Origin: Eledone cirrhosa
Taxonomy: Eukaryota
Length of the DNA stretch: 64,000 nucleotides
Direction: 5' to 3'
Assembly (NCBI GenBank): GCA_964016885.1
Contig: OZ024742.1
Coordinates: forward strand, 42,036,001 to 42,100,000
In this document: positions 1 to 64,000 of the stretch, in pieces
How positions within the stretch are numbered: the stretch's first letter is position 1
How the letters are laid out: every line of letters starts with the position of its first letter
Notes under the pieces: model-generated
The model's input: only the letters and a program-made list of their open reading frames with translations
The model's database searches: none
What the model was told of the DNA's origin: nothing
Position numbers and translations under genes: made by a program

Positions 1-2085
1 TCATAAACTTGTCGGAACTCCATGCCAGGCTTTTTGAGTGGTTTATCCCCTCTATGGTCTGTGTTTTACGTCTCAAGTATCCATGCACAACTTTTTCTGT
101 AAATTGGTCAATTTTTTTAATCTTGTTTGAACATTGAATAGGATCTTCCGATTTCTCTGGGTGAGAGATTTATATCAGGCTTTATTCCATATCTCTCCTC
201 CAGATCAGTCGCTATTCTAATGATATTTCTTTTTTCATGCTCATAAACCTGGGCAAGATGGTTGCCAACCTTTTTCCTCTGTTGAAGGTGTTGCTTCAGT
301 GTTACTATCTGGGTCTAATATGTTGTTAATATTGATTTTAGACCCTGGCCACCTTCCTTGCGTGAGAAGTATAGCCTATCCACATCACCATTGATGTTAA
401 AGTTCCCAGTAACACTGAGAAGTTTGCGAGTTCTAACATCCATCTCACTTAGTTCTTGCAATGACCAGTTCAGCAGGCCAAATGTTGGCGTTAGAATTGG
501 CACAGCATAAGTATTGTGGGCAATGTATTTGTTGTATGCTGACAGTTCTGATGACCATATTTTCTTTACTCTTCTGAGGTATTCAGTTCTGATTCTCTCC
601 TTATTTATGGGTCCATCATATCTGACATTCTCATCCTGTCCAAGATATCTGTAGTTGTCACCTGACTGCAGAGGTTGTATTGTCAGGCCGTTCATCTCTA
701 GATTTCTAGAGGAGGGCACAGCTCTTCCACGTTTTACTGCCAAATATGCACACTTGGACTCACCAAATTTCATTTTGATGTCGGTTGAAAATTGTGTAAT
801 GAGGTCCAATTGTTTCTTGATGTCATTGATATTTGGCCCATACAACTTCAGGTCATCAACAAAGAAAAGATGGGAGATACTTCTGGGCCCACTTCTTTGT
901 CCACCTTGTTTCCTGAGTAGGTAAGATAGTGGATTCAGTGAGAGAACGAAGAGTAGCACTGACAAGCTATCACCCTGAAAGATGCCCTTCTGGTAATGTC
1001 TCTTATCAGTCTTAACCTGCTCCTTCTCACCTCTAAGGATCAAATTGGTGTACCAGTTCTTGGTCAGGCGTTCAACAGCAGCTACCAATGGTTGTGGGAC
1101 TTTAGCTAACTGTAAAGCCTTAATAATCCACCCATGAGGTACACTATCAAATGCTTTTTGATAGTCCAGCCACACCACAGTCATGTTTCTGCGATTCTTT
1201 GTTGTTTTTTCCTGAATCATTTTGTTAGTTACTAGGTGATCTATGCAACCCCACACCTCCCTCTTTCCACCAGCTTGCTCAGGTGTTATGATGTTGTTGG
1301 TAGCACAGTGATCCTGTAAGAACAGGTTAAGGCACCCAGTATATAATTTATACATGATGTTTTGGCAGGCAATTGGGCGGTAATTTTTAGCAAGGGTGGT
1401 TTGGCTATTTTGGGGAATGAGGAGAGTAGTGGCAGTTGATAACCATCTGGACAGTTCTTGTGTGCCCTTAATGGTTTCTGTAAACAGCCGTATGAGATCT
1501 TGCCGATAGAAAGTGAAATTCTTCAACCAGTATCCTGTAATGAGGTCTGGGCCTGGCAATTTCCTATTCGACATTTTCTGTAGAGCTGTTTCCAGTATTG
1601 ACCCACCTATGTCATATTGTTTTGTCTGGACATGTTGGCAGTAGTCCTGTTCCAGTTCTTTTAGCCAATTTGCTTGTCTGTTGAATCCGTCATCTGTTTC
1701 CCATACAGATCTCCAGTAGCTCTCAACCTGTTCTTTTGAAGGGGTGTCGTTTACAGGGATTGAGCTTTTGCCACCTAAGCTGCGATAAACTGATTTAGGA
1801 TCTCTGGCAAACAATCTATTTAGCACTTGTCGTTTATGTCCTGTTGACTTATATTTTAGTCTTTCTGTTGTAGCTGTGAGTTGTTGTTTCAACTGGTGTA
1901 ATTTAGAGTTCAAAGTTTTAAATTTTGTATCTCCAATTCGTCTCTAACTTTTTCTTTAGGTCTTCCTGGTGTCGTGTGACGTTGCTCTCTATGTTGCATT
2001 TCATAACGACTGCGATGTGTGAGATACTTCGTCTCAGGGACAAAATTTTGGTTTTTAAATTTCGCATCCACGCTGGTTCAGGCTT
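1..2085 (-). mobile_element. R4/Dong-clade non-LTR retrotransposon, RT region, degenerate, runs off window start
   Basis: ORF 315-1913 has RT motifs NYRPIAC, WLDYQKAFDSVPH, KGIFQGDSLS, HLFFVDDLKL, YRYLG and RLYFSRKEGGQGL. The upstream frameshifted piece is 1918-2118. Confidence 0.85.
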
Positions 2086-2089
2086 TCTG

Positions 2090-3945
2090 TTTGTATCAGG
2101 TTTTTGTCGATCTGACAAAAGCTTTCGATACTGTTAACAGAGATGCATTATGGAAGGTTCTCCAGAAACTTGGTTGCCCTGATAAGTTCCTTGCTTTAGT
2201 TAGGTCTTTCCATGACGACATGAAGGCTTGGGTTAATGTCGGAGGTAACATGTCGGAGCCTATCTCAGTAAAAAATGGAGTGAAACAGGGGGATATTCCA
2301 GCACCGACCCTGTTTGCCATATACTTTGCAATGGTTTTCTGTATTGCATTCAGGAATTGCGAGCATGGTGTTTACATCCGATATCGAACCTCAGGCAGCG
2401 TATTTAACATCAGGCGCTTTGCTGCAAAGACAAAAGTATTTACATCAATCATAAGAGACCTCTTGTATGCAGATGATTGCGATCTTGTAGCGCACACAGA
2501 GAGTGATATGCAGCACATTTTGAATGCATTTTCTGACGCTTGCACTGCCCTAGGATTGACTATCAGTCTCAAGAAAACCGTCGTCATGTACCAACCGGCC
2601 CCTGGTAAGCAGTACACTGAACCAAACATCTATGTGTATGGCAAACGACTTGGAGTGGTTGATCAGTTTGTCTACCTGGGAAGCACTGTCAATCGATACA
2701 GCAACCTTGACAGTGAAATCTCACTTAGGATTAGGAAAGCAAGTGATGCTTTCGGAAAGCTAGAAAGGCGACTCTGGGGTCGGCGAGACATATGCAGGAA
2801 GACAAAGGTAAAGGTGTACAGGGCATGTGTGCTCTCTTGTCTTCTTTATGCCTGCGAGACTTGGGTCACATATCGACACCACCTTAAGCAATTGGAGCGT
2901 TTCCATCAGATGTGTCTCAGACGGATCCATGGCGTTCACTGGAGGGACCACATCAGTGATGTCGAGATTTTGGAAAGCTCTATGTGTGACAGTATAGAAG
3001 CTGGAGTGGTCACCTTGCCAGGATGAAGGATTCTAGAATACCCAAACAACTCTTTCATGGAGAGTTGGTTAAAGGAAAACGACCGCCACATAAACCAAAA
3101 AAGAGGTATAAGGATTCCTTGAAAGCCTCTCTGAAAGACGCTAACATCTCTGCTGATACATGGGAGAATATTGCTGCTGATCGTAATAAATAGAGAAAGA
3201 CTGTATATGTGGGAAAAGTTGCTTTTGATGCATCTCGAATCGCATACGAGAAAGTAAAGTGGGATGTGAGGAAGGGCATTGCTGTTGCACTTCCAGACGG
3301 TGAGGGTCCTCCTATGGTGCTGACATGCAGCGTCTGTGCGAGACTCTGCCTAAGCAAAGCTGGACTCGAAAGTCATCTTCGCAGTCATAAAGTAAGACCA
3401 GTGGTTGACTACCAGGCTGCTGTTGGAGATGCTACTCATCATGCTTGCCAAACATGTGGTAGAGAATGTAAATCAGCAGGAGGGCTCAAGCGACATGCAA
3501 AAGTACACGAACTCCAACCACAGCTGACTATTCCCAGTGAATGTTTTGGTTGCCGACTCTGTGCAAGACATTTTAGATCATTGGCTGGGCTAAAAAGCCA
3601 CATTCGATCGCAGCGCTGTTAGTTGCTATCGTGTGTGTGTATGTGTATAGATATGTTTATGTGTGTGCATGTATGTGTATATATATATGTATATGTATAT
3701 TATTATTGTTGTTGTCATTATTATTGTTGTTATTATTATTATTGTTATTAATGTATATGTGTGTGTGTGTATATATGTGTGTGTGTATGTATGTATATAT
3801 ATGTGTATGTATATATATATATATATATATATATTTCTTTTTTTTTTATTTTATTTTATTTTTTATTTATTTATTAATTTTATTTTTATTTTTTTTTCTC
3901 CTCGTGCAATGGCCATACTCGATAACGAGGGGGCAGCCATCATAT
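2090..3945 (+). mobile_element. RTE-clade LINE (family A), 5'-truncated, disrupted; RT C-half plus C2H2 zinc fingers and 3' tail
   Basis: Motifs FVDLTKAFDTV, GVKQGD, LLYADD, FVYLGS and RIPKQL. CxxC...H..H fingers at 3209-3622. A frameshift near 3001 and a stop near 3191. The tail CTCGTGCAATGGCC...GCAGCCATC runs into (ATGT)n. Confidence 0.9.
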
Positions 3946-4090
3946 ATGTATGTATGTATATGTATGTATGTATGTATGTATATATATATGTATGTATGTA
4001 TGTATATATATATATATGTATGTATGTGTATGTATTTATGTATATGTATGTATGTATGTATATATATATATGTATGTATGTATATATATG

Positions 4091-4120
<30 letters not shown>
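3946..4120. repeat. (TATG)n/(TA)n microsatellite; one example of many similar tracts (5690-5783, 6196-6490, 8040-8222, 9311-9555, 27740-27906, 48677-48805 and others)
   Basis: Seen directly in the sequence; these tracts produce the spurious MYVC/YIHT ORFs. Confidence 0.95.
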
Positions 4121-4121
<1 letters not shown>

Positions 4122-5142
4122 CATCATCATCAATGTTTAACGTCCGTGTTCCACGCTTGGATGGGTTTGGACGGGGGTAGTCCCACTTGAGGCAAGAGTG
4201 ATTGTCTTGCTCGCATAGGACTGTCTGGCAGGTTTTCTACAGTTGGATGCCCTTCCTAACACCAACCACATTTACAGTGTGGGTCTGGGAGGTTTTTACC
4301 GTGTTGCCTACACGGCCACATTACAGCGTGGACTGTGTGTTTTTTTGTCGTGACACTTACACGATCTCATTTGTTTCGGCCTGGATGGTGTGGCACCAAC
4401 ATAACTTTACATAGAACGGGGTGGTGTGGATGGGGTGGGGGTGGTGGTGGTGGGACGGGGGGCATTTTGTTAGAGATGCCTACTGGCTGTAGTAGGTTTT
4501 ACTATGTATTTAGGTAAGGCGGGTCTTCTCTGTTACTGAGTACCGCCAAAGGTCTCGGTCCAGTGACATTGTCTTGGAGAGGTGTAAGTGTGTGAGGTCG
4601 GAGTTTATCAGCTCGTCCCAGGTTTTTCTAGGTCTGCCTATTCCGTGGCTACCGTCTATCTTTATTGCCCTGCACTTTGTTATACAGCTATCGACTTCCA
4701 TGCGCATCACGTGTCCATACCAACGTAGCCTTCTCTCGAGTAAACAACATCTGATCCCTCTTATTTCTAATGTTTTCCTTAGTTCGTTTATGCTTTGCCG
4801 TTCACGTATATTACTGTTACACATCCAGCGGAGCATGCAAGCTTCGTTCCTCTCTAGTCTGCGTATATCCTCTGCACACAATGCCCAGGTCTCACTGCCA
4901 TGCAACATTGCTGTTCGTATGCAGGCATCGTACAACCTGCCTTTCATTTTTAGGGAGAACCCTTTAGCAGCTAATAGTGGTATAAGCTCTCTGAACTTTT
5001 TCCAACCAGTTCTGACTCTAGCTACTGTACTTTCAGAGCACCCTCCCCCACTGCTGATTTTATCACCCAGGTAACGGAAGCTGTCCACTATTTCTATAGA
5101 ACCCTCTGCGCAATTGAAAGAGCTAGTATTTTGTGGGCACTT
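4121..5142 (-). mobile_element. RTE-clade LINE (family B), 3' fragment with (ATG)n tail
   Basis: ORF 4510-5193 contains FRYLGD, LHGSETW and RRLRWYGHVMR. Near-identical to 44718-45740. Confidence 0.9.
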
Positions 5143-5177
5143 ATATGTATGTATGTATGTATATATATGTATGTATA

Positions 5178-5688
5178 TCATCATCATCATCAACGTTTAA
5201 CGTCCGTGTTCCACGCTTGCATGGGTTTGGACGGGGGTAGTCCCACTTGAGGCAAGAGTGATTGTCTTGCTCGCATAGGACTGTCTGGCAGGTTTTCTAC
5301 AGTTGGATGCCCTTCCTAACACCAACCACATTTACAGTGTGGGTCTGGGAGGTTTTTACCGTGTTGCCTACACGCCCACATTACAGCGTGGACTGTGTGT
5401 TTTTTTGTCGTGACACCTACACGATCTCATTTGTTTCGGCCTGGATGGCGCGGCACCAACATAACTTTACATAGGACGGGGTGGTGTGGATGGGTGGGGG
5501 TAGTGGCGGGACGGGGTGTATTTTGTTAGAGATGCCTACTGGCAAGGCAGGTCTTCTCTGTTACTGAGTACCGCCAAAGGTCTCGGTCCAGTGACATTGT
5601 CTTGGAGAGGTGTAAGTGTGTGAGGTCGGAGTTTATCAGCTCGTCCCAGGTTTTTCTAGGTCTGCCTATTCCGTGGCTACCGTCTATT
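5178..5688 (-). mobile_element. RTE family B, short 3' fragment
   Basis: Same 3' UTR and ORF end as 4121-4660, with a small deletion near 5543. Confidence 0.85.
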
Positions 5689-5784
5689 GTATATATATGT
5701 ATGTATATGTATGTATGTATATGTATGTATGTATGTATGTGTATGTATGTATATGTATGTATGTATGTATGTATGTATATGTAT

Positions 5785-6195
5785 CCGGGAGAGATGACCC
5801 CTTAGCCTTTGTCAAGGCAGAATTCTAGGAGAAGGAAAACTCTGATATAACACCTGCAACTCTGATGGTATCCAATGATGTTGACTTGTTCTTCTTTTTG
5901 GTAAATATCATCTTGGTTAAGAGAGTGGGACTGGCTTTGTGCAGTGCCTTTGCTCACTATAAAAGCTTCACGGCACAGGCATTGCTTTATATCTGGAGAT
6001 CTCTCTGCACTTGTCGTCACATGGTGCCATGGGCCCAGCACTGTGTCAATAATTGTCACAAGTGTAGTGTTTGTACCAGAGTTTTCAAGTCGCTGGCTGG
6101 ACTAAAAAGTCACATTCATTCAGCGCATCGGTAGGGGTTCTCCTACATGGATATAAAGTAGTGGCCGTACTCGAAAACGAGTTGGCAGCCACCAT
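5785..6195 (+). mobile_element. RTE-derived non-autonomous element, 5'-truncated
   Basis: Matches 12080-12490. The tail encodes the zinc-finger remnant [17 protein letters not shown], homologous to the RTE family A C-terminus. Confidence 0.75.
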
Positions 6196-6220
6196 ATGTA
6201 TGTATGTATACATATGTATG

Positions 6221-6253
<33 letters not shown>

Positions 6254-6489
6254 ATGTATGTATGTATGTATATGTATGTATGTATATGTATGTATGTATG
6301 TATGTATGTATATGTATGCATGTATGTATATGTATGTATGTATGCTTATGTATGTATATATATATATGTATGTATATATATATGTATGTATGTATATGTA
6401 TGTATGTATATGTATGTATGTATGTATGTATATATATATGTATGTATGTATTTATGTATATATGTATGTATGTATGTATATATGTATAT

Positions 6490-6941
6490 GTCAGGTCACC
6501 AGTTGGTGCTACTGGTAACATGTATCCCAGTACAACCTGTCTCATGGTCGGGTCGTTGGCGACTAAACTGGCAACCCCACCAAGGTTTCTTGGTGAGGAG
6601 GGTGACTTTGGACATCCTGCAGGACTAAAAACAAAACCTGTCAAAGGGCAAAGGAGCTCTTAAGAGTCAATGGCCATCCAAAATCACCGGGAGAGATGAC
6701 CCCTTAGCCTTTGTCGGGGCAGAATTCTAGGAGAAGGAAAACTCTGATATAACACCTGCAACTCTGATGGTATCCAATGATGTTGACTTGTTCTTCTTTT
6801 TGGTAAAAATCATCTTGGTTAAGAGAGTGGGACTGGCTTTGTGCAGTGCCTTTGCTCACTATAAAAGCTTCACGGCACAGGCATTGCTTTATATCTGGAG
6901 ATCTCTCTGCACTTGTCATCACATGGTACCATGGGCCCAGC
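6490..6941 (+). mobile_element. RTE-derived non-autonomous element, 3'-truncated
   Basis: Matches 11881-12332. Confidence 0.75.
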
Positions 6942-6942
6942 A

Positions 6943-7275
6943 TCACAGAATAAGATTATAATATAATTTGTATAGCATCCGAAAGATACAACGTGAATAA
7001 AAAGAAATGGTGCATGTGAAGATGCAAACAGTGTGAACTTACTATGAATGCGTGTGTGCGTATCAGTATATTTGCTTGTTTTAGTAGTAGGAGTCAGCGA
7101 TCAGCCAGGCAGGTGAGAATAAGTGACAGACTGGTATTTCGTGATGAGAGCTTGTAAATGCCACTTGTCTTGTCTGTATATCACTTCTTTTCTGCTGGGA
7201 TGTAAACAACCCCTGCATTTACAAGGGTTGAAGTTAGAAGGATAGATATATCCTCTGAACTTCGCCGCCGTTATA
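6943..7275 (-). mobile_element. Partial LTR, same family as 40967-41667
   Basis: The reverse complement begins TATAACGGCGGC and aligns to about 41180-41450 after an internal deletion. Confidence 0.7.
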
Positions 7276-7520
7276 ACCTCAAAACATCAGCAATATCGTT
7301 GATTGTCCTCTGACGATCCTCATTCACAAGTTGATTAATTTTCTCCACATTTCTGGGAGTGAGGCTCATGGCAGATTTTTCAGCTCGGTTGTCATCTCCA
7401 GTGATGTTCTTCTGATTTTGAAGCACCCGTGCCACTTGAAACATTTCGTACAACCATACTCAATGTCTCTGTAGCAGAAGTTGAACACAAAATTTCATGT
7501 TATCTCTTTGTTTCAAGACT
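7276..7520 (-). mobile_element. Degenerate mariner transposase N-terminal fragment
   Basis: Broken-frame translation MKFCVQL...CFKWH..F..TPRNVEKINQLVNEDRQRTINDIA resembles the mariner N-terminal HTH region. Confidence 0.7.
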
Positions 7521-7846
7521 ACAGCATACACATAGTCACAGATTTCACAACTTGTGAAGTGAACACTGCGATGTCACTCGGCACACTGGTGCATGAAGGT
7601 TAGTGCTGGTTCTCACTGTGTACCCACATACCTACACCTTCATGCATTCTCCCACACACATAAAATTTAGAAAAACAAAACAAAAACAAAAACAAAACAT
7701 AAACAAACCCCTCTTAAAGGGAGACTACTCTTTATCCACCTAATTTTAATACTTTGATATTAAAGTTAGAACAGATACTCTATACTATTTCCGGTCAGCA
7801 TGGCTTGATTAGAGATTTTAAGACGCTGGTTTGAGACCTTTACTTC

Positions 7847-7881
7847 CCTCCGAAGAAGAGATATTATCTCGAAAATTAAGG
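7847..7881 (+). ncRNA. Hammerhead-like variant in Penelope pLTR-like sequence
   Basis: CCT-CCGAAGA-A-GAGAT(ATT)ATCTC-GAAA-ATT-A-AGG: 3-bp stem I, 5-bp stem II, palindromic stem III, and a U4C core change. Confidence 0.35.
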
Positions 7882-8259
7882 ACATCTAAATAAATTCAAG
7901 GTGAAAGACGAATTCACATCAATATCTTTCACTATTGCATTCTTTTTTCTATGTCCATACCTGCATTGTCTTGGCCTTATTACACATATTCTAACATATA
8001 TATATATATTTAGTCTTCACATTTGTTATTATTACTATATATATATAATGTATGTATGTATTTGTGTGTGTATGTTTGTGTATATGTATGTATATGTATA
8101 TATATATATAAATGTATGTATATATATATAAATGTGTGTATGTATATATATATGTATGTATATATGTATGTATGTATGTATATATGTATGTATGTATATG
8201 TATGTATATATATATGTATATATGTTTTCTCTTTCTCTTAATTTCGAGTATATTTTTTT

Positions 8260-8389
8260 GACCGGCCACCTTCCTGGTGGCAAGGTTGTAAAAGAAAAGA
8301 AATTGTCATCCCTTGAATCGCAAGAATGTTTTGCAAATTTTGAAGGTGCCAGCTATCGCAGCCATCTGCAGACTATGAATAGGGAGCTG
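8260..8389 (-). mobile_element. 3' end of an R4/Dong-type element
   Basis: The minus strand reads [17 protein letters not shown], resembling the LQKxxxLGTxxIxRxxL C-terminus of RLE-type LINEs. Confidence 0.55.
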
Positions 8390-8394
8390 TATGT

Positions 8395-8502
8395 ATGTAT
8401 GTATGTATGTATGTATGTATGTATATATGTGTATGTATATATATATGTATGTATATATATATGTATGTATATATATATGTATATATATATATGTATGTAT
8501 GT

Positions 8503-8543
<41 letters not shown>

Positions 8544-8810
8544 TGTATGTATGTATATATATATATATGTATATGTATGTATGTATATGTATGTATGTAT
8601 ATGTATATATATATGTATGTATGACACACGACCGTGACTTCTGGCGTCACGCAGTAATACAGGGTACCCGACCTCCCATGGGTACATGCTGAAGCATATA
8701 AACAATATGTATGTATGTATGTATGTATGTATATATGTGTATGTATATATATATGTATGTATATATATATGTATGTATATATATATGTATATATATATAT
8801 GTATGTATGT

Positions 8811-8851
<41 letters not shown>

Positions 8852-9016
8852 TGTATGTATGTATATATATATATATGTATATGTATGTATGTATATGTAT
8901 GTATGTATATGTATATATATATGTATGTATGACACACGACCGTGACTTCTGGCGTCACGCAGTAATACAGGGTACCCGACCTCCCATGGGTACATGCTGA
9001 AGCATATAAACAATAT
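8395..9016. repeat. Tandem duplication, period about 308 bp (microsatellite plus RTE ORF end)
   Basis: GACACACGACCGTGAC...AAACAATATG occurs at 8623 and 8931, preceded by the same microsatellite pattern. Confidence 0.85.
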
Positions 9017-9039
9017 GCCCCCCCCCCCCCCCCCCCCCC

Positions 9040-9310
9040 ACCGCAAGGTAGCCGTGGAGGTGCCACGGCAAAAAAGCACCCAGCCCACACTGTAAAGTGG
9101 ACGTGTAGGCGCCACGAAAAGGCACCCAGCACTCACTGTAAATGAGGTTGGTGTTAGGAAGGGCATCCAGCTGTAGAAATCAAGCCAGATCAGTTCCTGT
9201 ATGAGCAAGGCATGGTCAGCCGACCAGACACTGCCCACAACAGGACAACCCGTCTAACCCATGCTAGCGTGGAAGAACGGACGTAAAACGGTGATGATGA
9301 TGATGATGAT
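9040..9310 (+). mobile_element. RTE-type 3' tail (LINE/SINE)
   Basis: GGTGTTAGGAAGGGCATCCAGCTGTAGAAA motif and (GAT)n tail. Confidence 0.7.
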
Positions 9311-9362
9311 GTATATATATATATGTATGTATATATATATGTATATATATATGTATGTATGT

Positions 9363-9403
<41 letters not shown>

Positions 9404-9483
9404 TGTATGTATATGTGTGTATGTATATGTATGTATATATATATGTATGTATATGTATGTATGTATATGTATGTATGTATATG

Positions 9484-9515
<32 letters not shown>

Positions 9516-9556
9516 TGTATATATGTATGTATGTATGTATATATATGTATGTATGT

Positions 9557-11722
9557 GAAGATTTCCTCAATCTCATTCCAGAAAGTCCTGTGAAAGTAGC
9601 TCTCGCAGAACATCCGACGCTTGTGGAGGTTGCAGTGGCTATTTCGAAGCTGAACAGTGGAAGATCTCCAGGTATGGATGGCATACATGCTGAGCTCCTA
9701 CAATATGGTGGTGAGAGACTCCTGCAACATCTTCACTCTTTGTTTGGCAGGATATGGGCTAATGAATCCGTACCTGAGGACTGGAGAGATGCAGTAATGG
9801 TGGTCTTGTACAAGGGAAAGGGTAACAGGAACGATTGTGGGAACTACAGAGGTATATCATTGCTTTCTGTCGTAGGGAAAGTTTTATGTAGGGTGCTTCT
9901 GGACCGTCTGCTGACACACATTGCAGATTGTGTTCTTCCTGAAAGTCAATCTGGTTTTCGTGCTGGACGCGGCACTACTGATATGATCTTCTCAGCTAGA
10001 CAGCTCCAGGAGAAGTGCATGGAACAAGGCTTGGATCTGTATCAGGTTTTTGTCGATCTGACAAAAGCTTTCGATACTGTTAACAGAGATGCATTATGGA
10101 AGGTTCTCCAGAAACTTGGTTGCCCTGATAAGTTCCTTGCTTTAGTTAGGTCTTTCCATGACGACATGAAGGCTTGGGTTAATGTCGGGGGTAACATGTC
10201 GGAGCCTATCTCAGTAAAAAATGGAGTGAAACAGGGGGATATTCCAGCACCGACCCTGTTTGCCATATACTTTGCAATGGTTTTCTGTATTGCATTCAGG
10301 AATTGCGAGCATGGTGTTTACATCCAATATCGAACCTCAGGCAGCATATTTAACATCAGGCGCTTTGCTGCAAAGACAAAAGTATTTACATCAATCATAA
10401 GAGACCTCTTGTATGCAGATGATTGCGATCTTGTAGCACACACAGAGAGTGATATGCAGCACATTTTGAATGCATTTTCTGACGCTTGCTATGCCCTAGG
10501 TCTGACTGTCAGTCTCAAGAAAACCGTCGTCATGTACCAACCGGCCCATGGTAAGCAGTACACTGAACCAAACATCTATGTGTATGGCAAACGACTTGGA
10601 GTGGTTGATCAGTTTGTCTACCTGGGAAGCACTGTCAATCGATACAGCAACCTTGACAGTGAAATCTCACTTAGGATTAGGAAAGCAAGTGATGCTTTCG
10701 AAAAGCTAGAAAGGTGACTCTGGGGTCGGCGAGACATATGCAAGAGGACAAAGGTAAAGGTGTACAGGGCATGTGTGCTCTCTTGTCTTCTTTATGCCTG
10801 CGAGACTTGGGTCACATATCGACACCACCTTAAGCAATTGGAGCGTTTCCATCAGATGTGTCTCAGACGGATCCATGGCGTTCACTGGAGGGACCACATC
10901 AGTGATGTCGAGATTTTGGAAAGCTCTATGTGTGACAGTATAGAAGCTGGAGTGGTCACCTTGCCAGGATGAAGGATTCTAGAATACCAAAACAACTCTT
11001 TTATGGAGAGTTGGTTAAAGGAAAACGACCGCCACATAAACCAAAAAAGAGGTATAAGGATTCCTTGAAAGCCTCTCTGAAAGACGCTAACATCTCTGCT
11101 GATACATGGGAGAATATTGCTGCTGATCGTAATAAATGGAGAAAGACTGTATATGAGGGAAAAGTTGCCTTTGAGGCATCTCGAATCGCATACGAGAAAG
11201 TAAAGTGGGATGTGAGGAAGGGCATTGCTGTTGCACTTCCAGACGGTGAGGGTCCTCCTATGGTGCTGACATGCAACGTCTGTGCGAGACTCTGCCTAAG
11301 CAAAGCTGGACTCAAAAGTCATCTTCGCAGTCATAAAGTAAGACCAGTGGTTGACTACCAGGCTGCTGTTGGAGATGCTACTCATCATGTTGCCAAACAT
11401 GTGGTAGAGAATGTAAATCAGCAGGAGGGCTCAAGCGACATGCAAAAATACACGAACTCCAACCACAGCCGACTATTCCCTGTGAATGTTTTGGTTGTCG
11501 ACTCTGTGCAAGACATTTTAGATCATTGGCTGCGCTAAAAAGCCACATTCGATCGCAGCGCTGTTAGTTGCTATCGTGTGTGTGTGTGTGTGTGTAGATA
11601 TGCTTATGTGTGTGTATATATATATGTATATGTATATTATTATTGTTGTTGTCGTTATTATTGTTGTTATTATTATTATTATTAGTTATTAATGTATGTG
11701 TGTGTGAGTGTGTGTGTGTGTG

Positions 11723-11761
<39 letters not shown>

Positions 11762-11856
11762 TTTTATTTTTTATTTCTTTTTATTTATTTATTATTATTA
11801 TTTTTTTTTTTTTCTCGTGCAATGGCCATACACGATAACGAGGGGGCAGCCATCAT
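9557..11856 (+). mobile_element. RTE family A LINE, 5'-truncated, disrupted
   Basis: Motifs KSPG-like [25 protein letters not shown] and YADD. Stop at 10715 and frameshifts. Near-identical to 2090-3945. Confidence 0.9.
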
Positions 11857-11880
11857 GTATGTATATATATATATATATAT

Positions 11881-12492
11881 GTCAGGTCACCAGTTGGTGC
11901 TATTGGTAATATGTATCCCAGTACAACCTGTCTCATGGTCGGGTCGTTGGCGACTAAACTGGCAACCCCACCAAGGTTTCTTGGTGAGGAGGGTGACTTT
12001 GAACATCCTGCAGGACTAAAAACAAAACCTGTCAAAGGGCAAAGGAGCTCTTAAGAGTCAATGAACATCCAAAATCACCGGGAGAGATGACCCCGTAGCC
12101 TTTGTCAAGGCAGAATTCTAGGACAGGGAAAACTCTGATATAACACCTGCAACCCTGATGGTATCCAATGATGTTGACTTGTTCTTCTTTTTGGTAAATA
12201 TCATCTTCATTAAGAGAGTGGGACTGGCTTTGTACAGTGCCTTTGCTCACTATAAAAACTTCACGGCACAGGCATTGCTTTATATCTAGAGATCTCTCTG
12301 CACTTGTCGTCACATGGTACCATGGGCCCAGCACTGTGTGTCAATAATTGTCACAAGTGTAGTATTTGTACCAGCGTTTTCAAGTCGCTGGCTGGACTAA
12401 AAAGTCACACTCGTTCAGCGCATCGGTGGGAGTTCTCCTACATGGATATAAAGTACAGGCCGTATTCGAAAACGAGTTGGCAGCCACCATAT
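11881..12492 (+). mobile_element. Apparently complete (~610 bp) RTE-derived bipartite non-autonomous element
   Basis: Head GTCAGGTCACCAGTTGG... joined to a zinc-finger-derived tail ending GCAGCCACCAT. Confidence 0.7.
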
Positions 12493-12677
12493 ATATATGA
12501 AGATAAATTAACGGAGCCATAGAGTCACGTTATTCCCTGTAAATTATGTGCTCAAAGGGAAAGGAATCCTATACATATTGTATATGTATATATATATGCA
12601 TGTATATATATGTATATGTGTATATATATGCATGTATATGTGAATTTGTATATATGTATATGTGTGTATGTATGTAT

Positions 12678-15600
12678 ATCATCATCATCGTTTAACGTCC
12701 ATGTTCCACGCTTGCATGGGTTTGGACGGAAGTTTTTCCACTTGAGGCAAGAGTGGTTGTCTTGCTCGCATAGGACTGTCTGGCAGGTTTTCTATGGCTG
12801 GATGCCCTTCCTAACACCAACCACGTTTACAGTGTGGACTGGGAGGTTTTTACCGTGTTACCTACACGGCCACATTACAGCGTGGACTGTGTGTTTTTTT
12901 GTTGTGACACCTACACGACCTCATTTGTTTCGGGCTGGATATTGTGGTACCAACATAACTTTACATTGAAAGGGGTGGTGTGGGTGAGGTGGGGGTAGTG
13001 GGATGGGGTGTATTTTTGTTAGAGGTGCCTACTGACTGTGGTAGGTTTCACTTTGTACTTTGGTAAGGCGGGTCTTCTCTATTACTGTGTAGCGCCAAAG
13101 ATCTCGGTCCAGTGACATTGTCTTGGAGAGGTGTAAGTGTGTGAGGTTGGAATTTAATCAGTCGTCCCAGGTTTTTCTGGGTCTGCCTACTCCGTGGCTA
13201 CCGTCTATTTTTATCGCCCTGCACTTTTTTATACAGCTGTTGTCTTTCATGCGCATCACGTGACCGTACCAACGTAGTCTTCTCTCGAGTAAACAGCATC
13301 TGATCCCTCTTATTTCTAATTTTTCCCTTAGTTTGTTTATGCTTTGCCGTTCACGTATATTACTATTACACATCCAGCGGAGCATGCAAGCTTCGTTCCT
13401 CTCCAATCTGCGTATATCCTCTGCACACAATGCCCAGGTCTCACTGCCATGTAACATTGCTGTTCGTATGCAGGCATCATACAGCCTGCCTTTCATTTTC
13501 AGAGAGAACCCTCTAGCGGCTAATAGTGGTATAAGCTCTCTGAACTTTTTCCATCCAGTTCTGACTCTAGCTACTGTACTTTCAGAGCACCCTCCACCAC
13601 TGCTGATTTTGTCACCCAAGTAACGGAAGGTGTCCTCTATTTCTATAGAACCATCTGTGCAATGGAATGAGTTAGTATTTTGTGGACACTTGCTGTTACT
13701 TATTGCACCAGAGCACCGGCCACATATAAAATCTATATTCTTAGTTAGCTTACCTGTGATCCCACTACATCTTTTATGCACCCATACTTTGCATTTGGGA
13801 CATAAAATGGAGTTTCTGCCTACTCCTTTCCTACACACTGAGCATGGCCATTTCCCGGATGGGACCGGTGCTCTATTTTCCTTTCTACAAATTAGAACTT
13901 TAGTCTTAGACAGGTTAATTTTAAGGCCTTTTGATTCTAGGCCATGCTTCCATGTTTGGAATTTCTTCTCTAGTTCAGCCATTGATTCAGCTATGAGCGT
14001 TAGATCATCTGCATATAGGAGTTCCCATGGGCAGCCGGTCTTGAACTCCGCTGTTATAGCCTGAAGGGCAATAATAAATAGTATGGGGCTAAGAACGGAG
14101 CCCTGATGAACACCAACTTTTACGCTAAACTCTTCACTATATTCATTGTTAATTCTAACCTTGCTGACTGTTTCTTTATACATGGCTTGTATAGCTCTCA
14201 CAAGCCATTCATCAACACCTAGTTTTCTAAGAGCCCACCAGATAATGGAACGGGGGACTCTGTCAAAGGCTTTCTCCAAGTCGACAAAAGCTAAGTATAG
14301 GGGTTTACTTTTAGCTAGGTACTTCTCCTGTAGTTGTCGTATAATGAAAAGAGCGTCTGTGGTACTTTTACCTGACACAAACCCGAACTGCATTTCATCT
14401 AGATCAATTCTCTCTCTGATTAGTTGCGCTATTATTTTTTCTGTGACCTTCATGACCTGGTCGATTAATTTAATGCCTCTATAGTTACCCATATCTAGGG
14501 CATCTCCTTTACTCTTGTAGCAGTTAATGATGATGCTGCTACGCCAGTCCTTCGGAACAACCCCATTCTGTATGACTTGGTTTACTATCCGGGTGACCAT
14601 AGTGTGTCCCACCGTTCCAGATGCTTTCAGCATTTCAGCAACTATTTCCGAAGGCCCAGCCGCCTTACCCGTCTTCATATCTTTGATTGCCTTACTTATT
14701 ATACTACCTTCAACTAGCACTGCTGGTCCCTCTATTGGATCGATGTGGGGGAGACTGTCTTTCTCCCATTTATTCTCCTCATTTAGTAGCCTTTCGTAAT
14801 GACACTTCCAAGCTACTTTCTTATCAGCGTCAGTGATGGCAAGTACACCATCATCATTAAGGACACACTTCTCCCCGACAATATCACGGTTTTCCTCGAC
14901 ACATTGCCTAGCAATCCTGAACACCTCACGTTTTTGGTCCTCGCGTTGTAGAACATGCTTGAACTTTCTTTCCTCTGCTTCCCTTCTTGCGAAGTACACT
15001 TGTCTCCTCGCTTCCCTCCTGGCCACTTGATAGTCTTCTCTACTTCCCCCATACCACCATACTTTCCAAGTCTGCTTTTTGGCCTTAATTGACTCCTCCA
15101 CCTTACTGTTCCACCACCACGTTACTCTCCTCCTGCCTATAGGCCTGCTCCAGCCACAGACTTCGTCTGCCGCCATCAGCAGGTTTGCTTTCAGGAATTC
15201 CCACTGTTCCTCTATATTATATGACTCTAATTGCTCTTCCTTACTGTAGTAATATGCTTTTAAATTTATTACTGGCTGTGGGGTCCTTTAGCTTCCATAT
15301 TTTCCTCCTGAGTATAGTCCTCTTCTGTTGTCGAGAATGTCTCGTCCTGACTATGAGGTCGCTAATTATGAGTCTATGTTGAGAGGTGCATTCTTCATGG
15401 GGGAGGGATTTAGTGGTTACAACAGACACTCTGTCACGTCTTCTGGTAAGGATATAATCTACCTGGCTGGTATGTTCCCCTGATCTGTAGGTGATCAAGT
15501 GATTGTCTCCCTTTTTGAAGTTAGTGTTACAGATAGTTAGGTTATTTGCGTTACAATGTTGTCCAATGTGACGATTTAGGTCGCCAGCAATAATTATATA

Positions 15601-15777
15601 GTCACTGTCGGTTATTTGGGAGGTAGTGAGCATCAGTGTCTCATAGAATCTGTCTTTTATAGCGCCAGGCAATCCGGATTGGGGTGCGTACGCAGATATT
15701 ACTGTCACAGTACTTCTATTTAGAACAAATCTTATTTTAATTATTCTGTCGTTCACTCTATTAATGTCTATTATCTT
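12678..15777 (-). mobile_element. RTE family B LINE (partial APE endonuclease, RT, PHD-like finger), disrupted
   Basis: ORF 15241-15756 has SAYAPQ, AGDLN and SQVDYIL. ORF 13158-15176 has FVDLEKAFD, HQGSVLSP, YADD and CSVC...HKRC...CGRC. Confidence 0.9.
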
Positions 15778-15779
15778 AG

Positions 15780-16060
15780 GTTGGAATTAATCAATAAAAT
15801 TCTTTTCTTTGATTTTTCTCTTGATTTCACTTGGCCTGTGTAATTTGTAGAATGGAAATATTATAAATATTTTCTGACCACATGTTGCTAGATGGTTACT
15901 CAGGGGTATCTGACGGACATTTGGGTCTCTGATTTGCTGTCGGTGCACCCGTGCACGTTCCGATAGTGCATTTCCAGTTTGACCGACATATAGTTCTTCA
16001 CAATTCGGGCATTTAATGCAGTAAATTAGATTTCTGCTTTTGCACTTCATATTTGCATTT
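15780..16060 (-). mobile_element. Penelope-like element, GIY-YIG endonuclease fragment
   Basis: CKSRNLIYCIKCPNCEELYVGQTGNALSERARVH...H...C...E matches the PLE-type GIY-YIG with CxxC between the two motifs. Confidence 0.85.
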
Positions 16061-16394
16061 GGGAATATTTTTCAAAATTCCAACCCAAGCTAAATGAACA
16101 ATAATAATTCTTAGGGGTATAAAAACCCTAGAAAATGCTATTTTCATCATTTCTAAAAATAGCAAAACAATTGATGCTTTGAATAGGGCCAAATAGAAGT
16201 CGTTAGACATGCCCAACCAACCATGATGCCTAAACCAATCAGCTTCAGTAATCCAGTGAAACTACACACCGATTGGTCGAAATACAGTTTGCAAAATTTA
16301 GCATTCTGTAGCCGCTTTTCACTGTATATAAGGCACAAAATTTACCCATCTCATTACAGTTGAAAATTGTAAACTTGACTGTCACCACAGAATA

Positions 16395-16433
16395 TGAACC
16401 TGAAGATTGCGAAAGCATGAAATTACTTGTTCA
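16395..16433 (+). ncRNA. Minimal type I hammerhead ribozyme, stem III mutated
   Basis: TGAAC-CTGAAGA-T-TGC(GAAA)GCA-T-GAAA-TTAC-TT-GTTCA. Confidence 0.65.
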
Positions 16434-16577
16434 ATTAACACTTAATATTCAACCATGCTATTTCATTCTAATACCATTATAATTTTAAAGGATTGTAAAT
16501 AAAACGAGTAAATCAGACAAAGTTGGAATTCCTTTTATTAATATAATATTCTATACACAATCATACACACCCGTCTA

Positions 16578-16642
<65 letters not shown>

Positions 16643-16839
16643 CTTTTAAGCTATTTTGTAGTATCCCTGTTCAGAAACACACCACTTATATTAAATTTAT
16701 CTCCCTGGAGCTTTGTAAAAGTCTGAGAGATTGGCTACATATATGTTTTATATATAAATTTTTTTTTTTTTAGATGGAAGACAAAACAAAGAAGATGAAT
16801 ACAAAGATGAAGAAGAGAAAGATAAAGATGAAGAACCTC

Positions 16840-17128
16840 ACTGCACAACATCACATCGCAGTGCACCGCACCACATCACACCACACTTCACCACACCACA
16901 TAAAAACATACAACACTACACCACACCATATAACAACACAACACACCACTCCTCACTACAACACACCACACTACTCCACATAAAAACACACCACACTACT
17001 CCACACCACATAACACCACAACACAGCACACCACACCTCACCTCACTACATCAACCACATAAAAACACATCTCACTACATCACCCCACATAAAAACACAC
17101 CACACTACACACCACATAACACCCAACA
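16840..17128. repeat. (CACCA/CACTA)n degenerate pentamer tract (others at 18250-18565, 20550-20760)
   Basis: Seen directly in the sequence. Confidence 0.85.
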
Positions 17129-18249
17129 TTTTTTCCTCATCTGTTTTACATGTGTTATCAACTAATCCGAACTCCAAGATGTTTGTTATTGACTCTCTCT
17201 TCATGGAAAACTTAGGTGGATGCACTTCTCTCATTTAACCCCAGAGTTTTCTCTAAGATTTTTCGTATGTTATCAACAAATATGACCTCCAAACCAGTTG
17301 GAAATGATTAGTTGTTCTAGGAAAAAGGAGGGGTAAAGCAGGTGGAAAAACCATTGTCGTTTTGTAGATATATACCCTAATGATTTTTCTTCGGTCTCCT
17401 TTTGAGTGCTATCAACTAATCTGACCTTTTAGTTGCTCTGAATCAATTTTTTTTTCTGGGATTTGGAAACTAAAACTAAATTAAACATAAAATTAAATCT
17501 AGCCCCAACCCTAAACTCTAAATCTAAACCAAACCAAGCTAAATCTAAATTTAAACATTACCCCAACCCTTAAACTAAACCCTAAACTATACCCCAACCA
17601 TAAAACAAAACCCTAAACATTACCCCAACCCTAAAACTAGACCCTAAACATTACCCCAAACCTAAAACTAAACCCTAAACTTTACCCCAACCCTAAAACT
17701 AGACCCTAAACATTACCCCAAACCTAAAACTAAACCCTAAACTTTACCCCAAACCTAAAACTAAACCCTAAACTTACCCCAACCCTAAAACTAGACCCTA
17801 AACATTACCCCAACCCTAAAACTAGACCCTAAACATTACCCTAAACCTAGCCCAGGGAAATAAGTTGGTTGGAAGCATCTAGGAGGTCAGATTAATTAAT
17901 AGCACAGGAAATAGCATAGGAAATAGCATAGGAAATTAATAGCACAGGAAATATACCGAAAATGATTAAGTCCCACAACATGTGAGTGGGGTGTAGATCT
18001 GCAAAACTCTTCTCCTCTCCCTCCTCTTTCTCCAAAGCTAGTTGTTTTTGACTGGTTTGGAAGTCATATTCACTGATAATGCATGAAAATAGAATCAAAG
18101 AGAAAATTCTGAGTAAGCAGGGGTTATCCGGGTGAAGGGGGAACCACCTCACCCCGCCGTTTTCCTGGGGGGAGAAAGTCAGTTTCAAGCATCTTGGAGA
18201 TTGGATTAGATTGGTTGATAGCACATGAAAAATAGGATGAAAAAATTTC
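17129..18249. mobile_element. Foldback/MITE-like element with imperfect inverted arms
   Basis: Left arm TTTTACATGTGTTATCAACTAATCC...CTCCAAGATG mirrors right arm CATCTTGGAG...GTTGATAGCACATGAAAA. An inner pair lies at about 17403 and 17882. Confidence 0.6.
17480..17852. repeat. Telomere-like CCCTAAA/CCCCAA minisatellite, period about 30-31 bp
   Basis: ACCCTAAACATTACCCCAACCCTAAAACTAG units. Confidence 0.85.
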
Positions 18250-19022
18250 ACATCACATCACACCACACCACATCACACCATGTCTCGTCTCGTCTCGCCT
18301 CGCCTCATTTCACCACGCCACGCCTCATTTCACCACGCCACATTTCATCACATCACATTACATTTCACCACGCCACACCACATTTCATCACATCACATCA
18401 CATTTCACCACGCCACACCACATCACATGCCATCACACCACATGCTACCACACTACATCCCACCACACTCCACTACACAATATCCCCCACCCTACATTGA
18501 ACCACACTCCACTTCACCACACCACTGTCCACTACACTAAACCACACTACACTACACCACACCACTGTCTATTCGACTGTTTTCTATTTCGTAGGTATGT
18601 CCAGTTACAGTAAGAGAAAGAAAGTTATTTCAAAGGATCTGAGTAAGTAAACACTTCATTGACCATCATTTTAAGCAGAATCTCAGTGTAGTTTTAAATT
18701 GACCTTTTCATATGATTACACCTCAGTCTTAACTTAATCACCTGTAGATGGATGCTACATGTAATGTTAAAATTAGTTAAACACTGTTTCCCCCTTCTCA
18801 TCACATGTGGATGCTAGATGTGTATTGTTAACATTAATCTAACGATGTCTCCCCCTTCCTGCCTCACCATATCATACCACACCACATCACACCATGTTGT
18901 ACCACACCAGACCACATAACACCATGCTATACCATATATATATATATGAGCTCTCCACTCGTTATATTAACTGAATCTCCTCGGTGTTTCGTGAAAGTCT
19001 GAGAGATCAGCTATATATTTGT

Positions 19023-19977
19023 GTGGGTCCCGTTTGTGAGACAAACCTTTCCCAGACTCGTCTCACTCACCGAGCTGCAATCTTGGGTCAAGCAAAGACC
19101 GAGAAAACTGGGCGCCTGGCACACTGAGTGTGCCCAGGTGCTCATGGCCCTCTGGCAGGTGGACCCGGTTATCAGTGGAGACTCCACCGCGACATTCTAT
19201 AGAGGGCTGGTACGCAGCAGGTGCAATGACGCCCTTGGAGAAGCCCTAGACATGGAGGAAGACGAACTGGCCAGCCTGTTCAGTAGGACATTCAGCCCGG
19301 GACCTATGGACAACTTCCAGAAGTCCCTAGCTACCGAGGGGCTCTACCCGTTCGAGAAAAGCTCTACAGACACGGGCGCCCGGGTAGGGACCCCGCCAAA
19401 AAGATCTGTCCCAGATGCGTGCGCAACGAGGAAACCGTTGCACACGTATTGGTACACTGCTTGGGCGTAGCCGATCTGTGGGGCTATGTCGAACGACTGC
19501 TATCAAGGGTGGGACCGATCCGGTTGACAACCGAGGCCATTGTAACGATTAAGCCGCTTCCCCCCTTCAAAAATGAATGAGAGGCGGTGTTTCTGTGCGT
19601 AATAGCCATGGTGAAAGAGGTTGTATGATGGACGCATCTGAAAGGACTCAGGTCAGGCACCTTTCTCTCTGGCCAACAACTGATCCGTTTCTTCCGATAT
19701 CATTTCGGAAGAAGGATCAGGATGGAGAGAGATGCTCAACCCCAGTCGTTTTTATGAAAGGTGGGTGAAAGTGGCGAGAATGGCCCGTGTGAATGGGCCT
19801 TCTCTCTATATCAGCTTGTAGGTGGAAAAAAGGAAGGAACGAGGGAGCACCCTCTCTCTGTGCTCCTGAGGAGAAGGGGTTGCACACTATTGAGGACTTT
19901 ATTGTTAATTTTATATTTGTTATTTGTTTTCTTTACTCGCCTTTTTGTGTAAACTGCCCCCTTGTATTTGTCCCCTT
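19023..19977 (+). mobile_element. 5'-truncated Tx1/L1-clade LINE with 12-bp target-site duplication
   Basis: Translation YRGALPVREKLYRHG...CPRC..EETVAHVLVHC..LW (zf-RVT type CCHC). TSD CTATATATTTGT at 19011-19022 and 19978-19989. Confidence 0.85.
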
Positions 19978-20829
19978 CTATATATTTGTTTACAATTTTT
20001 TTTATATTTAGATGGAAAAGAAGAAAAAGACGACGAAGCAGACGACTAAAATGAAAATGACAACAAAGACAAAGAAGATACGGGAAACGAAGATGACGAA
20101 AAGAAGAAGAAAGTATGATCTCAGTTCAGTCTAAACCTAATGATTTATAGATATGATCTTAGTTCAGCCTTAACCTAATGACCTGTAGATACAATCTATT
20201 TAGGTTTAACTTAAACATTCAAAGATATTTGTATATACTTTTGTTGATATTTGACATTGTTTTTTAGTTATGAAATAGCTTATAAGCTACATTATAGGAC
20301 CACAGTGCATGAGCACACTGCTCTTTAAATTAACTTTATCTCCTCAGCACTTTGTAAAGTCTGAGAGATAGGCAACATATATGTTTTACATTCTTTGTTT
20401 TTGGTATTTAGATGGCAGAGGAGAAGATAAAGGCACAGAAGAAGTCAAAGGCGCAGAAGAAGTCAAAGAAAATGAACGAGAAGAACAATTATTATTACTA
20501 TTATTATTGTTATTATTATTGTTATTATTATTTGTATTATTATAATCAAACTAAGCCACACTACATCAACCTATACCATGCCACACCACACTGACAAACA
20601 TTATACCATACCACATTATCCAACACCACACTACGAAACACTGTACGACCTCACATCAGACCATGCTATGAAACAATATACCATACTACACTATACAACA
20701 ATAGACAACACCACACAAGACTATGAAACACTATACTTTACCACACTATATCACACCACTCAAGTTAGAGAGGATCAACTTTTTTCCTGGAAAGTAGAAA
20801 ACCTAACTTTAAGCTAAAACCGAACTTTA

Positions 20830-23800
20830 AAAATAACTTACCCTAACACTTGCACTCACACATGCTCTAACAGTGAACTTAGCGCTAACATGAAAACTAA
20901 CACAAATACAAAATCTGAAAACTAACATTAAATAGAAAACTAACACAAACACTAACCTGAACACTAACACTAAAACTGACACTAACACTAACCTGAACAT
21001 CAGCACTAAAACTAACACTACCGTAAACACTAATACAAACACTAACACTAACCTGAACACTTACACTAAAACTAACATTAGCACAAACATTAGCCTGAAC
21101 ACTAGCACTAAAACTAACACTACCATAAACACTAACACTGACCTGAGCACTAACACTAAAAGTAACACTAACACAAACACTAATCTGAAAACTGACACTA
21201 ACCAGAAAACTAAGCTAACATTAACTTCAACACTAAAACAAACACTAACGCTAACAGAGATACTAACACAAATATTAACACAAAAACAAACACTAATACA
21301 ATCTCTAACACTAACCTCAACAGTAACACTAAAACTAACATTAACTTGAACACTAACTCTAACCTGAAAACTAAGCTAACATTAACCTGAACACTAATGC
21401 TAACACTAACAGAAATACTAATGCTAACATTAACGCTAACCTTAACACAAAAACAAAGACTAACGCTAACACAATCACTAACACTAATGGAAACAAAAAC
21501 AAATACTAAAACTAACACTAACATTAACTTGAACACTAACACTAACCTGAACACTTACACTAAAACTAACAGAGATACTAACACAAATATTAACACAAAA
21601 ACAAACACTAACACAATCTCTAACACTAAAACTAACATTAACTTGAACGCTAACACTAACCTGAAAACTAAGCTAACATTAACGCTAACACTAACACTCA
21701 TAACAGAAATACTAATGCTAACATTAACGCTAACCTTAACACAAAAACAAAGACTAACGCTAACACAATCACTAACACTAATGGAAACATCAAACACTAA
21801 TGCTAACAGAGATACTAACACAAATATTAACACAAAAACCAAACACTAACACTAACCTTAACACTAAAACTAACATTAACACTAACCTGAACGCTTACAC
21901 TAAAACTAACATTAACCTAAACACTAGCACTAAAACTAACACTACCATAAACAGTAACACAAACACTAACACTGATCTGAGCACTAACACTACCATAAAA
22001 ATTAACACAAAAAAAAACACTAACACTAAAACTGATACTAACCAGAAAACTAAGCTAACATTAACCTCAACACTAAAACAAACACTAACATTAACAGAAA
22101 AACAAAGACTAGCACTAACACAAACATTAACACAAAATAAAACACTAACACTAATGGAAAAAATAACACTAACACTAAAACTAACACTAACCTGAACACT
22201 AACAATAAAACTGACATTAACACAAACACTAACACTAAAACTAACACTACCATAAACCACTAACCTGAGCACTAACACTAAAAGTAACACGAGCCCTAAT
22301 CTGAAAACTAACACTAACCAGAAAACTAAGTCAACATTAACCTGAACACAAACACTAACACTAACAAAAATGCTAACACTAATACAAAATCAAACACGAA
22401 CGCTAATGGAAACACTAACACTAACGCTGACACTGACGAAGATGGCTATGCTGGCACAAACGCTCGCGCAAATGTTGACACAATCGCTTACGCTGACACA
22501 AACACTAACGTGAATACTGATGCAGGTGCAAAGGCGAATGCTGACAAAGACTCTGACGCACACGCTGATGTAAATGCTACACAGACTCTAACGCTGACGT
22601 GGATACTGACACAAATGCTCACGCTGATGCAAACACTAAAGCAAATGCAGACACTAATGCAAACACAGATGCAAATGTTGATACAGATGTTAAAGCAAAC
22701 GCAAATGCTGACGCAAACGATGACAACGATGCTACTGTGAACCTTAATGCAGACGTAAACATTGATGTAGAAGCTAAAGGAAACACTGATGCAAATACTA
22801 ATGAAAATGCTGACACAGATGCTAACACACGTTACCACAGATGCTAACGTAAACACTGACGCAGATGTTAATATAAACACTGACGCAGAGGCTAACATAA
22901 ACGCTGACACAGACACTAATGTAAGCGCTGACGTAGAAGCTAACGTAGAAGCTAACAAAACGCTGACGTAGTTGTTACGTAGAAGCAGGCGTAGAAGTTA
23001 GCGTTTACCCTTACCGCCGAAGCTGATCTCCAAAACGCAATTGCTGATGCGGATTGCTGAAGCCAAAGCCAAGCTAACGCTGACGCAAATGTTGAGGCAG
23101 TTTTGCCGGCGCTGACGTGTATGCTGACGCTAACGCAAATGCTGATGCAGACGCTAGGGCTAAGGCTAACACTAACGCTGACGCAAATGCTGAAGTTAAC
23201 GCTTACATGGGATATGCAGACGCTGCAATGATGCGGACGCCACAGGAAAGGTTAATGGAAACGCTAATGCTAACGGAAAACGCTGACGCAGACGTTACGG
23301 AAACGCTGACGTAGAAGCTAACGTAAACGCTGACACAGACGCTAACGTAAACGCTGACACAGACGCTAACGTAAACACTGACGTTAACTGAAACGCTGAC
23401 GCTGATGTAGATGTAAATACTGACGCTGACACAGACGCGGTCGGAAACGCTGACGTAGAAGCTAACGGAAATGCTGACGTAGAAGCTAACGGAAATGCTG
23501 ACACAGACGCTAACGGAAATGCTGACAAAGACGTTAAAGGAAACGCTATCGCAAATGCTAATGTGAATGCTGATGCTGATGCAAATGTTAACCCCTACAC
23601 AAATGCAAACGACGCTGATGCTAACACTGACTCAAACACTAATGCAAATGCTGACGTGCACGCTGATGCAAACGCTGACACTGAGGGAAATGCTGACACT
23701 GACACAAGTGCTGACGCGGACGCTAATGATAATGCTGACTCAGAAGCTGACGTAGACGCAGGCACTGAAACAAAAACTAATGCTAACACTAATGTTGACT

Positions 23801-24030
23801 CAGACGCTAAGGGAAATGCTGACACAATGCTCACACAATCACTATCACCAATGCAGACGCTGACGCAAATGCTGACATAGATGCTGACAGTTACGCAAAC
23901 ACTAAAGCTAATCCAAACACTAAGGCAGATGCTAACACCAGTCTACATAGACACTAACACAAAAGCTTACATAGACGCTTATGCAAATGCTAACAGTAAA
24001 ACTTACCCTAACACTAACCCTAAATCTAAA
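20830..24030. repeat. Degenerate 6-bp-period array, (ACTAAC)n grading into (GCTGAC/GCTAAC)n
   Basis: Seen directly in the sequence; it produces the LTLT/NTNT/ADAN pseudo-ORFs. Confidence 0.9.
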
Positions 24031-24099
24031 ATTAATCCAGAGAAAAAAAGTCATTTGCAATCACATTTAAGGTCACTCTTTAAGATATAGAAGATAGGC

Positions 24100-27000
24100 A
24101 TTACATTTTAATGATTTTAATTTAAAGAGAATCACGCTATATGATGCAACACAATAACACACCACACCACACTAACCTTCACTACACCAAACCAGATTAT
24201 ACCATACCTTGGTAAATTTATTATAGGTTTCCATGTTATAACTACACCAAACTACATCAAACCAAACCACACCATAACAAACTACACCATACTACATCAC
24301 ACCATGCTATTGAACTCAGTGTGAAAAATGTTCTTCCTGCTTTTTTTTGTCTTTTTTTTTGTGTGTGTGTGCTTACCACCCAATCTGACATTAAAAGTGT
24401 TCGCAATTAACTATTTTTTGCACATATTATCAATGTATATAACATGGAAACCTATCATTTGCAATAGGTTCCCATGTCATAACTACAACAATCCAAACCA
24501 CACCATAGCAAACTGCACCATTCTACATCACACCATGCTTTTGATCTCAGTGTGAAAAATTTTCTTCCTGTTTCTTTTTTTTTTTGTGTGTGTGTTCTTA
24601 CCACCCAATCTGACATCAAAGGTGCTGCAATTGACTATTTTTCGCACATATCAATAATTATGACATGGAAAACTGTCGAAAATGACGAGCTTTGTAGAAA
24701 AAAGAGGGAGGATGCGGGTGGAAATACCATTTACAAAGCTAGTCATTTTTTATTGCAGCGGAAGTCATATTTTTTGTTAATATGCTAAAAGCATAGTGTA
24801 CTGCGAGCATCTTGGAAGTTGTATTAGTTGATAGCACATGCAAAAGTGAAGGAAAAAAATTTTTTCTTACATAAATCAAAGTGGAAATTTAATTCCTTAC
24901 TTATAACAAAGCACACCACACCACATTAATCTACCCCAAACCACACCATATCAAACAGCACCATATTATGGTAAATTTATTACAGAACACATACTCCTAT
25001 CATTTACATCACACCATGGTATGGACATCAATGTGACAAATTTGCTACCTGCTTTTTTTTATTTTTTGTGTTTACCACCCAAACTAACATCAAAGGTGCT
25101 TGCAAATGACTATTTTCCCACACATTATCAATGAATATGACATGTGAATCTATCGTTTACAATTGGTTTCCATTTCATAACTTCACCGAACCAAACCAAA
25201 CCACACCATACCAAGTTACACCATACTACATCACACCAAGCTATTGATCTTGGTGTGAAACATTTTCTTCCCGTTTCCTTTTTTTTTTTTGTGTGTGTGC
25301 TTGCCCCGCAAACTGACATTAAAGGTGCTCCCAATTGACTATTTTTTTTCCACTTATCAATAATTATGACATGGAAACCTGTCGAAAATGACTATCTTTG
25401 TAGAAACTTCACCAAACCACACCATACTACATCACACCAAGCTATTGATTTTGGTGTGACAAATTTTCATCAGGTAATTTTTTTTTTTTTTTCCTGTGCT
25501 TACCACCCAATTTGACATAAATGGTGCTCGCAAATTACTATTTTATGCACATATTATCAATGGTTATGACATGGAAACCTGATGAAAATGACTAGTTTTG
25601 TAGGAAAAAGAGGGAGGATGTGGGTGGAAATACCATTTACAAAGCTAGTCATTTTTTATTGCAGCGGAAGTCATATTTTTTGTTAATATGCTAAAAGCAT
25701 AGTGTACTGCGAGCATCTTGGAAGTTGTATGAGTTGATAGCACATGCAAAAGTGAAGGAAAACATTTTTTTATTACATAAATCAAAGTGGAAATTTAATT
25801 CCTTACTTATAACAAAGCACACCACACCACATTAATCTACCCCAAACCACACCATATCAAACAGCACCATATTATGGTAAATTTATTACAGAACACATAC
25901 TCCTATCATTTACATCACACCATGGTATGGACATCAATGTGACAAATTTGCTACCTGCTTTTTTTTATTTTTTGTGTTTACCACCCAAACTAACATCAAA
26001 GGTGCTTGCAAATGACTATTTTCCCACACATTATCAATGAATATGACATGGGAATCTATCGTTTACAATTGGTTTCCATTTCATAACTTCACCGAACCAA
26101 ACCAAACCACACCATACCAAGTTACACCATACTACATCACACCAAGCTATTGATCTTGGTGTGAAACATTTTCTTCCCGTTTCATTTTTTTTTTTGTGTG
26201 TGTGCTTACCCCCCAATCTGACATTAATCTACCCCAATCCACACGATAACCATGTTTCACTATATGGTAAATTTATTACAAAACACTTACTCCTACCATT
26301 TACATCACACCATGGTATGGATATCAATGTGACAAATTTGCTACCTGCTTTTTTTTTTTATGTGGTTACCACCTCAAACTAACATCAAAGGTGCTTGCAA
26401 ATGACTATTTTCCCCACACATTATCAATGAATATGACATGGGAATAGGTTTCCATTTCATAACTTCACCAAACCACACCATACCAAGTTACACCATACTA
26501 CATCACACCAAGCTATTGATCTTGGTGTGAAACATTTTCTTCCCGTTTCCTTTTTTTTTTTTTGTGTGTGTGCTTACCCCGCAAACTGACATTAAAGGTG
26601 CTCCCAATTGACTATTTTTTTTCTACTTATCAATAATTATGACATGGAAACCTGTCGAAAATGACTATCTTTGTAGAAACTTCACCAAACCACACCATAC
26701 TACATCACACCAAGCTATTAATTTTGGTGTGACAAATTTTCATCAGGCAATTTTTTTTTTTTTTTTTTTTTTTTGGTGCTTACCACCCAATTTGACATAA
26801 ATGATGCTCGCAAATTACTATTTTATGCACATATTATCAATGGTTATGACATGGAAACCTGATGAAAATGACTAGCTTTGTAGAAAAAAGAGGGAGGATG
26901 TGGGTGGAAATACCATTTACAAAGCTAGTCATTTTTTATTGCAGTGGAAGTCATATTTTTTGTTAATATGCTAAAAGCATAATCCACTGCGAGCATCTTG

Positions 27001-27420
27001 GAAGTTGATAGCACATGCAAAAAGGAATAAAAAAATTTTATCTAACATAAATCAAAGTGGAAATTTAAATCCTCACCACAGCACATTAATCTACCCCAAT
27101 CCACACTATAACCATACTTCACCATATGGTAAATTTATTACAGAACACTTACTCCTACCATTTACATCAAACCAATGCTCGCAGTTGACTATTTTTTTCA
27201 CATATTATGAATGAATATAACTTTGAAACCTATCGTCAATGATTAGCTTTGTAGAAAAATGAAGGCAGAAAGTGGGTGGAAAAACCATTCACAAAGCTAG
27301 TCATTTTTAATTGCAGTGGAAATCATATTTGTTGTTAATATGCTAAAGAAATAGTCAATTGCAAGCATTTTGGAGGTCAGATTAGTTGATAGGACATAAA
27401 AAAACAAAGAAAACAAATAT
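24100..27420. repeat. Complex satellite (subunits of roughly 170-200 bp, irregular higher-order units with an internal palindrome)
   Basis: Recurrent CACCATACTACATCACACC and ATGACATGGAAACCT. GAGGGAGGATG landmark at about 24703, 25610 and 26890. Confidence 0.85.
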
Positions 27421-27572
27421 TGTCTATATGTTCCTGTGGAAAGTCGGGGCTTCTGTATTACTGTGTGACGCCAGAGGTCATGGTCGTGTGTCATTGCCCT
27501 TGAGAGGTGCAATTAGGAAAGGTCGGCTTAGAAATATTTACTTTTGCGTTCACAGATTGATTTTTTTTTTTT

Positions 27573-27624
27573 AGTTTCAGAAGATCCAATTAAGGGTGAA
27601 AGCAGCCGATTCTTTGCTTAAACT
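27573..27624 (+). ncRNA. Hammerhead-like variant (CAGAAGA core)
   Basis: AGTTT-CAGAAGA-TCCAATTAAGGGT-GAAA-GCA(10 nt)TGC-TT-AAACT. Confidence 0.4.
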
Positions 27625-27946
27625 TTAATCTGTTATTTTAATAAATATTTGCTCTACGGTTCTTATATAATTGATATATATTTATCCCATATCGAGCCCT
27701 CTTTGGATTTTAGTCTTCATATGTATTATTATTACTATATAAGATACATACATATATACATACATACATATATACACATATATATATATGTATGTGTATA
27801 TATGTATGTATGTGTATGTATGTGTATATATATGTATGTATATGTATGTATGTGTATGTATGTGTATATATGTATGTATGTGTATATATATATATATATG
27901 TATATATACAGTTGAAAATTACAAACTTGACTGTCACCACATATTA

Positions 27947-27985
27947 TGAACCTGAAGATTGCGAAAGCATGAAAGTACTTGTTCA
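27947..27985 (+). ncRNA. Minimal type I hammerhead ribozyme (Penelope-associated type)
   Basis: Stem I TGAAC/GTTCA, core CTGAAGA, stem II TGC-GAAA-GCA with a U.U closing pair, GAAA, palindromic stem III AGTACT. Predicted cleavage after CUU at 27980. Confidence 0.8.
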
Positions 27986-28072
27986 ATTAATGGTAATAAC
28001 AGTGATGATGATGATGACGGTGCTAGTATTGGTTAGTGATGATGATGATGTAACAGAACTTAGATTACTTAC

Positions 28073-28177
28073 ATCTGTATCAGGTTGAAAAGGTACAGTA
28101 GAAAAGTAAGTTGGTGTGCTGTAGGTGCGACCGAGTTTCAGGTTACGGAACCGGTTCGACATACGACTCCACCAGGC
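28073..28177 (-). CDS. ANKS6: ANKS6 coding exon 7
   Basis: AWWSRMSNRFRNLKL...; ctacag acceptor, gtaagt donor; 105 nt, phase 0-0. Confidence 0.85.
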
Positions 28178-28825
28178 CTGTAGATTTGGTAGAAGGAAAC
28201 AAGACTTTAGAAGAGGCAACCATTTTAAAGAATGTTGACATTTATCAAGATAACTGGAACTCATTAACAACAAAAGACAAGTTTAAACTTTATAACACCT
28301 ACAATTATCTATATCAAGGTAAAAAATTATTTATTGGTCATACATACATATACACATACGATAGGCCTCCGTCATGAATGACCAAGGGTTTTACACCTCG
28401 AATGTTCCCCTTCGTGGTAGAAGCAGTCAGCCATAGACATGCTAGTCTTCCCTCTCCACTGATATTGTCCAAGGGAAAGGCAAAAACCAATAAAGTTTGG
28501 TTCAAGTGTGGTCACAAGTTCATATACTACATATACACCATATATGATGTTAAATATACACTATATAATATATATATATATATACAAGATACATATATGT
28601 GATGCCATATATACACAATCTACATAATTCTATGATGTTATGTATACACTATATATATATTATGTATACACCATATATATATCATCATTGTTTTTGATGT
28701 CCACTTTTCCAAGGTGGCATGGGTTGGATGTCCTTTCAAGAACCAATCCTTTTAGTTGCCCCTTACAACACGTAGGAATATTTTGAAGAATCAGTAAATT
28801 GAAGACAAAATATGATGGAACTTAC

Positions 28826-28853
28826 TCTTAAACCATTTCGCGAATGGTCTTCA
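28826..28853 (-). CDS. ANKS6: ANKS6 coding exon 6 (28-nt microexon, SEDHSRNGLR)
   Basis: tttatttcag acceptor, gtaagt donor. It bridges phase 2 to phase 0 exactly and supplies GLR before AWW. Confidence 0.8.
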
Positions 28854-29184
28854 CTGAAATAAACAAAAATAAATATAGTTTTAAATATTTAACACTATCC
28901 CATGAAGAATGTAGTGAGGAGGAAGGGAGAAAGACTAGAGGATAATAAACACATACATAATATAGGCTACCTTCTGTCAATAGACACACACACACACACA
29001 CACACACACATAACATAGGCTACCTTTGGTCAATACAGACACACACACATAACGTAGGCTACCTTTGGTCATCAATGACTAGGGGTCTACACCTATAAAG
29101 TTCCTCTTTGAGGCTCAAATGCTGCCAAGGTGTTTTTGTAGAAGACCAGTAGTCTCTCAAAATTTCTAGAACTATCAGAGCTCC

Positions 29185-29575
29185 TGTAAATTTGTGATTT
29201 GCGTTGAGCATTCCATCCCCTGTAAATATGTGATTTACTAGACCTATTCCAGCCTCTGTAAATATGTGATTTACTAGACCTATTCCATCCCCTGTAAATA
29301 TGTGATTTACTAGACCTATTCCATCCCCTGTAAATATGTGATTTACTAGACCTATTCCAGCCTCTGTAAATATGTGATTTACTAGACCTATTCCATCCCC
29401 TGTAAATATGTGATTTACTAGACCTATTCCAGCCTCTGTAAATGTGTGATTTACTAGACCTATTCCAGCCTCTGTAAATGTGATTTACTAGACCTATTCC
29501 AGCCTCTGTAAATATGTGATTTACTAGACCTATTCCAGCCTCTGTAAATGTATGAATTTCCAGACCTTTCCAATT
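29185..29575. repeat. 36-bp minisatellite, about 11 copies, in an ANKS6 intron
   Basis: Unit TGTAAATATGTGATTTACTAGACCTATTCCAGCCTC. Confidence 0.95.
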
Positions 29576-29612
29576 TCCCGTGAGATGAAACAGAAAATAT
29601 TTGATGTCTTAC

Positions 29613-29733
29613 CTGAAATCTTGAACTGTACCATTTTGTTTTACCCATGATGCCTTGTTTTTCCCCTGCCGTTGATTCGATATTTTCATTGTCTTCTCGG
29701 CAAGTAGGCGCAGCAATTCTGTATCAACATCAT
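29613..29733 (-). CDS. ANKS6: ANKS6 coding exon 5
   Basis: DDVDTELLRLLAEKTMK...; tag acceptor, gtaaga donor; 121 nt, phase 1-2. Confidence 0.85.
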
Positions 29734-29741
29734 CTATAATA

Positions 29742-29962
29742 ATAATAGTTTCTGATTTAAGCACAAGGCCAACATTTTATGGGGATCGGGAAATTCGATT
29801 AAATTTACCCCAGTGCATTACTGGTGTTTTGTTTTATTGACCTCGTAAGGATGAAAAGCAAAGCTAACCTTGGTAGGATTTGAACTCAGAACATAAAGAG
29901 CTGTAACACAATGCCATAAAACATGTTGTCTGATGCTCTACCAATACTACCAATCCACCAAG
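29742..29962 (-). mobile_element. tRNA-derived SINE, family 2 (other copies 30877-31082 -, 40790-40885 +, 61664-61763 +, 63371-63575 -)
   Basis: B-box-like GAGTTCAAATCC and a conserved GCCTTTCATCCTTACG.GGTCGATAAAAT body on the coding strand. Confidence 0.7.
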
Positions 29963-30102
29963 GTTAATGACATAGTGTCTTTCATTAGAAATATGGTAAT
30001 GAAAGGGTTAATGACATAGACAGTGTCTTTCATTAGAAATATGGTAATGAAAGGGTTAATGACATAGTGTCTTTCATTAGAAATATGGTAATGAAAGGGT
30101 TA
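29961..30102. repeat. 45-49 bp tandem repeat, 3 copies
   Basis: GGTTAATGACATAGTGTCTTTCATTAGAAATATGGTAATGAAAG. Confidence 0.9.
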
Positions 30103-30126
30103 AGGAGAAGGAATAATTCCACTCAC

Positions 30127-30227
30127 CAAGTAGAGAAGCCATGTCAAATGCTGTACAACCATTCTTGGCTTGTACAGTTACTTCAGTTTTAGCATCGTTG
30201 ATGAGGAACATCGCCACAGATTTTTGT
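30127..30227 (-). CDS. ANKS6: ANKS6 coding exon 4
   Basis: QKSVAMFLIND...AKNGCTAFDMASLL; ttttcag acceptor, gtgagt donor; 101 nt, phase 2-1. Confidence 0.9.
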
Positions 30228-30629
30228 CTGAAAAGAAAGAAACACAGGAAGATTATTAAAGTTGATGATGATGAACTGGATTTCAATGCCATCATCTTTA
30301 TATCTTGTGACTATTTCTAGCAGATCTACTGACCACATAGAGGTGTTGTTAAAATTAAGGCAGAAAGCCTGCTGTGGGTCACATCTGGTTGATGATTGAA
30401 CATCTGGTTGTCTGGTCAACCATCTTTACATGGGTCACATCGTGTCTAACTGACCATCTGAATGTGTGGGTCACATCAGTAGAAGACACTTGCTCAATGT
30501 GTTAAACAGTTGACGCAAACGCCAAACCAGTTGGTTATAAGGTGACCTTCATTACCACACCAGCACTATAGGACTGGTCAGTTAGAGATGACCAGACACA
30601 CAACAACAGCATATGAAAGAAATCAGTAC

Positions 30630-30837
30630 CCATGGTAAGTTGCTTGCATCAATGCTGTCCAACCACTGATGGTATCTTGTTTGTTGGTATCACAACCGTT
30701 CTCCACTAACTGCCGAACAATATCTAACCGTCCCATCATCGCAGCAAACATAAGAGGAGTGGCTCCATCTTGTGGTGAACAAGCATCAACTTGTATCTTG
30801 TCTTCTTTCAGAATCTGAGATATCCTTTCAAGATCAC
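30630..30837 (-). CDS. ANKS6: ANKS6 coding exon 3
   Basis: GDLERI...DGATPLMFAA...GWTALMQATYHG; 208 nt, phase 1-2. Confidence 0.9.
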
Positions 30838-31160
30838 CTGAAACAAACAAAACAAAACTATAAACTCAAATCCTTTAATAATAATAGTTTCTGATTTAGG
30901 CACAAGGCCAACAATTTTTTGGGGAGGAAAGTCCACTAAATTGACCCCAGTGCATTACTGGTACTTTCTTTTATCAATCCTGTAGGAATAAAAGGCAAAG
31001 TTAACCACAACTGGATTTAAACGCAGAACTTAAAGGACTGTATGTTTAAAGCATTTTATTCCATGCTGTAATAATTCTGCCTATATATATATATATGATC
31101 ATTTATGTTATATCAGTACAACCCCTCAGTGCTCCTGAAAGATACAAAATAAAGACAAAC

Positions 31161-31205
31161 CTTGTTTAGAAGCATTTATGATGTCCGGTTTCACCTCTTC
31201 TGGAG
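31161..31205 (-). CDS. ANKS6: ANKS6 coding exon 2 (PEEVKPDIINASKQ)
   Basis: ttttgcag acceptor, G|gtttgt donor, 45 nt, phase 1-1. Confidence 0.8.
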
Positions 31206-32231
31206 CTGCAAAAGAAAAGATTAATAGTTTTTATTTTTAGTGACATCTTTAAAACATTCATGTCTCTTTTTCAAGGTCTTTGAGACTGATGGGAGGGAAG
31301 GAGTAGTGTCTTTGTCCCTTTTCTGGGCTGCTGAAACTTGTGGGAGGAAAGTAGGAAGTTACCTTTAGACCAAATACCTGGCCAAACAGATTGGACAGCA
31401 GAAAATATCCACACTTCGAATTTAAAACCAGCCACATATGTTTTGTCTGAAGATAAGACTTCAATTTGAAGTTAGTAAATTTCTCAGCCTCTTGATCTTG
31501 ACAGAAAACTGGGGACAGATTTTGGATGAGCACTTGAGAAATCTAAGTGGGTGTTGTGCTCAGTAACTGTAGATAATGGAGAACAGTGTGTGGTTCTTTG
31601 GTTGGATACCCCTACCACCAGCTCAAATAAGGCTCCACCAGCATTGTCACCCTCTGCATTCTATTTTCCCACTACATGACTGGTACTTTATTTCATTGTG
31701 TATGCCCAATGTTTTAACAATTATGTCAATGTCAAAATACAATATGACCCTTTCCACTTGTACCTTTGATATTCAGGTCAACCCTGAGTAATAGAACATG
31801 TAGGGAGTAATGGTTAGTGTTGACATATTTAATGGAAGAGACATAACAAATCTAATTCAAAAGAAGTTGGTGATGACAAACAGACAGCTCAATAACTAAT
31901 ATTATTTTTATTTTGGCCAGAAGGGGAGACAAATCTAGACAAGTCTCCATCTTGTTAGACCTCCTCAGCAAAGCATTGATTTCACTGTAATTTCTGAGGT
32001 AGAGATAAGAGGCTACATGAATAGCAAATATATGATTAGGTCCTAACTTCCCACTGGACGTCTGCTCTGGATAATCAAAGCAGGGTGGACATTGCTTAAG
32101 GAACACAAAGGGCCAAAACTTGTAGAACAACTAGCCTAAGCTACAACTAAACAACATGAAAATGATTCTTTTAAAAAGCTAGGTTGTATTGTATGTGTGT
32201 GTTTGATAATGTCAAAATTTAAATAACTTAC

Positions 32232-32905
32232 AAATTTTCGGTTTATTTTTGGTTTTCCGGTCTAAGTAGCCATGGACTTCTCGTTTTTCACGAATTTTTG
32301 CCATTTCCAGAGCGGTTCGTTCATTGATGTCGGTCAAATTAGGATCACAGCCTCTTTCAATGAGCACCTGAGCAGTGGTCATATGTCCATTCTGAGCAGC
32401 TGCCATTAACACCGTAAGGCCATTTGACGGTGTCCAGCAGAAGTCTCAGAACAGAATCATGACCGTTTTGGGCAGCAGACATTAATGGTGTTATCTCACA
32501 GTCCTTCCCAGATCTGTTATGCTCGACACCAGCATCTAGAAGCATCCGTACAACTTGGAGATGGCCGCCACGAGCAGCAATCGTCAGTGCAGAAGCTCCG
32601 AGTCTATTCAGGGCATTATAGTCGGCTTTATTTTGTAATAGTAAGGCCACAACATTAGTATGTCCATGACGACATGCTTGCATCAGAGGCGTCCAACCGG
32701 CCATGTTGGGTTTATCTAAAGCAGCCCCTCGCATCAACAGAAGTCGAACCACTTGTTCTTGTCCATTTGCAGCTGCCATTTCTAAGGCAGTAATTTCATC
32801 GTCGTCCACATCATCAACCTGTACGAATCCTTGATCCAACAGGTTGAGAATAACGTGAACCTCTCCATGTTCACAAGCACTCAGAAGTTGGCGGAATCTA
32901 TCCAT
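32232..32905 (-). CDS. ANKS6: ANKS6 coding exon 1 (ankyrin repeats; frameshift at about 32430)
   Basis: Start accATGG with an in-frame upstream stop. ORFs 32357-32905 and 32212-32412 are consecutive ankyrin repeats in different frames. Donor T|gtaagt. Confidence 0.9.
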
Positions 32906-33669
32906 GGTCCACCATTACAACCCATCACCCTTCCATCAGACATTCCGCCTTTTCCAATTGATAAAAAAAAAAGTAAAGTAAAAGAAAGTATAATAAAACC
33001 TTTCTTTCCTTATTTTTTCCCCCACCAAAATATATCTGTAATTAAACTAAATTAATCACACACCAACACCAGTGCTGTGGTAGACTTGTTGCAGACGATA
33101 ATTAACTAAATTTAATTAAAGACACTTTAGAAATATTTACATCTGTAATAATAATCAAAACAAACAGACGATCAAAGTCTTTCTAAGTTCAAACTCCGCC
33201 AATTGTCAACTCAATTTAGAATTTTTCACGATTTAACAAAGCAAAATATTAAAACTCCATCAGTTTGTTGGTCAGGAGATAACACCCTTCTCACTGACAG
33301 TTATATATTATCTATAACATCTGTTGTTATATTGTTCTATAAACAAATGTTATATAAATTACCGAGGCAGGTATTGAGTCCTCCGATACGCGTTCAATAT
33401 TTGAATTTATTAAAAAGTTTCCCAAAGAAATTCCAGAGACTTTTTTTTTTCTCTTAAAAGTAAATAATTTATTTTTATCCGCTCATCGTCGTTATGTCCC
33501 AATAATAGAAATGTCTTTGTGTAGAGGAGTCCTTTTTAAATGGAGTATTTCTTAACGATAAACATAGCGATATTACGGATATTTCATACATAAAACAGGG
33601 AGAATATTCCATTAATTGATCGATGGAAACTTTTACAAAAACTTTTCGAAACTTTTTTCTTCCTGCAAG

Positions 33670-33790
33670 TGTCCGCCATGATGGGATGTGGTGACGTCAC
33701 ACTACCCAGCATCCCACACTTCCGGTACGTGCACGTGCATTTGTGATGTAAACAACTTCAGAACAGCAATCGATACAACCAATCAGAAGA
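33670..33790. promoter_or_regulatory. Probable ANKS6 promoter motif cluster
   Basis: CCGCCAT (YY1-like), TGACGTCA 33692 (CRE), TACCCAGCATCCC (ZNF143-like), ACTTCCGG 33718 (ETS), CACGTG 33732, TGTAAACAA 33747 (forkhead) and CCAATCAG 33779, all within 120 bp. Confidence 0.6.
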
Positions 33791-36700
33791 GAGATCGAAT
33801 CAACCGTCTTGGGGGCTCGACCCGGACTCAGCCTCGTTCTGGGTCGAGCCCATAGCCGGGTCGAACTCAGAACGAGACTGAGTCCAGAACACTAACCTGA
33901 ACACTAACACTAAAACTGACATTAATACGAACATTAACCTGAACACTAACACTACCATAAACCACTAACCTGAGCACTAACACTAAAAGTAACACGAGCC
34001 CTAATCTGAAAACTAACACTAACCAGAAAACTAAGTCAACATTAACCTGAACACTAACACTAACAAAAATGCTAACACTAATACAAAATCAAACACGAAC
34101 ACTAACACAATCGCTTACGCTGACACAAACATTAACGTGAATACTGATGCAGGTGCAACGGCGAATGCTGACAAAGACTCTGACGCACACACTGATGTAA
34201 ATGCTACACAGACTCTAACGCTGATGTGGACACTGACACAAATGCTCACGCTAATGCAAACACTAAAGCAAATACAGACACTAATGCAAACACAGACGCA
34301 AATGTTGATGCAGATGTTAAAGCAAACACAAATGCTGACGCAAACGATGACAGCGATGCTAATGTGAACCTTAACGCAGACGTAAACATTGATGTAGAAG
34401 CTAAAGGAAACACTAATGAAAATGCTGACACAGATGCTAACGTAAACACTGACGCAGATGTTAATATAAAAACTGACGCAGACGCTAACATAAACGCTGA
34501 CACAGATGCGAACACACGTTGACGCAGACGCTAACGTAAATGATGACACAGACACTAATGTAAACGATGACGTAGAAGCTAACGTAAACGCTGACACAGA
34601 CGCCAATGTAAACGCTGACACAGACGCAAATGTAAATACAGACGCTGACGTAGAAGCTAACACAAACACTGACACAGACACTAATGTAAGCGCTGATGTA
34701 GATGCAGACGTAGAAGCTAATGTAAACGATGACGGAGATGTTAACGTAGAAACTGACGAGATGCTGATGTAGAAGCTAACGTAAACGCTGACGTAGAAGC
34801 TAACAAAACGCTGACGTAGTTGTTACGTAGAAGCAGGCGTAGAAGTTAGCGTTTTCCCTTACCGCCGAAGCTGATGTCCAGAACGCAATTGCTGATGCGG
34901 ATTGCTGAAGCCAAAGCCAAGCTAACGCTGACGCAAATGTTGAGGCAGTTTTTCCGGCGCTGACGCTAATGCAAATGCTGATGCGGACGCTAGGGCTGAC
35001 GCAAATGTTGAGGCAGTATTGCCGGGCGCTGACGTGTATGCTGACGCTAATGCAAATGCTGATGCGGACGCTAGGGCTAAGGCTAACACTAACGCTGACG
35101 CAAATGCTGAAGTTAACGCTTACATGGGATATGCAGACGCTGCAATGATGCGGACGCCACAGGAAAGGTTAATGGAAACGCTAATGCTAACGGAAAACGC
35201 TGACGCAGACGTTACGGAAACGCTGGCGTAGAAGCTAACGTAAACGCTGACACAGACGCTAACGTAAAAGCTGACACAGACGCTAACGTAAACACTGACG
35301 TTAACTGAAACGCTGACGCTGATGTAGATGTAAATACTGACGCTGACACAGACGCGGTCGGAAACGCTGACGTAGAAGCTAACGGAAATACTGACGTAGA
35401 AGCTAACGGAAACACTGACACAGACGCTAACGGAAATGCTGACAAAGACGTTAAAGGAAACGCTATCGCAAATGCTAATGTGAATGCTGATGCTGATGCA
35501 AATGTTAACCCCTACACAAATGCAAACGACGCTGATGCTAACACTGACTCAAACACTAATGCAAATGCTGACGTGCACGCTGATGCAAACGCTGACACTG
35601 AGGGAAATGCTGATGCAGACGCTGACGCAAATGCTGACATAGATGCTGACACTTACGCAAACACTAAAGCTAATCCAAACACTAAGGCAGATGCTAACAC
35701 CAGTCTACATAGACACTAACACAAAAGCTTACATAGACGCTTATGCAAATGCTAACAGTAAAACTTACCCTAACACTAACCCTAAATCTAACATTAATCC
35801 AGAGAAAAAAGTCATTTGCAATCACATTTAAGGTCACTCTTTAAGATATAGAAGATAGGCATTACATTTTAATGATTTTAATTTAAAGAGAATCACACTA
35901 TACAATGCAACACAATAACACACCACACCACACTAACCTACACTACACCAAAACAGATTATACCATACCTTGGTAAATTTATGATAGGTTTCCATGTTAT
36001 AACTCCACCAAACTAAACCATACCAAACTACACCAAACCAAACCACACCATAACAAACTACACCATACTACATCACACCATGCTATTAATCTCAGTGAGA
36101 ACATTTTTCTTCCTGTATTTTTTTTTTTATGTGTGTGTGTGTGTGCTTACCACCCAATCTGATATCAAAGGTGCTCACAAATGACTATTTTTTTATACGT
36201 TATGAATGTATATAACATGGAAACCTATCATTTGCAATAGGTTCCTATGTCATAACTACAATAATCCAAACCACACTAACAAACTACACCATTCTACATG
36301 ACACCATGCTTTTGATCTCAGTGTGACAAATTTTCTTCCTGTTTCTTTTTTTTTTATTGTGTGTGTTCTTACCACCCAATCTGACATCAAAGGTGTTGCA
36401 ATTGACTATTTTTCGCACATATTATCAATAATTATGACATGGAAAACTGTCGAAAATGACTAGCTTTGTAGAAAAAAGAGGGAGGATGCGGGTGGAAATA
36501 CCATTTACAAAGCTAGTCATTTTTTATTGCAGCGGAAGTCATATCTTTTGTTAATATGCTAAAAGCATAATCCACTGCGAACATCTTGGAAGTTGATAGC
36601 ACATGCAAAAATGAAGGAAACATTTTTTTTATAACATAAATCAAAGTGGAAATTTAAATCCTCACTTATAACAAAGCACACCACAGCACATTAATCTACC

Positions 36701-38224
36701 CCAATCCACACCATAAATTCACCATAACCATAGTTCACTATGGTAAATTTATTACAGAACACCTACCATTTACATCACACAATGGTATGGAGATCAATGT
36801 GACAAATTTGCTAACTGCTTCTTTTTTTTTTTGTGGTTACCACCTCAAACTAACATCAAAGGTGCTTGCAAATGACTAATTTCCCACACATTATCAATGA
36901 ATATGACATGGGAATCTATCGTTTACAATTGGTTTCCATTTCATAACTTCACCAAACCACACCATACCAAGTTACACCATACTACATCACACCAAGCTAT
37001 TGATCTTGGTGTGAAACATTTTCTTCCCGTTTCCTTTTTTTTTTTTTGTGTGTGCTTACCACCCAATCTGACATTAAAGGTGCTCCCAATTGACTATTTT
37101 TTTTCCACTTATCATTAATTATGACATGGAAACCTGTCGAAAATGACTATCTTTGTAGAAACTTCACCAAACCACACCATACTACATCACACCAAGCTAT
37201 TGATTTTGGTGTGACAAATTTTCATCTGGCAATTTTTTTTTTTTTTTGTGCTACCACCCAATTTGACATAAATGGTGCTCGCAAATTATTATTTTATGCA
37301 CATATTATCAATAGTTATGACATGGAAACCTGATGAAAATGACTAGCTTTGCAGAAAAAAGAGGGAGGATGTGGGTGGAAATACCATTTACAAAGCTAGT
37401 CATTTTTTATTGCAGCAGAAGTCATATCTTTTGTTAATATCCTAAAAGCATAATCCACTGCGAGCATCTTGGAAGTTGATAGCACATGCAAAAATGAAGG
37501 AAACATTTTTTTCCTAACATAAATCAAAGTGGAAATTTAAATCCTCACTTATAACAAAGCACACCACAGCACATTAATCTACCTCAATCCACACCATAAC
37601 CATACTTCACTATATGGTAAATTTATTACAAAACACCTACTCATACCATTTACATCACACCATGGTATGAACATCAATGTGACAAATTTGCTACCTGTTT
37701 TTTTTTTTTTTCTGGTTACCACCTCAAACTAACATCAAAGGTGCTTGCAAATGACTATTTTCCCCACACATTATCAATGAATATGACATGGGAATCTATT
37801 GTTTACAATTGGTTTCCATTTCATAACTTCACCATACCAAACCAAACCACACCATACCAAGTTACACCATACTACATCACACCAAGCTATTGATGTTGCG
37901 ATGAAACATTTTCTTCTCGTTTCTTTTTTTTGTGTGTGTGTGCTTACCCCCCAATCTGACATAAATGGTGCTCGCAAATTACTATTTTATGCACATATTA
38001 TCAATGGTTATGACATGGAAACCTGATGAAAATGACTAGCTTTGTAGAAAAAAGAGGGAGGATGTGGGTGGAAATACCATTTACAAAGCTAGTCATTTTT
38101 TATTGCAGCGGAAGTCATATCTTTTGTTAATATGCTAAAAGCATAGTGTACTGCGAGCATCTTGGAAGTTGATAGCACATGCAAAAATGAAGGAAAAATT
38201 TTTTTTCTAACATAAATTAAAGTG

Positions 38225-38474
38225 AAAATTTAAAGACACTTTATTTCACATTGCTCCAGTTTACTCAGCTATAGAAATGAGATGATAGGGACTGGGGTCC
38301 CTATCATTCCACTGCAAAGTGGTCGTGTAGGTGCCACGGCAAAAACCACCCAGCACTCACTGTAAATGAGGTTGGTGTTAGGAAGGGCATCCAGCTGTAG
38401 AAATCAAGCCAGAATCAGTTCCCGTCCCACCCTTGCAAGCAGGGAAAAGTGGACGTAAAATGATGATGATGATG
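38225..38474 (+). mobile_element. SINE family 1, 5'-truncated, inserted in satellite copy B
   Basis: Matches 41766-42052; no equivalent seen in copy A. Confidence 0.8.
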
Positions 38475-39831
38475 GTAAAATCATAGTCGGCTGTGAGCAT
38501 GTTGGAGGTTGGAAAACCATACCACATTAAACTACATCAAACTACACCATACCAAACTACACCATACTACATCACACCATGCTATTAATCTCAGTGAGAA
38601 CATTTTTCTTCCTGTTTTATTTTTTTTCTGTGTGTGCTGACCACCCTATCTGATATCAAAGGTGCTCACAAATGACTATTTTTTTACACATTATCAATGT
38701 ATATAACATGGAAACCTATCATTTGCAATAGGTTCCCATGTCATAACTACAACAATCCAAACCACACCATAGCAAACTGCACCATTCTACATCACACCAT
38801 GCTTTTGATCTCAGTGTGAAAAATTTTCTTCCTGTTTCTTTTTTTTTTATTGTGTGTGTTCTTACCACCCAATCTGACATCAAAGGTGCTGCAATTGACT
38901 ATTTTTTTTCTACTTATCAATAATTATGACATGGAAACCTGTCGAAAATGACTATCTTTGTAGAAACTTCACCAAACCACACCATACTACAGCACACCAA
39001 ACTATTGATTTTGGTGTGGCAAATTTTCATGTGGCATTTTTTTTTTTTTTTTTTTTTTTCTGCTTGACATAAATGGTGCTCACAAATCACTATTTTATGC
39101 ACATATTATCAATGGTTATGACATGGAAACCTGATGAAAATGACTAGCGTTGTAGAAAAAAGAGGGAGAATGTGGGTGGAAATACCCTTTACAAATCTAG
39201 TCATTTTTTATTGCAGCGGAAGTCATATTTTTTTTTAATATGCTAAAAGCATAGTGTACTGCGAGCATCTTGGAAGTTGATAGCACATGCAAAAATGAAG
39301 GAAAAATTTTTTTTATAACATAAATCAAAGTGGAAATTTAAATCCTCATTTATAACAAAACACACCACAACACATTAATCTACCCCAATCCACACCATAT
39401 ACTTCACCATAACCATACTTCACTATATGGTAAATTTATTACAGAACACCTACTCCTACCATTTACATCAAACCAATGCTCGCAGTTGACTATTTTTTTC
39501 ACATATTATGAATGAATATAACTTTGAAACCTATCGTCAATGATTAGCTTTGTAGAAAAATGAAGGCAGAAAGTGGGTGGAAAAACCATTCACAAAGCTA
39601 GTCATTTTTAATTGCAGTGGAAATCATATTTGTTGTTAATATGCTAAAGAAATAGTCAATTGCAAGCATTTTGGAGGTCGGATTAGTTGATAGGACATAA
39701 AAAAACAAAGAAAACAAATATTGTCTATATGTTCCTGTGGAAAGTCGGGGCTTCTGTATTACTGTGTGACGCCAGAGGTCATGGTCGTGTGTCATTGCCC
39801 TTGAGAGGTGCAATTGGGAAAGGTCGGCTTA

Positions 39832-40785
39832 GAAATATTTACTTTTGCGTTCACAGATTGATTTTTTTTTTTTTAGTTTCAGAAGATCCCATTAAGGGTG
39901 AAAGCAGCCAATTTTTTGCTTAAACTTTAATCTGTTATTTTAATAAATATTTGCTCTACGGTTCTTATATAATTGATATATATTTATTCTTATCGAGCCC
40001 TCTTTGGATGTTAGTCTTCAAATGTATTATTATTACTATTTGGTTCCCTTGACTGAGTACTCTATTGACTTATATTCATCATGCAGAAACATCTGAATAT
40101 TTCTACAAAGAACATACCCTTACCAAGCAGGAAGAAATACCTAAAACTACGTCTCCACGAACCAAAGTATCGCCTTCCTGTCTTCCTTCGGTTGCAACCT
40201 TTTTCGAAATATTTACTTCTGTGTTCACAGATTGATTTTTTTTTTTTTAGTTCCAGAAGATCCCATTAAGGGTGAAAGCAGCCGATTCTTTGCTTAAACT
40301 TTAATCTGTTATTTTAACAAATATTTGCTCTACGGTTCTTATATATTTGATATATATTTATCCTTATCGAGCCCTCTTTGGATGTTAGTCTTCAAATTTA
40401 TTATTATTACTATTTGGCTCCCTTGACTTATATTGACTTATATTCATCATGCAGAAACAACATCTGAATATTTCTACAAAGAACATACCCGTACCAAGCA
40501 GGAAGAAATACCTAAAACTACGTCTCCACGAACCAAAATATCGTCTTCCTGTCTTCCGTCGGTTGCAACGTTTTTCGAAATATTTACTTCTGCATTCACA
40601 GATTGATTTTTTTTTAGTTTCAGAAGATCCCATTAAGGGTGAAAGCAGCCGATTTTTTGCTTAAACTTTAATCTGTTATTTTAATAAATATTTGCTCTAC
40701 GGTTCTTATATAATTGATATATATTTATCCCTATTGAGCCCTCTTTGGATTTTAGTCTTCATATGTATTATTATTACTATATATA
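39832..40785 (+). repeat. About 2.6 tandem ~372-bp Penelope pLTR-like units, each with a hammerhead-like motif (39875-39926, 40249-40300, 40616-40667)
   Basis: GAAATATTTACTT landmark at 39832, 40206 and 40577. The units include an ATG followed by STKNIP(L/V)PSRKKYLKL. Confidence 0.8.
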
Positions 40786-40966
40786 TATGGTTGACTTTGC
40801 CTTTCATCCTTACGGGGTCGATAAAATAAAGTACCAGTAATGCACTGGTTAATTGCTGGCCTTGTGCCTAAAGTAGAAACAATTGTTACTATATATATAT
40901 ATATATATATATATAATGTGTGTGTGTGTGTATATATTAGTTTATATATATGTGTGTGTATATATA

Positions 40967-41667
40967 TATAACGGCGGCAAAGATTCGAAACTGAATCTGA
41001 GCTTTCCCGCCTCTGGGACAAGCCGTGGTAACTTGTTTATATGCTCAAGAGACTAACCCCTTGGGAGAGGCTAAACACAGGTCAGAGGTGTTTACGCCCG
41101 ACAGAAAATAGGTCAGAGGATATATCCATCTTTCTGACTTGGTTACGCTTGGCAAACTAATCCCTTGGGAGACTAACCAAAGTTCAGAGGATATATCTAT
41201 CCTTCTAACTTCAACTCTTATAAATACAGGGATTGTTTACACCTCGAATAGAAAAGAAGTGATATACAGACAAGACAAGTCGCATTTACAAGCCCTCGTC
41301 ACGAAAAACCAGTCTGCCACTTATTCTCACCTTCCTGGCTGATCGCTGACTCCTGCAATACAAATAAGTAAATATACTGATACGCCGCACACACGCATTT
41401 GTACAAGCACCATTCATTTCTGTTTACACATATTATAATCTTATTCTGTGATACTTGAATTTACGTGGCTCGAAGAGCCACCAAATTATTGTATGAATAT
41501 TTTGTGTTATTGATTTTATCATTCAATATTCAAATTGAATATTGTTATAATAAAATAAACTTTGTAACAACACAATCCTGGTATTTTTCTTTACATCGAA
41601 ACCACCATACCAACAGTTACATCATCCATCCACTTATCGTTACAACCACACATAATATTCCGTTACA
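40967..41667 (+). mobile_element. Solo LTR (~700 bp) in a (TA)n tract
   Basis: Termini TATAACGG...CCGTTACA, internal TATAAATA near 41219 and AATAAA. A second copy is at 6943-7275. Confidence 0.7.
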
Positions 41668-41691
41668 TATATATATATATACATACATATT

Positions 41692-42052
41692 GAGAGCATT
41701 GGCCTTGCAATCGAAAGGTTGTGAGTTCAATTCTCACACCGGGTGATGTGTTGTTTCCTTGAGCAAGACACTTTATTTCACATTGCTCCAGTTTACTCAG
41801 CTGTAGAAATGAGATGATAGGACTGGGGTCCCTATCATTCCACTGCAAAGTGTCGTGGAGGTGCCACGGCAAAAAAGCACCCAGCCCACACTGTAAAGTG
41901 GATGTGGAGGTGCCACGGGAAAAAAGCACCCAGCACTCACTGTAAATGAGGTTGGTGTTAGGAAGGGTATCCAGCTGTAGAAATCAAGCCAGAATCAGTT
42001 CCCGTCCCACCCTTGCAAGCAGGGAAAAAGTGGACGTAAAATGAAATGATGA
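41692..42052 (+). mobile_element. tRNA-derived SINE family 1 with RTE-type tail
   Basis: B box GAGTTCAATTC, body CCTTGAGCAAGACACTT, tail GGAAGGGTATCCAGCTGTAG. Confidence 0.75.
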
Positions 42053-42057
42053 ATGCT

Positions 42058-42370
42058 CCCAGCTGTGGCCACCCCCATAGTATCAAACTAACCATGGAGC
42101 TTGAAGCTACACCAAGAAGGTTGCCACGATGGAGATAAACTACTTGGAGAGTCTAAAAGAACTGAAACTCTACTCCTCGGAATGAAGACGGGAGAGATAT
42201 GCAATGATATACATATGGAAAATCCTAGGGGGACTAAGACCAAACTTTCACATTGAGAGCTGGACCAATTCTCGAACAGGACGTCACTGTGTGGTACCAA
42301 AGGTCCCGTCTTCCACATCTAGAATCAGGAGCAGCTATTGCAATAGCCTGGGGTTCAAAGGCCCTCAACT
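42058..42370 (+). mobile_element. CR1-like LINE 3' ORF fragment
   Basis: LKELKLYS..RRERYAMIYIWKIL...RTGRHC; a paralogue is at 49850-50395. Confidence 0.7.
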
Positions 42371-42440
42371 TGGTTTTCAAAATTTAAATTTGTGTTTCCT
42401 ATTCATCAATGCTTCAAGCAAGCTATAAAACTGTTATATT

Positions 42441-42822
42441 TCATCATCATCATTTTATGTCAGTTCTTCTACGCTAGCATGGGTTGTCCTGTTGTGGGCA
42501 GTGTCCGGTTGGATGACCTTGTCTTGCTCATACGGGAACTGATTCTGTCTTGATTTCTACAGCTGGATGCCCTTCCTAACACCAACCTCATTTACAGTGA
42601 GTGCTGGGTGTTTTTTGTTTTTGCCGTGGCACCTCCACGACCACTTTGCAGTGGAATGATAGGGACCCCAGTCCTATCATCTCATTTCTACAGCTGAGTA
42701 AACTGGAACAATGTGAAATAAAGTGTCGTGCTCAAGGAAACAACACATCACCCGGTCCGAGAATTAAACTCACAACCTTTCAATTGCAAGCCCAATGCTC
42801 TAACCACTGAGCCATGTACCTT
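42441..42822 (-). mobile_element. SINE family 1, inverted relative to 41692-42052
   Basis: The reverse complement matches head, body and (GAT)n tail. Confidence 0.75.
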
Positions 42823-42839
42823 CTATTGTTGGCAATGTT

Positions 42840-43805
42840 AGGTCAGGTGACCATGTCTTGCTCATAACGAACTGATTTTGGCTTGGTTTCTACAGCTGGA
42901 TGCCCTTCCTAATGCCAAGCTCATTTACAGTGAGTAGTGGGTATTTTTTGTTGTGATTCCTCCACGACTACTTTACAGTGTGGACTGGGTGTTTTTTACC
43001 GTGTCACCATCACGACCACTTTACAGTGTTTCGGCCTGTTCTCATGAAAGATATATTGGCGGGTGGGATGGAGTGGTGCATACTGTATGTATGTTTCAGC
43101 CTTGGCCTGGGCCCGTGGGAAGTTGGGGTTTCTGTATTACCTCATAACGCCAGAGATCTTGGTCCTGTGTCATTGCCTTTCAGAGGTGCAATTGGGCAAG
43201 GTCGGCTTTTATCACTTCATCTCAAGTCTTTCTGGGACTTTATGTAGCTGTCATCCTTCATACGAATCACATGTCCATACCAACATAATCTCCTCTCCTG
43301 CACACAACATTTGATTCCTCTTATGCCTAGTTTCTCTTTCAGTTTGTTTATGCTTCGCTGTTCGCGTATATTACTATTACACATCCATCGGAGGATACAA
43401 GCTTCATTCCTTTCTAATCTACACAAGTCTTCTACACACAGCGCCCAGCTCTCACTACCATGCAACATTGCCGTTCATATGCACACATCATACAGTCTAC
43501 CTTTTATTCTGAGGGAAAAGCCTTTTGTATCCAGCTGTGGCAGTAGCTCCCTCAACTTCTTCCATCCCGTTCTTTCAGAACACCCCCTCCGCTGCTAATT
43601 CGGTATTGTTTTTACCAAGTCCTCCCAGACTTTGATGTCACTTGTTTTCAATGATTGTTTGCTGCTTACTGTCCTGGTGCAACTGCTACATGTAAAGCCT
43701 ACATTCTTAACTAAACTTTCTGAGATCCCACTACATCTCTTGTGTACCCATAGTTTGCATATGGGACAGAGGATGGAGTTTCTACCTACACCTCTCCTAC
43801 ATAAT
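42840..43805 (-). mobile_element. Older, diverged RTE family B-like 3' fragment
   Basis: GVGRNSILCPICKLWVHKRC, MLHGSESW and RRLCWYGHV in broken frames. Confidence 0.8.
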
Positions 43806-43808
43806 GAG

Positions 43809-43840
<32 letters not shown>

Positions 43841-43866
43841 CACACACTCACATATATATATATATA

Positions 43867-44700
43867 TACTAGCCGAATTAGCGCCTTGCTGCGTTTCACA
43901 CATTTTTTTTGTAAGAAAATGATGATTGATTTTAAATCAGTGATATAATTTATGGAGAAAAACTCAATATTACTCAATGTAAAATATAATGCATGAAAAA
44001 TTGGAAAACATCATTTTTTGTAATATATCAAATCAAAATTGCATTATTAAATCTTATTATTTTGTTTCTTGTAAATAATTTTCTTCAAAATATCAATTGA
44101 AAACTTTTGTGAATAGGCATCATATCTTGTCATTTACCTATGGTTTAAGTTTTATATAAAACGAAAGGGAAAAGTTTTCAGCGGGGGTTTGTACCCCCGG
44201 GGAACCCTAATAGGGGGTTTAACCACCATTAAGGTGTCTAATAGTATTGAAATTTTGTGAATAGGCATCATATCTCTTCATTTATCTATGGTTTAAAATG
44301 CATATAAATCGAACCGAAAAAATTTTCAGCAGGGATTTTGTGCCCCCTGGTGAACCCTAATAGGGGGTTTATCCCCCATTAGGGTATTGTAATTTATTGA
44401 AATTTGCTGAAATGATGTGAATAGGCATCATATCTTGTCGTTTACCTATGGTTTAAATTGCATATAAATCGAAGGTAAAGTTTCAGCGGCGGTTTTGTGC
44501 CCCCGATGAACCCTTTGATTAAAATGAAATATACTTATACAAGTACCCTGGGCAATGTAGTTTCAGAATATATATGGTTATGGGGGTCTATCTCCAAAAC
44601 CATAGGAGGAGTTCGTAAAATCTTGTTCCATTTATTAGCCAAACTTTTCACTATAGGGCGTTTAACCCCCATTAGGGAATCTTAATATTATTGAAATTTG
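43867..44700. repeat. Unclassified element with 3 internal repeats of about 150-160 bp (possibly a Helitron/Helentron-type non-autonomous element)
   Basis: TGTGAATAGGCATCATATCT recurs at about 44108, 44256 and 44417; the element begins TACTAG. Confidence 0.45.
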
Positions 44701-44717
44701 CACACACACACACACAC

Positions 44718-47700
44718 ATCATCATCATCATCATCATCAACGTTTAACGTCCGTGTTCCACGCTTGCATGGGTTTGGACGGGGGTAGTCCCACTTGAGGC
44801 AAGAGTGATTGTCTTGCTCGCATAGGACTGTCTGGCAGGTTTTCTACAGTTGGATGCCCTTCCTAACACCAACCACATTTACAGTGTGGGTCTGGGAGGT
44901 TTTTACCGTGTTGCCTACACGGCCACATTACAGCGTGGACTGTGTGTTTTTTTGTCGTGACACCTACACGATCTCATTTGTTTCGGCCTGGATGGCGCGG
45001 CACCAACATAACTTTACATAGAACGGGGTGGTGTGGATGGGGTGGGGGTGGTGGGACGGGGTGTATTTTGTTAGAGATGCCTACTGGCTGTAGTAGGTTT
45101 TACTATGTATTTAGGTAAGGCGGGTCTTCTCTGTTACTGAGTACCGCCAAAGGTCTCGGTCCAGTGACATTGTCTTGGAGAGGTGTAAGTGTGTGAGGTC
45201 GGAGTTTATCAGCTCGTCCCAGGTTTTTCTAGGTCTGCCTATTCCATGGCTACCGTCTATCTTTATTGCCCTGCACTTTGTTATACAGCTATCGACTTTC
45301 ATGCGCATCACGTGACCATACCAACGTAGTCTTCTCTCAAGTAAACAACATCTGATCCCTCTTATTTCTAATTTTTCCCTTAGTTCGTTTATGCTTTGCC
45401 GTTCACGTATATTACTGTTACACATCCAGTGGAGCATGCAAGCTTCGTTCCTCTCTAGTCTGCATATATCCTCTGCACACAATGCCCAGGTCTCACTGCC
45501 ATGCAACATTGCTGTTCGTATGCAGGCGTCGTACAACCTGCCTTTCATTTTTAGGGAGAACCCTTTAGCAGCTAATAGTGGTATAAGCTCTCTGAATTTT
45601 TTCCAACCAGTTCTGACTCTAGCTACTGTACTTTCAGGGCACCCTCCCCCACTGCTGATTTTATCGCCCAGGTAACGGAAGCTGTCCACTATTTCTATAG
45701 AACCCTCTGCGCAATTGAAAGAGCTAGTATTTTGTGGGCACTTGCTGCTACTTATTGCACCAGAGCACCGGCCACATGTAAAATCTATGTTCTTAGTTAG
45801 CTTACCTGTGATCCCACTACATCTTTTATGCACCCATACTTTGCATTTAGGACATAAAATGGAGTTCCTACCTACGCCTTTCCTACACACTGAGCATGAC
45901 CACTTCCCAGAAGGGACTGCCGCCTTATTTTCTTTCCTACAAACTAGAACTTTAGTCTTAGCCAGGTTAATTTTAAGTCCTTTTGATTCTAGGCCATGCT
46001 TCCATGTTTGGAATTTCTTCTCTAGCTCGGCCATTGATTCAGCTATGAGTGTCAGGTCGTCTGCGTATAGGAGTTCCCATGGGCAGCCGGTCTTGAACTC
46101 CTCTGTTATAGCCTGAAGGGCAATAATAAATAGTAAGGGGCTGAGAACAGAGCCCTGATGGACGCCAACTTTTACGCTAAACTCTTCACTATATTCGTTG
46201 TTAATTCTAACCTTGCTGACTGTTTCTTTATACATGGCTTGTATAGCTCTCACATGCCATTTGTCAACGCCTAGTTTTCTAAGAGCCCACCAGATAATGG
46301 AGCGGGGGACTCTGTCGAAGGCTTTCTCCAAGTCGACAAAAGCTAAGTAGAGGGGTTTACCTTTAGCTAGGTACTTCTCCTGTAGTTGTCGTACAATGAA
46401 AAGAGCGTCTGTGGTACTTTTGCCTGACACAAACCCGAACTGCATTTCATCTAGGTCAATTCTCTCTCTGATTAGTTGCGCTATTACTTTTTCCGTGACC
46501 TTCATGACCTGGTCAATTAATTTAATGCCTCTATAGTTACTCCTATCTAGGGCGTCTCCTTTACCCTTATAACAGTTAACGATGATGCTGCTATGCCAGT
46601 CCTTCGGAACAACCCCATTCTGTACGACTTGGTTAACTATGCGGGTGACCATGGTGTGTCCCACCGTGCCAGATGCCTTCAGCATCTCAGCAACAATTTC
46701 CGAAGGCCCAGCCGCCTTACCCGTCTTCATATCCTTGATTGCCTTACTTATTATACTCCCCTCGACTAACACTGCTGGTCCCTCTATTGGGTCGATATGG
46801 GGGAGACTGTCTTTCTCCCATTTATTCTCCTCATTTAGTAGCCTTTCATAGTGACACTTCCAAGCTACCTTCTTATCAGCGTCGGTGATGGCAAGTATGC
46901 CATCATCGTTAAGTACACACTTCTCCCCGACAATATCACGGTTTTCCTTGACGCATTGCCTAGCAATCTTGAACACCTCACGTTTTTGGTCCTCGCGTTG
47001 TAGAACATGCTTGAACTTTCTTTCCTCTGCTTCCCTTCTTGCTAAGTACACTTGTCTCCTAGCTTCCCTCCTGGCCACTTGATAGTCTTCTCTACTTCCC
47101 CCATCCCGCCATACTTTCCAAGCCTGCTTTTTGGCCTTAATTGACCCCTCCACCTTACTGTTCCACCACCATGTTACTCTCCTCCTGCCTACAGGCCTGC
47201 TCCAGCCACAGACTTCGTCTGTCGCCATCAGCAGGTTTGATTTCAGAAATTCCCACTGTCCCTCTATATTGTCCGACTCTAAATGTTCTTCCTTACTGTC
47301 GAAAGCATCAAGTAATATGCTTTGAAATTTATTTCTGGCTGTGGGGTCCTTTAGCTTCCATATTTTTCTCCTGAGGATAGTCCTCTTCTGCTATCGAGTA
47401 CATCTCGTCCTGACTATGAGGTCGCTAATTATCAGTCTATGTTGGTAGGTGCATTCTTCATGGGGGAGGGATTTAGTGTTTCCAACAGACACTCTGTCAC
47501 GTCTTCTGGTAAGGATATAATCTACCTGGCTTGTGTTCCCCGGATCTATAGGTGATCAGGTGATTGTCACGTTTTTTGAAATTAGTGTTACAGATAGTTA
47601 GGTTATTTGCGTCACAGAATTCCAGGATTCTGGAGCCTTCCTCATTTCTAGTACCAAACCCATAGCCTCCATGGATTTTGTCGTAGCCGTCACAATGTTG

Positions 47701-48030
47701 TCCAACGTGACCATTTAGGTCGCCTGCAATAATTATATAGTCACTGTCGGATATTTGGGAGGTAGTTAGCATCAGTGTCTCATAGAATCTGTCTTTTATA
47801 GTGCCGGGCAGTCCGGATTGGGGTGCGTACGCAGATATTACTGTCACCGTAGTTCTATTGAGGACAAGTCGTATTTTAATTATTCTGTCGTTCACTCTAT
47901 TTACGTCTATTATCTTATCTGCCCACTTTTCTGCTACCATGATTCCTACTCCACCCAGCCCATCGTCGTTTCCCACCCAGAAAAGCTTATAACATCGTTT
48001 TTTACCCTCAATGAATCTAGCAGACCCACC
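44718..48030 (-). mobile_element. RTE family B LINE, longest copy (APE endonuclease frameshifted, 705-aa RT ORF open), 5'-truncated
   Basis: ORFs 47497-47976 (GVGI, SAYAPQ, GDLNGHVG) and 45111-47228 (RT plus PHD-like finger); 3' UTR and (ATG)n tail. Confidence 0.92.
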
Positions 48031-48050
48031 ATATATATATATATATATAT

Positions 48051-48208
48051 ATAGGAACGAGTAGGACCCCGATGGCTGAGCTCAAGCTGTTTCGACGGCT
48101 AATTCTGGACTAAAAAATAAAAAAAAAAATTTTTTTTATTTGTTTTTAGTCCAGAATTAGCCGTCAAAACGGCTTGAGCTCAGCCGTCGGGGTCCTACTC
48201 ATTCCTAT
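48051..48208. repeat. Near-perfect 158-bp palindrome (MITE-like)
   Basis: ATAGGAACGAGTAGGACCCCGA...CTGGACTAAAAA mirrored by TTTTTAGTCCAG...TCGGGGTCCTACTCATTCCTAT. Confidence 0.85.
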
Positions 48209-48708
48209 TATCCACTCTACTGCCCTAAGTATTGAGTACTTTGGTGCGTTATGGTCCACCTGGTTCCTTACCACATTTCCTTCGTTCACTCACTCACTCT
48301 CTGTTTCTCCCCTTCTTACTTCCTCCCGTTCGCTACGAAAACGATTTTCCTTCTTTCTAACATCGGATTCACTAGCGGAAGGTCTGTTTCTAACTCGCAC
48401 ATATATTCACACAGCTTATGCTGATAGAATAACCATGTTGCTTGTGTTTCTTTCCATCTTCGGTTAGCTTTCCCCTGTGTTGTTTACTTGTCTCACTCGC
48501 TTTACGCGTTTCAATTGTCCTAATAACTTATTTTAGTTATTTTCGCACAAACGTGAGGTATGTGATTTTTAATGCGATGAAATACCAATGATCGTTGGCA
48601 AATCACTGATGAGGGACTCATTTTATAACATGTTATCCATGTGCAACCATGCAGTATTCTTCTCCCCATATTTTTCATATATATATATATATATATATAT
48701 ACACAAAA

Positions 48709-48757
<49 letters not shown>

Positions 48758-48805
48758 AAAACACATACACATATATATATATATATACACAAACACACAC
48801 ACACA

Positions 48806-49500
48806 TCATCATCATCATCATCATCAACGTTTAACGTCCGTGTTCCACGCTTGCATGGGTTTGGACGGGGGTAGTCCCACTTGAGGCAAGAGTGATTGTC
48901 TTGCTCGCATAGGACTGTCTGGCAGGTTTTCTACAGTTGGATGCCCTTCCTAACACCAACCACATTTACAGTGTGGGTCTGGGAGGTTTTTACCGTGTTG
49001 CCTACACGGCCACATTACAGCGTGGACTGTGCGTTTTTTTGTCGTGACACCTACACGATCTCATCCGCTTCGGCCCGGATGGCGCGGCACCAACATAACT
49101 TTACATAGAACGGGGTGGTGTGGATGGGGTGGGGGTGGTGGTGGTGGGACGGGGTGTATTTTGTTAGAGATGCCTACTGGCTGTAGTAGGTTTTAGTATG
49201 TATTTAGGTAAGGCGGGTCTTCTCTGTTACTGAGTACCGCCAAAGGTCTCGGTCCAGTGACATTGTCTTGGAGAGGTGTAAGTGTGTGAGGTCGGAGTTT
49301 ATCAGCTCGTCCCAGGTTTTTCTAGGTCTGCCTATTCCGTGGCTACCGTCTATCTTTATTGCCCTGCACTTTGTTATACAGCTATCGACTTTCATGCGCA
49401 TCACGTGTCCATACCAACGTAGCCTTCTCTCGAGTAAACAACATCTGATCCCTCTTATTTCTAATTTTTTCCTTAGTTCGTTTATGCTTTGCCGTTCACA
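48806..49500 (-). mobile_element. RTE family B 3' fragment
   Basis: Near-identical to 44718-45410. Confidence 0.9.
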
Positions 49501-49849
49501 TATATATATATATATATACACACACATACACAAACACACACACACATATTTATATCTTTTAGCAGAGCATTTTAATATTGCCACTCAATGAAAACCCTTT
49601 GTTTGGAATAAATGAATCTTGAAAATTAGGAGTGCCTGTCAGTGTGTATGTGTTTGTCTACTTAGCATCAATTTACTACCCTCCCCTACCACCAGAAAAT
49701 GTATAAATACCACCATATTACATTGACGGTCGGCTTTTCTGATGATTTCCTCCGAATGAAACAGTTCTAGTCCTGTTGAAGCCATTTCTATATTAAATAT
49801 ATATATATACTTTTTTAGCTGTTCCAGCCATCCGGCTGAGACCATGATT

Positions 49850-50395
49850 GGGCACTGCCCTTGTTGCTACACATTCTATCTCCAGCCTGTGTTGGCTGGC
49901 CATTGATGTAAGAGGGAGTTTGTTGCTGCTGCCCTTAGGTTACCTTCGTACCGTGATGTGGGCTCATCCGGAATCCTGGATAACAGGGTGTTGAGAAGTT
50001 TCTTGAAAATATCCACGGCCACACCATGTAGATCTCTCAAATCCCTCAGCAGTTTGTTGAAGAATTGAGGGCCTGTGAACCCCAGTCTATTGCAATATCT
50101 GCTTCTTGTTCTAGATGTGGAAGACGGGACCTTTGTCACCACACAGTGACGTCCTGTTCGGGGGTTGGTCCCACTCTCAATACCAAAGTTTGGCGCTAGT
50201 CCCTCCAGGATTTTCCATATGTATATCACTGCATATCTCTGCCATCTTCATTCCAAGGAGTAGAGTTTCAGTTCTTTTAGCCTCTCCCAGTAGCTCATCT
50301 CCTTCATCGTGCAATCCTCTTGGTGTAGCTTCGTTGGATTGTCTCAAGTTCCGTGGTTAGTTTGATACTATGGGGTGACCACAGCTGGGAGCAAT
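49850..50395 (-). mobile_element. CR1-like LINE 3' fragment
   Basis: ORF 49876-50229 IYIWKILEGLAPN...FKKLLNTLLSRIPDEP. Confidence 0.75.
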
Positions 50396-50674
50396 AGTCC
50401 AGGGGTCTTAGGACAAATGGCATTCATAGTATCAACATGGTCTCGCGGTCTCTTATATAGAAAACCTCAAATAAAAAGTCAAGATTTGTTTCGATTTAAC
50501 AGAGCAGAAAGAATTTGCGTCAGAATATTCCAACCAATCCAGCCTATATCAGCTGAATAAATATGTATATGGATATATATATATACACACCCACATGCAC
50601 ATATATATATATACACACACATGCACGCACACACCCATATATATACACACACACATACATACACGCATGCATAC

Positions 50675-51303
50675 ATGATGGCTGCCCCCTCGTTATCGAG
50701 TATGGCCATTGCACGATATACCATTATTAATAATTATTAATTAATTCTATCGTGCAATGCCTGTGCATGAAGATATTTTTTTAAATGAGGAAAGACTGTG
50801 CACTGAGCCAATCCCACTCTCTGAGCGACAGTAGCTATAACCCGAAAAGAAGAAAATATCTACATCATCGGTAACTACTGAGCCGCAGGTTTTATATCAG
50901 AGTTATCCCAGTTTCCTGAGTTGCCTTCTCCTAGAAGAATGCCCTGACAAAGGCTAGGGGTCCTTCACTCCCAGTGGTTTAACCGCGCGATCAGGTGTCC
51001 AGCCCGATTATTTCTATGTCCCCGCGCATATACATACACATGCACCCATGTATATACACATATACATATACATACATATGTACATGTGTATATACATATT
51101 TACACACTTTTGGATGGCCGTTGACTCTTATGAGATCTTCCGCCCTTTGTCAGGTTTTGTTTTTTGTCCTGCAGGGTGTCCAAAATCCTCCTCCTCACCA
51201 AGTAAACTTGGTGGGGTTGCCGGTTTATTCGCCGACGACCCGACCATGCGACAGGTTGTACTGGGTTACATGTTACCAATAGCACTCAAGAGTGACCCGA
51301 CAT
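50675..51303 (-). mobile_element. Diverged RTE-derived non-autonomous element(s)
   Basis: Head at 51110-51303 is homologous to 6490-6680; the tail at 50675-50715 matches 3901-3942. Confidence 0.65.
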
Positions 51304-51314
51304 ACATACATACT

Positions 51315-53790
51315 ACATGATGGCTGCAAACTCGTGTTCAAGTATTGCCATCGCCCGATAAAATGTTCAAAAGTGTGAAGCACAAATGTGACTCTTTAAA
51401 CCAGCCAAATACTTGCACCCTCTGGCACACACATGGAAACTTTAGGCTCCCCCGAAACCTTCCATTGCTTTGTTCTGGCTGTATGTTCATATGTATCTTT
51501 TAAGACCTCCCATGCTTGTACATTTCTTACACCTTTTCAGATCATAATCTACATGAGGTCTACTGATATGACTTTGTTCATGTCTAATCAAACCAGCTTT
51601 GCTCAGGCTGACTCGACCACAGTGTTGGCAAATCAGATGATGTTCAACAGCAGGCAGTTCAGAACAGTCTCAATCCTCACCTTCCTTTTCAGTGTTAGGT
51701 GTTCTCTCCGACGAGTTTCAAAGTGTTCACCACCTGACTTGATCAAACGTCTCCACTTCACACGCTCATCAGCCATTTTCTCCCATTCGTCAGATGAAAT
51801 TCCAGCACAAGCCAAGGTGCCCCTGATACAGTCCCGGTACCGCCTTTTTGGTTTATGTGGTGGTCACCTTCCTTCACACAGTTCTCCATAGAGAAGTTGC
51901 TTTGGAATACGATCATCAGACATCTGGACCACGTGACTGCACCACCTCAACCGATACCGAAAGATTATGCTCTCTATAGTCACGCACCTGCTCCGTTCTA
52001 GAACTTCCAAATCACTGGCGAACATTTTCCACCACACCCCAAGTAACTTATGAAGAGATTGTTGGTGAAATCTCTCCAGATCCTTGAGGTGCTTTCTGTA
52101 TATGACCCACGTTTCACAAACATAAAGTAAAGAGGAGACGACAGAAGTCAGATACACTTTCACCTTGGTTCCGATAGTGATACCTCGTCTGGACCATAAA
52201 CATTGATGCAGCCGCCCAAAAGCATCACTGGCTTTCTTGATTCTTAAGGATATTTCATTATCATGTATGCATGAAGTGTTCAACGTACTACCAAGGTAAA
52301 CAAACTTGTCAGCAACTTTTAGCCTCTTTCCGTACACGTACACACTTGGTGCAATGTACTCGTTTCCAGGTACTGGCTGATACATCACAACAGTCTTTTC
52401 CAAGCTTATTGTGACGCCCAAAGTGCTGCAAGCTGCCGAAAAAGAGTTCATAATATGCTGCATGTCACTTTGTGAGTGTGCAAAAAGATCGCAGTCGTCT
52501 GCATACAAAAACTCTCGGATTATAGATGTTAATACCTTTGTGCTTGTACCAAAGCGCCTGGTGTTGAACAACCTTCCTGAAGTGCGATACCTGATGTAAA
52601 CCCCATGAGAGCAATATTTGAATGCCATGAGAAACACTATCGTAAAATATAAGGAAAACAGAGTTGGAGCCGGAATGTCCCCCTGCTTCATTCCATTTTC
52701 AACTGATATTGGTTCAGAGTGCTACCACCAATAGTGACCAAAGCCTTCATGTCATCATGGAAAAGATGCAGAATCTTCTACCCTACCTTGGATTTTTTTC
52801 CCACAACGCAGTTTGATTGACAGTGTCAAGTCAACAAAGACCTGGTAAAGGTCCATACATTGTTCGATACACTTTTCTTGCAGCTGCCAAGCAGAAACGA
52901 TCATATCCACTGTTCCTCTTTTGTTTCTGAACCCACACTGCGACTCAGGCAACACATTCAGAGCAACTCTTGGGATCAATCTATCCATCAATATTCGACA
53001 CGACTTTACCAACTACTGAAAGAAGGGATATGACATGATAATTGCCACATTTGTCCTTGCCGTCCTTTCCTTTATGGAGAATCACCATGAGCGCACCCTT
53101 CTTGTGGGACATTCTCATCTTCCCACACCATTTTCATGAGGTCAGTCAGGCGCTGCGTGAAGTTTTCACCACCACACTTCAAAACCTCTCCACTCAGACT
53201 ATCCATACCAGGAGACTTACCACAGTTCAGCTTATGCACAACAGAAGTCCCCTCTGCAAGAGAAGATACATTAGCCATCTCATATGCTTCACTGGTTCAA
53301 TAGGAATGGAACAAATGAAATCATCATCAACCTGGGATGGCTGGTTTAAGAGCTCATCAAAGTGATCTCTCTATCTGTCGAGTGTCTTTTGGGTCGCGCA
53401 GTAATTGCTTGCCATCTTTCGATCTCAAAGGGGCCACTGGAGAGCTGAAAGGGCCATACACCTCTGTGAGTAGAAAGTGTGGCAGTTTCACATTGTTGCC
53501 GTCAGATGCCACTTGAACTTCATCTGCTTTGTTGCTACACCAGGTATTTTGCATAGCCCTGAGTTTCACCTGCACTTCCCTCTTTACCTGTCTGTAACGC
53601 TCATAATTGTCACCAACAGAGCTACCACCTTTAAGAACTGCATCAAGTGTCTTTTGTTTTCTGTCTAGCAGAGCCTTGATCTCCTGGTCATTCTCATCAA
53701 ACCAGTCCTTGTTTTCTTGTGACAAAGCCAAGGACCTCTGCTGAAGCCTCATAGACCGAGCTCCTAAAGTCCTTCCAGTTGTTCTCATAC
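51315..53790 (-). mobile_element. Old RTE family A-related LINE, multiply frameshifted
   Basis: DWFDEND, GKSPGMD, ESQCGFR, KQGDIPAPTLF, YADD and RIPKQLLYGEL across broken ORFs. Confidence 0.88.
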
Positions 53791-54540
53791 ACGCATACAT
53801 AATTACATGTATACATACATTCATACATCCATACATACATGTATACACACATACATACATCCATCCATATGTGTATACATACATACATACAATGGTTAAA
53901 GTGTTTGACTGACGACCATAAGTTCATGGGTTCATATTTGGGACCGGGTAGTTATTGAATCAACCTGATATCAATGTTTATTATACAGCACACTTCCTCT
54001 TTGGTATAATATGACACATAGCAATATCTAACATAGTACCCATCTAATCTGTTATAATATGATTTACCTTTCCTCTGTGAAGGCACATGCCTTAGGGGTT
54101 ACGGTACTGGACTAACCATTATAAAGTCATGGGCTCGTTTCTTCGATCCTGCAGCATGTTGCGTCCTTCAGTAAAATACTTTAGTTCGTGTAGCTTCTTC
54201 TACCAGGACTTGCGGCAGACAGATAATATTAGTAATGGAAAAACCTTGTTTCATTAGTATGACCTGGAAATCAGTTCCACTCTATTTATCTTCTTTATTA
54301 AAGGCAATCAAATTATTTTTTATTTTATTCTTTTTCTTATTTTTCCATGTTTGTTAAATAAATTACAAAAAATTGAACTAAACTGAAATTTTGTAATAAA
54401 ATTTCCATAAAAGTTAATGTTTACAATACAATAAAATGTAATAAAATGTATTGAAGTCGACGAAATGTGGACCTTCATTTTTGAAAGATGGATAAGGCTA
54501 TAAGCAGATCTTACAATATTGTACCACAATTTTCCTTTGT

Positions 54541-54751
54541 GCAAAAGTGGACAGCCGAATTTAGGAAAGGATAGGGGATTCTTGAAGATGACCCAATGTC
54601 TGGACGTCCTACAACTGCCACTACCGAGGAAAACATTGATCTCAGTACTGCAACACCGATGGAAGAAGTGTGTGGAACGCAAGGGAGACTATGTTGAAAA
54701 ATAAACCTCATTTGGTCACATTCCATGAGAGTATCTTTGTCAACCCTCGTA
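54541..54751 (+). mobile_element. Internally deleted mariner remnant
   Basis: KWTAEF...LEDDPMSGRPTTATTEENID fused to RWKKCVERKGDYVEK*; ends CCCTCGTA. Confidence 0.75.
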
Positions 54752-54785
54752 TCTATGCGCCATATACGTAAAGATACAGAATTGC

Positions 54786-55184
54786 GGGCACTACAACGCT
54801 ATTAGCTGTCATATTTGTTGGTGAAAAAAATTTGATTATAAAACTTAAATTTATGAATGACTTGTTTTCTACATTGATAACCATGACTTGTTTTCTAATT
54901 AACTTAAATTTGTTTTCTAATTTGGCCCTTTTAAGGGCCACCTATTTTCATTTAAGAAACTCCCCTTACATCGATATGCCATGACTTGTTCTCTATTTGT
55001 TTTCTAATTTGGCCCTTTTAAGTCTTCCCTCTGTCTCCTCTTCCCCCTCTCTCTCTCTCTCTCAAAAAAACACGTGAAAACTCCACTTACGCGTGGTAGT
55101 AATACGGAAATAAACGATGTTGACGAGTGACGTCACCTTCGCCTGTTTTCCACTGGACTGACAGCTAATAGCGTTGTAGTGCCC
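54786..55184. mobile_element. MITE with 26-bp terminal inverted repeats
   Basis: GGGCACTACAACGCTATTAGCTGTCA ... TGACAGCTAATAGCGTTGTAGTGCCC. Confidence 0.8.
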
Positions 55185-55189
55185 ATTTT

Positions 55190-55360
55190 CGAGCTTGTGA
55201 CGTTTGAGGAAGTTGGGCCGCTAACTGCGAGGTTCTTATCTTCACTGGCGGCTCACTTAACCGAGGTAACTGGTGACGCTCGTGAGGGTGCTTAGCTGTT
55301 CCAACGCATCAGCCACGCCATCACCCTTGGTAAAGCTGCAATCGTGCTGGCTTACCTCAA
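55190..55360 (+). mobile_element. CRE-clade-like (RLE) retrotransposon C-terminal remnant
   Basis: LAAHLTEVTGDAREGA*LFQRISHAITLGKAAIVL resembles the TGD.R..FL.QR.S.AIQRGNA motif, recalled from memory. Confidence 0.55.
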
Positions 55361-55431
55361 AAATTATTAGAGAGGTTTCCCAGTGCTCCTCGCTATATTG
55401 TTATCTTTTGCTCTGGCAGCGGTTCAATTGT

Positions 55432-56080
55432 CGGCACTATAACGCTATTAGCTGTCATTCGTGAAAGCAGGCGAAGGTGACGTCATTCGTCATCGTTTAT
55501 TTCCGTATTACTACCACCACGCGTAAGTGGAGTTTTCACGCGTTTTTTTTTTTTATTAAAGCATATCGATGTAAGTGGAGTTACTTAAATGAAAATATAG
55601 GTGGCCCTTAAAAGGGCTAAATTAGAAAACAAATTTAAGTTAATTAGAAAACAAGTCATGGTTATCAAATAAATTGGATTTAATCATTTATATTTTCATA
55701 GTCATGGTTATCAATGTAGAAAACAAGTCATTTTCACCAACAGTGGAATTACTTCTGACAGCTAATACCATGAACTGAAATGAATTTTCACCAACAGTGG
55801 AGTTACTTCTGACAGCTAATACCATAAACTATATTTTCATAGTCATGGTTATCAATGTAGAAAACAAGTCATTTTCACCAACAGTGGAGTTAACTTAAAT
55901 GAAAATATAGGTGGCCCTTAAAAAGGCCAAATTGTTAATGGAATTAACCATCGCTACCGCTACTACAGCAGATACCATCAATCTCCATAGGGACTGTCTC
56001 TTGTCTCCATGTGGACTGCATAACGATGTTTTGCTTTCATCGGCTGCTTTCGACTGACAGCTAATAGCGTTGTAGTGCCC
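55432..56080. mobile_element. Second, rearranged and inverted copy of the same MITE
   Basis: Same TIRs; 55445-55670 is the reverse complement of parts of 54860-55150, with internal duplications. Confidence 0.75.
55981..56016. promoter_or_regulatory. Two tandem X-box (RFX)-like motifs upstream of Tectonic
   Basis: ATCTCCATAGGGAC fits RTHNYYWTRRNRAC; GTCTCCATGTGGAC has one mismatch. Confidence 0.35.
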
Positions 56081-56540
56081 ATTTGTCCACCCCTTTCGCT
56101 TGCCTGTTATTGTATGTGGTGCTAGATGTGTGTTTTTTTCTTTTTTCTCTTTTTATTTGTAATATTATGATGACGGTTATGCTAACAAATAAAATTGCTT
56201 TTCATTTATATACAAATATATAAAAACACGCATAAACAAACATCCGTGAACGATTAAATTGATCAAGTAGATGTAATAAAAACCGCTGCTAACAATAACA
56301 TCATTTATTTACCCTTTAGCTACCTATTCTGTGCGGAGTGTTAATTTTTTCCCCCAATTACTATCATATAGATACACAATATTTCTATCGCACATTTCAT
56401 ATCTAAAATGTATTTTTTAAATTTTACTAACAAAATATAGATATGTTCTTTTAGCTGTTTTACCATGTAAATAAGTCTTCGAGCTTGTTATTTTCAAATT
56501 ATAGATCCGCAGTGAACACAACCGAGCACGGTCACTAAAC

Positions 56541-56757
56541 ATGCACCTCATAGCAAGCACGTGTAAAAGGCTGGTATTTGTTTTATTTCTTCACCAAGTC
56601 CTTTCACAAATTGCTAATGATACAAACAGTAGTACCACTCCGAAAGTTACGACAGAAAGTTCTTTAAATAAACGGTTTGTTTCAACTCAGGAACAGACCA
56701 TACCAGTTACAACGCCGTTACCAAAGCAACCGTCAACTAACATTCCTGCAAATACAG
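56541..56757 (+). CDS. TCTN1: Tectonic (TCTN1/3-like) coding exon 1: signal peptide plus T/P/S-rich linker
   Basis: MHLIASTCKRLVFVLFLHQVLSQ...; donor G|gttagt, phase 1. The paralogue assignment (TCTN1 vs TCTN3) is uncertain. Confidence 0.75.
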
Positions 56758-57097
56758 GTTAGTTTACATATCAACCTATCTCCCTCGTGTATCACAGCGT
56801 GTATGTATAAACTTAATCTGTTGCTCGGTTTAACACCACCATTTGTCTATTGGATTCCTTTAGCGAAGCCCATTCTATTGAAGGAGCTATGGCTATATCT
56901 TCTTCGGTCTCCAGGCTCCTGAAAAGTATTGTGTGCTGTTTCCATTCTGACTTAGTCATGTAAAGAAAAAAAAATGAGTAATCTGAATTTTATGGTCGAA
57001 GACAGTACGATTTATTTTGTTTTTTTTGCGTTAAAAATGAGTCATACTTAAAGGGATTTCGATACAAATACAGTTTCCCTACCGTGACCCTAATCAA

Positions 57098-57453
57098 TAA
57101 TTGTTTCTACTTTTGACATAAGGCTAGCAAATACCCCAGTGCATTACTGGTGCTTTATATGATCGACCCCGTAAGGATGAAAGGCAAAATTAACCTCGGC
57201 GGGATTTGAATTCAGAACACAAAGGGCCATAACTCTATGCTGCAAAGCATGATATCTGACGCTCTATCGATAATTGTTTCTACTTTAGGCACAAGGCCAG
57301 CAATTACTCAGTACATAACTGGTACTTTATTTTATCGACCCCGTAAGGATGAAAGGCAAAGTCAACATCGGCGGGATTTGAACTCAGATCGTAAAGGGAC
57401 GTAACTATGCTGGAAAGCATGGCGCTCTATCGATAATGCCAATCCACTGCCCT
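57098..57453 (-). mobile_element. Two tandem SINE family 2 copies in Tectonic intron 1
   Basis: TCGACCCCGTAAGGATGAAAGGCAAA occurs twice. Confidence 0.75.
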
Positions 57454-58485
57454 AACCAATAATACTAAATTTTTATTGCGCGCGCAAAATAAATAAAAGA
57501 AATTAATCGAACTATCTACTATTTGTATTTGTTTGAAACATTTTATTCGAGATTCTTCCCATAATATATATTTGTGTGTGTTTTAGTTTTTTTTTCTTTT
57601 TAGAGTAGCTGTATTCATGTTTTTTTTGTTTTTGAGCTAGAGTTATTATGTAATTAGTACAAATACTAAGTCAAGATAGGGGCTAACTAAATAGGAAAAA
57701 ATTATATATAGCCACCACTGCAAGCAGCGTTAGTTTTTCTCGGGCCTAGAGGCTCACCAGGCATGAGTTTATCCAAGACACCGTCAATCTGATGTTGCTG
57801 CTGCTGTTGCTCCTTTTCAGCCGAGTGGACGAAAGAAGGGTCGAAATATATCACTTATAGTAGCATAAAATAAAATAAATTTGGAATCCTATAAATATTG
57901 TGGATCTTGTTTAGCCCAGTCAGTCCCACCCACTTTAACCCATCACTGGACAGGAACAACGTGAAGTGAACAGCATTGTCCAAGCACGCAACACACTAGC
58001 TAATCAAATCCATAACCTTACAATCAATGCTGCTTACTAAAACCCTAACCATTAGGCCTGTGACCTTGTGGTCGGGGTGTTGGTAAGCAACATTGGTGCA
58101 GGGTAATAGGTGGCTTAGTGAACGACCTGTTCAGATGTGTGTATGACCTATTTATGTGTGTGTCATTTTCCTTTCCCATTTCTTTCTTTTTTCTGTGATG
58201 ACGATTATGTTGGCAAATAAAATATATCAACAAAACGCTATCCTGCTCATTCTAATTACCATTAAATAATTTAATAAGACATAGTGTTGAAATTGAACAT
58301 TTTTATAGACAACAGTTGACTGGAGAAGCATTGGAAAAATTTGAAATGAGTTCCTCTGTCCACTCTTTTCTGTCTCCATCCAGGAGTACTTTACCCGATT
58401 TTCCCAACTATTATTTATAGTGATTTACTATTTATTGTCATTGTGATGCACATATTTCAAATTTTGATTACTTTTATCATTCAAG

Positions 58486-58606
58486 ATATTGGACCCTGTC
58501 CTTGTGATTTGACTGCTTATGGTTGTGATGTAAATTGTTGCTGTGATTCTGATTGTTCTGCAGATGACCAACAGGCTTTTTCTTATTGCATCAGTTTCAA
58601 TTCGGT
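58486..58606 (+). CDS. TCTN1: Tectonic exon 2 (cysteine-rich signature)
   Basis: [20 protein letters not shown] is the Tectonic CxCDL-x4-CDxNCCCDxDC motif; aag acceptor, gtaagt donor; phase 1-2. Confidence 0.92.
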
Positions 58607-58889
58607 GTAAGTGTTTTGTTTTTTTTAAAATTTCCCTTTACCACCCTTTACCATGTTCCTTCATAAAAGCATTAAAATTCTATTTACCCTTTAACTGGTT
58701 TGTTTGTAATTGACTATCCTAGGGCACTGTCTTCTAAGAAATTGGTTCATCATATCAACTGACATGTTTACTTTAGTCTCATACACTTACTTTATTTATC
58801 ATTTTGACATAAAGTGTCTGAGTTAAATGGGTGGTAATGACACAACTCTTACACACTGGTAGACATAAACTTCGAATCAGTTACATCCT

Positions 58890-59165
58890 CAATAAACTGA
58901 GAGAGAAATTAGGCCTAAGAGGGGTCAGATGTAGTGTACAGGAGAGGAGATTACAGCGGTTTGGACATGTAATTCGCATGGAAGATGACAGCTGTATAAA
59001 AAGGTGCAGAGCAATCAAAGTCAATGGTGGCTATGGAAGAGGAATACATAGGAAAGTTTGTGATGAAGTGATAAAAGCTGACCTTGCCCAATTAAACCTT
59101 ACAAATGAGATGACACAAGACTGAGATCTCTAGTGTCATGCTGTACTCCTGAAGACCCGCCTTCC
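58890..59165 (+). mobile_element. Diverged RTE family B-like 3' fragment (intronic)
   Basis: LREKLGLRGVRCSVQERRLQRFGHVIRM. Confidence 0.75.
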
Positions 59166-59835
59166 CATGTGCACGAAATGAAAGGAAACAAACAAGTAGT
59201 CTGCACCATTCTTTTCACCCTCCCCATTCACTCTTCGATGTTGAGCTTGCTTACCTGCCCACCCACACATACAAGCATGAAAGCTGAACACGCACTACAT
59301 CTGATCTCCCACAATGCTGTTGCCACAACAAAAAGCACTGTATGCTAATCTAGTGCCACAACAAAAGCACTCTGTCCATCCTGTAAGATGGTCGTGTTGG
59401 TAACACAAGAAAAAGCACCCAGTCCACCAAAATGATCAAGACTTTTGAGGTATTTAGTAAAATAACATTTTCATTTTGAAGTTGGTGTTTGAAATGTAAC
59501 TGAACAAAATTTTATTACATTAAATTATGATGAATGGTTTAAATTTAAATATAAACACTTTAAAACATGCCTTTGTATCATAGAACCCAGAGTAATTTCA
59601 GTTCAGGCAGTTTGTTATCAGAAGGGTTTAAGCAACTGGTGTCATATGTTTATGACCCACATCATACAGTGGTTTAATGAAAAAGAGTGGTATACACTAT
59701 ACTTACAAATAAATTATAGGTTGGCGTCAGGAAGGGTTGTAAAAAACCTGCCTCAAACCAGCATAAGAAAAAAATGATGGGGGTAATGGTGGTGATGATG
59801 AAAACTCATTAATTCTTTTGTTACTAATATTTCAG

Positions 59836-59939
59836 AATTGATGATCGATTGTGTTTTCCTGAAGACTTTATGACTGTTAATGTACCTTTTAAAACCAATG
59901 TTTCTAATTCGGGAATTCTTTGCATTTATTATGACAACA
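59836..59939 (+). CDS. TCTN1: Tectonic exon 3
   Basis: IDDRLCF...GILCIYYDN; tttcag acceptor, gtaagt donor; 104 nt, phase 2-1. Confidence 0.88.
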
Positions 59940-61368
59940 GTAAGTATTTTTCTTTGTTAAATTTAATTAATTTTACTCATTTAATATTTTTTCCATTTTA
60001 TATTCAATTTCCTTTTCAAATTTGTTAAATAAAATTTGCTTGAAATTATCATTTTTTAATTGTTTTGTTGAACCTTTCATTGCCTTATTCCTATATAATT
60101 TCTACCTGTGGCCTGAACGCTTATATTTTTTCATTACTGCATAATTTATTCTACCTTAGCTTTTAAACTCTCTTCATATCAAACCCTTTGAAACTGCCCA
60201 TGGATCTATAATACAAGGCTAATCATTTTAATGTGTTTATATTTATCTAACAATGTTTCTTATATAACCTTATGTAAGAACCCTTGCTAAGTTATGTTCC
60301 AAACACCAGCTTTATAATAGTGAAGTTAGCTAATTTATTAAATCCCATAAGCTACTTTTCTCATTAGAAATATAACAAAAATGCCAATTCATTATCAGTT
60401 AATTGTCTTGTCACTCAACTAAGAAAACAGTTTGAATTGCTATAATAGTGAAATTAAATAAAGTATAAACTTACAAATTTTGTTCTTCCCATTGTCATAC
60501 ATGTGAGTTTAATTTTAGTATTTAAAATTCAAACAGTTATTGACACAATTTATTACAGAAATGAAACTAAAATGACTGAAAGTCACAGGCACTCCAACTC
60601 AAAGACCTTATACTTGAAAAAGAGAGCTTGATACTTGAAAATCCAAGCCATTATATTAATCTGGACTTTATATCTCTAAGATATAAAACTGTTTATATTT
60701 ATTTGAAATTTTACATAAGAACCTTTATTCCAAACACCAGCTTAATAATGACAAACTTATTTTTAATTATATTGCTAAATCTGTTCAAAAACTTCATCAT
60801 TTTCAGAATGATTTTGAAATATTTAATTAGAAATATGGTAACAAAAGGGTTAATTTGTATAAAACTATTCAGTTCTTTCACATAATGTCTATAGTTTAAT
60901 TAGCGATAGCAGTTACACAGCATGATTAAAAATAAAGGTTTATTTGGAGCCCATATACAATATGTTTATGTATAATAAACAAAGTTTTGGTGTGAATATT
61001 TTAAGCTGAGATCATATGGGGTGTAAGGATGTTGATCACAGCTAAAAAAATACTCTCAGAAGCTATTTGTATGTTTATTATACATAAATATATTCTATAT
61101 GGGTTTATATATGCCTTTATAATATCTATAGTATATTAGTACCATAAGCTTATAATTTTTAAATATTGGTATCAATTTTATTTTACTGTTAATGAATGAG
61201 GAAGTGTTTGCAAATATAACTTTAGAAGACAGTGCCCTGGCATGGCCACAGTTTACTGACAAAAACCAGTAAAAGAATAAATTATATTTATCCTCACTTT
61301 GAATATTTCATTAGATGTAACTCATCATCATGCAACTGACAAATGTATTTAATGTCTTCCATTTGTAG

Positions 61369-61505
61369 AAGCTGAACGAAACTATTATAAAAACCCCCAT
61401 CTTATTACCAATGAAATTGTTTTCACAATTTATGAATCATTATATTTAAAATCATCATATAAGGTTCGCTCATCAAACCCACCTATATTTGGAGACTTTT
61501 ACAAA
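61369..61505 (+). CDS. TCTN1: Tectonic exon 4
   Basis: AERNYYKNP...FGDFYK; ttgtag acceptor, gtaagc donor; 137 nt, phase 1-0. Confidence 0.8.
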
Positions 61506-62224
61506 GTAAGCATTTCTCTTAAATAGAACTACATTTTGGGAGAATATTGTTCTGATTTTCTTTACTAGTTTACTCCCATTTAAAATATTTTCTTAAGATT
61601 CTATTATTATTTTGTTGGAGAGGGTCAGACGCCATGCTTTGCAACAAAGCCCATTATGGTCTGAGGTTAACTTTGCCTTTCATCCTTATGAGGTCGATAA
61701 AATAAAGTACCAGTAATGCACTGGGATAATTGCCAGCCTTGTGCCAAAAGTAGAAATAATTATTTTAATATTACTATTTCCCACAAATTTTGACCAAATT
61801 TGGCACAGAGATTCAGATCCATCACACAATAATCAACAAAGGTAAAAACTCTGACTCCCAACTGCTCCTGGGGTAAAAAGATGACTATAAGAGGAGAAAG
61901 GAGAAAGACAAGTTTCTAATAGAGTCAGAAGGAGACTTTTGAGAAAGAGTAAAACATCCATTCTAAAATATAAAAATAGTATTTTAGGTTCTAAAATAGA
62001 AGTCATCTTTCTCTTTCAACTTCTTAAATTCTCTATCTCTTTCTCACCTATACATGCATATATATATTTATATAGACACATTAAGTATTCCTATAAAGAT
62101 GTGTATGTGTGTGTACTTGTAATTCTGTCCCTGCTGCGAAGTACATGTATAGGTACAGATTTATGCATTTAGGGGTCTCTAAATTTATATATACATGTTT
62201 TCTGTTTGTGTGTATCTCTCACTT

Positions 62225-62280
<56 letters not shown>

Positions 62281-62321
62281 ACTCCAATACTTTTGAACAC
62301 ATATATATATATATATATATT

Positions 62322-62572
62322 ATATTACTTATTTATGTTCATACATTGAACAAAAGCCCCACCTAAGGTTTCAAGGCCAAAATTTGACCATACCTCCAGA
62401 ATATAAGAGACATCAAATTAGCAACCTTTCTTCAGGTGCTTAAACTCTTATAAACACCTGAAAAAAGATCACTAATTTGATGCTTCTTGTATTCTGGAGG
62501 TATGGTCAAATTTGGGCCTTGAAGCCTTGGGTAGCACTTTTGTTCAATGTATGAACATAAATAAATAATATA
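62322..62572. repeat. ~250-bp foldback inverted repeat in Tectonic intron 4
   Basis: TATTTATGTTCATACATTGAACAAAAG...AAATTTGACCATACCTCCAGAATA mirrored by TATTCTGGAGGTATGGTCAAATTT...CTTTTGTTCAATGTATGAACATAAATA. Confidence 0.85.
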
Positions 62573-63116
62573 TTTTTGCTCTCTTCCTGATTGAGCACTG
62601 TTTTCCTTTTTCCTTTTCACATCTATGGATATTGTTGCATATATATATTATCGTTTTTACATCTTTTTTCCATGGGTTGGGCAGGTCCATTTCAGCGCAG
62701 CATCTCTCCACTCGCCGCATTCCTTCTTTGTCTCCTTTGTGAGTCTCAGTGATTTGAGATCAGCTCTCACCACCTCTGCCCAGCATTAGAGAGGTTGTCA
62801 TGTCCTTGATGTGACTGGAGAGTTCTCTTACCTTTTTTGGTATGGTTTATATGGCTGGATGCCTTTCTTAATGTCTGCAATGATAGTTGTTTATGTCCTC
62901 CATGAACAATACATCCTGCAATATAGTAGTTTGAAATGTATCATACATAGAATGTGGTATGAGTTGGTGTTGGGGAAGGGCATACAACCTTCAAAAACCT
63001 GTCAGAAAAAGATCTCATCCAACCCATGCAAGCATGGAAAAACAGATGTAGAAATGATGGTGATTGGAGGTAATTTTTATTTCTATCTTATTTTGTTGTT
63101 GCCTTATGTTTTTCAG

Positions 63117-63219
63117 AGTGGTAATAGCATTTACGTGATGAGCTCTGAATATGTGCCCAAGTATTTCTCACTACCAACTACACTTGCTACAGAATTTTGT
63201 GTTGATGACAACCCTGCTG
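63117..63219 (+). CDS. TCTN1: Tectonic exon 5 (gene continues beyond the window)
   Basis: SGNSIYV...FSLPTTLATEFCVDDNPA resembles the TCTN1 C.D.NPA motif; tttcag acceptor, gtcagt donor. Confidence 0.88.
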
Positions 63220-64000
63220 GTCAGTAAAATAAAATGTATTACTCTTAATGCAATTTCTATTTAGAAAATCTAAACAAAACATATATATATATCCTGTCAC
63301 AATTGAGAGTGTTGTTATTGTTATGGCTCACACTAGTATAGGTTTAGTCAATCTGCTATGAGGTTTCTTTTAATTGTTTCTAATTTAGGCACAAAGCCTG
63401 CAATTTTGAGCGAGGGGAAAGTCAACTGTATTGACTCCAGTACTTCACTAGTACCTTATTTTATCATCCATAGAAGAATGAAAGGCAAAGTTGAACTCAG
63501 AAGGTAAAAGGTTGTAATGAAATACTGTAAGGTATTTTGTTCAATGCTCTAATGTTTACTAGTTCACTGCCTTTCTTAGGTCTTTCCAATGACTGAGGTG
63601 GGACCCAGAACACACAGACCTGGAACAAATACCATAAGGCATCCCATCCAACACTCTAACAATTCTGACAATCCACCACTCTGGACTGGTACCTTATTGA
63701 GACTGAAAGAACAAAATATAAAGTTATACTTGGAAATGCAGTAAGCTGGAACAAAAACTTCAAGGCATTTAATTTACTCATCGATAATATAAGCTCCATG
63801 TCTCTAGCAAATTATTTGCATGCAGTAATCCTGAAATATATCTGGAACAAAGAACCTCCATGATGGCCAAATATCAGATAGTATGTGTGTATTTATATAT
63901 GATAGAATCATCTAGCAGAGAAGTAACCAGTAAGTTACTAGGCTGAGTAAAAAAAATAAAAAGTTTGGAAAATGTCATGAAAAACTGATGTCATAGACAT

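Follow-up and report, generated by a model that had tools for sequence, protein, structure and literature searches.

Half of ANKS6 within a 12.9-kb unit bounded by Penelope-like ends in Eledone cirrhosa

In a 64-kb stretch of Eledone cirrhosa DNA (hereafter the window), the second of two tandem units spans 12.9 kb, is bounded by ends of the Penelope-like element (PLE) type and carries half of the host gene ANKS6. This copy of the gene is probably a young duplicate of an intact ANKS6. The model favored here, held at about even odds, is that a promoter-to-pLTR read-through RNA was retro-inserted in trans into a TA microsatellite. A sequence-only reading had described two tandem units with common ends and different cargo; the anatomy and the common ends stand, but gene cargo in unit 1 is not confirmed and the ends of both units are re-read. 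The features are as follows:

15778..16071, minus: GIY-YIG C-terminal piece, inverted, 5′-truncated, 98 codons; EN+ PLE (Neptune/Nematis type)
16076..16438, plus: sense pLTR of family A, with the last codons of the same PLE ORF as the GIY-YIG piece; terminus 16438
16325, 16351-16355 and 16395-16433, plus: TATA box, Inr-like motif and hammerhead A of this pLTR (putative promoter)
16439..22182, plus: unit 1 upstream body, diverged block-related repeats
17470-17849: CCCTAA-rich 31-bp array in this body, where ACTAAC arrays are also present
19023-19977: 955-bp insert in this body, 12-bp direct repeat
22183..27527, plus: shared block copy 1, non-coding; hexamer-derived arrays, ~200-bp satellite-like units, ~100-bp LINE-related fragment
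27528..27740, plus: pLTR family B segment A; hammerhead B, position 17 at 27619; fixed terminus
27741..27906, no strand: TA/TATG microsatellite, right flank of unit 1 and left flank of unit 2
27907..27990, plus: cassette of unit 2; hammerhead A with palindromic loop III, 27947-27985
27991..33805, minus: ANKS6 5′ half (82 bp of intron 7, exons 7-1, 5′ UTR, promoter region)
33806..33887, no strand: 82-bp junction filler, self-complementary; 18-bp inverted repeat (1 mismatch)
33888..39828, plus: shared block copy 2, 5′-truncated relative to unit 1; insert 38235-38513
39829..40783, plus: tandem pLTR-B monomers, 374 bp x 2.6, order A-B-A-B-A; retrozyme-like
40784..40970, no strand: right flank of unit 2, TA microsatellite broken by a ~100-bp dispersed repeat

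The ANKS6 fragment and the shared block

The antisense, intron-containing and frameshifted 5′ half of ANKS6, together with its promoter, is borne out. It comprises exons 1-7 (28073-32905, aa 1-433 of 844), with a 26-bp frameshift deletion at ~32432. Exon 7, the last one, ends 82 bp from the cassette, whereas at the other side the 5′ UTR reaches at least 33637 and the segment ends at 33805, followed by the 82-bp filler. Introns 1-6 measure 0.3-1.0 kb, and the 28 kb to the left do not encode aa 434-844. Intron-containing host sequence is present between pLTRs in unit 2, with no PLE ORF inside. By eye, a gene start lies head-to-head ~23 kb to the right.

The same ~5.5-kb block does end both units, 22183-27740 being colinear with 33888-40039 apart from indels. 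Over seven aligned pieces, the two copies differ by 1.7-7.8% substitutions, and also by indels, internal duplications and a 280-bp insert private to unit 2 (38235-38513); they are therefore not a collapsed duplicate. Nor is block 2 a local copy of block 1, since it differs to this extent and carries segment B, which is missing from unit 1. In public contigs, the block is a non-coding repeat family ~100-fold deeper than ANKS6. The exon-like gene cargo proposed for unit 1 was not confirmed, as the middle of this unit matches block repeats at 58-78% in addition to its own internal repeats; judged from these matches, it is an older block-related repeat. Pfam gave no match for the one of its three exon-like pieces that was scanned, nor for the 19003-19467 frame or an Ala/Asp/Asn-rich frame.

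Both units end, as proposed, in the same terminal motif followed by TA-rich microsatellite. TA microsatellite occurs on both flanks of unit 2 and is absent at its two internal junctions; because both flanks are TA-rich, no target-site duplication (TSD) is readable. No 12-mer of the filler (33806-33887) recurs elsewhere within the 64-kb window. Using tblastn with seven relatives, no PLE reverse transcriptase (RT) was found in the window, and the frames of the units are only low-complexity. The single RT + GIY-YIG ORF of an autonomous EN+ PLE is absent, and the 98-codon GIY-YIG end at 16071-15778 is the sole tblastn match.

PLE ends and hammerhead motifs

With regard to the 5′ ends, the 84-bp cassette shared by both units (16355-16438 and 27907-27990) is identical at 79/84 nt, and the copies diverge 10 nt after hammerhead position 17 (16428, 27980), in agreement with the homology stop described earlier. 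The cassette is the 3′ end of a PLE pLTR (family A). It starts unit 2 as claimed, but in unit 1 it is merely the end of a 363-bp pLTR (16076-16438), which reaches ~280 bp further left, contains a TATA box and adjoins an inverted GIY-YIG copy. The latter is indeed the Penelope fragment thought to abut unit 1 (Pfam GIY-YIG, E=1.2e-5 at 15778-16071). Its left end is cut by an RTE-like LINE, and it is 55-67% identical to the RT+GIY-YIG proteins P0121-P0127. The linker of these homologues is C-x4-C-xx-C, and it is this motif, not a tree, that gives the Neptune/Nematis assignment; the CX2-5CxxC linker region is truncated away in the window copy. A pLTR, a type I hammerhead and an inverted 5′-truncated copy at the 5′ end are all present (16076-16438 sense, 16071-15778 antisense), and the PLE origin of end A is shown.

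In public contigs, the summed contig depth, which is not copy number, is ~36,000-55,000-fold over ANKS6 for the cassette and 100-185-fold for the block. The cassette, several hundred times more abundant by this measure, is thus an extremely abundant repeat in itself and not a dedicated part of the block family.

The 5′ end of unit 2 lies 30-32 nt past the position equivalent to the TATA box of the full pLTR in unit 1, which would place the start of unit 2 at the predicted transcription start of family A. Non-microsatellite TATAWAWR sites occur at ~0.5 per kb; a second one, at 16118, also lies in the family A pLTR, and the TATA reading is post hoc. TATA plus Inr was reported for rotifer pLTRs (PMC3846280), while the D. 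virilis Penelope promoter is TATA-less (PMC2377424).

The second hammerhead-like pLTR described at the unit ends is present, but unit 2 ends in 2.6 tandem 374-bp copies rather than one. Each segment A of 39829-40783 contains hammerhead B (two of the three pass a relaxed descriptor and the third misses by one base), and all four B copies share one common terminus ~120 nt past the hammerhead. This fixed terminus resembles the internal RT start of the anole PLE, in which RT starts downstream of the hammerhead and uncut RNA is the main substrate (PMC11167929). A reading of the 42-codon frame opened by segment B as a PLE N-terminus is unsupported, with no match in sequence searches or Atlas. The PLE origin proposed for both unit ends is supported, A and B representing unrelated pLTR families, each with its own hammerhead, and the window self-comparison detected no similarity between the A and B ends.

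As for the hammerheads themselves, their topology exceeds chance. A descriptor composed after the motifs had been seen gave four matches with a 5-bp stem I (16400, 27952, 39880, 40621) and one with a 3-bp stem I (7850), against 0/150 and 2/150 shuffled windows, respectively; copies at 27579 and 40254 show one mismatch each by alignment. On the other hand, no hammerhead occurred among 93 Rfam matches at E<=1, folding z-scores were uninformative (-0.76 to +0.72 for nine stretches), and the cores are non-canonical, with U opposite U at the stem II base, U17 and, in family B, U4A. Metagenome scans with hammerheads A and B returned 0 loci; three viral-contig loci covered 24-25 bases only, without stem I, and were rejected as chance. 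The hammerheads or consensus of both families may already sit in the supplements of PMC4209133 and PMC8557442. Cleavage is predicted 74 nt inward from the 5′ end of unit 2 and ~120 nt inward from its 3′ end, and the term "ribozyme-delimited" is not supported because neither end coincides with a cut site.

Duplicate status and origin of unit 2

Contigs were compared in four of eight runs (X1, X2, X4, X5); X1 and X2 derive from one sample, which may be the source of the window, and X4 is taken as RNA solely because its contig is spliced. The intact ANKS6 sought elsewhere was found as this spliced contig (X4 record 17), which has 26 extra letters behind 32430 and 5 substitutions in 1837 bases (0.27%) relative to the window. 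X1 record 7 and X2 record 15 match the window to 33805 and then continue with 336 letters unlike it, a block-less version of the upstream region. Given an intact mRNA 0.3% different and genomic contigs that leave the window at 33805, the window copy is probably a second locus, a young duplicate of the intact gene. Run X1 contains three versions at 31250-31252 (depths 8.0, 5.0 and 6.8), and the ANKS6 contigs are 1.4-2.3 times deeper than the single other-locus contig in each run. The DNA contigs departing at 33805 carry the 26-bp deletion of the window, so that bubble-merged contigs or further deleted copies are needed; a misjoin would fit too. None of the contigs listed spans 27990/27991 or 33805/33806. 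The contig loose ends and joints listed are dominated by an abundant intronic repeat and include neither of these junctions. Parts of the block are covered by X4 contigs as well, but no strand or level can be read from these, and they may stem from DNA. Low block depth in organism B (X5) reflects a part without cover and is not counted as evidence.

In the favored model, unit 2 would be a single retro-insertion by a PLE reverse transcriptase/endonuclease acting in trans. The template would be a long plus-strand RNA from a family A pLTR promoter, running antisense through the ANKS6 5′ half, which is proposed as the reason why introns stayed unspliced and the promoter was copied. This RNA would have continued through a 5′-truncated copy of the ~100-copy non-coding element into tandem family B pLTR repeats. 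A nick in the TA microsatellite behind unit 1 would prime reverse transcription, which would start from the fixed B terminus and proceed to the 5′ end of the RNA, the hammerheads remaining uncut as passengers without a role in setting the ends. A variant with two template jumps in one insertion would yield the same product. Unit 1 would represent the same non-coding element in an older and longer copy, headed by a family A pLTR that bears a promoter; comparison of the two blocks shows them, by sequence, to be separately derived, while we infer the transcription start, the RNA route and the order of events.

It was reported that Neptune and Naiad PLEs have a (TA)n bias (PMC8557442). The precedent for the model is a rotifer PLE study, which describes a gene with introns and a TSD between pLTRs and proposes an antisense template for intron retention (PMC3846280). 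Against the model, the two pLTRs of unit 2 belong to different families, whereas no cross-mobilization between EN+ and EN- PLE types was seen in the rotifer, and the cassette is abundant enough to have inserted on its own, as one of the short insertions common among PLEs (median 128 bp in Chlamydomonas; PMC9977147).

The strongest competitor, possible although rather unlikely, is DNA-level duplication: the cassette and block would have inserted separately at the native ANKS6, or the ANKS6 piece would have been copied from DNA during break repair, the composite later moving by way of breakpoints in TA microsatellites. Fold-back filler and microhomology deletion, both seen here, are typical of repair synthesis, and the cassette is very abundant. 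Moreover, on its 5′ side the segment outruns the mRNA contig by ~170 bp (to 33805, against 33637), which a DNA template explains without antisense RNA. However, palindromic 5′ junctions have been described for PLEs too, and under DNA-level duplication, the 5′ end at TATA+30 and the shared orientation of all PLE parts would have to be coincidence or the result of prior insertions.

It is improbable that the window holds the native ANKS6 locus as a null haplotype, with exons 8+ beyond it and an intron 7 of >28 kb in which unit 1 and further elements reside. The 0.27% difference from the mRNA is within allelic range, depth by itself is compatible with one heterozygous locus, and the head-to-head gene start to the right would fit. 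Nevertheless, one sample has three versions at 31250-31252, introns 1-6 are short, and the 336 letters past 33805 cannot be the repeat-rich right flank of unit 2.

Still less credible is the strict original proposal, in which cassette and block form a dedicated element, two hammerheads cut the ends of its RNA and the cargo between them is swapped. Equal order and orientation of cassette and block in both units and the non-random hammerhead topology speak for it; yet no end lies at a cut site, the cassette is far commoner than the block, that of unit 1 belongs to an ordinary PLE insertion with an inverted copy, and the middle of unit 1 is block-related. A misassembly at 33805-33888, by which the ANKS6 promoter and a block copy were falsely joined, is the least probable, even though in both DNA runs the long contig with the deletion of the window leaves at 33805 and no listed contig spans the junction, as the filler is unique, structured sequence, the blocks are diverged rather than collapsed, and both runs show depth beyond the long contig in bin 33627-33846, indicating that filler-side sequence is present in the sample.

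Significance and comparison with known systems

Few cases of RNA-borne duplication keeping introns and promoter are documented, the rotifer NRPS gene being the clear one found; the RNA route, if true, would be a little-documented origin of such duplicates. Three questions become testable with a very young 13-kb example that has an intact source gene, carries its cargo antisense and begins at a predicted pLTR start. The first is whether antisense templates account for intron retention by PLEs, the second whether element ends are set by the pLTR hammerheads or these are only passengers, and the third what share of cephalopod gene-fragment duplication is retro-derived yet scored as DNA duplication. 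A bolder and tentative proposal concerns this octopod lineage as such. It would harbor an active family of giant non-coding PLE passengers (11 kb or more, about a hundred of them) that terminate in retrozyme-like repeats. Together with the promoter-bearing pLTRs of a second PLE family, which number tens of thousands, they would routinely make intron- and promoter-retaining antisense duplicates of any sequence between the two, unit 2 being a very recent product. Many of the genome's apparent segmental duplications would then have arisen from RNA.

The literature searched, from which most subscription papers were absent, listed no PLE cargo element in cephalopods. Terminons are also giant PLE-related units, head-to-tail, with hammerheads near their ends and host genes between neighbors (PMC6431247), and the unit body here has degenerate C-strand telomere-like arrays. 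Unlike Terminons, the present units have no EN-deficient RT, as no RT matched, and no accessory ORFs, only low-complexity frames; their 3′ ends enter TA microsatellite, an endonuclease-type target, instead of telomeric repeat, and CCCTAA-rich sequence is internal. The EN+ PLEs Neptune and Nematis share the C-terminal GIY-YIG, the inverted 5′-truncated copy beside a sense pLTR, the pLTR hammerhead and the (TA)n bias (PMC8557442), whereas only terminal pieces, with no RT ORF, occur here.

The tandem B array resembles metazoan non-LTR retrozymes, which likewise consist of tandem monomers with one type I hammerhead each (374 bp here, 350-390 bp in mussels) and for which an origin from pLTRs was proposed (PMC7229834; bioRxiv 10.64898/2026.07.22.740005). 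It differs in its non-canonical core (U4A, U-U at the stem II base), in having only 2.6 copies and in the fusion of the monomers to a 5-11 kb upstream body.

In Adineta vaga, pLTR-framed host genes are mobilized in trans by Penelope (Arkhipova et al. 2013, PMC3846280). That case spans ~4 kb and involves a single pLTR family; its TSD measures 8 bp, and an empty site was described. Unit 2 is longer (12.9 kb), combines two pLTR families, carries only part of a gene, antisense and with its promoter, and includes a large non-coding body that is itself a repeat; its target is a microsatellite, and its flanks show no readable TSD. In both cases, pLTRs frame host sequence that retains introns and encloses no PLE coding sequence, pLTR pieces occur in direct as well as inverted orientation, the junctions are palindromic and an antisense template has been proposed (PMC3846280).

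The two tandem units and their shared parts

The units lie in the same orientation, each opening with a cassette (family A hammerhead) and closing with a pLTR of family B. The features of the window (a PLE being a Penelope-like element) are as follows.

2092-15778 and 44700-48030: nested LINE copies stacked in TATG microsatellites, pairs 92-98% identical
~7262-7640: presumably a mariner-like fragment
7843-8037 (+): third hammerhead-like motif with textbook minimal features
16071-15778 (antisense): C-terminal GIY-YIG of RT+EN PLE proteins, 55-67% identity
16355-27740: unit 1 (pLTR A from 16076)
17128-18246: block-related repeats as an inverted pair around a 31-bp tandem array
19023-19977 (+): insertion bearing a 12-bp direct repeat, which we take to be the 3′ part of a LINE of Tx1/L1 type; a Pfam scan gave no match
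27907-40785: unit 2
28073-32905 (antisense): seven ANKS6 exons
48059-48200: near-perfect 140-bp hairpin, MITE-like, set in TA microsatellite, with sub-threshold miRNA matches
54874-55933: inverted-repeat element, arms weakly matching the histone stem-loop, under gathering score
56530-63224 (+): exons that by eye presumably resemble a Tectonic gene; no match in a Pfam scan of one piece

The sequence-only reading had the same 84-bp hammerhead cassette opening both units, and 79/84 bases indeed agree. Directly right of the GIY-YIG fragment, the + strand carries the last codons of the same PLE ORF and runs on to 16438. Because this sense pLTR adjoins an inverted truncated copy, the usual PLE arrangement (PMC8557442, excerpt), the cassette represents a pLTR 3′ end. 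Position 16325 carries a TATA box, and the pLTR A copy of unit 2 starts 30-32 nt downstream of the equivalent point, so that its 5′ end would be the predicted transcription start; this match is post hoc, and Penelope of Drosophila has a promoter without a TATA box (PMC2377424, excerpt). As a repeat, the cassette is clearly very abundant: its summed contig depth is ~36,000-55,000x that of ANKS6, which does not equal copy number.

The units also end alike, as had been observed, in a common 212-bp segment with a second hammerhead and a fixed terminus ~120 nt downstream, followed by TA microsatellite. In unit 2 this segment lies within 2.6 tandem 374-bp monomers. Segment B, the other part of the monomer, opens a short frame (40040-40202 and 40414-40573, +), which to us recalls a PLE N-terminus, a reading supported by none of the sequence searches. 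The monomers are of a size with mussel retrozymes (PMC7229834, excerpt), and the tail has the sequence features by which non-LTR retrozymes are defined (bioRxiv 10.64898/2026.07.22.740005, excerpt). A terminus fixed past the hammerhead agrees with what is described for an anole PLE, in which RT initiates internally and cleavage is not required (PMC11167929, excerpt).

The large block said to be shared spans 22183-27740 in unit 1 and 33888-40039 in unit 2, and the two are colinear. They are real copies that have aged separately: substitutions range over 1.7-7.8% across seven aligned pieces, indels are frequent, and unit 2 has a 280-bp insert of its own. Since its depth is 100-185x that of ANKS6 in public contigs (first 600 bp compared), the block belongs to a repeat family whose copies number roughly a hundred. 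Its hexamer-derived arrays (22440-23900 and 34105-35700) read as Ala/Asp/Asn-rich frames, one of which had no match in a Pfam scan, and recall the Asn-rich inserts of rotifer Penelope (PMC3846280, excerpt). The gene-fragment cargo proposed for unit 1 was not confirmed: its middle aligns with block repeats at 58-78% and includes arrays rich in CCCTAA and ACTAAC, and we take it for the older, upstream portion of that element rather than gene cargo. The 31-bp array has 15 CCCTAA in 380 bp versus 0 in 1-16075, and degenerate telomeric or subtelomeric repeats may have given rise to this body.

Hammerhead motifs

A descriptor composed after the motifs were seen gave four window matches with a 5-bp stem I, versus 0/150 shuffled windows. 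An Rfam search of the window returned no hammerhead, and folding of these stretches was not unusual. Compared with the minimal consensus (PMC4209133, excerpt), the cores lack the G10.1-C11.1 pair and have U17, and family B also has U4A. In the unit 2 cassette, loop III forms a palindrome with a computed dimer self-pairing of -8.8 kcal/mol, whereas that of unit 1 gave no such pairing. These are candidate ribozymes. An intron-3′-end-like sequence stands right before stem I in both families (27555-27573 and 16375-16389, +), as described in D. virilis Penelope (PMC4209133, excerpt). In the motif at 7843-8037 a base is added after A9, stem II has G-C at its base and 15.2-16.2 is palindromic, although position 4 is C; ~160 nt past it, a terminus agrees with that of family B at 26/29 bases, followed by TA microsatellite, and the stretch probably represents a solo pLTR from a PLE family related to B.

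Origin of unit 2 and its ANKS6 cargo

The evidence comprises the window sequence, protein relatives, public contigs compared with the window, and papers. The antisense, intron-containing, frameshifted ANKS6 5′ half reported in unit 2 was borne out: the exons encode aa 1-433 of 844, introns measure 0.3-1.0 kb, exon 1 has a 26-bp deletion, and the remainder beyond aa 433 is absent from the window. The window is octopod, as exon 1 shares 96% identity with the ANKS6 of Octopus bimaculoides and 94% with that of Argonauta hians.

Unit 2 is flanked by TA microsatellite on both sides, starts at the predicted pLTR A start and stops where pLTR B has its fixed terminus. Its block is not a local copy of that of unit 1. 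The simplest single event, to which we give about an even chance, is retro-insertion of a read-through RNA, a template-jump variant included; introns would survive since transcription ran antisense to the gene. PLEs are known to insert beside an earlier copy (PMC6765202, excerpt). A DNA-level duplication is a less probable origin.

The window ANKS6 is likely a young second locus, given the following findings together. A spliced contig from X4, a public run treated as RNA, has the 26 bases intact and 5 substitutions in 1837 compared bases, so that the species has an intact, near-identical mRNA. Each of two DNA runs from a single sample holds a long contig tracking the window to 33805, then 336 letters unlike it; position 31250-31252 has three versions within one run; and ANKS6 segment depth is 1.4-2.3x that of the single other-locus contig per run. 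Against this, the contigs departing at 33805 carry the window's 26-bp deletion, none among the contigs listed spans either internal junction of unit 2, and the DNA sample is possibly the window's own source. That the window holds the native locus as a null allele is improbable. The predicted cuts fall within unit 2, 74 nt from its 5′ end and ~120 nt from its 3′ end, so the ribozymes do not delimit it; a strictly ribozyme-delimited element, as first proposed, is very improbable, and an assembly misjoin is slightly less probable still.

Comparison with known systems

Identity as a Terminon (features per the review PMC6431247, excerpt) or as an autonomous PLE was rejected for unit 2. Unit 2 would carry greater weight as a member of a recurrent cargo-moving family. 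In mechanism it resembles the NRPS gene that pLTRs frame in Adineta vaga (PMC3846280, excerpt), but it spans 12.9 kb, has pLTRs of two families and shows no target-site duplication that can be read.
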